Source: Rebecca billardiae RCC1528
Taxonomy: Eukaryota > Protista > Haptophyta
Assembly (NCBI GenBank): GCA_965240325.2
Contig: OZ251250.1
Coordinates: forward strand, 1 to 64,000
DNA length: 64,000 nucleotides
Direction of reading: 5' to 3'
Part shown: positions 1-64,000 of the stretch, one piece after another
Numbering within the stretch: the stretch's first letter is position 1
How the letters are laid out: each line of letters starts with the position of its first letter
Translations under genes and position numbers: made by a program
Notes under the pieces: model-generated
Database searches by the model: none
Seen by the model: only the letters and a program-made list of their open reading frames with translations
What the model was told of the DNA's origin: nothing

Positions 1-758
1 GTCGCGCGATTTGGTTGATGAACCTAATCACGCCTTAATAGCAGTATGTCCAATATGGGGGGGGCTGGGTTACTTAGTTTTGGGGTGATGCGATAACGAG
101 GACCGCAGGCTCAAGGGGAGTCAGGGTACAGCACGTCCAGTTGGGCTGCAGCTGGAGCTTGGGTCCAAAAGCTTCCCGCGGCGCAGCGGCACTCGCCGCC
201 GCCGCCGCCGTCGAGGGGCGGTTGTGGCGCGCACGGCGTGAGCCACTGCGGGCGCTGAGGTGCGCGCGACGGCGGCGCGCCCGGCGGCGCTGCTGTAGGA
301 GGCCTCTGCCCTCCTCTCTGCCCCGCGCGCTTCGCTCGTCGTCGCCGTCTCCGCGCCTGCGACTCAGCGCGCACGCGAGCGCCGCACCGCCCGGCCGCCG
401 GGGCAATCTCAGCCGTGACTGCGCATGTGCGTCGCGACCTGGTCGGCCCAGCGCGCGAGGCGCGTGTGGGCGAGGTAGGGCCAGTATGGGCGCGCGCCAT
501 GCCGCCTCGACCTTGCGCCGGTGGGCATGTCGCGGGCCTTGCACCTCTGTCACCGGACGATTAATTCTAGGCAGACTGCTGATGCAATAATCTGATAACG
601 TCGTCGCGCGTGTCGCGACTCGCGCGCCGCCCCAGTTCGCTCGCCACACTCGGGAGCCCCGGGGCCGCCCACTGCCCCCCTCCGCGAAGCCCCCCCTTGC
701 TCGCTCGCCGACGCGACCGAGCGCGAGTGCTGCCCCTTTGGCCACGCGACGCGACGCG

Positions 759-3700
759 ATGCTCCGCGACTGGATCCCCCCGCGCCTCGGCGCGACCGGC
801 GGCGCCAAGCCGCGCGGCGCCGCCGTGAGCCCCGCCGCCGACGACGCGGCCGCGGCGCGCCGCTCGTCCGGCGCGCTCGAGCCGGCGCCGGCGCCGGCGC
901 CCGCGCCGGCGGAGGCGGCGGATCGCTGGTCGGCGGACGCGGACATCGCCGCACACCTCGACCTCCAGCCCGCCGCCTTCTCGCGCTGGGGCGTCTTCGC
1001 CGACCCCGCCGTCGAGGCCGCGTACGTGCGTCGCGAGCTGCGCGGCCGCTTTGCGCGCGCCGTCCCGCGCGTGATGGTGGTGTTCGTCGTGCTCACCGCG
1101 CTGATCCTGGTGCAGGAGGTTGCGGCGAACGGCACCATCCTCCGCTTCTCCTCGCTCACCACCCTCTCGCTCTGCCTCGTCACCGCCGCGCTCGGCGCCG
1201 GCGTGCCGCTCGCGCTGCGGCGCGGCGCGCCGATGGGTGCGGTCTCGGGCGCGTTCACGCTCGGGATGGCGGCGATGGGCGGCGCGGTGCAGTTCTCGCA
1301 CCCGTACCGCGCGGCGCTGCTCTCGGGCGACGCGCCCTTCCTCGCCGCCTCCGCCGCCGCCGGCCTCTCCTGGTCCCAGGCCTCGCTCTACCTGCGCGCG
1401 CTCGCCATCCTCACCACCGTCGGGCTCTTCACGCCCATTCAGACGGCGCACTTCGCCGCGGTGGGCGTGGCGACGGTGGCGGCGACGGTGGCGGCGCAGC
1501 TGGCCGCGCCGCTGCCGCCGGGCGGCGACGCGACGCGCGACACGCTCATCTCCTTCCTCCTCCTCCTCCTCATCTTCGCCGCGCACGCGCGGCTCGTGCG
1601 CGCCGAGCGCACGCGCTACCACTTCCACCGCGCCGTGTACGCGGCCGTGGTCGAGCGGCAGTCGCTGGAGCGGCAGGAGCACGAGCAGCGGCTGCGCGCG
1701 TCGCAGGCGGAGGCGGCGACGCAGGCGCGCGCGCGGCTCATCCGCGTCGTGATGCACGACCTGCGCTCGCCGCTCCTCTCCGTCGCCAGCATGTCGGAGA
1801 TGCTCGCCGCGCGGCCGCTCGGCACCAAGCTCGGCGCGCCGCCCGTGCGGCGCGCGGTCGAGTCGATCGGCTCGTGCGCGCGGCTGATGGAGAACATCGT
1901 GAGCGACATGCTCGGTGCGTGGCGCGGCGCGCCGCGCGCTGCCGCCCCGCCGCTGCGGCGGCTGCTGCTGCGCACGCCCGCGCCCGCGGCGGCGCGCGCG
2001 CGCGCGCGCGCGCGCTCGCGCGCGCTCACGCGCCGCCGCTGCCCCCGCGCGCCGCGCCGCGCCGCGCCGCGCCGCGCGCGCCTCAGACTTTGAGCGGATC
2101 GACAGCGGGCGGCTCGAGCTGGTGCACGCGCTCTTCTCCGCGCGGCAGCTCCTCGCCTCCTCGCTCGCCACCTTCGCGCCGCTCGCCGCCAAGAAGGGCG
2201 TCGCCCTCGAGTCCACGCCGCTGCCGGCCGCGATGCGGCGCGCGCGGTACGTGGGCGACGTGCTGCGCCTCACGCAGTGCCTCAACAACGGCGTGTCCAA
2301 CGCGATCAAGTTCACGAGCGCGGGCGGGCGCGTGGTGCTGCGCGCGGCGGAGCGGCCGCACCCGGACGAGTCCGGCTGGGTCTTCCTCGACGTCACCGTC
2401 GAGGACAGCGGCGCCGGACTCTCGCCGTCCGAGCTCGAGACTTTGCGCACGCAGGGGCCGTTTGCGCAGGTGGGCGCGGGCCAGCTGCAGGGGAACGGCG
2501 GGACCGGGCTCGGGCTGAACATCGTGCGCTCGGTGCTCGCGCTGCACAACGGCTCGCACCTCGAGCTCGCCAGCGAGGGCGCGGGCAAGGGCACGCGCTT
2601 CGTGCTGCACATCGCGTGCCCGCGCGCGCGCGCGCCCTCGCACAGGCGCGCGTCGGGCGGCGCGATCTCCGCCGCCTCCGCCGCCGAGCGCGTCACGTCG
2701 GGCTCGGAGCACTCGACGACGGACGACGGCGGCTCGCACAAGAACGGCCGTGCCAGCGGCGTCGAGCGCAGCGCCGGCCGCCGCTCCGGCGCGCACAGCG
2801 CCTCCAACGCCGAGCCCTCCGCCGCGCACGCCGCCGCGGGCCCTTCCTCGGCCGACCGCGCGGAGGTGGCCGCCGCCGCGCTCGCCGCCGCGGGCTCGGG
2901 CCACCAGCGATTCGCGCCGTACGGCGGCGGCGGCAACGACGACATCGACGAGGAGGCGGCGCCCGCGGGGGCTGAGGCGGGCGAGGGCGGCGGCGCCGAC
3001 GCCGAGGGTGCCGAGGGCGGCGGCCCCGCGGCGGTGCTGCGCTGCCTCCACGTCGAGGTGCGCGCGCGCGGCGCGCACGCTGCGAGCGCGGCCGCGCGCG
3101 CCGCCGCGCCGCGCGGCCGGCGCGCGCGCCACGCCCACGCGCCGCCGCCCTCCCTTCCCCCTCGGCGCAGGACGACCTGATGCTGCGCTTCACGCTGGGC
3201 GCGCGCATCTTCGAGCCCAGGGCCGCCCACTGCGACAGCGCGGAGGACGGGCGGCAGGCGCTCGAGCTCGTGCGCCAGCGCCCCGGCGAGTACGCGCTCA
3301 TCCTGATGGACAACCAGGTGCGGGCGGTTGTGTGCGTGTGTGTGTGTGCGGGCGGCAGTTTGTGCGTGTGCGTGTGCGTGTGTGTGCGGGCGGGAGGCAG
3401 TGCGTGCGTGTGCGTGTGCGTGTGTGTGCGGGCGGGCAGCGCTGTGTGCGTGTGTGTGCGTGGCTGTGTGTGTGTGCGCGCGCGCGGGGCGGCACTGGGC
3501 ACGGGGCTCGCGCCGGGGGCTCGCCCGCGGTGCGACCGGCCGTGGCGCGGCGCGGCAGCGCCTCACCCGCGCCGCCCGCCCGCCCGCCCGCCCGCCCGCG
3601 CGCGCCGCTGCTGCCCAGATGCCCAACATGGGAGGCTCGGAGGCGACGCGCGCGCTGCGGCAACTCGGGTACAGAGGCGTGATCATCGGCATGACGGGCG

Positions 3701-3948
3701 ACCCGTCCGGCTCGGCCGACCGGCGCGAGTTCGAGGAGGCGGGCCTGGACGTGTGCGTCGACAAGACCACGCAGGGCCTCGAGTACGTCGCCTCCGTGCT
3801 CGACGACATGATCCGCGCGGCGCACGAGCGCGCGCAGCTGGGCGCGCGCTGGGGGTCGAAGCGCGCCAACAAGGCCGAGGCCGACGGTCCGGAGGACGAC
3901 AGCGACGCCGAGTCCGGCTCCGAGCTCGGCGCCGCCGTCATCCTCTGA
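759..3948 (+). CDS. Membrane-bound hybrid histidine kinase (TM region + HisKA + HATPase_c + receiver); exons 759-1914, 2087-3057, 3171-3317, 3619-3948
   Basis: Splicing three GT-AG introns (1915-2086, 3058-3170, 3318-3618) gives one continuous frame. It contains the H-box VMHDLRSPL, SDML|DFERIDSGRLEL, N-box CLNNGVSNAIKFT, G1 DSGAGL, G2 GGTGLGLNI, and a receiver domain LHVE|DD...ILMDNQ|MPNMGG...GMTG...DK. Several hydrophobic helices lie in the N-terminal ~290 aa. Confidence 0.93.
3329..3476. repeat. (GT)n/(GTGC)n microsatellite-like tract in intron 3 of the histidine kinase
   Basis: Repeated tgtgtgcgtgtg units interspersed with gcgggcggcag. Confidence 0.85.
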
Positions 3949-4377
3949 TGGCGCCACGACGATGGGCTGCTCGCGGCCGCTGGGCCCGGGGGCAGTGCGG
4001 CGCGGGGCCGCCAGCAATCAGCACGCGTGCCGGCGCCAGGCCAGGCCCGTAGTGAATCAGTTATCCGAGGGCGAGGCGCGGCGCCGCGCCGCGCCGCGGC
4101 GGCGCCGGTCCCGTCGTACTGACGCCCGAGTCCCACGGCTGCAGCATGAGTGCTGCACGCTGCTTGGCGGTGGCCGCCGTGCGCGTCGAGACGGTTGTAG
4201 GGATCGATCTAGTCGACCCGTCCGCATCGCGGCATGTAACGGCCGAGGGGAAAGAAGACTTTCACTTGCGCCACCGCCCGGACTGCCGCCGCGCTGCCAT
4301 CATTAACCGTGGCAGCTGCTCGGCCTCCGAAGAGGCACCGCGAGCGCCCAGCTGCGAGCTAGCCCCCTCGGCAGGAG

Positions 4378-4811
4378 ATGTACGCCCTCACGCGCGCGCG
4401 CACGTCGAGCCTCGTCCGCTCGGGCGTGCGCTACGGCCACGTACGCGCCGCGCGCGCGCGCGCCGCGCTCCTCCTCCCTCCGCCCGCCGCCCCGCCCCGC
4501 GCCCGCGTCCGCCATGCTGATCCCTCCCCCGCCGCCGTGCGCGCTGCAGAACCACCCGATCTTTGAGCACCACGAGAACTGGGGCCAGAACAAGTGGAAG
4601 CCGGCGCTGTTCGTGAGCACGTTCGTCGGGATCGGCCTCTTCGTGCCGTGGTTCGGCATCTCCTTCGCACAGTGCGCGCGCGCCGCGCCGACACCTGCGC
4701 CGCGCACGGCGCGTGCGGAGCAGCGCGCGCGCGCGCCGGCCGGCGCCTCACGCGCCGTGCCGCGTCGCTGCGGCGCGCGTGCGCGCGCGCAGGTGGAAGT
4801 CGCGCCAGTAA
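4378..4811 (+). CDS. Small mitochondrial single-TM protein, cytochrome c oxidase subunit VIIc (COX7C)-like; exons 4378-4440, 4550-4671, 4793-4811
   Basis: GT-AG introns at 4441-4549 and 4672-4792. The spliced product is MYALTRARTSSLVRSGVRYGHNHPIFEHHENWGQNKWKPALFVSTFVGIGLFVPWFGISFAQWKSRQ (67 aa): Arg/Ser-rich presequence, NKW, then a TM helix with G..F..P....Q.K, as in COX7C. Confidence 0.7.
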
Positions 4812-5479
4812 GCGCGGGAGGCGTACCTACGTCGGCAGCGCCGCTCTCCGCGCCCGCTCCCGCCGCCGAGCCGCGCCGTGCCCGCCGGCACCCCGGCGGC
4901 TGGGCGGCTCGGCGCGCCGGGCCGCAGCTGCGCCAGCTGCGCGCGTCTCGCCTCGCGGAGGGCGGGCCCGGCGGGCCGCCGTGCCGGACGCCGCGGCCTG
5001 TGGGCCCCGATGGGCCAAGGGCCGCGACGCCGCGTCGGCCGCCAGAGGGCAAGGCGCGACACGCGGTCTGCCCGCTCGGTGACGACGGTGTGACCGGGCG
5101 CCGGCTCTAACGCCCCGCCATCGGAACTCTTTGAACGCGCCGGCCGGGCCGCTCGGCTGTCTGTCGGTCGTGACCGGCGGTCGCGCGCGGCCCGAAGCCT
5201 CCGAGGACGCGCAGCCCGTGCTGATCGTGGCAGCCGTGGCTGACGGTGACCGCCCGATCCATCTCGGTCGCCGCGCGTGATGATGAGGACTCGCTTGCTA
5301 AATCGTCGCCGAGTCTACTGTGAGTGTGACCGTGAGCCCCTCTGTTGTGATTCGGCCTAATATGACGCAAGATTCATTGATCGATGAATCATTGTCATCA
5401 TGAAGAGTAGTGATTGTAGTCGTCAGAACGACTGGATCCTTTTGGAGCCCTCTTTGTATCTTGCTCTTCGGGTCGCAGC

Positions 5480-6694
5480 ATGGCGTCGCCCGGCGCCGCC
5501 CGCGCGCTCCTCGCCGCGTCGTTCTTGTTGGCGGCGCAGCATCACGCGGCGGCGCAGCCCGACCTGTGCCCGCCGCGCTTCGCGAGCTCGCGCAAGCCGC
5601 CCATCCCCAACGCCGTGCACCAGCCCTGGCTCTCCGGCGCCACGCTGCGCTGGGAGCACGTGCTCGCGATGATGAGCGTGCGCTACGTGCTGCGCCCCGA
5701 GCGCTACACGCTGTACGTCGACCGGGTGCCCGCGCCGTCGGCGACGTGGCGCTGCGCGCTCGCGCTGGTGGACGAGCTCGCGCTCCGCCCCGCGCGCACC
5801 CGCGTCGGCGCCACGCCCATCCTCCACACCGTCCACCAGTCCGACCTGATGCGGCTCGAGCTGCTGCTCGCGCACGGGGGCGTGTACCTCGACCACGACG
5901 CGTTCGCGCTGCAGCCGCTGGACGGGCTGCGCGCGTGCGGCGCGGACGTGATCGCGGGGTACGAGCGCTACTGGGACGCCGCGCGCACCGAGAAGCTCAA
6001 CAACGGCGTCCTGCTCGCGCGGCCGCGCGCGCCCTTCCTGCGGCGCTGGCAGGCCGCCTACTCACGTGGGTATTACCCGCACAGCTGGGACAACAACTCG
6101 TGCGTGCTGCCGTTCCGGCTGGCGAGCGAGCACCCGGAGGAGGCGCTCGTGCTGCGCACGCCCTCCATCGGCCCGATGCCCCCGCTCCTCAACTCCGCCC
6201 CCGCGCACGCGCACTACCAGCGGCGCGCACTCGTCACGCACGTGACCGGCCTGCTGACCGAGCGCTGGCGGGTGGCCGAGGTTCGTCAATTCGGCGTGCT
6301 GCGCGCGATCGCGGAGCGGGTGCTCGGCGCGGCGGGGCGCGGTGGCGGGGTGCCGGGGCCGAGGCCCGCGCCGCCCGACGCGCTGCGCACGCGCCTCCTC
6401 GCCGCGCTGCTGCTGCGCAACGGCACTGCGGCACGCGGCGGCGGCGGCGGCGCCGCCGCCGCCGCCGAGCCGCCCGCCGAGACGCCCGTGATGGCGGCCG
6501 AGCGGCACGCGCGGCCGGCGTCCGCGCGGCGGCGGCGGCTTGCGCGCGGCGGGGATGGCGGCGGGGGTGGCGAAGCCACTGCCGCTGGCGGCAGCGTCGA
6601 TGCGGAGACGGCGGAGCGGGTCGCCGCCGCCGCGTGGACGGTCGAGCAGTGGTGCCGCAAGCGCGTGCGCTCGCACGTGCGGCAGGTGTGGTGA
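5480..6694 (+). CDS. Glycosyltransferase, GT32 / DXD sugar-binding family
   Basis: 404-aa single-exon ORF with an N-terminal signal/anchor, IPNAVHQ, HQSDLMRLELLLAHGGVYLDHD (DXD), and LNNGVLLARPRAPFL. Confidence 0.88.
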   Translation: MASPGAARALLAASFLLAAQHHAAAQPDLCPPRFASSRKPPIPNAVHQPWLSGATLRWEHVLAMMSVRYVLRPERYTLYVDRVPAPSATWRCALALVDELALRPARTRVGATPILHTVHQSDLMRLELLLAHGGVYLDHDAFALQPLDGLRACGADVIAGYERYWDAARTEKLNNGVLLARPRAPFLRRWQAAYSRGYYPHSWDNNSCVLPFRLASEHPEEALVLRTPSIGPMPPLLNSAPAHAHYQRRALVTHVTGLLTERWRVAEVRQFGVLRAIAERVLGAAGRGGGVPGPRPAPPDALRTRLLAALLLRNGTAARGGGGGAAAAAEPPAETPVMAAERHARPASARRRRLARGGDGGGGGEATAAGGSVDAETAERVAAAAWTVEQWCRKRVRSHVRQVW

Positions 6695-6977
6695 TGAACA
6701 GAGTACGATGGATGAGACGCACACAGCCCACATACTACAGTCTTCAATCGTAGTACCGTTTGAAGCGCCGTCAGTTCCAAAGTGCGCCGTGCCCACTCGG
6801 CTTAGCCAGAGGCAGGCACCAATCCGGCGACAGAGGCCTCTAAGGCGGGTCCGGACGCTCTGTGACTGACTGACAGCTCATCACTATGATCTTGAGTCTG
6901 CAGCTCAGCCAACGGACACTGGACAGCCCGCGGCGACAGCGCTTGACCGCACCGACTGCGCGGCGCCGGCGGGAGCG

Positions 6978-8318
6978 ATGGCCAGCACGGCACAGGCGCA
7001 CGCGCGTCGCCTCGTGCTCGACGACCTGCCGCGCGAGGTGCTCGACCGCATACTCGTGTTCCTTACGCCGCGCGACCTCGCCAGCCTGAACGCCACCGCG
7101 CGCCTCTTCCACGCCGCGCCGCCCGGCGGGTGCTCGGCGGTCGAGCGCGCGCTGCGCGAGCGCGCGTGCGCGCGCGGGCACGAGCGCGCGCTGCCGGCGA
7201 CGCTGCCCTCGGGCGTGCGCACGTGGACGGCGGAACTGCTTGCTCGCGAGCGTGTGCTCGAGCTCGCATGCTCACACTCGCCTCCGGTGGCGGCCGGCGT
7301 TGGCTTCAGCGCGTGTGTGGATGCGGAGGGCGGGCTGCACACGTGCGGCGAGGAGGAGGTGCCTGATCAGTCGGAGCCGGAGAGCGACGACGAGGACGAG
7401 GACGGGGAGCCGACGGGCGCGTATCGAGCGCCCGCGGCAATCAGCCACTCGGGCATGCCGGCAGTGCTTGTGCCGACGCACGTCGCCTCCCTCAGCGCCG
7501 TGCGCGTGTGCGCTGTGGCCGCTGGCCGGGCCCACCTGCTCGCGCTGAGCGAGGCCGGCGCCGTGTACGGCTGCGGCGACAACGGGTACGGCCAGCTGGG
7601 GCTGGGCGACGAGGAGGAGCAACGCTCTTTCACACTCGTCGGGTTACCCGCGAGTGAGCCCGTCGTGTGCATCGCGGCAGCCGACGCGCACAGCCTCGCA
7701 CTCACGGCAGCGGGCTGCGCGTACAGCTGGGGCAACAACGGCTTCGGCCAGCTCGGCCACGGCGACGGGCAGCATCAGCACACGCCGAGGCGCATCGAGG
7801 CGCTCGCGGGCGTGCGCGCCGTGCACGTGAGCGCGGGCGGTGGCCACAGCCTGGTGGTGGACAGCGAGGGGACGGTGTACTCGTTTGGGTTTGGTGAGGA
7901 TGCCGCCCTCGGGCACGGAGACACGCGCGAGCAGCTCTCGCCGAGGCGGCTTGACGCCCTCGCGGGTGTGCGCATCGTGCGCGCGTGTGCTGGTGGCCTC
8001 AGCAGCGCGGTGCTGGGCGCGGACGGCAGCGTGCACACGTTTGGGAGCAACAGGTACGGCCAGCTCGGACTGGGGCACGGAGGCGCGGCCCTCGAGGCTC
8101 CCACGCGCGCGGGCGCCCTCGCCCACACGCGCGTGGTGCACTGTGCCATGGGCGACTACCACTCGCTGTTTGTGAGTGCGGACGGCAGCGTGTACGCGTG
8201 CGGCAAGCGGTCGGCTGCGCTCGGCCTCGGCATGAGCGTGGCCGAGCAAGACGAGCCCACCCAGCGGGTGGACGCGCCCGTGCTCGTCGAGACGGCGTGG
8301 TGTGCCCGTGTCTGCTGA
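6978..8318 (+). CDS. F-box + RCC1-repeat protein, paralog 1 (446 aa, six-repeat form)
   Basis: N-terminal F-box-like LDDLPREVLDRILVFLTPRDLASLNATARLF, followed by repeats of AG..H.L.L...G.VY.WG.N..GQLG.G. Confidence 0.88.
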   Translation: MASTAQAHARRLVLDDLPREVLDRILVFLTPRDLASLNATARLFHAAPPGGCSAVERALRERACARGHERALPATLPSGVRTWTAELLARERVLELACSHSPPVAAGVGFSACVDAEGGLHTCGEEEVPDQSEPESDDEDEDGEPTGAYRAPAAISHSGMPAVLVPTHVASLSAVRVCAVAAGRAHLLALSEAGAVYGCGDNGYGQLGLGDEEEQRSFTLVGLPASEPVVCIAAADAHSLALTAAGCAYSWGNNGFGQLGHGDGQHQHTPRRIEALAGVRAVHVSAGGGHSLVVDSEGTVYSFGFGEDAALGHGDTREQLSPRRLDALAGVRIVRACAGGLSSAVLGADGSVHTFGSNRYGQLGLGHGGAALEAPTRAGALAHTRVVHCAMGDYHSLFVSADGSVYACGKRSAALGLGMSVAEQDEPTQRVDAPVLVETAWCARVC

Positions 8319-8566
8319 TGCGTGCCTCTGCCGACGTTCCGCTGCTCCGTTCACTCCGTTGCAGCCGTGGGCGGCGGCCTGGCAGCGGACGCAGCAGCCG
8401 GGCGCGGGCCGCCGCCGGCCCACGGTGCCGCCGCCCAGGCTGGCTGGCGCCTGGCGGTCGGACGGCCAGCGGCGCATCGCCTCGAAACTGAGCTTGTAAG
8501 TGCGTACGTGCCCACTCGGCTTAGCACTGAGCGTCGCACCAATCGGGCTCGACAGTCTCAGATTCC

Positions 8567-11500
8567 GGCAAATTGTCGTCCATGCTGGTGGAGTTATTGT
8601 AAACTCGCGCCAGAAAAAAGGAGAGGGGAGGAAAAAGGAGGGGGAGGAGGGGAGGAGGGAGAAGAGAGGGGGAAGAAGAGAGGGAGGAAAAGGAGGATCA
8701 TCGTAGTCGGTGATAGTGGTCAGTCTGATACAGCTGGGCGCTCGGCCAGGGACATCATGTCTCGGCTACAGACGTGACATCCGTCGACTGTAGGTAGTGG
8801 CTGAATCGGTCACGCCTGCTCGTCGTCGCGCGCTCGGCGCTTCGAAATCACTGTCGTCGTGCCGTGATTGTGACGACAGGCGACGACAGTGACCCTCCGC
8901 CTGCAGGCAAAGCGCACGCCGTCAGACCTGGGCTCAGTGAGGCGGTAGCGGTGCGCACACGCCCTGCCGTCACAAACACAGGCCGATGTATTCAATAGGC
9001 GTCTGGCTGTTTCACTCATCGACCACTGCTGCCGAGCAAGAGGAGCGCTCGAGTGAGGCGCTTCTCAGGCACTGTATCACGCCACGCAGTCAGCGGCCAG
9101 CGCGCAAGTGGGCGGCACTCCGCCCATCAGCAGCCTCCGCACACGTGCGAGCTGTGGTGGAGCTGTGCAGGTGGTCACGCGACAGACGAGAGGAGGCGGC
9201 GGAATGCGGGCAAACAGTCGCCTCAGCCGATGCGCACGAAAGCGTGTGTCGGTCAGCGGATGGCTACCTCGTACACACACGGCACAGTGCACGGCTGCCA
9301 ACAGCACGTGGCACTGGGTGGGTCGCTCTCACAAAGGACTCAGCGCCGCGAGAGCGAGGAGCGCTGGCCTGACGACGGGGGGCGCGAGTGCAGGTGCGGT
9401 GGACCGGTGCCGCGGCCTGTATGCGACTCTCGATGCAAATGCGCGCGCGCGTGCGCGTAAGGGTGTCGTCCAGCCTCTGCGGCACTCAGACTCTGGAAGG
9501 CTGCTGCGGTGCACACATGTGCCTTCCTCAGCCGCCTCACGCGCCAAGTGGCACGCATCACGGCGGCGAGAGCGTCCGCGACGTTGGCGATCGCAGGGCC
9601 GACCCCTAGCAGCTTCAGCGCCTCGTCCTCGGTACCGCCCGGAGCCCAAAGCTGCTGAAGCTCTGGGCCGACCACGATCTCACACTCACCTACCGTGCAG
9701 CAGGGGCCTGCTTTGCGAGCGCGGTCGTACGTGCATGGTCCCTTGCTCCACGGTGTGCTTTCTCTCGCAAATCCGCTGCTGATCGCGCCTCTCAGCCATG
9801 CGCCCAGCGCCGCCGCGACAAGCTGCGCAGCGCCGCGGCTGTCGGCGCGCGCGAGGGCGGCCGCGACTAGGCACGCGACGGCAGGCGGTGCGCTGTGCGG
9901 CGCGGCGGCGGGCGGCGCGTTCGGCACTGCCGGCGCCACAGAGGCCGCGCGCTCGCAGCTGAGATTGCGGTGCGCGTCTACCCATCACCCGCATCGCCGA
10001 CCGCTGGCGGCAGCGGTGGCCGCCGAGGGCCGCGCGCACTGGCGGCGTAGGTGTGCCGCGCGCCGCCGAGCGTGCACGCGGGCGCGCGTGTGTGCGTCAC
10101 GTCGTCGGGAAAGGGCAACGCCACGGCGCCCCGCATCTGCCGCGGCCGGCATGGCGACACGAGATACGGCCGCGTCCCCCGAAGGTCAGCGGCGCTAACA
10201 CCGAAGTCAGCAACGTGAGCAGCGCCAACCTCGACGCTGACAAGAGCTGGACTGCTTCGGCTTAGCTGTCAGACGCCACGTGGGTGGTCAGGCGCGTCCC
10301 CTGCCGACACGTGCATACCGTATGTGCCAGTGGGAGTGATGCACGCGATGCCACGGCGTTTAGCGTCGATCGTGCGTTGCCAAACGCGCCTTGAGGTCGC
10401 TCCCCACGCGCGGACTCAGGGTGTTTGAACGTCTCGCTGGGCGTCAGCGACCAAGTTCGAGGGCCGGAGGAGGGGAGTCAACGAGGGCCAAGGGCGTTGT
10501 CGCCACAAGGCCTCCGCCAACTCGTGCAACCATTGGCTGAGCCAAAAGATGGCAGTCTGAAGTCCTATGTGAGCCAAAAGATAGCCCAATAAGTAAAAGT
10601 CCTGCCCAGGCCCTTCCGGACAGCCAAAAGAGTCCACCAGCATGCCCTAGTAGCCCAGATTCGGCAAATTGTCCATGCTGGTGGAGTTATTGTAAACTCG
10701 CGCGCCAGAAAAACGGAGAGGGGAGGAAAAAGGAGGGGGAGGAGGGAAGGAGGGAGAAGAGAGGGGGAAGAAGAGAGGGAGGAAAAGGAGGATCATCGTA
10801 GTCGGTGATAGTGGTCAGTCTGATACAGCTGGGCGCTCGGCCAGGGACATGTCTCGGCTACAGACGTGACATACGTCGACTGTAGGTAGTGGCTGAATCG
10901 GTCACGCCTGCTCGTCGTCGCGCGCTCGGCGCTTCGAAATCACTGTCGTCGTGCCGTGATTGTGACGACAGGCGACGACAGTGACCCTCCGCCGCAGGCA
11001 AAGCGCACGCCGTCAGACCTGGGCTCAGTGAGGCGGTAGCGGTGCGCACACGCCCTGCCGTCACAAACACAGGCCGAAGCATTCAATGGGTGTCTGGCTG
11101 TTTCACTCATCGACCACTGCTGCCGAGCAAGAGGAGCGCTCGAGTGAGGCGCATCTCAGGCACGGTATCACGCCACGCAGTCAGCGGCCAGCGCGCAAGT
11201 GGGCGGCACTCCGCCCATCAGCAGCCTCCGCACACGTGCGAGCTGTGGTGGAGCTGTGCAGGTGGTCACGCGACAGACGAGAGGAGGCGGCGGAATGTGG
11301 GCGAACAGTCGCCTCAGCCGATGCGCACGAAAGCGTGTGTCGGTCAGCGGATGGCTACCTCGTACACACACGGCACAGTGCACGGCTGCCAACAGCACGT
11401 GGCACTGGGTGGGTCGCTCTCACAAAGGACTCAGCGCCGCGAGAGCGAGGAGCGCTGGCCTGACGACGGGGGGCGCGAGTGCAGGTGCGGTGGACCGGTG

Positions 11501-14500
11501 CCGCGGCCTGTATGCGACTCTCGATGCAAATGCGCGCGCGCGTGCGCGTAAGGGTGTCGTCCAGCCTCTGCGGCACTCAGACTCTGGAAGGCTGCTGCGG
11601 TGCACACATGTGCCTTCCTCAGCCGCCTCACGCGCCAAGTGGCACGCATCACGGCGGCGAGAGCGTCCGCGACGTTGGCGATCGCAGGGCCGACCCCGAG
11701 CAGCTTCAGTGCCTCGTCCTCGGTACCGCCCGGAGCCCAAAGCTGCTGAAGCTCTGGGCCGACCACGATCTCACACTCACCTACCGTGCAGCAGGGGCCT
11801 GCTTCGCGAGCGCGGTCGTACGTGCATGGTCCCTTGCTCCACGGTGTGCTTCTCTCGCAAATCCGCTGCTGATCGCGCCTCTCAGCCATGCGCCCAGCGC
11901 CGCCGCGACAAGCTGCGCAGCGCCGCGGCTGTCGGCGCGCGCGAGGGCGGCCGCGACTAGGCACGCGACGGCAGGCGGTGCGCTGTGCGGCGCGGCGGCG
12001 GGCGGCGCGTTCGGCACTGCCGGCGCCACAGAGGCCGCGCGCTCGCAGCTGAGATTACGGTGCGCGTCTACCCATCACCCGCGTCGCCGACCGCTGGCGG
12101 CAGCGGTGGCCGCCGAGGGCCGCGCGCACTGGCGGCGTAGGTGTGCCGCGCGCCGCCGAGCGTGCACGCGGGCGCGCGTGTGTGCGTCACGTCGTCGGGA
12201 AAGGGCAACGCCACGGCGCCCCGCATCTGCCGCGGCCGGCATGGCGACACGAGATACGGCCGCTTCCCCCGAAGGTCAGCGGCGCTAACACCGAAGTCAG
12301 CAACGTGAGCAGCGCCAACCTCGACGCTGACAAGAGCTGGACTGCTTCGGCTTAGCTGTCAGACGCCACGTGGGTGGTCAGGCGCGTCCCCTGCCGACAC
12401 GTGCATACCGTATGTGCCAGTGGGAGTGATGCACGCGATGCCACGGCGTTTAGCGTCGATCGTGCGTTGCCAAACGCGCCTTGAGGTCGCTCCCCACGCG
12501 CGGACTCAGGGTGTTTGAACGTCTCGCTGGGCGTCAGCGACCAAGTTCGAGGGCCGGAGGAGGGGAGTCAACGAGGGCCAAGGGCGTTGTCGCCACAAGG
12601 CCTCCGCCAACTCGTGCAACCATTGGCTGAGCCAAAAGATGGCAGTCTGAAGTCCTATGTGAGCCAAAAGATAGCCCAATAAGTAAAAGTCCTGCCCAGG
12701 CCCTTCCGGACAGCCAAAAGAGTCCACCAGCATGCCCTAGTAGCCCAGATTCGGCAAATTGTCCATGCTGGTGGAGTTATTGTAAACTCGCGCGCCAGAA
12801 AAACGGAGAGGGGAGGAAAAAGGAGGGGGAGGAGGGAAGGAGGGAGAAGAGAGGGGGAAGAAGAGAGGGAGGAAAAGGAGGATCATCGTAGTCGGTGATA
12901 GTGGTCAGTCTGATACAGCTGGGCGCTCGGCCAGGGACATGTCTCGGCTACAGACGTGACATACGTCGACTGTAGGTAGTGGCTGAATCGGTCACGCCTG
13001 CTCGTCGTCGCGCGCTCGGCGCTTCGAAATCACTGTCGTCGTGCCGTGATTGTGACGACAGGCGACGACAGTGACCCTCCGCCGCAGGCAAAGCGCACGC
13101 CGTCAGACCTGGGCTCAGTGAGGCGGTAGCGGTGCGCACACGCCCTGCCGTCACAAACACAGGCCGAAGCATTCAATGGGTGTCTGGCTGTTTCACTCAT
13201 CGACCACTGCTGCCGAGCAAGAGGAGCGCTCGAGTGAGGCGCATCTCAGGCACGGTATCACGCCACGCAGTCAGCGGCCAGCGCGCAAGTGGGCGGCACT
13301 CCGCCCATCAGCAGCCTCCGCACACGTGCGAGCTGTGGTGGAGCTGTGCAGGTGGTCACGCGACAGACGAGAGGAGGCGGCGGAATGTGGGCGAACAGTC
13401 GCCTCAGCCGATGCGCACGAAAGCGTGTGTCGGTCAGCGGATGGCTACCTCGTACACACACGGCACAGTGCACGGCTGCCAACAGCACGTGGCACTGGGT
13501 GGGTCGCTCTCACAAAGGACTCAGCGCCGCGAGAGCGAGGAGCGCTGGCCTGACGACGGGGGGCGCGAGTGCAGGTGCGGTGGACCGGTGCCGCGGCCTG
13601 TATGCGACTCTCGATGCAAATGCGCGCGCGCGTGCGCGTAAGGGTGTCGTCCAGCCTCTGCGGCACTCAGACTCTGGAAGGCTGCTGCGGTGCACACATG
13701 TGCCTTCCTCAGCCGCCTCACGCGCCAAGTGGCACGCATCACGGCGGCGAGAGCGTCCGCGACGTTGGCGATCGCAGGGCCGACCCCGAGCAGCTTCAGT
13801 GCCTCGTCCTCGGTACCGCCCGGAGCCCAAAGCTGCTGAAGCTCTGGGCCGACCACGATCTCACACTCACCTACCGTGCAGCAGGGGCCTGCTTCGCGAG
13901 CGCGGTCGTACGTGCATGGTCCCTTGCTCCACGGTGTGCTTCTCTCGCAAATCCGCTGCTGATCGCGCCTCTCAGCCATGCGCCCAGCGCCGCCGCGACA
14001 AGCTGCGCAGCGCCGCGGCTGTCGGCGCGCGCGAGGGCGGCCGCGACTAGGCACGCGACGGCAGGCGGTGCGCTGTGCGGCGCGGCGGCGGGCGGCGCGT
14101 TCGGCACTGCCGGCGCCACAGAGGCCGCGCGCTCGCAGCTGAGATTACGGTGCGCGTCTACCCATCACCCGCGTCGCCGACCGCTGGCGGCAGCGGTGGC
14201 CGCCGAGGGCCGCGCGCACTGGCGGCGTAGGTGTGCCGCGCGCCGCCGAGCGTGCACGCGGGCGCGCGTGTGTGCGTCACGTCGTCGGGAAAGGGCAACG
14301 CCACGGCGCCCCGCATCTGCCGCGGCCGGCATGGCGACACGAGATACGGCCGCTTCCCCCGAAGGTCAGCGGCGCTAACACCGAAGTCAGCAACGTGAGC
14401 AGCGCCAACCTCGACGCTGACAAGAGCTGGACTGCTTCGGCTTAGCTGTCAGACGCCACGTGGGTGGTCAGGCGCGTCCCCTGCCGACACGTGCATACCG

Positions 14501-17500
14501 TATGTGCCAGTGGGAGTGATGCACGCGATGCCACGGCGTTTAGCGTCGATCGTGCGTTGCCAAACGCGCCTTGAGGTCGCTCCCCACGCGCGGACTCAGG
14601 GTGTTTGAACGTCTCGCTGGGCGTCAGCGACCAAGTTCGAGGGCCGGAGGAGGGGAGTCAACGAGGGCCAAGGGCGTTGTCGCCACAAGGCCTCCGCCAA
14701 CTCGTGCAACCATTGGCTGAGCCAAAAGATGGCAGTCTGAAGTCCTATGTGAGCCAAAAGATAGCCCAATAAGTAAAAGTCCTGCCCAGGCCCTTCCGGA
14801 CAGCCAAAAGAGTCCACCAGCATGCCCTAGTAGCCCAGATTCGGCAAATTGTCCATGCTGGTGGAGTTATTGTAAACTCGCGCGCCAGAAAAACGGAGAG
14901 GGGAGGAAAAAGGAGGGGGAGGAGGGAAGGAGGGAGAAGAGAGGGGGAAGAAGAGAGGGAGGAAAAGGAGGATCATCGTAGTCGGTGATAGTGGTCAGTC
15001 TGATACAGCTGGGCGCTCGGCCAGGGACATGTCTCGGCTACAGACGTGACATACGTCGACTGTAGGTAGTGGCTGAATCGGTCACGCCTGCTCGTCGTCG
15101 CGCGCTCGGCGCTTCGAAATCACTGTCGTCGTGCCGTGATTGTGACGACAGGCGACGACAGTGACCCTCCGCCGCAGGCAAAGCGCACGCCGTCAGACCT
15201 GGGCTCAGTGAGGCGGTAGCGGTGCGCACACGCCCTGCCGTCACAAACACAGGCCGAAGCATTCAATGGGTGTCTGGCTGTTTCACTCATCGACCACTGC
15301 TGCCGAGCAAGAGGAGCGCTCGAGTGAGGCGCATCTCAGGCACGGTATCACGCCACGCAGTCAGCGGCCAGCGCGCAAGTGGGCGGCACTCCGCCCATCA
15401 GCAGCCTCCGCACACGTGCGAGCTGTGGTGGAGCTGTGCAGGTGGTCACGCGACAGACGAGAGGAGGCGGCGGAATGTGGGCGAACAGTCGCCTCAGCCG
15501 ATGCGCACGAAAGCGTGTGTCGGTCAGCGGATGGCTACCTCGTACACACACGGCACAGTGCACGGCTGCCAACAGCACGTGGCACTGGGTGGGTCGCTCT
15601 CACAAAGGACTCAGCGCCGCGAGAGCGAGGAGCGCTGGCCTGACGACGGGGGGCGCGAGTGCAGGTGCGGTGGACCGGTGCCGCGGCCTGTATGCGACTC
15701 TCGATGCAAATGCGCGCGCGCGTGCGCGTAAGGGTGTCGTCCAGCCTCTGCGGCACTCAGACTCTGGAAGGCTGCTGCGGTGCACACATGTGCCTTCCTC
15801 AGCCGCCTCACGCGCCAAGTGGCACGCATCACGGCGGCGAGAGCGTCCGCGACGTTGGCGATCGCAGGGCCGACCCCGAGCAGCTTCAGTGCCTCGTCCT
15901 CGGTACCGCCCGGAGCCCAAAGCTGCTGAAGCTCTGGGCCGACCACGATCTCACACTCACCTACCGTGCAGCAGGGGCCTGCTTCGCGAGCGCGGTCGTA
16001 CGTGCATGGTCCCTTGCTCCACGGTGTGCTTCTCTCGCAAATCCGCTGCTGATCGCGCCTCTCAGCCATGCGCCCAGCGCCGCCGCGACAAGCTGCGCAG
16101 CGCCGCGGCTGTCGGCGCGCGCGAGGGCGGCCGCGACTAGGCACGCGACGGCAGGCGGTGCGCTGTGCGGCGCGGCGGCGGGCGGCGCGTTCGGCACTGC
16201 CGGCGCCACAGAGGCCGCGCGCTCGCAGCTGAGATTACGGTGCGCGTCTACCCATCACCCGCGTCGCCGACCGCTGGCGGCAGCGGTGGCCGCCGAGGGC
16301 CGCGCGCACTGGCGGCGTAGGTGTGCCGCGCGCCGCCGAGCGTGCACGCGGGCGCGCGTGTGTGCGTCACGTCGTCGGGAAAGGGCAACGCCACGGCGCC
16401 CCGCATCTGCCGCGGCCGGCATGGCGACACGAGATACGGCCGCTTCCCCCGAAGGTCAGCGGCGCTAACACCGAAGTCAGCAACGTGAGCAGCGCCAACC
16501 TCGACGCTGACAAGAGCTGGACTGCTTCGGCTTAGCTGTCAGACGCCACGTGGGTGGTCAGGCGCGTCCCCTGCCGACACGTGCATACCGTATGTGCCAG
16601 TGGGAGTGATGCACGCGATGCCACGGCGTTTAGCGTCGATCGTGCGTTGCCAAACGCGCCTTGAGGTCGCTCCCCACGCGCGGACTCAGGGTGTTTGAAC
16701 GTCTCGCTGGGCGTCAGCGACCAAGTTCGAGGGCCGGAGGAGGGGAGTCAACGAGGGCCAAGGGCGTTGTCGCCACAAGGCCTCCGCCAACTCGTGCAAC
16801 CATTGGCTGAGCCAAAAGATGGCAGTCTGAAGTCCTATGTGAGCCAAAAGATAGCCCAATAAGTAAAAGTCCTGCCCAGGCCCTTCCGGACAGCCAAAAG
16901 AGTCCACCAGCATGCCCTAGTAGCCCAGATTCGGCAAATTGTCCATGCTGGTGGAGTTATTGTAAACTCGCGCGCCAGAAAAACGGAGAGGGGAGGAAAA
17001 AGGAGGGGGAGGAGGGAAGGAGGGAGAAGAGAGGGGGAAGAAGAGAGGGAGGAAAAGGAGGATCATCGTAGTCGGTGATAGTGGTCAGTCTGATACAGCT
17101 GGGCGCTCGGCCAGGGACATGTCTCGGCTACAGACGTGACATACGTCGACTGTAGGTAGTGGCTGAATCGGTCACGCCTGCTCGTCGTCGCGCGCTCGGC
17201 GCTTCGAAATCACTGTCGTCGTGCCGTGATTGTGACGACAGGCGACGACAGTGACCCTCCGCCGCAGGCAAAGCGCACGCCGTCAGACCTGGGCTCAGTG
17301 AGGCGGTAGCGGTGCGCACACGCCCTGCCGTCACAAACACAGGCCGAAGCATTCAATGGGTGTCTGGCTGTTTCACTCATCGACCACTGCTGCCGAGCAA
17401 GAGGAGCGCTCGAGTGAGGCGCATCTCAGGCACGGTATCACGCCACGCAGTCAGCGGCCAGCGCGCAAGTGGGCGGCACTCCGCCCATCAGCAGCCTCCG

Positions 17501-20500
17501 CACACGTGCGAGCTGTGGTGGAGCTGTGCAGGTGGTCACGCGACAGACGAGAGGAGGCGGCGGAATGTGGGCGAACAGTCGCCTCAGCCGATGCGCACGA
17601 AAGCGTGTGTCGGTCAGCGGATGGCTACCTCGTACACACACGGCACAGTGCACGGCTGCCAACAGCACGTGGCACTGGGTGGGTCGCTCTCACAAAGGAC
17701 TCAGCGCCGCGAGAGCGAGGAGCGCTGGCCTGACGACGGGGGGCGCGAGTGCAGGTGCGGTGGACCGGTGCCGCGGCCTGTATGCGACTCTCGATGCAAA
17801 TGCGCGCGCGCGTGCGCGTAAGGGTGTCGTCCAGCCTCTGCGGCACTCAGACTCTGGAAGGCTGCTGCGGTGCACACATGTGCCTTCCTCAGCCGCCTCA
17901 CGCGCCAAGTGGCACGCATCACGGCGGCGAGAGCGTCCGCGACGTTGGCGATCGCAGGGCCGACCCCGAGCAGCTTCAGTGCCTCGTCCTCGGTACCGCC
18001 CGGAGCCCAAAGCTGCTGAAGCTCTGGGCCGACCACGATCTCACACTCACCTACCGTGCAGCAGGGGCCTGCTTCGCGAGCGCGGTCGTACGTGCATGGT
18101 CCCTTGCTCCACGGTGTGCTTCTCTCGCAAATCCGCTGCTGATCGCGCCTCTCAGCCATGCGCCCAGCGCCGCCGCGACAAGCTGCGCAGCGCCGCGGCT
18201 GTCGGCGCGCGCGAGGGCGGCCGCGACTAGGCACGCGACGGCAGGCGGTGCGCTGTGCGGCGCGGCGGCGGGCGGCGCGTTCGGCACTGCCGGCGCCACA
18301 GAGGCCGCGCGCTCGCAGCTGAGATTACGGTGCGCGTCTACCCATCACCCGCGTCGCCGACCGCTGGCGGCAGCGGTGGCCGCCGAGGGCCGCGCGCACT
18401 GGCGGCGTAGGTGTGCCGCGCGCCGCCGAGCGTGCACGCGGGCGCGCGTGTGTGCGTCACGTCGTCGGGAAAGGGCAACGCCACGGCGCCCCGCATCTGC
18501 CGCGGCCGGCATGGCGACACGAGATACGGCCGCTTCCCCCGAAGGTCAGCGGCGCTAACACCGAAGTCAGCAACGTGAGCAGCGCCAACCTCGACGCTGA
18601 CAAGAGCTGGACTGCTTCGGCTTAGCTGTCAGACGCCACGTGGGTGGTCAGGCGCGTCCCCTGCCGACACGTGCATACCGTATGTGCCAGTGGGAGTGAT
18701 GCACGCGATGCCACGGCGTTTAGCGTCGATCGTGCGTTGCCAAACGCGCCTTGAGGTCGCTCCCCACGCGCGGACTCAGGGTGTTTGAACGTCTCGCTGG
18801 GCGTCAGCGACCAAGTTCGAGGGCCGGAGGAGGGGAGTCAACGAGGGCCAAGGGCGTTGTCGCCACAAGGCCTCCGCCAACTCGTGCAACCATTGGCTGA
18901 GCCAAAAGATGGCAGTCTGAAGTCCTATGTGAGCCAAAAGATAGCCCAATAAGTAAAAGTCCTGCCCAGGCCCTTCCGGACAGCCAAAAGAGTCCACCAG
19001 CATGCCCTAGTAGCCCAGATTCGGCAAATTGTCCATGCTGGTGGAGTTATTGTAAACTCGCGCGCCAGAAAAACGGAGAGGGGAGGAAAAAGGAGGGGGA
19101 GGAGGGAAGGAGGGAGAAGAGAGGGGGAAGAAGAGAGGGAGGAAAAGGAGGATCATCGTAGTCGGTGATAGTGGTCAGTCTGATACAGCTGGGCGCTCGG
19201 CCAGGGACATGTCTCGGCTACAGACGTGACATACGTCGACTGTAGGTAGTGGCTGAATCGGTCACGCCTGCTCGTCGTCGCGCGCTCGGCGCTTCGAAAT
19301 CACTGTCGTCGTGCCGTGATTGTGACGACAGGCGACGACAGTGACCCTCCGCCGCAGGCAAAGCGCACGCCGTCAGACCTGGGCTCAGTGAGGCGGTAGC
19401 GGTGCGCACACGCCCTGCCGTCACAAACACAGGCCGAAGCATTCAATGGGTGTCTGGCTGTTTCACTCATCGACCACTGCTGCCGAGCAAGAGGAGCGCT
19501 CGAGTGAGGCGCATCTCAGGCACGGTATCACGCCACGCAGTCAGCGGCCAGCGCGCAAGTGGGCGGCACTCCGCCCATCAGCAGCCTCCGCACACGTGCG
19601 AGCTGTGGTGGAGCTGTGCAGGTGGTCACGCGACAGACGAGAGGAGGCGGCGGAATGTGGGCGAACAGTCGCCTCAGCCGATGCGCACGAAAGCGTGTGT
19701 CGGTCAGCGGATGGCTACCTCGTACACACACGGCACAGTGCACGGCTGCCAACAGCACGTGGCACTGGGTGGGTCGCTCTCACAAAGGACTCAGCGCCGC
19801 GAGAGCGAGGAGCGCTGGCCTGACGACGGGGGGCGCGAGTGCAGGTGCGGTGGACCGGTGCCGCGGCCTGTATGCGACTCTCGATGCAAATGCGCGCGCG
19901 CGTGCGCGTAAGGGTGTCGTCCAGCCTCTGCGGCACTCAGACTCTGGAAGGCTGCTGCGGTGCACACATGTGCCTTCCTCAGCCGCCTCACGCGCCAAGT
20001 GGCACGCATCACGGCGGCGAGAGCGTCCGCGACGTTGGCGATCGCAGGGCCGACCCCGAGCAGCTTCAGTGCCTCGTCCTCGGTACCGCCCGGAGCCCAA
20101 AGCTGCTGAAGCTCTGGGCCGACCACGATCTCACACTCACCTACCGTGCAGCAGGGGCCTGCTTCGCGAGCGCGGTCGTACGTGCATGGTCCCTTGCTCC
20201 ACGGTGTGCTTCTCTCGCAAATCCGCTGCTGATCGCGCCTCTCAGCCATGCGCCCAGCGCCGCCGCGACAAGCTGCGCAGCGCCGCGGCTGTCGGCGCGC
20301 GCGAGGGCGGCCGCGACTAGGCACGCGACGGCAGGCGGTGCGCTGTGCGGCGCGGCGGCGGGCGGCGCGTTCGGCACTGCCGGCGCCACAGAGGCCGCGC
20401 GCTCGCAGCTGAGATTACGGTGCGCGTCTACCCATCACCCGCGTCGCCGACCGCTGGCGGCAGCGGTGGCCGCCGAGGGCCGCGCGCACTGGCGGCGTAG

Positions 20501-23500
20501 GTGTGCCGCGCGCCGCCGAGCGTGCACGCGGGCGCGCGTGTGTGCGTCACGTCGTCGGGAAAGGGCAACGCCACGGCGCCCCGCATCTGCCGCGGCCGGC
20601 ATGGCGACACGAGATACGGCCGCTTCCCCCGAAGGTCAGCGGCGCTAACACCGAAGTCAGCAACGTGAGCAGCGCCAACCTCGACGCTGACAAGAGCTGG
20701 ACTGCTTCGGCTTAGCTGTCAGACGCCACGTGGGTGGTCAGGCGCGTCCCCTGCCGACACGTGCATACCGTATGTGCCAGTGGGAGTGATGCACGCGATG
20801 CCACGGCGTTTAGCGTCGATCGTGCGTTGCCAAACGCGCCTTGAGGTCGCTCCCCACGCGCGGACTCAGGGTGTTTGAACGTCTCGCTGGGCGTCAGCGA
20901 CCAAGTTCGAGGGCCGGAGGAGGGGAGTCAACGAGGGCCAAGGGCGTTGTCGCCACAAGGCCTCCGCCAACTCGTGCAACCATTGGCTGAGCCAAAAGAT
21001 GGCAGTCTGAAGTCCTATGTGAGCCAAAAGATAGCCCAATAAGTAAAAGTCCTGCCCAGGCCCTTCCGGACAGCCAAAAGAGTCCACCAGCATGCCCTAG
21101 TAGCCCAGATTCGGCAAATTGTCCATGCTGGTGGAGTTATTGTAAACTCGCGCGCCAGAAAAACGGAGAGGGGAGGAAAAAGGAGGGGGAGGAGGGAAGG
21201 AGGGAGAAGAGAGGGGGAAGAAGAGAGGGAGGAAAAGGAGGATCATCGTAGTCGGTGATAGTGGTCAGTCTGATACAGCTGGGCGCTCGGCCAGGGACAT
21301 GTCTCGGCTACAGACGTGACATACGTCGACTGTAGGTAGTGGCTGAATCGGTCACGCCTGCTCGTCGTCGCGCGCTCGGCGCTTCGAAATCACTGTCGTC
21401 GTGCCGTGATTGTGACGACAGGCGACGACAGTGACCCTCCGCCGCAGGCAAAGCGCACGCCGTCAGACCTGGGCTCAGTGAGGCGGTAGCGGTGCGCACA
21501 CGCCCTGCCGTCACAAACACAGGCCGAAGCATTCAATGGGTGTCTGGCTGTTTCACTCATCGACCACTGCTGCCGAGCAAGAGGAGCGCTCGAGTGAGGC
21601 GCATCTCAGGCACGGTATCACGCCACGCAGTCAGCGGCCAGCGCGCAAGTGGGCGGCACTCCGCCCATCAGCAGCCTCCGCACACGTGCGAGCTGTGGTG
21701 GAGCTGTGCAGGTGGTCACGCGACAGACGAGAGGAGGCGGCGGAATGTGGGCGAACAGTCGCCTCAGCCGATGCGCACGAAAGCGTGTGTCGGTCAGCGG
21801 ATGGCTACCTCGTACACACACGGCACAGTGCACGGCTGCCAACAGCACGTGGCACTGGGTGGGTCGCTCTCACAAAGGACTCAGCGCCGCGAGAGCGAGG
21901 AGCGCTGGCCTGACGACGGGGGGCGCGAGTGCAGGTGCGGTGGACCGGTGCCGCGGCCTGTATGCGACTCTCGATGCAAATGCGCGCGCGCGTGCGCGTA
22001 AGGGTGTCGTCCAGCCTCTGCGGCACTCAGACTCTGGAAGGCTGCTGCGGTGCACACATGTGCCTTCCTCAGCCGCCTCACGCGCCAAGTGGCACGCATC
22101 ACGGCGGCGAGAGCGTCCGCGACGTTGGCGATCGCAGGGCCGACCCCGAGCAGCTTCAGTGCCTCGTCCTCGGTACCGCCCGGAGCCCAAAGCTGCTGAA
22201 GCTCTGGGCCGACCACGATCTCACACTCACCTACCGTGCAGCAGGGGCCTGCTTCGCGAGCGCGGTCGTACGTGCATGGTCCCTTGCTCCACGGTGTGCT
22301 TCTCTCGCAAATCCGCTGCTGATCGCGCCTCTCAGCCATGCGCCCAGCGCCGCCGCGACAAGCTGCGCAGCGCCGCGGCTGTCGGCGCGCGCGAGGGCGG
22401 CCGCGACTAGGCACGCGACGGCAGGCGGTGCGCTGTGCGGCGCGGCGGCGGGCGGCGCGTTCGGCACTGCCGGCGCCACAGAGGCCGCGCGCTCGCAGCT
22501 GAGATTACGGTGCGCGTCTACCCATCACCCGCGTCGCCGACCGCTGGCGGCAGCGGTGGCCGCCGAGGGCCGCGCGCACTGGCGGCGTAGGTGTGCCGCG
22601 CGCCGCCGAGCGTGCACGCGGGCGCGCGTGTGTGCGTCACGTCGTCGGGAAAGGGCAACGCCACGGCGCCCCGCATCTGCCGCGGCCGGCATGGCGACAC
22701 GAGATACGGCCGCTTCCCCCGAAGGTCAGCGGCGCTAACACCGAAGTCAGCAACGTGAGCAGCGCCAACCTCGACGCTGACAAGAGCTGGACTGCTTCGG
22801 CTTAGCTGTCAGACGCCACGTGGGTGGTCAGGCGCGTCCCCTGCCGACACGTGCATACCGTATGTGCCAGTGGGAGTGATGCACGCGATGCCACGGCGTT
22901 TAGCGTCGATCGTGCGTTGCCAAACGCGCCTTGAGGTCGCTCCCCACGCGCGGACTCAGGGTGTTTGAACGTCTCGCTGGGCGTCAGCGACCAAGTTCGA
23001 GGGCCGGAGGAGGGGAGTCAACGAGGGCCAAGGGCGTTGTCGCCACAAGGCCTCCGCCAACTCGTGCAACCATTGGCTGAGCCAAAAGATGGCAGTCTGA
23101 AGTCCTATGTGAGCCAAAAGATAGCCCAATAAGTAAAAGTCCTGCCCAGGCCCTTCCGGACAGCCAAAAGAGTCCACCAGCATGCCCTAGTAGCCCAGAT
23201 TCGGCAAATTGTCCATGCTGGTGGAGTTATTGTAAACTCGCGCGCCAGAAAAACGGAGAGGGGAGGAAAAAGGAGGGGGAGGAGGGAAGGAGGGAGAAGA
23301 GAGGGGGAAGAAGAGAGGGAGGAAAAGGAGGATCATCGTAGTCGGTGATAGTGGTCAGTCTGATACAGCTGGGCGCTCGGCCAGGGACATGTCTCGGCTA
23401 CAGACGTGACATACGTCGACTGTAGGTAGTGGCTGAATCGGTCACGCCTGCTCGTCGTCGCGCGCTCGGCGCTTCGAAATCACTGTCGTCGTGCCGTGAT

Positions 23501-26500
23501 TGTGACGACAGGCGACGACAGTGACCCTCCGCCGCAGGCAAAGCGCACGCCGTCAGACCTGGGCTCAGTGAGGCGGTAGCGGTGCGCACACGCCCTGCCG
23601 TCACAAACACAGGCCGAAGCATTCAATGGGTGTCTGGCTGTTTCACTCATCGACCACTGCTGCCGAGCAAGAGGAGCGCTCGAGTGAGGCGCATCTCAGG
23701 CACGGTATCACGCCACGCAGTCAGCGGCCAGCGCGCAAGTGGGCGGCACTCCGCCCATCAGCAGCCTCCGCACACGTGCGAGCTGTGGTGGAGCTGTGCA
23801 GGTGGTCACGCGACAGACGAGAGGAGGCGGCGGAATGTGGGCGAACAGTCGCCTCAGCCGATGCGCACGAAAGCGTGTGTCGGTCAGCGGATGGCTACCT
23901 CGTACACACACGGCACAGTGCACGGCTGCCAACAGCACGTGGCACTGGGTGGGTCGCTCTCACAAAGGACTCAGCGCCGCGAGAGCGAGGAGCGCTGGCC
24001 TGACGACGGGGGGCGCGAGTGCAGGTGCGGTGGACCGGTGCCGCGGCCTGTATGCGACTCTCGATGCAAATGCGCGCGCGCGTGCGCGTAAGGGTGTCGT
24101 CCAGCCTCTGCGGCACTCAGACTCTGGAAGGCTGCTGCGGTGCACACATGTGCCTTCCTCAGCCGCCTCACGCGCCAAGTGGCACGCATCACGGCGGCGA
24201 GAGCGTCCGCGACGTTGGCGATCGCAGGGCCGACCCCGAGCAGCTTCAGTGCCTCGTCCTCGGTACCGCCCGGAGCCCAAAGCTGCTGAAGCTCTGGGCC
24301 GACCACGATCTCACACTCACCTACCGTGCAGCAGGGGCCTGCTTCGCGAGCGCGGTCGTACGTGCATGGTCCCTTGCTCCACGGTGTGCTTCTCTCGCAA
24401 ATCCGCTGCTGATCGCGCCTCTCAGCCATGCGCCCAGCGCCGCCGCGACAAGCTGCGCAGCGCCGCGGCTGTCGGCGCGCGCGAGGGCGGCCGCGACTAG
24501 GCACGCGACGGCAGGCGGTGCGCTGTGCGGCGCGGCGGCGGGCGGCGCGTTCGGCACTGCCGGCGCCACAGAGGCCGCGCGCTCGCAGCTGAGATTACGG
24601 TGCGCGTCTACCCATCACCCGCGTCGCCGACCGCTGGCGGCAGCGGTGGCCGCCGAGGGCCGCGCGCACTGGCGGCGTAGGTGTGCCGCGCGCCGCCGAG
24701 CGTGCACGCGGGCGCGCGTGTGTGCGTCACGTCGTCGGGAAAGGGCAACGCCACGGCGCCCCGCATCTGCCGCGGCCGGCATGGCGACACGAGATACGGC
24801 CGCTTCCCCCGAAGGTCAGCGGCGCTAACACCGAAGTCAGCAACGTGAGCAGCGCCAACCTCGACGCTGACAAGAGCTGGACTGCTTCGGCTTAGCTGTC
24901 AGACGCCACGTGGGTGGTCAGGCGCGTCCCCTGCCGACACGTGCATACCGTATGTGCCAGTGGGAGTGATGCACGCGATGCCACGGCGTTTAGCGTCGAT
25001 CGTGCGTTGCCAAACGCGCCTTGAGGTCGCTCCCCACGCGCGGACTCAGGGTGTTTGAACGTCTCGCTGGGCGTCAGCGACCAAGTTCGAGGGCCGGAGG
25101 AGGGGAGTCAACGAGGGCCAAGGGCGTTGTCGCCACAAGGCCTCCGCCAACTCGTGCAACCATTGGCTGAGCCAAAAGATGGCAGTCTGAAGTCCTATGT
25201 GAGCCAAAAGATAGCCCAATAAGTAAAAGTCCTGCCCAGGCCCTTCCGGACAGCCAAAAGAGTCCACCAGCATGCCCTAGTAGCCCAGATTCGGCAAATT
25301 GTCCATGCTGGTGGAGTTATTGTAAACTCGCGCGCCAGAAAAACGGAGAGGGGAGGAAAAAGGAGGGGGAGGAGGGAAGGAGGGAGAAGAGAGGGGGAAG
25401 AAGAGAGGGAGGAAAAGGAGGATCATCGTAGTCGGTGATAGTGGTCAGTCTGATACAGCTGGGCGCTCGGCCAGGGACATGTCTCGGCTACAGACGTGAC
25501 ATACGTCGACTGTAGGTAGTGGCTGAATCGGTCACGCCTGCTCGTCGTCGCGCGCTCGGCGCTTCGAAATCACTGTCGTCGTGCCGTGATTGTGACGACA
25601 GGCGACGACAGTGACCCTCCGCCGCAGGCAAAGCGCACGCCGTCAGACCTGGGCTCAGTGAGGCGGTAGCGGTGCGCACACGCCCTGCCGTCACAAACAC
25701 AGGCCGAAGCATTCAATGGGTGTCTGGCTGTTTCACTCATCGACCACTGCTGCCGAGCAAGAGGAGCGCTCGAGTGAGGCGCATCTCAGGCACGGTATCA
25801 CGCCACGCAGTCAGCGGCCAGCGCGCAAGTGGGCGGCACTCCGCCCATCAGCAGCCTCCGCACACGTGCGAGCTGTGGTGGAGCTGTGCAGGTGGTCACG
25901 CGACAGACGAGAGGAGGCGGCGGAATGTGGGCGAACAGTCGCCTCAGCCGATGCGCACGAAAGCGTGTGTCGGTCAGCGGATGGCTACCTCGTACACACA
26001 CGGCACAGTGCACGGCTGCCAACAGCACGTGGCACTGGGTGGGTCGCTCTCACAAAGGACTCAGCGCCGCGAGAGCGAGGAGCGCTGGCCTGACGACGGG
26101 GGGCGCGAGTGCAGGTGCGGTGGACCGGTGCCGCGGCCTGTATGCGACTCTCGATGCAAATGCGCGCGCGCGTGCGCGTAAGGGTGTCGTCCAGCCTCTG
26201 CGGCACTCAGACTCTGGAAGGCTGCTGCGGTGCACACATGTGCCTTCCTCAGCCGCCTCACGCGCCAAGTGGCACGCATCACGGCGGCGAGAGCGTCCGC
26301 GACGTTGGCGATCGCAGGGCCGACCCCGAGCAGCTTCAGTGCCTCGTCCTCGGTACCGCCCGGAGCCCAAAGCTGCTGAAGCTCTGGGCCGACCACGATC
26401 TCACACTCACCTACCGTGCAGCAGGGGCCTGCTTCGCGAGCGCGGTCGTACGTGCATGGTCCCTTGCTCCACGGTGTGCTTCTCTCGCAAATCCGCTGCT

Positions 26501-29465
26501 GATCGCGCCTCTCAGCCATGCGCCCAGCGCCGCCGCGACAAGCTGCGCAGCGCCGCGGCTGTCGGCGCGCGCGAGGGCGGCCGCGACTAGGCACGCGACG
26601 GCAGGCGGTGCGCTGTGCGGCGCGGCGGCGGGCGGCGCGTTCGGCACTGCCGGCGCCACAGAGGCCGCGCGCTCGCAGCTGAGATTACGGTGCGCGTCTA
26701 CCCATCACCCGCGTCGCCGACCGCTGGCGGCAGCGGTGGCCGCCGAGGGCCGCGCGCACTGGCGGCGTAGGTGTGCCGCGCGCCGCCGAGCGTGCACGCG
26801 GGCGCGCGTGTGTGCGTCACGTCGTCGGGAAAGGGCAACGCCACGGCGCCCCGCATCTGCCGCGGCCGGCATGGCGACACGAGATACGGCCGCTTCCCCC
26901 GAAGGTCAGCGGCGCTAACACCGAAGTCAGCAACGTGAGCAGCGCCAACCTCGACGCTGACAAGAGCTGGACTGCTTCGGCTTAGCTGTCAGACGCCACG
27001 TGGGTGGTCAGGCGCGTCCCCTGCCGACACGTGCATACCGTATGTGCCAGTGGGAGTGATGCACGCGATGCCACGGCGTTTAGCGTCGATCGTGCGTTGC
27101 CAAACGCGCCTTGAGGTCGCTCCCCACGCGCGGACTCAGGGTGTTTGAACGTCTCGCTGGGCGTCAGCGACCAAGTTCGAGGGCCGGAGGAGGGGAGTCA
27201 ACGAGGGCCAAGGGCGTTGTCGCCACAAGGCCTCCGCCAACTCGTGCAACCATTGGCTGAGCCAAAAGATGGCAGTCTGAAGTCCTATGTGAGCCAAAAG
27301 ATAGCCCAATAAGTAAAAGTCCTGCCCAGGCCCTTCCGGACAGCCAAAAGAGTCCACCAGCATGCCCTAGTAGCCCAGATTCGGCAAATTGTCCATGCTG
27401 GTGGAGTTATTGTAAACTCGCGCGCCAGAAAAACGGAGAGGGGAGGAAAAAGGAGGGGGAGGAGGGAAGGAGGGAGAAGAGAGGGGGAAGAAGAGAGGGA
27501 GGAAAAGGAGGATCATCGTAGTCGGTGATAGTGGTCAGTCTGATACAGCTGGGCGCTCGGCCAGGGACATGTCTCGGCTACAGACGTGACATACGTCGAC
27601 TGTAGGTAGTGGCTGAATCGGTCACGCCTGCTCGTCGTCGCGCGCTCGGCGCTTCGAAATCACTGTCGTCGTGCCGTGATTGTGACGACAGGCGACGACA
27701 GTGACCCTCCGCCGCAGGCAAAGCGCACGCCGTCAGACCTGGGCTCAGTGAGGCGGTAGCGGTGCGCACACGCCCTGCCGTCACAAACACAGGCCGAAGC
27801 ATTCAATGGGTGTCTGGCTGTTTCACTCATCGACCACTGCTGCCGAGCAAGAGGAGCGCTCGAGTGAGGCGCATCTCAGGCACGGTATCACGCCACGCAG
27901 TCAGCGGCCAGCGCGCAAGTGGGCGGCACTCCGCCCATCAGCAGCCTCCGCACACGTGCGAGCTGTGGTGGAGCTGTGCAGGTGGTCACGCGACAGACGA
28001 GAGGAGGCGGCGGAATGTGGGCGAACAGTCGCCTCAGCCGATGCGCACGAAAGCGTGTGTCGGTCAGCGGATGGCTACCTCGTACACACACGGCACAGTG
28101 CACGGCTGCCAACAGCACGTGGCACTGGGTGGGTCGCTCTCACAAAGGACTCAGCGCCGCGAGAGCGAGGAGCGCTGGCCTGACGACGGGGGGCGCGAGT
28201 GCAGGTGCGGTGGACCGGTGCCGCGGCCTGTATGCGACTCTCGATGCAAATGCGCGCGCGCGTGCGCGTAAGGGTGTCGTCCAGCCTCTGCGGCACTCAG
28301 ACTCTGGAAGGCTGCTGCGGTGCACACATGTGCCTTCCTCAGCCGCCTCACGCGCCAAGTGGCACGCATCACGGCGGCGAGAGCGTCCGCGACGTTGGCG
28401 ATCGCAGGGCCGACCCCGAGCAGCTTCAGTGCCTCGTCCTCGGTACCGCCCGGAGCCCAAAGCTGCTGAAGCTCTGGGCCGACCACGATCTCACACTCAC
28501 CTACCGTGCAGCAGGGGCCTGCTTCGCGAGCGCGGTCGTACGTGCATGGTCCCTTGCTCCACGGTGTGCTTCTCTCGCAAATCCGCTGCTGATCGCGCCT
28601 CTCAGCCATGCGCCCAGCGCCGCCGCGACAAGCTGCGCAGCGCCGCGGCTGTCGGCGCGCGCGAGGGCGGCCGCGACTAGGCACGCGACGGCAGGCGGTG
28701 CGCTGTGCGGCGCGGCGGCGGGCGGCGCGTTCGGCACTGCCGGCGCCACAGAGGCCGCGCGCTCGCAGCTGAGATTACGGTGCGCGTCTACCCATCACCC
28801 GCGTCGCCGACCGCTGGCGGCAGCGGTGGCCGCCGAGGGCCGCGCGCACTGGCGGCGTAGGTGTGCCGCGCGCCGCCGAGCGTGCACGCGGGCGCGCGTG
28901 TGTGCGTCACGTCGTCGGGAAAGGGCAACGCCACGGCGCCCCGCATCTGCCGCGGCCGGCATGGCGACACGAGATACGGCCGCTTCCCCCGAAGGTCAGC
29001 GGCGCTAACACCGAAGTCAGCAACGTGAGCAGCGCCAACCTCGACGCTGACAAGAGCTGGACTGCTTCGGCTTAGCTGTCAGACGCCACGTGGGTGGTCA
29101 GGCGCGTCCCCTGCCGACACGTGCATACCGTATGTGCCAGTGGGAGTGATGCACGCGATGCCACGGCGTTTAGCGTCGATCGTGCGTTGCCAAACGCGCC
29201 TTGAGGTCGCTCCCCACGCGCGGACTCAGGGTGTTTGAACGTCTCGCTGGGCGTCAGCGACCAAGTTCGAGGGCCGGAGGAGGGGAGTCAACGAGGGCCA
29301 AGGGCGTTGTCGCCACAAGGCCTCCGCCAACTCGTGCAACCATTGGCTGAGCCAAAAGATGGCAGTCTGAAGTCCTATGTGAGCCAAAAGATAGCCCAAT
29401 AAGTAAAAGTCCTGCCCAGGCCCTTCCGGACAGCCAAAAGAGTCCACCAGCATGCCCTAGTAGCC
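8567..29465 (+). repeat. Tandem array of 10 copies of a ~2083-bp TIR element (period 2090 bp). Copies start at 8567, 10663, 12753, 14843, 16933, 19023, 21113, 23203, 25293 and 27383.
   Basis: Sequence and ORF track repeat with an exact 2090-bp period. Copies 2-10 appear identical and copy 1 is slightly diverged. The array is flanked by CAGATTCC (8559-8566, 29466-29473), with CAGATTC at each internal junction. Confidence 0.97.
10663..12745 (+). mobile_element. Representative array unit: non-autonomous DNA transposon, Merlin/IS1595-like
   Basis: Imperfect 23-bp TIRs: GGCAAATTGTCCATGCTGGTGGA vs GGCTACTAGGGCATGCTGGTGGA (reverse complement of right end). GG termini, 8-bp flanking duplication and subterminal GCCAAAAG repeats. 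Degenerate motifs resembling an IS1595-type transposase: VRWTGAAAC at 11485-11511 and GTQTLEG at 11572-11592. Confidence 0.65.
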
Positions 29466-29585
29466 CAGATTCCTGCCGGGTCCGGGCCGCCCGCCTGTGA
29501 CTGACGCCGGGACAGTGGAGGCCACAGCGCGCGGCGACAGCGCTTGCTCACCGACCGCACCGACTGCGCGGCGCCGGCGGGAGCG

Positions 29586-31055
29586 ATGGCCAGCACGGCA
29601 CAGGCGCACGCGCGTCGCCTCGCGCTCGACGACGTGCCGCGCGAGGTGCTCGACCGCATCCTCGTGCTCCTGCCGCCGCGCGACCTCGCCAGCCTGAACG
29701 CCACCGCGCGCCTCTTCCACGCCGCGCCGCTCGGCGGGTGCTCGGCGGTCGAGCGCGCGCTGCGCGAGCGCGCGTGCGCGCGCGGGCACGAGCGCGCGCT
29801 GCCGGCGACGCTGCCCTCGGGCGTGCGCACGTGGACGGCGGAACTGCTTGCTCGCGAGCGTGTGCTCGAGCTCGCATGCTCACACTCGCCTCCGGTGGCG
29901 GCCGGCGTTGGCTTCAGCGCGTGTGTGGATGCGGAGGGCGGGCTGCACACGTGTGGCGAGGAGGCGGTACGGGACGAGATCACCTGGCAGCCGACGGGCG
30001 CGTGTATAGCGCACGCGGCAATCAGCCACTCGGGCATGCCGGAAGTGCGCGTGCCGACGCGCGTCGCCTCCCTTGGCGCGGCGCGCGTGGTCGCCGTCGC
30101 CGCTGGCCGTGCCCACCTGCTCGCGCTAAGCGAGGCCGGCGCCGTGTACGGCTGCGGCCACAACGGGCACGGCCAGCTCGGTCTGGGCCACACGGAGGAG
30201 CAACGCTCATTCACTTTCGTCGGGCTACCCGCGAGTCAACCCGTCGTGTGCATCGTTGCAGGCCACGCGCACAGCCTCGCGCTCACCGCCGCGGGCTGCG
30301 CGTACAGCTGGGGTGCCAACTGGTGCGGCCAGCTCGGCCACGGCGACACGCAGCAGCGGTGGGAGCCGACGCGCATCGAGGCGCTGGACGGCGTGCGCGT
30401 GGGCGGGCTGGCCGTGGGCGTTGCCCACACGCTGCTTCTCGATGTGTGCGGCGCCGTCTACTCGTGCGGCAGTGGCGAGTTTGGCCGTCTCGGCCACGGC
30501 GACGAGCTGCATCAGCACACGCCGAGGCGCATCGAGGCGCTCGCGGGCGTGCGCGCCGTGCACGTGAGCGCGGGCGGTCTGCACAGCCTGGTGGTGGACA
30601 GCGAGGGAGCGGTGTACTCGTTTGGGTGTGGTGAAGATGGCGCGCTCGGGCACGGACACACGCGCTCGCAACTCACGCCGAAGCAGCTTGACGCCCTCGC
30701 GGGTGTGCGCATCGTGCGCGCGTGTGCGGGCGGCCACAGCAGCGCGGTGCTGGGCGCGGACGGCAGCGTGCACACGTTTGGGCACAACTGTTACGGCCAG
30801 CTCGGGCTGGGATCTGGAGAGGTGCGCCACGGCGCCCCGTCGCGCGTGGGTGTCCTCGCACACACGTGCGTGGTGCAGTGTGCCATGCGCTACTTACACT
30901 CGCTGTTTGTGAGTGCGGACGGCAGCGTGCACGCGTGCGGCAAGCGCTCAGCCGCGCTCGGCCTCGGCATGAGCGAGGCCGAGCAAGACGAGCCCACCCA
31001 GCGGATTGGCACGCCCGCGTGCATCGGCACGGCGTGGTGTGCCCGTGTCTGCTGA
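29586..31055 (+). CDS. F-box + RCC1-repeat protein, paralog 2 (489 aa)
   Basis: Same MASTAQ start and F-box, seven RCC1-type repeats, ends TAWCARVC. Confidence 0.88.
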   Translation: MASTAQAHARRLALDDVPREVLDRILVLLPPRDLASLNATARLFHAAPLGGCSAVERALRERACARGHERALPATLPSGVRTWTAELLARERVLELACSHSPPVAAGVGFSACVDAEGGLHTCGEEAVRDEITWQPTGACIAHAAISHSGMPEVRVPTRVASLGAARVVAVAAGRAHLLALSEAGAVYGCGHNGHGQLGLGHTEEQRSFTFVGLPASQPVVCIVAGHAHSLALTAAGCAYSWGANWCGQLGHGDTQQRWEPTRIEALDGVRVGGLAVGVAHTLLLDVCGAVYSCGSGEFGRLGHGDELHQHTPRRIEALAGVRAVHVSAGGLHSLVVDSEGAVYSFGCGEDGALGHGHTRSQLTPKQLDALAGVRIVRACAGGHSSAVLGADGSVHTFGHNCYGQLGLGSGEVRHGAPSRVGVLAHTCVVQCAMRYLHSLFVSADGSVHACGKRSAALGLGMSEAEQDEPTQRIGTPACIGTAWCARVC

Positions 31056-31456
31056 TGCGCGCCTCTGCCGACGCTCCGCTGCTCCGTTGCAGTCGTGGGC
31101 GGCGGCCTGGCAGCGGACGCAGCAACCGGGTGCGGGCCGCCACCGGCCCACGGTGCCGCCGCCCAGGCTGGCTGGCGCCTGGCGGTCGGACGGCCAGCAG
31201 CGTGTCGCCACGAATCTGACGAGTTTGAAGTGCGTGCCCACTCGGCTGATCATAGACAGAGTCAGGCACTACGTCCATCCGCCGGCGACGGACTAGATTC
31301 CTCAATCCTGGCCAGGGCGGGTCCGCGTCGGACGCTCTGTGACACCTCACACCAGACACTGACAGTCCGGGCAGCTCAGGCAACGGACAGTGGATGCCAC
31401 AGCGCGCGGCGACAGCGCTTGCTCACCGACCGCACCGACTGCGCGGCGCCGGCGGG

Positions 31457-32929
31457 ATGGCCAGCACGGCACAGGCGCACGCGCGTCGCCTCGCGCTCGA
31501 CGACGTGCCGCGCGAGGTGCTCGACCGCATCCTCGTGTTCCTACCGCCGCGCGACCTCGCCAGCCTGAACGCCACCGCGCGCCTCTTCCACGCCGCGCCG
31601 CCCGGCGGGTGCTCGGCGGTCGAGCGCGCGCTGCGCGAGCGCGCGCGCGCGCGCGGGCACGAGCGCGCGCTGCCGGCGACGCTGCCCTCGGGCGTGCGCA
31701 CGTGGACGGAGGAGCTGTTCGTGCGCGAGCGTGTGTTCGAGCTCGCATGCACACACTCGCCTCCGGTGGCGGCCGGCGCTCGCTTCAGCGCGTGTGTGGA
31801 CGCGGAGGGCGGGCTGCACACGTGCGGCGAGGAGACGGTGTGGGACGAGCACTGGGAGCCGACGGGCGAGTATCGAGTACCTGTGGCAACCGGTCATCCG
31901 GGCGTGCGGGCAGTGCGCGTGCCGACGCACGTTGCCTCCCTCGGCGCGGTGCGCGTGGTCGCGGTGGCGGCTGGAGACGACCACCTGCTCGCGCTGAGCG
32001 ACACCGGCGCCGTGTACGGCTGCGGCAACGGCGGCGGCCAGCTGGGTCTGGGCGACCCTGAGGACACGGAGGAGCAACGATCGTTCGCTCTCGTCGGGCT
32101 TCCCGTGAGTGTGCCCGTTGTGTGCATCGCGGCAGCCAACGCGCACAGCCTCGCGCTCACCGCTGCGGGCTGCGCGTACAGCTGGGGCCACAACAGCTGG
32201 GGCCAGCTCGGCCACGGCGACAGGGAGGACCGGTGGGAGCCGACGCGCATCGAGGCGCTGGACGGCGTGCGCGTGGGCGGGGTGGCCGTGGGCCATGCGC
32301 ACACGCTGCTGGTTTCGACCAGCGGCGCCGTCTACTCGTGCGGCTTGGGCCGCGTCGGCCGGCTTGGCCATGGCGACCAGCAGGCTCAGCACACGCCAAG
32401 GCGCATCGAGGCGCTCACAGGCGTGCGCGCCGTGCACGTGAGCGCGGGCGTTCACCACGGCCTGGTGGTGGACAGCGAGGGGGCGTTGTACTCGTTTGGG
32501 TATGGCTTGGATGGCGCGCTCGGGCACGGAGACACGCGCGATCAGCTCTCGCCGAGGCGGCTTGACGCCCTCGCGGGTGTGCGCATCGTGCGCGCGTGTG
32601 CGGGCAGCTGCGGCAGCGCGGTGCTGGGCGCGGACGGCAGCGTGCACACGTTTGGGTACAACGGGTACGGCCAGCTCGGACTGGGGCACGGAGGCGTGGC
32701 CCTCGAGGCTCCCACGCGCGCGATCGCCCTCGCCCACGCACGCGTGGTGCAGTGTGCCATGGGCTTCTATCACTCGCTGTTTGTGAGTGCGGACGGCAGC
32801 GTGCACGCGTGCGGCAAGCGCTCGGCCGCGCTCGGCCTCGGCATGAGCGAGGCCGAGCAAGACGAGCCCACCCAGCTGGTTGACACGCCCGCGTGCATCG
32901 GCACGGCGTGGTGTGCCCGTGTCTGCTGA
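31457..32929 (+). CDS. F-box + RCC1-repeat protein, paralog 3 (490 aa)
   Basis: Intact ORF with F-box and seven RCC1-type repeats. Confidence 0.88.
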   Translation: MASTAQAHARRLALDDVPREVLDRILVFLPPRDLASLNATARLFHAAPPGGCSAVERALRERARARGHERALPATLPSGVRTWTEELFVRERVFELACTHSPPVAAGARFSACVDAEGGLHTCGEETVWDEHWEPTGEYRVPVATGHPGVRAVRVPTHVASLGAVRVVAVAAGDDHLLALSDTGAVYGCGNGGGQLGLGDPEDTEEQRSFALVGLPVSVPVVCIAAANAHSLALTAAGCAYSWGHNSWGQLGHGDREDRWEPTRIEALDGVRVGGVAVGHAHTLLVSTSGAVYSCGLGRVGRLGHGDQQAQHTPRRIEALTGVRAVHVSAGVHHGLVVDSEGALYSFGYGLDGALGHGDTRDQLSPRRLDALAGVRIVRACAGSCGSAVLGADGSVHTFGYNGYGQLGLGHGGVALEAPTRAIALAHARVVQCAMGFYHSLFVSADGSVHACGKRSAALGLGMSEAEQDEPTQLVDTPACIGTAWCARVC

Positions 32930-33150
32930 TGCGCGCCTCTGCTGACGCTCCGCTGCTCCGTTGCAGTCGTGGGCGGCGGTGGCAGCGGACGCAGCAGCCG
33001 GGTGCTGGCCGCCACCGGCCCACGGTGCCGCCGCCCAGGCTGGCTGGCGCCTGGCGGTCGGCCAGCAGCGCATCGCCTGGTTACTCGAGTGTGCTCTGCT
33101 CGTCATCCGCCGCGTCTGCGTCCCAGGCGCAGGCCGGCGTGTCGGTGTCT

Positions 33151-33522
33151 GCGGAGCGGGTGCTCGGCGCGGCGGGGCGCGACGGCGGGGCGCAGGGGCC
33201 GAGGCCCGCGCCGCCCGACGCGCTGCGCACGCGCCTCCTCGCCGCGCTGCTGCTGCGCAACGGCACGGCGGCACGCGGCGGCGGCGGCGCCGCCGCCGCG
33301 GCCGAGCCGCCCGCCGAGACGCCGGTGATGGCGGCCGAGCGGCGCGCGCGGCCGGCGTCCGCGCGGCGGCGGCGGCTTGCGCGCGGCGGGGATGGCGGCG
33401 GGGGTGGCGAAGCCACTGCCGCTGGCGGCAGCGTCGATGCGGAGACGGCGGAGCGGGTCGCCGCCGCCGCGTGGACGGTCGAGCAGTGGTGCCGCAAGCG
33501 CGTGCGCTCGCACGTGCGGCAG
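33151..33522 (+). pseudogene. Duplicated 3' fragment of the GT32 gene
   Basis: Near-identical to 6311-6685 (AERVLGAAGR...RSHVRQ). The continuation (gtgtggtgatg... plus the intergenic spacer) resumes at 40972, after the inserted element. Confidence 0.9.
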
Positions 33523-36041
33523 TAGGTGGGTCCCTCCCAACTGGGGCGATATTCTGGCGCACTCAGAATGACGTCCTAGATTTTGTCTCTCACCCAGAAT
33601 CGACGCTATAAATGCGTCCCATCGGGGCGGAGCAAAAGTTTCGACCTCAAAACCTATACTCCGCGTGCCGCCGCGCGGCCGAGCGCGCGCGCGCCGCGCC
33701 AGTAGTGTCACATAGAGATTTTGCGAAGCGTTACTTCATGGTTATGGCCGGTGGCTAGATGGCGACATGCGATCGGAATGACTTATTGGCAACCGTTGAC
33801 ACCCGACCGAACCATTTTATGAAGCAAAGAGTGGGGCTCTATGCTGTGCGCTGATACCTCCAACAAACTACAGCAAGATCGAGCATATTACCCACTTTAT
33901 ATGATTAAACTTTCTTCAGGAATGCGCACCAGAAAAAGCCTTAAGAATCCGCGCGGCCCAAGATGGGGTCGGCGGCCACGACGGCGGTTATGCGCCCTCG
34001 CGCGCCTTCGAGCGGCTCGTGCGCGCCATGAAGTGCGCCAAACCATGCTCGCGACATGCTCATTCGTCGACGCTGTTCGTTGGACGATCGCATGCCAGCC
34101 CACGCCGACGTCTGAGTGCGCCTCGCCGCGCACGGTACAGCTTCATGGTACACGGCACAATTCGGCCGCGAGCAGCCTCGTGCGCGCGACCGAGCCAGAG
34201 GTGGTCGCCGAGAGTAGCACGAGTGGCGGCACACGCGCGGGCCTGATCGTTGCCGAATATCTGACGCACCAATCGACCTCGCCCAGCGCCATCTGCTCGT
34301 TTGCGCACGTGTCGGAAAGAATGAGCAGCTGCCTGCAAACGCCGAGCGCGCAGATGAGGCGTGGGCGAGCGAAGGGGCGGCGAGGGCCGGCGCGTGCGCG
34401 CGCGTAAATTCGAGCCTCCCCATACGCATCGAAACACACCGCGCTCGCTCGTCGAGCTGCGCACGGGTATCGGTGTGCGCGCGCCAACGCGGCGCGCCGT
34501 GCACGCGCCCGGCGAATGCACACCTGCTTGCGCGCGCACGCGCGCGTGATGGACCGAGGAGGTCGCGCGAGCATGCGTGATGTGTCTGGATGGAGCACGT
34601 AGGAGGTGTAGGCTGCGCTCCGCGTGCGCTCCGCCACCGTGCACCGCGCTGTCCCTCGCCCGCGCGGTCGCTGCCGAGCCCGGATTCAAACGTGTGCGAG
34701 CCCGCAAGCGCACCTCCGAGCAGCAGTCGCAGCTATCGTGTCGAAGGCTTGGCGAGAGGCAGATGTGCATGGCAAGTCGCGCAATGGGGGTGCCCATCAC
34801 GCGCACACACTCGCGCACGCTCGCCGCACCACCGCGTCGCGCCCACGTGCAGCGCGCGGGGCGCGCTTCGCGCCCGGAGCAGCTGCCGAGCGGCTGCTGC
34901 GCGCGGCGCGCGCGGCGAGTAGGGCTCAGCCAATGGTCCGAGGGCGAGCCTGCCGAGCGTCGTGCGTGGCGCGCGCGGACCTAGTACAACGCCGCGTACC
35001 ACTCGCTGCCACCATAGGGCCCGTACCGGCGAGCTGTGGCCGCCGCAGACACCAAAAAGCAGCCCAACGGTCAGCGCGCGACAGCCGACGAGCGCGTGAC
35101 GCGCGCGTCCACCACCGTGATGAGCACGGACGAGCGCGCGCGCCCGTGTCGTAGCTCAGGTGGGGTCCCCCAATCGCACGCACCACCGCGCTGCCACGCC
35201 TTCGACCATCTTGTGTCACCATGTGGCCGCTCGCCGCTCGGCGCCGAGCGGCTGGCGGCGCAGCTGCGCCGGACCGGCAAACAGTCAGCGCGCAGCAAGG
35301 GTGGAGTCCGGCGAGGGTCGGCCGGACTGTCCGGCGCCACCAAGGTGGACCACGTGGTGGTCACCGACGCGCTCGTCACCACGCTCGAGGCCATGGAGGC
35401 CGCCCACGAGCAGAAATGCTCACTGCATCTGCCTGTGCACTGCCTTTGCAGTGCTCCTGTGCGCGCGCGCGCAGCGCCAACGAGCGAAAGCGTTTGCCGT
35501 GGACCTAGTCCGGGGCTCAAGGGTACCACCATCAAAGAATGGAATGCGCGCAAAGGTCACGGCAAACAAATTTTGTGTCGCCCGTGCCGCGCGCGCGCAA
35601 GCACGGCCAATGCCGCTGCGTTTTTCCACGGGCCGGTCCGCCAGACCGCGAAACAATTCACGCATTTTCAGAGCGAGTCGCGGCTCCGCCTTCCCATTGG
35701 TCGGTTGGGGGGGGATCGAAAAATGAGCGGTCGCCAAAGTGAGACATATTATCTCAATACCATCAGGCGAAAGACTGGAATCAGGAAGAAAACGAGCCAA
35801 TGGTCGTCCCGGAAGGCATGATGGCTTGGCCGCAATCTCCTTAGCATCTCAGCAATCTTCGCTCCTTTTTTGTGTCCTTCTCCACCTCCACGAGGCCTGG
35901 ACGAGATCGCTTGCGAGCGGAAGGGCTTCGGGTCGAGACTCGAGTAGAGCGCGTCAAAGCGAAGGGGAGCCGCTGGCTCGCTGGCTCCGTGAGGTTCAAG
36001 GCAGCTAGCCGCCGACGCTGATGGCGAAGACGGCGGCTGGC

Positions 36042-36758
36042 CAAGGGCCGTAAGGGCACCCAACTCCCAGTGCGGCCAGCTCGGAGGTTGAGGTGCCTCT
36101 GTCTGTCTCGTGGCCTCGCGACTCGCGTCCGGCCGGCGTGCTTCAAACGCTGCGCGAGGGCGCGACGTCGAGCGCTCTGCCTGGATGACTGGCGGCGATG
36201 CCGAACCCGGACGGCTCGCCGCTGAGCGGCGCGGGTCAAGGCTCTCCTGACACGCGCGTGAGTCCGCCAGGCTCGCCTCTTTCGCCTCTCGGCCCGTGCA
36301 ATCGGCAGTTGCCAACGCGGCGCGCGAGCTCACTCGTGCCGTGCGCGCCAGCAGCAAACGGAGCGCTCGGGCTGCTTGCACCGGGCACGCAGGGGCAAGC
36401 GTGGGCGCCCGCCCGCACTTTGGCTTGTAGGCCCCTACGGGCAGCCTCCATGTCCGCCTGACTCACTTCCGTTCCCGGCGGTCGGCTGCTCGACTCGTCG
36501 CGCGTCCGGTGGCCTCAGCCGAGCTGCGCTCGGCTCGCCCCCACCTCCGCCTCCACCTCCGCCTCGCCATCAGCACTGTCCGCCTCGCCCGCCGCGCGCC
36601 GCCCGCCGCGCGCCGCCCGCCGCGGCGCCCCGTCATGCCCGCACCCTCGCCTCCCGCGTCTTCGGCGACGGGCCACTCACCGCGGGCACTCACGGAGGCG
36701 AGCACAACAGAGGCGCCCCAACCTCCGCACTGGGAGTTGGGTGCCCTTACGGCCCTTG
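36042..36758. mobile_element. Innermost 717-bp MITE-like element, P-superfamily-like CAAGG termini, 7-bp TSD
   Basis: 34-bp perfect TIR CAAGGGCCGTAAGGGCACCCAACTCCCAGTGCGG (36042-36075 / 36725-36758). TSD GGCTGGC at 36035-36041 and 36759-36765. Confidence 0.88.
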
Positions 36759-38229
36759 GGCTGGCGATGGTCGCAACTCAAGTGGGATTGGGGATTGGAA
36801 GATGGGCTGAAAGACCAGGCATCGTATTCAACTCCAGCCGACCAACACTGCAGCTCTGTGATGCGGGCCCGGCCACTGTACTGTACACGGCAGGCCCCGG
36901 GCTTGCGTCGCGCCGCAGGTTGGGGTCGCCGGCCTTCCTATAGGCGCTCACCACGGCTCTTGCGACGGTGACGGTGACATGGATGAAGACGATGGCGACG
37001 CCTTTCACGACGCTGCCTCTGCGTGGCCAGACTCGCTGCGCAGTCGATCGGCCGGATGCACATCAAAAGGGTGGTGGCGGGCCGGTCCGCGGCGGGCAAG
37101 CTCATCATGTCGTTCGGGCCTGGCGGCCGCGGCATGTGCCGTTTTCACCTCCCGCAGGTCGCATTTGAGCTGATGGAGTTATGCGGCGACGTCCTCAAGA
37201 CCGGGCCAGAGGATCACAGCGTGGAGTGCAACGCTTGTTTTGCCGGGCGGTGAGCCGCGCGTGTTGATTCGCCGCGAATGATCGCTCGGCGACGACGACT
37301 ACCGGTCGTCGACTATACGGCCGCGTACGTACTGCTATAATAACGGCGGTATAACTATCGGACCGTGTAGTAGTACCGGCGGGCCGTGGCGCGCCGCCGA
37401 GTCGTGCCGATTCCAGGACGTTATTCCGCCTATTCGTTCCGACGACTCATCCGACGTCGGGCCCGCGCGCGCACTTGTTAGCCCGTTATCAGATTACTCG
37501 TCGTTGTTCACCTACTTCCTGAATTCCTCATCCCGATCCGAGTCCGACTCAGAAGTCAGTGTCAGATCCGGGCGCTGCGCCATCAGTGCGGGCGGCGTCA
37601 CCACTTCTGTCGCCGCCGGCGGAACGTCTCCGCCGCCGGTCGGACCGGCGCTAGAAGTCGTAGATGAATTGCTGGCGCTATTGCTAGTGATCCGAGTATC
37701 CGTCAGACGTGATAATGCGGCACCGTGTCCCGTGATGGGACATGAGTCTGGTCCGGCGGCGGCACTCGCCAATCGCGATAGTTCGACACGCGGTGACTGC
37801 ATGCTCTGATGATGATCGTCATCTGTATATTGAGTGACTGGCGGGCAGCAGAGTGACGACGACGCCCACCGCGCTGTCGTCCGTCTAGTGCCAAGCTCCC
37901 AAGAGTCGTCGGGCCTTTGACGCGGGGCGCCGTGCGCACCGGCGCTGCAATAACTCGCCAACTCGGCATCGTCACGAGTCTGCACGGGCCTCGGCCGATT
38001 TGGTGAACCCAGCGGCGTGCACTGCCGCGAGCGTGCTGCCCGGGCTGACCTTGGATTCGATGCCAGAGTGATAAGACATGACAATTCCATAGTCTGTGCT
38101 TGCCCTCCCCACTACCCGCGTACGCCGCGAGTGCCTCCGTACGAGTTCATGGCCGCGTAGAACGGCGCACCGTGCGGCGGGCGACGAGGCCGCACTCGTG
38201 AGCTGCATGCTGCATCCAGGCAACGCCTT

Positions 38230-38395
38230 GGACGCGTACCTGTGCTTCCTGAGAAGGCGGGCCTCACGCCTGGCTGCGCTGGTGTCGGTGGACGCCCTGA
38301 GCTTCACCGCAGCCAGCCCACCCTGGGCGTCGACAACCTTGTTTACAAACCGTGCCGTGCAGGAGCCCGCTCCCACAAGCTGCTCTCACAGTGAG
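38230..38395 (-). pseudogene. Frameshifted protein kinase N-lobe fragment carried inside the MULE-like element
   Basis: Minus strand reads EQLVGAGS / GTVCK / KVVDAQGGLAAVKL...AARREARLLRK across frameshifts, matching the Gly-loop, AxK and alphaC Glu pattern. Confidence 0.45.
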
Positions 38396-41169
38396 CCGCA
38401 GCTGGGACATCCATCTGTTCGGCCTCCTCGCTGGGGAGCGTCAGGTCGAGCGCCGGAACTTCCGACTTGCGCGAGCCCAGCAGCCGGCCGAGCGGCGCCC
38501 AGCCGCGCGCGCTCTCCCCCTCCGCGCGGCGCAGCGTGAATGAAGGCGGGCGCGCACGACGTTGATTGAGAAAGAGCTCCTCCTCCTGCACGCGCAGGCT
38601 CCACAGCACAAGCGCGCCCGATGCGAAGAGGAAAGCATCGAAGGGTGCGGGCAGCGCGTGCTACTGCTCGTCGCGCTCCCACTGAGAGCGCGACGTGGGC
38701 AACGTGAACGTCACGTGCCGACGGGCGTCGGTCAGACGACGTGGACGGGAGGCGAGCAGCGCGGCGGAGGAGACGTGGGTGCCAGTGAGCGTGCACGGCG
38801 CGGACGGCTCCCCGCAGCAGGGCGGCGTCGTGTGCTCGCCCGCCGGCCGCCTGCTCTAGGATCCTCAGAATCCTCAGAAGTCCGCCTCGCCGGGCCGCGT
38901 TGAGAGCCCCAACTGAAAACTCCCAAGGGGGGCTTCCAGGTCTTGCATCTGAAGACCACGATCTCCGTCCGATCTTCGTTTAGTCTATTGGTGCGACGAA
39001 GCAGGAATATGATTTTCTTTTGTCCTCCGCGTGTCGATCTCGCCGGCTCGCAAGCCAAGCCTTTCAGAAACGCGGCGGGCGAGCTGCAACATCTGCTGCA
39101 GATCTGAGATCGGCTCGTGCTCGACGAGGGCGGCGAGGAGACGGGTGCGCGCCCGCGAGCGAGCGTACCTGAGAGTGATATCGGCATCCGATCAGGAAGA
39201 GCGGGTCGATCTGCCCGCATCTCGTCGCACGATCGCGAGAGCGCACGTGCGGTCGACGAGGAAGAAGGCCCGCATCGTGGCGTTTCCGCCAGTGGCGGGC
39301 CGGCTCGAGATTTGACGGCGAAACTCCAGCGGATTCTTAAGGCTTTTTCTGGTGCGCATTCCTGAAGAAAGTTTAATCATATATACCCACTTACCCGTAT
39401 ATAGTATGAGTGTTACCCACTTTATATTATCCGTGGATGCGGTTCACTATATATTCAAATTCGTTCCGATAAGTGGGTACGTTTGTTGGGTCATCGAATA
39501 GGCGCCCGGAGCGACGCGGACACAGGCACTCCCGGGCCGCAACCGGCGGACTGCCTGCGAGTGGCAGTGTTTGTGGCGGGCTGCGTGCCGAGGCACACAC
39601 CATCGCCCGCCACCGAGCATGCCACCGTCGTCACACGGGAGCCCTCCACCGTCGAGGCTGGACTATCAGCCAACGCCACCGCCGGAGCTTGCCGCGTTCA
39701 GCGGCTTCCGTGCTCGTACTCCGCGTGTCACCGGTCGTCGTATGCCCACCCGCGTGAGGCCGCCACCAGTCCACGACTACCGCAGCTGCAGCCCATGCCG
39801 CCGACGATGCCTCCTACCATCTTCTCGCCAGGCAGCAATACGATAGGTTCACCGACGCTGCTGCTAGGCTGAGAGCACTCAGCCAGTTGGCCGGCGAGAC
39901 GTCAGATGGTTGAGCTGCTGGCCTAGCCATCACGTTGCGGCTTCCGCTCGCTCAAGTACACCCAACGTGACGACGAGGACGTGCCGGGCAATCATCAGAC
40001 ATGCGTCTGGGGGGCTACTACGCCTAGCCGTAGAGTTGCTGAGTACGAGTCTTCGCAGACCACAAGCGGAACGAGTGGGACCACCCGATGGCAGGAGCAA
40101 CAGCGTGGGGTGGCACCCGCGCCTGTCAACGCGACCGCGTTCTGTCAAGAATGGACCCATATCCTGCGACCACCCTCGAGCACCGCAGGCTATGCCCACA
40201 CTCGGCATAGGGAAGGATGGCTGAGCGCCTGCTGCCGCTGTCAAAGGCCCTGCTGATCTTCCTGGCGCTGGATCGTGCACACGGATGGCAAGTCGGCGTG
40301 CTCGCCGCACATCGCGGCGGCTTCTCAGCATCCCAAGTCCTCAGTGCACCCATCCTAGGCCTGCTGGTCGATGATTGGTACCAACCCCCACCAAACACGC
40401 CCTCTCGGAAGTCGCCAATCGCTTACATGACTCCCCGAGAGCCCGGGGCTGGCTGTCGTGCGTTCTCACGAGCAGCTTGCGCGCAGCCCAATTGTCACCT
40501 TCACGGTGCGTTGAGCTGCTCAAGATGGCGGGAGCGTCAAGAGCATGCCCGAGCACGATACTGGCCCATGCCTCCCGTCGCCTGACCCGCATGTGGCAAA
40601 AACTGGCCCTGCTCGAAGGCACGGGTCGAACACCCGCCGATCGATTCAAGTTGTCTGTACGCGTCTAGCCGGGCGAGAGTCAAACATGCGGGCACGTGCC
40701 AGGCGGGGGATGTGTGACCACGGATCCCATCCGTGAGCACGCGCAAAGCGCTCGAGCGCGCGATAGGTGTTGGCTGTGGTCTACCCGACACACGGCGGCT
40801 CGGTCCCGCTGGAGAGGCGCTCCGACATCGTCGGGAGCGTTCAGATCGGACCTCGGCCGGCGGCCCGGCGATTTTCCCGAGCCGCGCCCCGCGCGAAAAG
40901 AATTCCGGCGAGAAAACCCGGTAAATGTTTAAAAGAACGCTGGAAAATCGCCAGGGCCCACCTAGCGGCAGGTGTGGTGATGCACAGATGACGATCGACG
41001 AGACGCACACAGCCCACATACTACAGTCTTCAATCGTAGTACCGTTTGAAGTGCCGTCAGTTCCAAAGTGCGCCGTGCCCACTCGGCTTAGCCAGAGGCA
41101 GGCACCAATCCGGCGACAGAGGCCTCTAAGGAGGGTCCGGACCGCTCTGTGACTGACTGACAGCTCCTA

Positions 41170-43420
41170 CTCGGGCCGGGGGTTTGGCGGTAGCGAAGTT
41201 TGTAACTTTAACAAACTGTTTCAGCTTCGTCGGCGTGCGCTATTTTGAGCGCGCGCCTATGAAGGCAGCTGCTATTCACAGGCGAGTCGCCTATGAAGCC
41301 GGCTCCTATGTGTCAATACCTTACGGGTACTTGGGAGCGGGCGCTCATATGGCTCACCAGGCCGCGAGGCTGCGCCATGCCACCCATCTGCACGTCGCCG
41401 AATCGGCCGCAAATCGGATGCGAGAGGCGAGGCGGAGGACGGCAGACATTCGCCATGAGCGTGGTGTCGATCCTTGTTGCGTGCGCCACCGTCGTGCTTG
41501 CTCCCGCCGCCGGGAAGCAGGCGCGCAAGCTGCCGTCCACGCAGGAGGACAATTCCTATCGTTCAACGCATGCGCAGAGCTCTCAATCCAAGTACATGGC
41601 GGTTGGGCGACCCTCTCGCCGTTCGTGGACGCTGCCATACCGTACTGCGCGAACTCTTGCTGCTACCTGCTCCGCCCAGCTGGCACGAAGGTGGGGCGCG
41701 AGGTGTTCTACTGGCAGACGTCTGGCAGTAGACACCCTGACCTCGCAGCTGATGCTTCCCTCAGTGTGCTGTCCCAGTTGACAGACATGTCGTGGCTTGC
41801 GTCTCGGGGGCAGGTATTCATCTACCGTAGCGCTTCGCCGAGCTACGCCCAGCGCAAGCCGCCTCAGTGAGCACCGCTCTGAAAGCCTCACCGACCTCTG
41901 CGTTCTATCGCGTGCCGCCTCTGAATGCGTGATGCGGTTGAGCTGCCGTTGCACGCGGCGTGTGGCTCGAGCTCGCGCGGGGCTTGGCGACGCACACGTA
42001 CGTGCGGAAAGCCGCATTGCCCTCGGCCTACGCCGCGTTCGACCGCGCGATGGGCGCGGGCACGCTCACCGGTCAGCGTGCGAATGAGCTGCGCGCGCTG
42101 ATCGCCGGTGAGCTCAGAGCTGCGCGCGCTGCCGGCAGTCATCCCTGCGAGTGCTGCGGGGCGAAGCGGTGGGCGAGGCGCCAGCAGGAAAGCTCGCAAT
42201 CGTCGACTCAGCGTTCGTCATGCTGCCCCCGCTGCCACCTGACGCGATTGGCCTGCAGTTGAGGGCGCCAAGGCGACGCTGCGCCCGCTCCTGGGGGCAA
42301 CCGGCGGCTGAGGACGAGTCGAGCGATGCAGTTTGACTATGGGCTGACCGTTGACGATGATGCTAATTGCTACACGTACTACTACTGATGACGATTTTGA
42401 CGCGCTGCTGGTCTCGGCGGTCATCAGCTGAGCCTGCGTGTGAGACTTGTTTCTCTCAATGCTGCCATCCGCCGCCGGATATGTGACTGCATGTGAGCCC
42501 ACGATTATCACTTGAGCTCGGCGCCAGCCCGATCGAAAGCAGCCTGAGCCTGAGGCCCCGGGCCCGGACGGGCGGACAGTCTGACAAGCTGCAGACGACT
42601 CACAGACGATCAGCTGCTGACAGATGATCACGGCGACATGATGACGATGGGCGCAGTCGCGGAAGGCCCACTTGCCACGGCCTACTTCAGGATGCGCAAA
42701 GGGGTGGTCAACATTAGATATCTGCTAAGGTGACAGGAGCTGTAGCCGCGGGCCGCAGCAGCGGCGCGCAGCGCGCATGCATGCACGCGCGCCTGACAGA
42801 TGCTCCGGGCACGAATGATTGCCCTCAGCTCGACCCAGACGAGTTGAAGCATGGCAGAGTGGCGCCGTGCACACGTTCACATCGATGGCCTTGCGACCAT
42901 ACAGTCTTGCCTTGTACGCCCGCGAGGTCAAACCACAGCTGTGGCTTTGGATCCGAGGTCCGCCGAGCACCACCGCGGTACAGGCCCAAGCCTTGGCAGT
43001 GCGAGCAGTCCTCTTGAGTTCGGAGATCTGGAAAGCCTGCATCACCTGGCCCACAGCGCGCAGCATCGCGAAGCTGTGGGCCCGATCGATCCCCGTGCGA
43101 ACAAGACCAAGGGCAATGCTCGCTACGTGTGAGCAGGTGCTGATTCTCCTACTGTACGGCACCCGCTCGGGAACTTGTGCCCCGGTCTCGACATCCGGGT
43201 ATCGCCCGGATCATGGGCCGGGGTATTGGTCGCCGCGCCGCCCGTCCCATCAACGCAACAATCGCAGCTGCGGCCTGCTGCACCTCCGGTCCCGCGTCCT
43301 CCCCCGGCGCGGCCATCACCGTCGTGCGGCATGGATCGCGTCCGCCACAGTCCCGCGATTTTCCGAAAAACCAACGGCCGATTTTTCGGAAAATCCTTAC
43401 CACCAAACCCCCGGCCCGAG
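41170..43420. mobile_element. 2251-bp non-autonomous element with TA target duplication (Tc1/mariner-like)
   Basis: 23-bp TIRs CTCGGGCCGGGGGTTTGG(C/T)GGTA flanked by TA (41168-41169, 43421-43422). Absent from the paralogous spacer at ~6874-6890. A 14-bp-stem hairpin lies at 43357-43395. Confidence 0.82.
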
Positions 43421-43517
43421 TAGCTATGATCTTGAGTCTGCAGCTCAGCCAACGGACACTGGACAGCCCGCGGCGACAGCGCTTGACCGCACCGACTGCG
43501 CGGCGCCGGCGGGAGCG

Positions 43518-44858
43518 ATGGCCAGCACGGCACAGGCGTACGCGCGTCGCCTCGCACTCGACGACGTGCCGCGCGAGGTGCTCGACCGCATACTCGTGTT
43601 CCTTACGCCGCGCGACCTCGCCAGCCTGAACGCCACCGCGCGCCTCTTCCACGCCGCGCCGCCCGGCGGGTGCTCGGCGGTCGAGCGCGCGCTGCGCGAG
43701 CGCGCGTGCGCGCGCGGGCACGAGCGCGCGCTGCCGGCGACGCTGCCCTCGGGCGTGCGCACGTGGACGACGGAACTGCTTGCTCGCGAGCGTGTGCTCG
43801 AGCTCGCATGCTCACACTCGCCTCCGGTGGCGGCCGGCGTTGGCTTCAGCGCGTGTGTGGACGCGGAGGGCGGGCTGCACACGTGCGGCGAGGAGGAGGT
43901 GCCTGATCAGTCGGAGCCGGAGAGCGACGACGAGGACGAGGACGGGGAGCCGACGGGCGCGTATCGAGCGCCCGCGGCAATCAGCCACTCGGGCATGCCG
44001 GCAGTGCTTGTGCCGACGCGCGTCGCCTCCCTCAGCGCCGTGCGCGTGTGCGCTGTGGCCGCTGGCCGGGCCCACCTGCTTGCGCTGAGCGACGCCGGCG
44101 CCGTGTACGGCTGCGGCGACAACGGGTTTGGCCAGCTGGGGCTGGGCCACACGGAGGAGCAACGCGTGTTCGCTCTCGTCGGGCTGCTCACGAGTGAGCC
44201 CGTCGTGTGCATCGCGGCAGGCATCGAGCACAGCCTCGCGCTCACCGCCGCGGGCTGCGCGTACAGCTGGGGCCACAACGGCTTCGGCCAGCTCGGCCAC
44301 GGCGACGGGCAGCATCAGCACACGCCGAGGCGCATCGAGGCGCTCGCGGGCGTGCGCGCCGTGCACGTGAGCGCGGGCGGTGGCCACAGCCTGGTGGTGG
44401 ACAGCGAGGGGACGGTGTACTCGTTTGGGTTTGGTGAGGATGCCGCCCTCGGGCACGGAGACACGCGCGAGCAGCTCACGCCGAGGCGGCTTGACGCCCT
44501 CGCGGGTGTGCGCATCGTGCGCGCGTGTGCTGGTGGCCTCAGCAGCGCGGTGCTGGGCGCGGACGGCAGCGTGCACACGTTTGGGAGCAACGGGTACGGC
44601 CAGCTCGGACTGGGGCACGGAGGCGCGGCCCTCGAGGCTCCCACGCGCGCGGGCGCCCTCGCCCACACGCGCGTGGTGCACTGTGCCATGGGCTACCACC
44701 ACTCGCTGTTTGTGAGTGCGGACGGCAGCGTGTACGCGTGCGGCGAGCGGTCGGCTGCGCTCGGGCTCGGCATGAGCGAGGCCGAGCAAGACGAGCCCAA
44801 CCATCGGGTTGACGCGCCCGTGCTCGTCGAGACGGCGTGGTGTGCCCGTGTCTGCTGA
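43518..44858 (+). CDS. F-box + RCC1-repeat protein, paralog 4 (446 aa, six-repeat form; recent duplicate of paralog 1)
   Basis: MASTAQ start at 43518. Shares the acidic insert and the same repeat deletion with paralog 1. Confidence 0.88.
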   Translation: MASTAQAYARRLALDDVPREVLDRILVFLTPRDLASLNATARLFHAAPPGGCSAVERALRERACARGHERALPATLPSGVRTWTTELLARERVLELACSHSPPVAAGVGFSACVDAEGGLHTCGEEEVPDQSEPESDDEDEDGEPTGAYRAPAAISHSGMPAVLVPTRVASLSAVRVCAVAAGRAHLLALSDAGAVYGCGDNGFGQLGLGHTEEQRVFALVGLLTSEPVVCIAAGIEHSLALTAAGCAYSWGHNGFGQLGHGDGQHQHTPRRIEALAGVRAVHVSAGGGHSLVVDSEGTVYSFGFGEDAALGHGDTREQLTPRRLDALAGVRIVRACAGGLSSAVLGADGSVHTFGSNGYGQLGLGHGGAALEAPTRAGALAHTRVVHCAMGYHHSLFVSADGSVYACGERSAALGLGMSEAEQDEPNHRVDAPVLVETAWCARVC

Positions 44859-45288
44859 TGCGCGCCTCTGCCGACGCTCCGCTGCTCCGTTGCAGTCGTG
44901 GGCGGCGGTGGCAGCGGACGCAGCAGCCGGGCACGGGCCGCCACCGGCCCACGGCGCCGCCGCCCAGGCTGGCTGGCGCCCGGCGGTCGGGCGGCCAGCA
45001 GCGCATCATCGCCTCGAATCTGAGTTGTATTCAAGTGGGACATGCCCGCTCGGCTTAGCAAGAGACAGGCACTGTCAATACTCAATCCGGCGACAGAGTA
45101 GACTGTCTACAGACTCCTCAAGTTCCTGGCCGTGGCGACCCGGACCGCTCTGTGACTGATGACAAATTAGTGATGACCAGTCCGGGCAGCTCAGGCACGC
45201 CGCACGGACACAGTGGGCAGCGCGCGGGACAAGCGCCCCGCCCCGCCGGCGCGGCGGCCGGCGTCGACACTTGCTCGTGGCGGGAGCG

Positions 45289-46758
45289 ATGGCCAGCACG
45301 GCACAGGCGCACGCGCGTCGCCTCGCGCTCGACGACGTGCCGCGCGAGGTGCTCGACCGCATCATCGTGCTCCTACCGCCGCGTGACCTCGCCAGCCTGA
45401 ACGCCACCGCGCGCCTCTTCCACGCCGCGCCGCCCGGCGGGTGCTCGGCGGTCGAGCGCGCGCTGCGCGAGCGCGCGTGCGCGCGCGGGCACGAGCTCGC
45501 GCTGCCGGCGACGCTGCCCGCCGACGTGCGCACTTGGACACAGGAGCTGTTCGTGCGCGAGCGCGTGCTCGAGCTCGCATGCGCACACTCGCCTCCCGTG
45601 GCGGCCGGCGTTGGCTTCAGCGCGTGTGTGGACGCGGAGGGCGGGCTGCACACGTGCGGCGAGGAGGAGGTGGGCGACGAGGACACCTGGCAGCCGACGG
45701 GCGAGTATCGGGCGGATATGGCAATCGGTCATCCGGGCGTGCGGGCAGTGCGCGTGCCGACGCACGTTGCCTCCCTCGGCGCGGTGCGCGTGGTCGCGGT
45801 GGCGGCTGGAGACAACCACCTGCTCGCGCTGAGCGACACCGGCGCCGTGTACGGCTGCGGCTACAACGACTCCGGCCAGCTTGGGCTGGGCGACACGGAG
45901 GAGCAACGCTCATTCACTCTCGTCGGGCTACCCGCGAGTGAGCCCGTCGTGTGCATCGCGGCAGGCACCGACCACAGCCTCGCGCTCACTGCCGCGGGCT
46001 GCGCGTACAGCTGGGGCCACAACTACTGCGGCCAGCTCGGCCACGGCGACAAGAAGCGGCGGTGGGAGCCGACGCGCATCGAGGCGCTGGACGGCGTGCG
46101 CGTGGGTGGGATGGCCGCGTGCGGTGCCCACACGCTGCTTCTCGATGTGTACGGCGCCGTCTACTCGTGCGGCAGTGGCGAGTTTGGCCAGCTCGGCCAC
46201 GGCGACGAGCTGCATCAGCACACGCCGAGGCGCATCGAGGCGCTCGCGGGCGTGCGCGCCGTGCACGTGAGCGCGGGCGATGGCCACAGCCTGGTGGTGG
46301 ACAGCGAGGGGGCGGTGTACTCGTTTGGGTGTGGTGAAGATGGCGCGCTCGGGCACGGAGACACGCGCTCGCAACTCACGCCGAAGCAGCTTGACGCCCT
46401 CGCGGGTGTGCGCATCGTGCGCGCGTGTGCGGGCAGCTGCGGCAGCGCGGTGCTGGGCGCGGACGGCAGCGTGCACACGTTTGGGCACAACGAGGACGGC
46501 CAGCTCGGGCTGGGATCTGGAGAGGTGCGCCACGGCGCCCCGTCGCGCGTGGGTGCCCTCGCCCACGCGCGCGTGGTGCAGTGTGCCATGAGCTACCACC
46601 ACTCGCTGTTTGTGAGTGCGGACGGCAGCGTGTACGCGTGCGGCAAGCGCTCGGCTGCGCTCGGCCTCGGCATGAGCGAGGCCGAGCAAGACGAGCCCAC
46701 CCAGCTGGTGGACACGCCCGCGTGCATCGAGACGGCGTGGTGTGCCCGTGTCTGCTGA
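45289..46758 (+). CDS. F-box + RCC1-repeat protein, paralog 5 (489 aa)
   Basis: Intact ORF with F-box and seven repeats. Confidence 0.88.
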   Translation: MASTAQAHARRLALDDVPREVLDRIIVLLPPRDLASLNATARLFHAAPPGGCSAVERALRERACARGHELALPATLPADVRTWTQELFVRERVLELACAHSPPVAAGVGFSACVDAEGGLHTCGEEEVGDEDTWQPTGEYRADMAIGHPGVRAVRVPTHVASLGAVRVVAVAAGDNHLLALSDTGAVYGCGYNDSGQLGLGDTEEQRSFTLVGLPASEPVVCIAAGTDHSLALTAAGCAYSWGHNYCGQLGHGDKKRRWEPTRIEALDGVRVGGMAACGAHTLLLDVYGAVYSCGSGEFGQLGHGDELHQHTPRRIEALAGVRAVHVSAGDGHSLVVDSEGAVYSFGCGEDGALGHGDTRSQLTPKQLDALAGVRIVRACAGSCGSAVLGADGSVHTFGHNEDGQLGLGSGEVRHGAPSRVGALAHARVVQCAMSYHHSLFVSADGSVYACGKRSAALGLGMSEAEQDEPTQLVDTPACIETAWCARVC

Positions 46759-47089
46759 TGCGTGCCTCTGCCGACGCTCCGCTGCTCCGTTGCAGTCGTG
46801 GGCGGCGGTGGCAGCGGACGCAGCAGCCGGGCGCGGGCCGCCACCGGCCCACGGCGCCGCCGCCCAGGCTGGCTGGCGCCTGGCGGTCGGACGGCCAGCA
46901 GCGCATCATCGCCTCGAATCTGAGTTGTATTCAAGTGTGACATGCCCGCTCGGCTTAGCAAGAGACAGGCACTGTCAATCCGGCGACAGAGTAGACCGCA
47001 CTGTGACTGATAAAGTGACCAGTCCGGGCAGCTCAGGCACCGAGGCACGCCGCACGGACACTGGACTGAGCAAGCGCGCGGGGACAAGC

Positions 47090-48198
47090 CAAGGGTAGTA
47101 CAGTAAGGGTGAGCAACTCCGCTGGCGACAGCCGCGAAGGTCGGCAGCCCTCTGTTTGCCGCGAGCGGAGCGGAGCGAGTACTATCAGCGGCGGAGGGCG
47201 CTGAGGCCGCGCACGGCGTGAGGCGCGGCGTCGGCCGAGTCGGTCCGCGGAGGATGCGCGGCGCTCGGCCCGCTGCGCAGCGGCAGTGCGCCTCACTTGT
47301 TCCGTGCGCCGTCCTCCGCGTCGCCTCCTTCCCGCCTTGGAGCAGCACGCATGTGCGCGCCGCCACCTTGAAGGCGGCACAGGGTTGCTCAGACGACCGC
47401 GCGCGCGTGGCGCGCGACTTGGTCGGCTGCGCGCGCGCGCCGCCGCGGTGCAAGGTAGCGCCGCCGCATGCGCGCGCCGTGCCCGCGCGAGCCTTTGCTC
47501 ACGGCCATCTCATGAGCGTAGTGCTCGCTTGTCTGCTTGCTCTCACGAATGATTTGCTGTGCCTCACGCTGGCACTCGTCGGGTCGATCAGCGAGGTGTT
47601 GAGTGACATTGGATACCCAGGACGAAGGCCTAGTCTTGTCTATTCCTTCTCAGCAAGAATGCAAGTGGACGCTAAGGCTCCGCATCGATGGTACCAACAC
47701 TCTCGCCGCTGTCTTTTCCAGCTTCCCGTCAGTCCGCAAGTCGGATGCCAAGCAGCATTCGACATGTGTGTGAGGTCGCACTCAGGTCCGCGCACACGCT
47801 CTCGCGCTGGCACGGCGCGCGCATGCGGCGGCGCTACCTTGCACCGCGGCGGCGCGCGCGCGCAGCCGACCAAGTCGCGCGCCACGCGCGCGCGGTCGTC
47901 TGAGCAGGCCCGTGCCGCCTTCAAGGTGGCGGCGCGCACATGCGTGCTGCTCCAAGGCGGGAAGGAGGCGACGCGGAGGACGGCGCTCGGGGCAAAGTGA
48001 GGCGCACTGCCGCTGCGCAGCGGGCCGAGCGCCGCGCATCCTCCGCGGACCGACTCGGCCGACGCCGCGCCTCACGCCGTGCGCGGCCTCAGCGCCCTCC
48101 GCCGCTGATAGCACTCGCTCCGCTCCGCTCGCGGCAAACAGAGGGCTGCCGACCTTCGCGGCTGTCGCCAGCGGAGTTGCTCACCCTTACTACCCTTG
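47090..48198. mobile_element. 1109-bp foldback element with ~400-bp inverted arms, CAAGGG termini and 7-bp TSD (P superfamily, Galileo-like architecture)
   Basis: Arms ~47090-47491 and ~47801-48198 are near-perfect reverse complements. TSD GACAAGC at 47083-47089 and 48199-48205. The empty site gggacaagcgcccc is seen at ~45226-45239 and ~50046-50059. Confidence 0.9.
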
Positions 48199-48254
48199 GA
48201 CAAGCGCCCTGCCGGCGCGGCGGCCGGCGCCGACACTTGCTCGTGGCGGGAGCG

Positions 48255-49733
48255 ATGGCCAGCACGGCACAGGCGCAACACACGCGTCGCCTCGCGCTCG
48301 ACGATCTGCCGCGCGAGGTGCTCGACCGCATCCCCGTATTCCTACCGCCGCGCGACCTCGCCAGCCTGATCGCCACCGCGCGCCTCTTCCACGCCGCGCC
48401 GCCCGGCGGGTGCTCAGCGGTCGAGCGCGCGCTGCGCGAGCGCGCGTGCGCGCGCGGGCACGATCGCGCGCTGCCGACGACGCTGCCCTCCGACGTGCGC
48501 ACGTGGACGGGGGAGCTGCTCGTGCGCGAGCGCGTGCTCGAGCTCGCATGCGCACACTCGCCTCCCGTGGCGGCCGGCGTTGGCTTCAGCGCGTTTGTGG
48601 ACGCAGAGGGCGGGCTGCACACGTGCGGCGAGGAGGAGGTGCGGGACGAGGACACCAGGCAGCGGACGGGCGAGTATCGGGCGGATATGGCAATCGGTCA
48701 ATCGGGCGTGCGGGTAGCGCGCGTGCCAACGCACGTCGCCTCCCTCAGCGCGGTGCGCGTGGTTGCTGTGGCCGCTGGGCAGTACCACCTGCTCGCGCTG
48801 AGCTACGCCGGCGCAGTGTACGGCTGCGGCGACGACAGCGCCGGCCAGCTGGGGCTGGGCGACACGGACAGGGAGGAGGAACGCTCATTCGCTCTCGTCG
48901 GGCTCCCCGCACGTGAGCCCGTCGTCTGCATAGCTGCAGGCAACACGCACAGCCTCGCGCTCACCGCCGCGGGCTGCGTTTACAGCTGGGGCTTCAACAA
49001 CTGCGGCCAGCTCGGCCACGGCGACACGGAGGAGCGGTGGGAGCCGACGCGCATCGAGGCGCTGGACGGCGTGCGCGTGGGTGGCCTCGCCGCGGGCGGT
49101 TCGCACACGCTGCTGCTTTCGAGCGGTGGCGCCGTGTACTCGTGTGGCCGCTGCTACTTCGGCCAGCTCGGCCACGGCGACCAGCAGGCTCAGCACACGC
49201 CAAGGCGCATCGAGGCGCTCGCAGGCGTGCGCGCCGTGCACGTGAGCGCGGGCGAGGAGCACAGCCTGGTGGTGGACAGCGAGGGGGCGGTGTACTCGTC
49301 TGGGTTTGGTGCGAATGACGCGCTCGGGCACGGAGCCACTCGCGATGAGCTCACGCCGAGGCGGCTTGACGCCCTGGCGGGTGTGCGCATCGTGCGTGCG
49401 TGTGCTGGTGGCCTCAGCAGCGCGGTGCTGGGCGCGGACGGCAGCGTGCACACGTTTGGGCACAGCCGCAATGGCCAGCTCGGACTGGGGCACGGAGGCG
49501 CGGCCGCCGAGGCTCCCACGCGCGTGGGTGCTCTCGCACATGTGGGCGTGGTGCACTGTGCCATGGGCTTTTCCCACTCGCTGTTTGTGAGTGCGGACGG
49601 CAGCGTGTACTCGTGCGGCGAGCGGTCGGCTGCGCTCGGCCTCGGCATGAGCGAGGCCGAGCAAGATGAGCCCATCCAGCCGGTGGACGCGCCCGTGCTC
49701 GTCGAGACGGCGTGGTGTGCCCGTGTCTGCTGA
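48255..49733 (+). CDS. F-box + RCC1-repeat protein, paralog 6 (492 aa)
   Basis: Intact ORF. The F-box carries substitutions (RIPVF, SLIAT); seven repeats. Confidence 0.86.
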   Translation: MASTAQAQHTRRLALDDLPREVLDRIPVFLPPRDLASLIATARLFHAAPPGGCSAVERALRERACARGHDRALPTTLPSDVRTWTGELLVRERVLELACAHSPPVAAGVGFSAFVDAEGGLHTCGEEEVRDEDTRQRTGEYRADMAIGQSGVRVARVPTHVASLSAVRVVAVAAGQYHLLALSYAGAVYGCGDDSAGQLGLGDTDREEERSFALVGLPAREPVVCIAAGNTHSLALTAAGCVYSWGFNNCGQLGHGDTEERWEPTRIEALDGVRVGGLAAGGSHTLLLSSGGAVYSCGRCYFGQLGHGDQQAQHTPRRIEALAGVRAVHVSAGEEHSLVVDSEGAVYSSGFGANDALGHGATRDELTPRRLDALAGVRIVRACAGGLSSAVLGADGSVHTFGHSRNGQLGLGHGGAAAEAPTRVGALAHVGVVHCAMGFSHSLFVSADGSVYSCGERSAALGLGMSEAEQDEPIQPVDAPVLVETAWCARVC

Positions 49734-50103
49734 TGCGTGCCTCTGCCGACGCTCCGCTGCTCCGTTGCAGCCGTGGGCGGCGGTGGCAGCGGACGCAGCA
49801 GCCGGGCGCGGGCCGCCACCGGCCCACGCCGCCGCCCAGGCTGGCTGGCGCCTGGCGCTCGGACGGCCAGCAGCGCATCGCCTCGAATCTGAGTTACAAG
49901 TATTCAAGTGTGACATGCCCGCTCGGCTTAGCAAGAGACAGGCACTGTCAATCCGGCGACAGAGTAGACCGCTCTGTGACTGACAAAGTGACCCGTCCGG
50001 GACACCCTTGCTCAGGCACGCCGCACGGACACTGGACAGCGCGCGGGGACAAGCGCCCCGCCGGCGCGGCGGCCGGCGCCGACACTTGCTCGTGGCGGGA
50101 GCG

Positions 50104-51573
50104 ATGGCCAGCACGGCACAGGCGCACGCGCGTCGCCTCGCGCTCGACGACCTGCCGCGCGAGGTGCTCGACCGCGTCCTCGTGTCCCTGCTGCCGCGCG
50201 ACCTCGCCAGCCTGAACGCCACCGCGCGCCTCTTCCACGCCGCGCCGCCCGGCGGGTGCTCGGCGGTCGAGCGCGCGCTGCGCGAGCGCGCGTGCACGCG
50301 CGGGCACGAGCGCGCGCTACCGACATCGCTGCCCTCGGGCGTGCGCACGTGGACGGCGGAACTGCTCGTGCGCGAGCGGATGCTCGAGCTCGCATGCGCA
50401 CACTCGCTTCCCGTGGCGGCCGGCGACGGCTTCAGCGCGTTTGTGGACGCGGAGGGCGGGCTGCACACATGCGGCGAGCAGGAGGTGCGGGGCGAGGCCA
50501 CCTTGCAGTGGACGGGCGAGTATCGTTCACCTGTGGCAACCGGTCATTCGGGCGTGCCGGAAGTGTGCGTGCCAACGCACGTCGCCTCCCTCAGCGCCGT
50601 GCGCGTGGTCGCTGTGGCCGCTGGCTGGGACCACCTGCTCGTGCTGAGCGAGGCCGGCGCCGTGTACGGCTGCGGCTACAACGGCTCCGGCCAGCTCGGT
50701 CTGGGCCACACGGAGGAGCAACGCGCTTTCGCTCTCGTCGGCCTCTTCGCACCTGAGCCCGTCGTGTGCATCGCGGCAGGCTATGCGCACAGCCTCGCGC
50801 TCACGGCCGCGGGCTGCGCGTACAGCTGGGGCTACAACTACTACGGCCAGCTCGGCCACGGCGACACTCAGCGGCGGCTGCAGCCGACGCGCATCGAGGC
50901 GCTGGACGGCGTGCGCGTGGGCGGGATGGCCGTGGGCGTTGCCCACACGCTGCTTCTCGATGTGTACGGCGCCGTCTACTCGTGCGGCAGTGGCGAGTTT
51001 GGCCGTCTCGGCCACGGCGACCAGCAGCATCAGCACACGCCGAGGCGCATCGAGGCGCTCGCGGGCGTGCGCGCCGCGCACGTGAGCGCGGGCGGTCAGC
51101 ACAGCCTGGTGGTGGACAGCGAGGGGGCGGTGTACTCGTTTGGGTGTGGTGAAGATGGCGCGCTCGGGCACGGAGACACGCGCTCGCAACTCACGCCGAG
51201 GCGGCTTGACGCCCTCGCGGGTGTGCGCATCGTGCGCGCGTGTGCGGGCAGCCACAGCAGCGCGGTGCTGGGCGCGGACGGCAGCGTGCACACGTTTGGG
51301 CACAACGAGGACGGTCAGCTCGGGCTGGGATCTGGAGAGGTGCGCCACGGCGCCCCGTCGCGCGTGGGTGCCCTCGCCCACGCGCGCGTGGTGCACTGTG
51401 CCATGGGCTTCTCCCACTCGCTGTTTGTGAGTGCGGACGGCAGCGTGCACGCGTGCGGCAGGCGCTCAGCCGCGCTCGGCCTCGGCATGAGCGAGGCCGA
51501 GCGAGACGAGCCCACCCAGCGGATTGGCACGCCCGCGTGCATCGGCACGGCGTGGTGTGCCCGTGTCTGCTGA
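50104..51573 (+). CDS. F-box + RCC1-repeat protein, paralog 7 (489 aa)
   Basis: Intact ORF with F-box and seven repeats. Confidence 0.88.
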   Translation: MASTAQAHARRLALDDLPREVLDRVLVSLLPRDLASLNATARLFHAAPPGGCSAVERALRERACTRGHERALPTSLPSGVRTWTAELLVRERMLELACAHSLPVAAGDGFSAFVDAEGGLHTCGEQEVRGEATLQWTGEYRSPVATGHSGVPEVCVPTHVASLSAVRVVAVAAGWDHLLVLSEAGAVYGCGYNGSGQLGLGHTEEQRAFALVGLFAPEPVVCIAAGYAHSLALTAAGCAYSWGYNYYGQLGHGDTQRRLQPTRIEALDGVRVGGMAVGVAHTLLLDVYGAVYSCGSGEFGRLGHGDQQHQHTPRRIEALAGVRAAHVSAGGQHSLVVDSEGAVYSFGCGEDGALGHGDTRSQLTPRRLDALAGVRIVRACAGSHSSAVLGADGSVHTFGHNEDGQLGLGSGEVRHGAPSRVGALAHARVVHCAMGFSHSLFVSADGSVHACGRRSAALGLGMSEAERDEPTQRIGTPACIGTAWCARVC

Positions 51574-51984
51574 TGCGCGCCTCTGCCGACGTTCCGCTGC
51601 TCCGTTGCAGTCGTGGGCGGCGGCTTGGCAGCGGACGCAGCAGCCGGGCGCGGGCCGCCACCGGCCCACGGTGCCGCCGCCCAGGCTGGCTGGCGCCTGG
51701 CGGTCGGACGGCCAGCAGCGTGTCGCCACGAATCTGACGAGTTTGAAGTGCGTGCCCACTCGGCTTATCATAGACAGAGTCAGGCACTACGTCCATCCGC
51801 CGGCGACGGACTAGATTCCTCAATCCTGGCCAGGGCGGGTCCGCGTCGGACGCTCTGTGACACCTCACACCAGACACTGACAGTCCGGGCAGCTCAGGCA
51901 ACGGACAGTGGATGCCACAGCGCGCGGCGACAGCGCTTCGCTCAGTGCTCACCGACCGCACCGACTGCGCGGCGCCGGGGAGCG

Positions 51985-53481
51985 ATGGCCAGCACGGCAC
52001 AGGCGCACGCGCGTCGCCTCGCGCTCGACGACCTGCCGCGCGAGGTGCTCGACCGCATCCTCGTGTTCCTGCCGCCGCGCGACCTCGCAAGCCTGAACGC
52101 CACCGCGCGCCTCTTCCACGCCGCGCCGCCCGGCGGGTGCTCGGCGGTCGAGCGCGCGCTGCGCGAGCGCGCGTGCGCGCGCGGTCACGAGCGCGCGCTG
52201 CCGGCGACGCTGCCCTCCGACGTGCGCACTTGGACGGAGGAGCTGTTCGTGCGCGAGCGCGTGCTCGAGCTCGGGAGCGCGCATGCGTCCCCGGTCTCGG
52301 CCGGCAACGGCTTCAGCGCGTTTGTGGACGCGGACGGCGGGCTGCACACGTGCGGCGAGGAGGAGGTGCCTGATCAGTCGGAGCCGGGGAGCGACGACGA
52401 GGACCAGGACGGGGAGCCGACGGGCGAGTATCGAGCGCATGTGGCAACTGGCCACTCGGCCGTGCCGGAAGTGTGCGTCCCGGCGCACGTCGCCTCCCTC
52501 AGCGCCGTGCGCGTGTGCGCCGTGGCCGCCGGCCTTGCCCACCTGCTCGCGCTGAGCGAGGCCGGCGCCGTGTGCGGCTGCGGCTACAACTTGCACGGCC
52601 AGCTGGGGCTGGGCGACACGGAGGAGCAACGCTCACTCGCTCTCGTCGGGCTACCCGCGAGTGAGCCCGTCGTGTGCATAGCTGCGTGCAACGCGCACAG
52701 CCTCGCGCTCACCGCCGCGGGCTGCGCGTACAGCTGGGGCCACAACGGCTTCGGCCAGCTCGGCCACGGCGACACGAAGCGGCGGCTGCAGCCGACGCGC
52801 ATCGAGGCGCTGGACGGCGTGCGCGTGGGCGGGGTGGCCGCGGGCGGTGCCCACGCGCTGCTTCTCGATGTGTATGGCGCCGTCTACTCGTGCGGCTGGG
52901 GCGACAACGGCCAGCTCGGCCACGGCAACAAGCAGGCTCAGCACACGCCAAGGCGCATCGAGGCGCTCGCGGGCGTGCGCACCGTGCACGTGAGCGCGGG
53001 CGATGGCCACAGCCTGGTGGTGGACAGCGAGGGGGCGGTGTACTCGTTTGGGTTTGGTGATGATGGCGCCCTCGGGAACGAGGACACGTGCCGTCAGCTC
53101 GCGCCGAGGCGGCTTGACGCCCTCGCGGGTGTGCGCATCGTGCGCGCATGTGCGGGCAGCTGCGGCAGCGCGGTGCTGGGCGCGGACGGCAGCGTGCACA
53201 CGTTTGGGGACAACCGCGATGGCCAGCTCGGGCTGGGATCTGGAGAGGTGCTCCACGGCGCCCCGTCGCGCGTGGGTGCCCTCGCCCACGCACGCGTGGT
53301 GCAGTGTGCCATGGGCCACTCCCACTCGCTGTTTGTGAGTGCGGACGGCAGCGTGCACGCGTGCGGCAGGCGGTCGGCTGCGCTCGGCCTCGGCATGAGC
53401 GAGGCCGAGCAAGACGAGCCCACCCAGCGGGTGGACGCGCCCGTGCTCGTCGAGACGGCGTGGTGTGCCCGTGTCTGCTGA
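51985..53481 (+). CDS. F-box + RCC1-repeat protein, paralog 8 (498 aa)
   Basis: Intact ORF with seven repeats plus the acidic DQSEPGSDDEDQDGE insert. Confidence 0.88.
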   Translation: MASTAQAHARRLALDDLPREVLDRILVFLPPRDLASLNATARLFHAAPPGGCSAVERALRERACARGHERALPATLPSDVRTWTEELFVRERVLELGSAHASPVSAGNGFSAFVDADGGLHTCGEEEVPDQSEPGSDDEDQDGEPTGEYRAHVATGHSAVPEVCVPAHVASLSAVRVCAVAAGLAHLLALSEAGAVCGCGYNLHGQLGLGDTEEQRSLALVGLPASEPVVCIAACNAHSLALTAAGCAYSWGHNGFGQLGHGDTKRRLQPTRIEALDGVRVGGVAAGGAHALLLDVYGAVYSCGWGDNGQLGHGNKQAQHTPRRIEALAGVRTVHVSAGDGHSLVVDSEGAVYSFGFGDDGALGNEDTCRQLAPRRLDALAGVRIVRACAGSCGSAVLGADGSVHTFGDNRDGQLGLGSGEVLHGAPSRVGALAHARVVQCAMGHSHSLFVSADGSVHACGRRSAALGLGMSEAEQDEPTQRVDAPVLVETAWCARVC

Positions 53482-53892
53482 TGCGCGCCTCTGCCGACGC
53501 TCAGCTGCTCCGTTGCAGCCGTGGGCGGCGGTGGCAGCGGACGCAGCAGCCGGGCACGGGCCGCCACCGGCCCACGGCGCCGCCGCCCAGGCTGGCTGGC
53601 GCCTGGCGGTCGGACGGCCAGCAGCGTGTCGCCACGAATCTGACGAGTTTGAAGTGCGTGCCCACTCGGCTTATCATAGACAGAGGCAGGCACTACGTCC
53701 ATCCGCCGGCGACGGACTAGATTCCTCAATCCTGGCCAGGGCGGGTCCGCGTCGGACGCTCTGTGACACCTCACACCAGACACTGACAGTCCGGGCAGCT
53801 CAGGCAACGGACAGTGGATGCCACAGCGCGCGGCGACAGCGCTTCGCTCAGTGCTCACCGACCGCACCGACTGCGCGGCGCCGGCGGGAGCG

Positions 53893-55362
53893 ATGGCCAG
53901 CACGGCACAGGCGCACGCGCGTCGCCTCGTGCTCGACGACCTGCCACGTGAGGTGCTCGACCGCATCCTCGTGTTCCTACCGCCGCGCGACCTCGCCAGC
54001 CTGAACGCCACCGCGCGCCTCTTCCACGCCGCGCCGCCCGGCGGGTGCTCGGCGGTCGAGCGCGCGCTGCGCGAGCGCGCGTGCGCGCGCGGGCACGATC
54101 GCGCGCTGCCGGCGCCGCTGCCCGCCGACGTGTGCACTTGGACGGAGGAGCTGCTCGTGCGCGAGCGCGTGCTCGAGCTCGCATGCGCACACTCGCCTCC
54201 CGTGGCGGCCGGCGTTGGCTTCAGCGCGTGTGTGGACGCGGAGGGCGGGCTGCACACGTGCGGCGAGCAGGCGGTGTGGGACGAGGACACCGAGGAGCCG
54301 ACGGGCGAGTATCGAGCGCGTATGGCAACCGGTCATCCGGGCGTGCGGGCAGTGCGCGTGCCGACGCACGTTGCCTCCCTCGGCGCGGTGCGCGTGGTCG
54401 CGGTGGCGGCTGGAGACGACCACCTGCTCGCGCTGAGCGACACCGGCGCCGTGTACGGCTGCGGCTACAACGACTCCGGCCAGCTTGGGCTGGGCGACAC
54501 GGAGGAGCAACGCTCATTCGCTCTCGTCGGGCTACCCGCACGTGAGCCCGTCGTGTGCATCGTTGCAGGCCACGGGCACAGCCTCGCGCTCACGGCAGCG
54601 GGCTGCGCGTACAGCTGGGGTGCCAACTGGTGCGGCCAGCTCGGCCACGGCGACACGCAGCAGCGGTGGGAGCCTGCGCGCATCGAGGCGCTGGACGGCG
54701 TGCGCGTGGGCGGGATGGCCGCGGGCGGTGCCCACACGCTGCTTATCGATGTGTACGGCGCCGTCTACTCGTGCGGCCTTGGCCACTTAGGCCGGCTCGG
54801 CCACGGCGACCAGCAGGATCAGCACACGCCAAGGCGCATCGAGGCGCTCGCGGGCGTGCGCGCCGCGCACGTGAGCGCGGGCGGTGGCCACAGCCTGGTG
54901 GTGGACAGCGAGGGGACGGTGCACTCGTTTGGGTTTGGTAAGTTTGGCGCGCTCGGGCATGGAGACACGCGCCCGCAACTCACGCCGAGGCGGCTTGACG
55001 CCCTCGCGGGTGTGCGCATCGTGCGCGCATGTGCGCGCCGCCGCGGCAGCGCGGTGCTGGGCGCGGACGGCAGCGTGCACACGTTTGGGTACAACAGGTA
55101 CGGCCAGCTCGGGCTGGGGCACGGAGGCGCGGCCGCCGAGTCTCCCACGCGCGTGGGTGCCCTCGCCCACGCGCGCGTGGTGCACTGTGCCATGGGCGAC
55201 TACCACTCGCTGTTTGTGAGTGCGGACGGCAGCGTGCACGCGTGCGGCCAGCGCTCGGCTGCGCTCGGCCTCGGCATGAGCGCGGCCGAGCAAGACGAGC
55301 CCACCCAGCGGGTTGACACGCCCGCGTGCATCGGGACGGCGTGGTGTGCCCGCGTCTGCTGA
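53893..55362 (+). CDS. F-box + RCC1-repeat protein, paralog 9 (489 aa)
   Basis: Intact ORF with F-box and seven repeats. Confidence 0.88.
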   Translation: MASTAQAHARRLVLDDLPREVLDRILVFLPPRDLASLNATARLFHAAPPGGCSAVERALRERACARGHDRALPAPLPADVCTWTEELLVRERVLELACAHSPPVAAGVGFSACVDAEGGLHTCGEQAVWDEDTEEPTGEYRARMATGHPGVRAVRVPTHVASLGAVRVVAVAAGDDHLLALSDTGAVYGCGYNDSGQLGLGDTEEQRSFALVGLPAREPVVCIVAGHGHSLALTAAGCAYSWGANWCGQLGHGDTQQRWEPARIEALDGVRVGGMAAGGAHTLLIDVYGAVYSCGLGHLGRLGHGDQQDQHTPRRIEALAGVRAAHVSAGGGHSLVVDSEGTVHSFGFGKFGALGHGDTRPQLTPRRLDALAGVRIVRACARRRGSAVLGADGSVHTFGYNRYGQLGLGHGGAAAESPTRVGALAHARVVHCAMGDYHSLFVSADGSVHACGQRSAALGLGMSAAEQDEPTQRVDTPACIGTAWCARVC

Positions 55363-55816
55363 CGGGTGCCTCTGTCAGACGCTCCGCTGCTCCGAGTTCG
55401 GCAGCCGTGGGCGGCGGTGGCAGCGGACGCAGCAGCCGGGCGCGGGCTGCCACCGGCCACGGTGCCGCCGCCCAGGCTGGCTGGCGCTCAGTCCGATCAC
55501 AAGTAGACACAGCAAGTACGTCAATCACAATGCACGCGATGAGTGCGTTAGTGTAGCAGTCAGCGCCCCGCGTCAGCGGCGTCACGGAGTACCACTCACC
55601 CCGGCCGGTCGTGATCGGCTGGTCGCGTCAGCAGGCGGACGGCACGTGACGACACGCGCCGCCGCGCCGCGCCTTCATCACGACTGAATTCAGGCGGCAC
55701 GCGCGGCGACGTAGTGGTCCCAGCTGACACCGTTGTGACTGCTGACTAACGCGCCCAGCAACAGGACTGCTCCCCCGCGCGCGAGTACTGATGACGAAAT
55801 AACTCGCAGCCCGCGC

Positions 55817-56902
55817 TCACAAGCCGTCCTTGAGCGTGTCGAGGCCGCCCTTGTCGAGGCCGAGGTCGAAGTAGTCCTTCGCGTAGAACCCCGTCCCCGG
55901 CTTGAGGTCCTCCAGCACGCTGTGCGCCGGGCTCCAGCCGAGCGCCGCCATCGCCTTGGCCGGGCTCACGTAGAAGCCCTCCGCGTTCGGCCGGAACGGG
56001 AAGGATGTCTTGGTGCCGGCGGGGAGGTGGCGCACGTCGGCGGCGGGCTTGCCGCACGCGGCGGCGGCGGCGTCGCAGAGCTGCGCGTACGTCACGTCCG
56101 CCGGGGCGCCGCAGTTGAACACCTCGCCCCCCGCCTTCCCCTCCTGCCCCACCACGGACGCCAGCAGCGCCGCCACGTCTGCGCAGTGGGTCACTGAGAC
56201 GCGCTGCGAGCCGTCGCCCGGGATGGGCAGCGGCAGGCCGCGCGCGGCGCGGCCGAGGAACCAGTCGAGGTAGTCGCGCTTGTTCGTGTGCGGCCCGTAG
56301 ATGTACTGCGGGCGGAACGCGCACCACTTGCCCGCGAACGCCTGCGAGATCGCAATCTCGACCTCGCGCTGGCCGGTCGGCGGCTCCTTGATCGGACCGT
56401 CCTCGGACAGCTCGCCCTTGGCGGTGTACATGCCGGCGGAGGAGACGAAGGCGTAGAGCTTGAACGCGTCGCCCGCGCCCTTCGCCGCCGCCATCGCCGC
56501 CGCGCACCCCGCCGGGTCCTTCGCGTAGTTGTCGAAGACGTGCGTGAGCGCTGGGCCACCCTCGAGCGCGGCCGCGACCGCCGCCGTGTCTGTCGGCTCG
56601 CACCACGCGACGTTGCAGTCGACGAGCTCGGTGTCGTACAGGTTGAAGGGCGGCTTGTTGGGCTTCGCCGCCGGGTCCTGCACCAGCGTCACCTCCAGCC
56701 CCTTCGCCTGCAGCGCCTTCGCCAGGTGGTACCCAATCTCGCCATGGCCGCCGCCCTTGTTCTGCAGAATGAGCGCGTGGCCGGCCGCGGTCATCGAGGG
56801 CGCGGCGCGGCGCGCGGCGGGGTGCGCGGCGGCGAGGCGGCTCAAGGCCGGGCCGGGCGCGCCGAAGCCGAGCGCGCTCGTCGCGAGGAGGGCGGCCAGC
56901 AT
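55817..56902 (-). CDS. CSP41A: Chloroplast stem-loop binding protein 41a-like (atypical SDR/epimerase fold), plastid-targeted
   Basis: ALILQNKGGGHGEIGYHLAK, FVSSAGMY, FRPQYIYG..NKRDYLDWF and SFPFR match the CSP41a pattern. The N-terminus MLAALLATSALGF is a signal peptide followed by Phe and a transit peptide. Confidence 0.85.
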   Translation of the reverse strand: MLAALLATSALGFGAPGPALSRLAAAHPAARRAAPSMTAAGHALILQNKGGGHGEIGYHLAKALQAKGLEVTLVQDPAAKPNKPPFNLYDTELVDCNVAWCEPTDTAAVAAALEGGPALTHVFDNYAKDPAGCAAAMAAAKGAGDAFKLYAFVSSAGMYTAKGELSEDGPIKEPPTGQREVEIAISQAFAGKWCAFRPQYIYGPHTNKRDYLDWFLGRAARGLPLPIPGDGSQRVSVTHCADVAALLASVVGQEGKAGGEVFNCGAPADVTYAQLCDAAAAACGKPAADVRHLPAGTKTSFPFRPNAEGFYVSPAKAMAALGWSPAHSVLEDLKPGTGFYAKDYFDLGLDKGGLDTLKDGL

Positions 56903-57036
56903 CCCGGCCGAGGGCGGGCTGCGCGCGAAGCGGGGAGTGCGTGCGGCCGCGCGGCGACTTCGCAAGATGCAAAGCGCAGCGGCGTTGATGACGGCTGCCG
57001 AGCGGCCAAGTCCGGCCGAGCCCGCGTGCCCGCCTG

Positions 57037-58704
57037 CTTGGGGAGCAAACCCTCAGGATCGGGCGATGGCGACCAATCTGACCCGCACCACGCGCGCTGC
57101 GCAGGCTGATGCGCGGCCCTCGCGGCGCGCACGCCCGCGCGCGCTGGGCGGATGGCCCCGGGAGACATGGAGGATCATCCCTGCCCCTTCTCGCCCCGCA
57201 CTGTCGCCTCGCTCCGCCGCGCAGGCCTGCTGCATTCCGCCCGGCCCGGCCCAGTCTGCGGCCGCGCGCTCTCGAGGCTGCGCGCGTGGCCCATCCAGGG
57301 CGAGTTTCGAGGCGCTCTCGAGCTTGGCACGTCGGGGCACATACATGGGCAACTGCTGCAAGCGCGCTCGCCCGTGCGCGCGGCGAGTCGCCGGCGCTGG
57401 GCGATCTACTGAGGGTCGTGCAGTGTCGCAACGGCAGCCGTCGACAGCTGCCATCCGCGTAGGGTTGCGTGCGCGCCCACTTACGCGGTCACGTCGGCGC
57501 GCGTCGAGATGGGCAGATTACGGCCTATAGATGCTGCCACGATCATAGTAGGCGGCGTCAATCGTGCGTGCGGTAGCCTGAGCTGACCGGCGCCGGTCGG
57601 TGCGCCGCGGCCGCCACGCGCCCGGCGCCGGGCCGGGCGCCGCGCGGGCCGTGCGACCGGACGACCGGAGAGTCAGAGGCGGCCGCACTAAGACCGGGCG
57701 AGCGTGGTCGTGCGTTCGCTCAGGAGCTGATGGCGGCAGTCGTCGACGGCGACGGGGCGGGCGCTTGTGCGCGAGGCTCGTCGTGGCGTGCAGCTTCGGC
57801 GAGCGTACACTTTGTGCCGACGTGCGTGAGGGTCGACTGGCTGCAAGCCTTGCTACAGGTTCGGGCGACATGCGTGCCCAACCGACGCGCCGCCGCCGGC
57901 GGCCGAGGCGAGGCGGCGGCTGCGCGCGGCTGCGCGCGCTGCTCGAGCTCATGCGCCTTGGCCGGGAAGCTCGCGCCCATGCCTTAGAAGGCTGCGGCGA
58001 TCGCGGCGAGCTCCGGGCGCACTCGGCGCGCAGCGCAGGCGCAGCGACCATCTTGCCGTGCGCGAGCAGGTGCTGCACGACGGTGAGCACGGCGTCGGCA
58101 GTCATCCGTGGCACCTGCGACAGATGCAGGCGAATAGACATATGCCTCGCCGCACGCTGAGCCTTGGCCAGCTGCCTGCGGTGCGTCTGGGCTTTGAGCA
58201 GCAGGTGAGTCGGCGCCGTCAGTTCAGCGGCGCCGAGGCGAACGCCTCGCAAGAGCTTGCTGTCCACGAAGTACACGGGGCTGCTGAAGCTGTGCGGGAA
58301 CCAGCGCGGAGCGAAGATGGCAAGGAGTAGGCGGTCAGGCGCCTGCGCATCCCACGCGCTCGGCAGTACGGCCTCGTTCTCCGCCGTGAGCGCGAGCGCG
58401 TACACGTCGAGGCCGCCGGCCGAGATGACGAGCTCAGCGTCCCACTGTCCAGGATCGCCGTCTTCGAGGAGGAGGTCGATCTGGGGCAGGGATGGCAGCA
58501 CGGCGCTCGCCTGGCCCTCGTCAGGCTGCGCGCTCATCCCCGCAGCAGCTTCGCGCACCGTGTGCGCGCAGGGGGCAGCGGCGGCGAGCGGCGAGTGCGG
58601 TGCCAACCGGAACGGACTCGCCGCGCGGCGGCGACTGTACGGCGACCCCCACTGGGAGTCACGGCGCAGTCGGCTCGCCCGATCCTGAGGGTTTGCTCCC
58701 CAAG
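57037..58704. mobile_element. 1668-bp TIR element with 7-bp TSD carrying gene-like cargo
   Basis: 30-bp perfect TIR CTTGGGGAGCAAACCCTCAGGATCGGGCGA (57037-57066 / 58675-58704). TSD CCGCCTG at 57030-57036 and 58705-58711. Confidence 0.82.
57720..58537 (-). pseudogene. Probable degenerate protein-coding cargo inside the TIR element
   Basis: MSAQPDEG...VVQHLLAHGKMV reads as a natural ~170-aa protein, then appears to shift frame to RVRPELAAIAAAF*GMGASFPAKAHELEQR, with an in-frame stop at 57984-57986. Confidence 0.4.
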
Positions 58705-59548
58705 CCGCCTGGTTTGGACTGCGGCCTGTGCGCTGGGGAGTCCGGAGGGTCGCGGTGGGCAGCCCTCTCCTCTGACCTCTCTGTTCAGTGCTCTGCTGCG
58801 ACCGCGGCGCCACGCGCACGCCCCGTCGCGCCACGCCCTCGCCCGACGGCCGCTGCTGACCAGCAGCCCCGACGGAGCGCGGCCGGGGCAGCGACTCGCG
58901 CAGCCGCGCGGCCAATGACTATCGGACTGGCCCGGTCGGGACCGTGTTCAGTCACGGAGAGTGTGACCGGGCGGCCGCGCCCGGCGGCCAGCTGCGTGGC
59001 CCCGGTCCCGCCGTCGCCGAGGGAGCCACATGGGGCCGCCGCGCTGCTGCGCGAGGCGCGTCGACGCGGGCTGCGCGCGAGGGCGCCGCGCGGACAGCTG
59101 CAGCGTGTGCACTACTCTGCCCGAGCCGCCGCGCTGCCGGGCCGGGCCGCCGGGGCCGAAGATTAGCCGGCCCTGCTCAGACTCGCCGGGCTGCGCCTGC
59201 GGCCGAGCGCGGCGAAGCGCGATCCTCTCCGGCGCCGAGGCCTCGGCGGCCCACAGACACTCGGGCTACGCTCCCGAGTACCTGGCGGCGCGCCGCCCCC
59301 TCGTCCACCCACAACAGGGCTGCGCGGCCGCCATCGTCCCGCTCCCAGCGCAAGTCCGGGCGTGCGGCCAGCGAGAATCGCGAAGCGGCGTCGCGGCGCC
59401 CGCCGACTGCCGGCGGGTTGGTGGCTGCGCCTCGACCCCCGCCCGCTCGGCTGCTCGCTCGAGCGGCGCGCGTCGCCCCCGGCCCGCCCGGCCCGCCCCC
59501 CGCGCCGCGCCGCGCCGCCCCTCGCCGCTCCCGGCGAGGGGCCCGACC

Positions 59549-60195
59549 ATGTCCTTCCGCAAGGAGCTCGCCGTCTCCACGCAGGCGCCCGTCGGCAAGA
59601 AGGACCTGAAGAAGCTGCGCAAGGACGTGGCCGACGAGTTTCCCGAACTTTCCGACGCCGAGCTGAGCGCGCTGCTGCCGCTGGGCGCGGAGTGGAACGC
59701 GCTCAAGCTGAAGGGGTCGGGCACGGTGCTCTACCAGATCACCGGCCGCCCGCCCGCGCTCTTCGACCTCGAGGGCCGCGGCGACCTCTGGCCGACACTA
59801 TACACGCTCTGGGCGCTGCCGCATATGCTGCCCGCCGTCACGACGCACGCGCCCGTGTCGCGGCACCTGCTCAAGGGCGCCGACCTGATGCTGCCCGGCG
59901 TGATCGTGCCCGACGGCGGCCTCCCGCCCTTCCCCGCCGGCGCCAAGCGCTGCATCGCCGTCGCGGGCAACCCGTCGCCCGTCGCGGTCGGCACGATGGA
60001 AGTGTCGGCTGCCGGGGCGGCTGCCGCCGAGTTCAAGGGGAAGGCGATGGCGGTGGTGCACGTGTACCGCGACGCGCTCTGGTCGTTCGGCGGGCGCGCC
60101 GCGCCCAACGCCGGCTTCGGCCTCGAGGAGGTCGCCGAGTGCGCCGACGCGCCCGCGGCCGACGGCGCCGCCGGTCTGCTCGCTGGGCTGGTGCT

Positions 60196-60262
<67 letters not shown>

Positions 60263-62148
60263 GAGGAGGAGGAGGAGGGCGAGGGCGGCGGGGCGGACGA
60301 CGCGGCGGACGACGCGGCGCGCGAGGCGGCCGCCGTCGCCCGCCTCTCCGCCCTCCCGATGGACGCGCTCCTCCTCGAGACTCTGCTGAATGCGCTGCAC
60401 AGCTCACTGGCGGACGACAAAGCGCTGCCCATCGACGCGGCCGACGTCTACCAGGTGAGTAGAGCCATTACCCGGGCTTGTTAGGGGGATTACCCTGTTT
60501 TACCCGGGTTGCGTGCGGGCGCGCGCCGCGCGGGCGGTGGGGCCCTGCGGAGGTGCGGCTGTGTGGGCGTGGGGGCGGGGAGGGACGCGCGCAGTGTGCG
60601 CGCGCGCGCTCACTCGCCGCCACGCCACGCCCGCGCCGCCCCGCGCGCATGCCGCGCGGCCGCGCGCGCCGCGCGCCGTGCGCAGAAGCACATGCAGCCC
60701 GCCAAGCCGCCGTCGGTGACGCTCGACGCGAAGAAGTCGACGCACAAGCAGGTCGCCAAGTTCTTCAAGGCGCAGCAGAAGGCCAAGCTGCTCACCACCA
60801 AGGAGCACAAGGGTGAGTCCGAGCCAAACCCTAACCCTACACCCTACACAACCCTAACCCTACACCCTAACCCTACACCCTACAAACCTAAGCGGCGCCG
60901 CTCGGCGGGGGCGACGGTGGCTGGGGCGCGGCGCGGCGGTGGCGGGCGCGGTGGAGGAGGAGTCGCGGGCGCGGGCGGGTGGGGAGGGCACGGGCGGGCG
61001 TGGCGTCGGCCGCGCCTGCCCCGCGGGGGCTCAGCGGGCGGCGGGTGGACGCGGCCGGCGCGCGACCGCGCCCGCGTGCCGCCGCGCGTCGCGCGGGCAG
61101 CGGCCGAGCGCGCGCTGAGACGCGCTGCGCCGCGGCGCGCCTTCGCCCCGCGCGCGGCCGGCAGGCGACATCAAGGTGGTCGGCGTCGACCGCGCGCACG
61201 CGCTGTACACCGCGCACGCCGTCTCGTGGCCGATCGAGCGCAAGGCCGGCGCGGCGGGCGGCGCGGGCGGCGCTGACACGGACGGTCGCGGTGCGCTGGA
61301 GGCGGAGCTGGCCGCCGTGACGCGCTCGGCGCCGCCGCGGATCCGGGAGCTGTACGGCCCGACGCACTACCTCGAGAAGCTCTGGCTGGCGCAGGGGCAG
61401 CCCAAGAGCGCGCTGCTCCCGCGCGAGGAGGCGGAGGAGCTGCTCCTCGCCTACATCGACAAGCACGGGCTGGGCGCGGCCGCGCCCGCCGCGGCCGAAG
61501 GCGGCGGCGGTGGCGGCGCGGAGGGCGAGGCCGAGGAGGAGGAGGCGGTGACGCTGGACGACCTGCTGATCGAGACGCTGTACAAGGTGGCGGGCCAGCG
61601 CAAGACGCGCGACGAGTACCCGCAGGCCGCGCCGCTCTCCGAGGTCGAGGTGGGCCGCGCGCGGCGCTCGGCGCGCGGCGCGCGGCGCGCGGCGGGCGGC
61701 GGGCGACTCCGCGCGGTGCGACGCGGCGCGGCGCGCCGCGCTGTGGCGTGATGGGGCCGCGCCCCGCCCCCGCCCCGCCCGCGCCCTGCCGCCGCCCCTT
61801 CAGGCCAAGTTCGGCGAGCGGCTGCAGCTGTGGCACAGCGTCGAGGTCGACGGCCTCGAGCCGCGCGCCAAGAAGGGCCCGCTGCCACGCGTGCTGATCG
61901 CAGCCGGCCGCGCGGCGGGGCACAACAAGACGACCGTCTCCGGACTCGAGACGTTCCGGGTGGACCCGGACGAGCTCGCGCGGTACGGCAAGAAGCTGTT
62001 CAACTGCACCGCGTCGGTGGCGGAGCTGCCCGGGAAGCACAACCACGACAAGGAGGTCACGCTGCAGGGCCACTGCCTGCGCGAGCTGCACGAGCACCTC
62101 ATCCGCGTGTACAAGATCCCCAAGGAGCACATCGAGGTGAAGCGCTGA
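59549..62148 (+). CDS. EIF2D: Eukaryotic translation initiation factor 2D (ligatin): pre-PUA/PUA ... SWIB-like ... SUI1; exons 59549-60454, 60686-60812, 61165-61649, 61804-62148
   Basis: KKDLKKLRK, LWPTLYTLW, HLLKGADLMLPGV, GKAMAVVHVYRDALW, LDAKKSTHKQVAKFFK, TLDDLLIETLY, and C-terminal SUI1 (TTVSGLETF...CTASV...EVTLQGH). The GT-AG introns restore the frame. Confidence 0.92.
60197..60277 (+). repeat. (GGC)n followed by (GAG)n trinucleotide repeat, encoding poly-Gly/poly-Glu in eIF2D
   Basis: About 21 GGC codons followed by 6 GAG codons. Confidence 0.95.
60826..60892. repeat. Degenerate telomere-like (CCCTAA/CCCTACA) repeats in eIF2D intron 2
   Basis: aaaccctaaccctacaccctacacaaccctaaccctacaccctaaccctacaccctacaaacctaa. 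Confidence 0.75.
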
Positions 62149-62710
62149 CTCAGAATGCACTCAGTGACTGCCTGACTAGCAGCGTCTGGCACGCACTGCT
62201 GATAGGAGCTAGCGCAGTAAGCAGCGCAGCATCGTCGTCGCTGATCCGCGAGCCCGCGGAGCAGGCGAGCAGCAGCCGCACTCGGCGCGTTATACGCGGT
62301 ACGACGTCACTACCCGCGGGGTACCCGTGATGACTAGGCCGCTTGCGCGGCACGGCTCGGATGCTGCTACTGCGCGCGCCGGCGCTCAGTGACTCAGTAT
62401 CTGCTGACGTGACTCACTCGGATCGCGGCCGACGGCGCCGCGCGATCTCGGCTCGGCGGCATTGATGACTCGTCCGGCCGCGTGCCGCGCCGCCTACATC
62501 AAGCTGCTAGCTATAAAGTCTGACGAGATCGGCAGACTACTGTACTACACGACGAGCCGTGACCGTATAAACTGCGGGTACTACTAAAGCGCCCGTATGC
62601 CCCGCTCGGATATGGCCGCGGCCCGCGGCCCGCGTTTACGTTATCTGTGACTACGCGCCCCGAGTCTGACGGCCACGCCGCGCGCGAGCAGTATGCAGCA
62701 GGCCGCTGCG

Positions 62711-62810
62711 NNNNNNNNNNNNNNNNNNNNNNNNNNNNNNNNNNNNNNNNNNNNNNNNNNNNNNNNNNNNNNNNNNNNNNNNNNNNNNNNNNNNNNNNNN
62801 NNNNNNNNNN
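62711..62810. other. Assembly gap (100 N)
   Basis: Run of 100 N. Confidence 1.
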
Positions 62811-64000
62811 GCCGCCGCGCTGGCGGACGAGCCGCTGTCGGCGCGCCCGGCGGCTTCGTCGGGGATACCGTCGGGCCCGGCCGAGCTCGAGCCGCCGGTC
62901 CCTTCGTTGGCACCACCGACCTCCGCCGCGCGGCTGGGCTCCCTCCGGCCTGTCGAGTCGAAGGCTCGCAGCGAGCGGCCACAGGATGCGCTCGACATCC
63001 TGAGTGCTGCCGCGGGCAGCGGCAGCGGCTCACCTTCGGGCACCACACCAGACGGCGGCGCCGCCGGAAGGCGGCACTCGCCCGGCACACTGGACCCGGA
63101 CGCTGGCTCGAGCAAGGGCGAAGATCCGTTCCTCGGCACGCCAGACAGCAAGGGCGACTCCGGCTCAGAGCGCTCGCTCCTCGGTGCTCTCCCGCCGCTC
63201 GGCGGCAAGCGCGGCGGCTCGGCCATGTCCAGCCTTGCAGGGCTGCCGCCACTTGGCGGCCCGGGCCACGCGAGCGCGCCACAGCCGGAGGGCGGCCTGG
63301 GCGGGTCGGCCCTGCAGCCGGCGGCGGAGAAGAAGATCCTCCTGCCCGGCGAGTCTCCGGACGACGGCAACGAGGAGGACATGCAGCGGCTGCGTGCCAT
63401 CGAGCGCAAGCTGCGTGAGATGCAAGCCGAGAGCCCGCCGCCGCCGCCGCCGCGGCCGGCGCAGCAGCACGACGCAGCGAGCGCCAAGCCAGCAGCTGCG
63501 CCTGCCGCCGCGCCGACCGTGCCGCCCAGAGAACAGGAGGCCAAGGTGAGCGCCAGCCCACGCCCCGCTGCACGCCAATACGCGCCCGCCCTCGCGTCGC
63601 CCGCGCCACCGCCACAGCCCCAACCCTGACCTGCGCGCCCCGGCCCGCACTCACCTTTCGCGCCTCCGCAGCCGCCGCCCGCGCCTGCCGCTCATGACGA
63701 CGACGATCTCGTGCTGGAGGACGACATCGCGGAGGAGATCGAGTCGCTCGAGGCCGACTCGTACCACTCGGACGCGGACGACTTTGAGGCCGAGTCGGAT
63801 AAGTCCGACGGGAAGTGGGTGCGTAGCGCACGCCTGCCGCGAAGCCGAGCGCCCACCCCCTCGGTCTGCGCGCGACGGGATGCGCAGCTTACGCGTCCGT
63901 GCGCACGCCTTCGCGCGGAACGCCATGCAATCGCCAGTAGAACCACGACAAGTCATTTGACCAGAGCCTTGAGGACTCGCGCATCAACGAAGACGGCTTT
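62811..64000 (+). CDS. Partial low-complexity hypothetical protein; probable exons <62811-63545, 63672-63818, 63965->64000
   Basis: Frame is open from the gap and includes LPPLGG x2 and a short coiled coil. GT-AG introns lead to an acidic exon (DDDDLVLEDDIAEEIESLE) and then SLEDSRINEDGF. Confidence 0.6.

Follow-up and report, generated by a model that had tools for sequence, protein, structure and literature searches.

Plant S-locus F-box proteins (SLF/SFBB) form sets of rapidly evolving paralogues that work through SCF (Skp1-Cullin1-F-box) to degrade a changing toxin and act together in collaborative non-self recognition. The unstable Caenorhabditis F-box families (FTH/FBA2 type) have expanded in tandem in a species-specific manner, with purifying selection on the F-box and positive selection on the substrate-binding part, and are proposed to recognize foreign proteins (PMC8665587). 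The KSS antidotes of C. tropicalis are fast-evolving F-box proteins, and here selfish toxins are degraded via SCF (PMC12680543). Two further proteins pair an F-box with RCC1 repeats: in yeast Saf1 the F-box binds Skp1 and the C-terminus binds the substrate Aah1 (10.1101/636902), while mammalian FBXO24 co-precipitates SKP1, CUL1, and RBX1 (PMC10932545).

How this locus compares

Here, we describe nine paralogous algal genes in a 64-kb window, by which we mean the whole stretch of DNA analysed. Their products share with Saf1 and FBXO24 an N-terminal F-box and C-terminal RCC1 repeats. However, Saf1 and FBXO24 are each encoded by one conserved gene and have fixed host substrates, whereas the algal gene is multicopy, mosaic, and positively selected; neither protein is among the best 120 matches, and the comparison is one of architecture, not orthology. 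With the nematode FTH/FBA2 type the algal genes have in common a lineage-specific tandem expansion, a constrained F-box, and a positively selected binding domain. They differ in having the RCC1 propeller fold, a unicellular host, single-exon genes, and 86-97% DNA identity, and in that selection can be resolved to four to five residues per blade and is accompanied by blade loss and segment exchange. The closest solved folds are UVR8 and the RCC1-like domains of HERC proteins, at only ~30% identity, and unlike HERC the algal proteins have no HECT domain. Both the architecture (Saf1, FBXO24) and the evolutionary pattern (nematode F-boxes) are thus already known. A literature search, with subscription journals mostly outside its reach, returned no paper on F-box/RCC1 proteins in haptophytes, and the mentions of “RCC1” in PMC4438323 are strain numbers, not the domain.

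We think it probable that these proteins are lineage-specific, tandemly amplified SCF substrate receptors with a target-binding face, the targets likely being proteins of an antagonist. A sub-case, to which we would give a small chance, is that such receptors serve self/non-self recognition in sex or toxin-antidote drive, not infection. The collaborative non-self recognition of S-locus F-box proteins speaks for it, as do the C. tropicalis antidotes with their rapid evolution and SCF-mediated degradation of toxins (PMC12680543). Unlike the KSS antidotes and SLF, however, the algal proteins have a different binding domain and no linked toxin or S-RNase-like gene, and no candidate toxin or ligand gene linked to any copy was found within the 64-kb window. 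By analogy, toxin-antidote conflict would be a real alternative to viral or mobile-element targets.

The nine genes and their surroundings

The nine paralogues lie between positions 6978 and 55362, all on the + strand, each as a single open reading frame of 446-498 amino acids (aa) free of stops and frameshifts. The start context is identical in all nine.

6978..8318, + strand: g1, F-box-like/RCC1 gene, 446 aa; lacks blade 4 and has six repeats; a blade 1 loop carries an acidic insert
29586..31055, + strand: g2, 489 aa; seven repeats
31457..32929, + strand: g3, 490 aa; seven repeats
43518..44858, + strand: g4, 446 aa; six repeats; duplicated recently from g1 (96.9% DNA identity)
45289..46758, + strand: g5, 489 aa; seven repeats; reference for numbering and for the structure model
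48255..49733, + strand: g6, 492 aa; the most diverged copy; Leu-to-Pro in F-box helix 1
50104..51573, + strand: g7, 489 aa
51985..53481, + strand: g8, 498 aa; acidic insert in common with g1 and g4
53893..55362, + strand: g9, 489 aa; exceeds the curated Pfam cut-off for F-box-like

A preliminary description of this DNA spoke of an array of nine intact, intronless genes. Nine intact paralogues there are, with uninterrupted reading frames from which alone the lack of introns is deduced; the array is not contiguous, being broken up by 21 kb of tandem units and ~10 kb of inserted elements. The spacers contain the following.

8559..29472, no strand: tandem array in the g1-g2 spacer; ten 2090-bp units arranged head to tail, with short terminal inverted repeats
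33523..40964, no strand: 7.4-kb insertion flanked by a 7-bp target duplication; its terminal inverted repeats are short
41167..43423, no strand: 2.26-kb element upstream of g4, with terminal inverted repeats
47090..48199, no strand: 1.1-kb foldback element with inverted arms of ~400 bp and a 7-bp target duplication

An identical 7-mer stands at all 11 junctions of the 2090-bp array; the 7.4-kb insertion holds a nested, perfect 55-bp inverted repeat (33898/39383), and the foldback element ends 55 bp upstream of the g6 start. All four insertions of the terminal-inverted-repeat type lie outside coding sequences, and three of the four have 7-bp target duplications. An Rfam search of the window, 2090-bp unit included, gave no match.

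The algal origin proposed in the preliminary description fits the neighbouring epimerase gene, whose best matches, taken alone, come from Diacronema lutheri (66%) and Pavlovales sp. CCMP2436 (62%); judged by this, a haptophyte of the Pavlovales is the most likely host. The protein collection searched contains none of the nine proteins.

A Logan contig identical to 55458-57065 places this organism in run ERR14847148, be that a DNA or an RNA run, and the Logan data of this run also encode two diverged family members (P0002, P0022). In one run of undefined kind, 7% of the gene words are present, on short contigs that are mostly <90% alike.

The F-box-like domain

45325..45468, + strand: F-box-like domain of g5; residues 13-60, three helices

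In each copy, a Pfam F-box-like match covers residues 14-46 and an RCC1-like domain begins at about residue 100. The F-box claimed in the preliminary description is borderline in single proteins and consistent across the family. Against a curated cut-off of 24.3 bits, PF12937 scores 24.6 in g9, 24.0 in g1, and 18.9 in g2, and reaches 28 bits when the g9 N-terminus is searched alone. Across the family, the F-box-like profile matches 18 of 25 N-termini. When a family profile is compared with the PDB, the top nine matches, each individually weak, are all F-box proteins, and they include FBXO22, FBXO31, AnkB, FBXW7, cyclin F, and GID2 (E 0.008-0.3). Within the full-length AlphaFold model of g5, the N-terminal helices span residues 19-27, 31-40, and 42-45 (pLDDT 80-91). 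This is also the most constrained part of the gene (pN 0.03, omega 0.11-0.22).

Diversifying binders without an SCF degradation output are a reading that we consider improbable. The F-box-like part would then be degenerate or a decoy (Skp1 sequestration or a scaffold), and the propeller face would be selected to bind or escape a parasite factor. The borderline F-box scores and the helix-breaking Leu-to-Pro in g6 would suit it; the constraint on the F-box (omega 0.11-0.22) argues against it, as does the retention of the module in at least 222 protein clusters, with RCC1 repeats behind it in 51 of 54 long matches. An SCF role is likely, and both sequence and model are consistent with an F-box that docks on Skp1.

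The RCC1 propeller and its variable face

45586..46755, + strand: RCC1 propeller of g5; residues 100-489
g5 face residues, first part: 108-109, 175-176, 192/194/195, 227-228, 244/246/247, 279-280, 296/298/299
g5 face residues, remainder: 331-332, 348/350/351, 383-384, 400/402/403, 436-437, 453

The RCC1 assignment is clear, with PF25390 scoring 215-242 bits against a cut-off of 150. Seven of the nine copies have seven RCC1 repeats, while g1 and g4 have six. The g5 model (pLDDT 92) begins with three helices, followed by two in a linker and then by a propeller of seven blades; superposed on UVR8, it gives Z 55.6 with an rmsd of 1.6 A over 359 residues.

The preliminary description had read six sets of variable residues from the nine copies, and every one of them is reproduced exactly in the alignment.

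Repeat 2, AG-xx-H: RA, RA, DD, RA, DN, QY, WD, LA, DD
Repeat 3, xx-H: DA, HA, NA, IE, TD, NT, YA, NA, HG
SWG-xNxx: NNGF, ANWC, HNSW, HNGF, HNYC, FNNC, YNYY, HNGF, ANWC
Repeat 5, SAG-xx-H: GG, GL, VH, GG, DG, EE, GQ, DG, GG
TFG-xNxx: SNRY, HNCY, YNGY, SNGY, HNED, HSRN, HNED, DNRD, YNRY
AM-xxx-H: GDY, RYL, GFY, GYH, SYH, GFS, GFS, GHS, GDY

We define the face as 30 loop positions set by repeat register in all seven blades, a set that was suggested by the same data. That variation is concentrated in these loops holds up well: 22 of the 27 propeller columns with at least four amino acids are face positions (Fisher p 2e-24); of the remaining five, three are in adjoining inter-blade loop positions. 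The face loop positions are, it should be said, the naturally variable ones in any RCC1 repeat. The claim of an almost invariant F-box and scaffold survives for the F-box (pN 0.03) but needs correction for the scaffold, where pN is ~0.07 and ~30% of codons fit an omega near 1.

Each blade has two variable loop sets. The one after strand A aligns with UVR8 W233 and W337, and the one after strand C to W198, W250, and W302; in UVR8 all five tryptophans are at the dimer interface (PMC7455749). Because the aligned tryptophans all lie there, both loop sets would be on one face of the propeller, which bears out the UVR8-type interaction face of the preliminary description. That the variable residues share one face is thus indicated by the alignment, not by model coordinates. 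A UVR8-type UV-B receptor was considered and rejected: there is no conserved tryptophan triad or GWRHT, the equivalent positions are hypervariable, and Trp occurs only sporadically.

Gene conversion, duplication, and blade loss

The copies are mosaics. Which copy is the nearest neighbour depends on the position in the gene, and changing partners share identical tracts of 60-210 bp; the fraction of incompatible neighbouring informative sites is 0.31, compared with 0.56 when sites are shuffled. On synonymous sites alone, which are few (22), the recombination test gives p 0.06.

Both g1 and g4 lack exactly one RCC1 repeat (blade 4, 52 aa). Because the deletion joins two copies of one repeat-end motif, it points to unequal crossing-over. 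The six-blade model (g1/g4) superposes on seven-blade propellers with an rmsd of 1.9 A, a closed ring not being evident. The duplication that produced g4 from g1 also took in the 3' end of the glycosyltransferase gene lying upstream, and the copy of that end marks where the duplication starts.

33151..33522, + strand: duplicated glycosyltransferase 3' end; start of the g1-to-g4 duplication

Selection on the face

All evolutionary models are our own implementations and were applied to nine sequences. Face pN is 0.42 (0.37-0.46), against a scaffold pN of 0.065 and a scaffold pS of 0.13; as neutral yardsticks, diversity is 0.11 at fourfold sites and 0.06 in the non-coding 3' flank. Plain single-tree site tests return a likelihood ratio (LRT) of 110.7 for M2a/M1a and 111.1 for M8/M8a. 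We do not accept these on their own because they are inflated on gene-conversion mosaics: in null simulations with mosaic trees and doublet mutations but no selection, the plain M2a/M1a LRT rises to as much as 71.5. The use of nine local trees lowers the LRT to 74.6, and adding doublets brings it down to 43.9. A fixed-site model with doublets and 1, 5, 10, or 16 local trees gives a face omega of 3.1-4.3 (LRT 61-80). At the loop codons, for which the preliminary description asked for a recombination-aware dN/dS check, omega therefore stays >1 once recombination and doublet mutations are allowed for.

Neutral or relaxed divergence of redundant copies, in which loops are tolerant and gene conversion and multi-base mutations mimic selection, is unlikely. 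The inflation of the plain test and the fall of the LRT from 110.7 to 43.9 give it some footing, but the tree-free comparison does not. The observed ratio of face pN to scaffold pS is 3.18, whereas neutral simulations (face omega 1) give 1.35-1.75 with a maximum of 2.64 and reach the observed value in none of 360 runs; they produce ~1.9 amino acids per face site against 4.0 observed, and a simulated omega of 3-6 reproduces the ratio. Nor are fourfold sites beside the face significantly raised (0.16 vs 0.11, p 0.28). Neutral divergence is largely refuted by these observations.

The young pair g1/g4 points the same way: 8 of 25 face residues differ, compared with 17 of 421 others (p 2e-5). Part of these face differences belong to one exchanged tract in blades 2-3; the remaining ones are isolated codons in blades 6-7, with states that recur in other copies. 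Synonymous-site constraint in a GC-rich genome may raise omega. Overall, positive selection on one propeller face is well supported, the rate of change at the ~30 face residues being three to four times that of neutral DNA.

That diversity is written into the face codons by targeted mutation, either retroelement-like or through hypermutation, is very improbable: amino-acid-changing codon pairs do differ at two to three bases more often in the face (60%) than elsewhere (40%), but all four bases vary without base specificity, the targets are one to two codons scattered at one per 16-35 codons, and neighbouring silent sites are not raised. A diversity-generating retroelement in particular was rejected, as variation is not adenine-specific and the window has no template repeat or reverse transcriptase.

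Relatives and a second expansion

Clustering at 50% identity leaves at least 222 groups of proteins with the N-terminal module (E up to 1e-10), and it nearly always precedes RCC1 repeats (51 of 54 long matches). Most relatives are unnamed metagenomic proteins, the named ones being Emiliania huxleyi fragments, and the family is broad and probably haptophyte. A region search for which only the N-terminus was used returned two unnamed proteins.

A quick tree unites the nine window genes in a single clade (SH-aLRT 99), and the nearest protein outside the nine copies, among the best 120 matches, is 54% identical. The same quick tree holds a second, star-like clade of 17 marine-metagenome proteins, sister to an E. 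huxleyi protein; the E. huxleyi locus contains a 71% match. Face divergence in the second clade is 0.87, compared with 0.27 elsewhere. Its five members with DNA give a face omega of 3.3-4.5 (LRT 36-42) at the same positions, an estimate that is the weaker of the two since the samples are mixed, identity is 80-83%, and near-identical repeats may misalign. The family therefore contains at least two separate diversifying expansions. Each of the other family lineages is single and conserved. Near-identical environmental alleles, where they form clusters, have almost no face variation, and diversification is therefore limited to some family lineages.

Proposed mechanism

As SCF substrate receptors, the proteins would work as follows. 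The N-terminal F-box would dock on Skp1, as its sequence and fold suggest, and the seven-bladed RCC1 propeller would offer ~30 loop residues on one face as a target-binding surface. New copies arise from tandem and segmental duplication; gene conversion, evident in the mosaics, homogenizes and reshuffles them, and selection, as the statistics indicate, favours new face residues. Each copy would then bind a different, changing protein and deliver it to the proteasome.

Such selection usually has a genetic antagonist behind it. By analogy, the most likely targets would be the proteins of such an antagonist, whether a virus, an endogenous viral or mobile element, or a selfish toxin. The viral or non-self proteins named in the preliminary description as targets come from this analogy; toxins of selfish elements or endogenous elements would fit equally well, and “antiviral” is a guess.

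More tentatively, and with the odds somewhat against it, the genes may belong to intracellular innate immunity in haptophytes: a large, repeatedly expanded F-box/RCC1 repertoire that would mark with ubiquitin the proteins of mobile elements, of giant viruses, or of Polinton-like viruses, with blade-sized segments shuffled by gene conversion and one propeller face rewritten by selection.

Significance

To our knowledge, how bloom-forming algae recognize viruses at the molecular level is largely an open question. A compact, single-exon family with ~30 selected face residues provides a handle for relating the repertoire of a strain to its virus resistance, and face-swapped copies in pull-downs are a second, direct one. 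The same signature in the expansion sister to an E. huxleyi gene suggests that the E. huxleyi-EhV model could address the question. The family also amounts to a natural binder library built on one fixed RCC1 scaffold, and, should host proteins prove to be the targets, it would still be an unusually sharp case of paralogue diversification. If the immune reading is true, this would be the first defined recognition repertoire in haptophytes, an ecologically central group.

Features around the F-box-like/RCC1 genes

The nine paralogues (g1-g9) share the window with the genes and repeats listed here.

738-3948, + strand: hybrid histidine kinase gene with introns; HisKA and HATPase domains
5480-6694: DXD-type glycosyltransferase gene, immediately upstream of g1
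8559-29472: tandem array, 10 units of 2090 bp; imperfect 23-bp terminal inverted repeats
33523-40964: 7.4-kb insertion; 7-bp target duplication
47090-48199: foldback element, arms of ~400 bp; a short distance upstream of g6
55817-56902, - strand: NAD-dependent epimerase-like gene, convergent with g9
57036-57066 and 58675-58705: perfect 31-bp inverted repeat, arms enclosing 1.6 kb
59030-62300: Pre-PUA/PUA gene with introns

Repeats and insertions

Because units 2-10 of the 2090-bp array, in the g1-g2 spacer, are identical to each other, its amplification is either very recent or an assembly artefact. An identical 7-mer is present at all 11 junctions; the units hold no clear ORF, and an Rfam search of the array returned no match. 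Nested inside the 7.4-kb insertion, in which no transposase ORF was seen, are a perfect 55-bp inverted repeat (arms at 33898 and 39383) and, at 36034-36766, a second inverted pair. A stretch 67% similar to the foldback element lies at 228-503. Separately, this element is the part of the window best matched by sequencing run X1. The 31-bp pair and the sequence it encloses are probably a further small element.

Genes

The histidine kinase has a probable receiver domain, and the domains of the Pre-PUA/PUA gene suggest that it is probably eIF2D-like. The 3' end of the glycosyltransferase gene is duplicated at 33151-33522. Placement of the host in its lineage is based on the epimerase-like gene.

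Both g1 (6978-8318) and g4 (43518-44858) have six RCC1 repeats rather than seven, with open reading frames. In Emiliania huxleyi, locus L006 is annotated at its own positions 9734-15731 with a 447-aa "E3 ubiquitin ligase" model, which seems to omit the F-box start and to fuse two distinct F-box/RCC1-like genes 4 kb apart.
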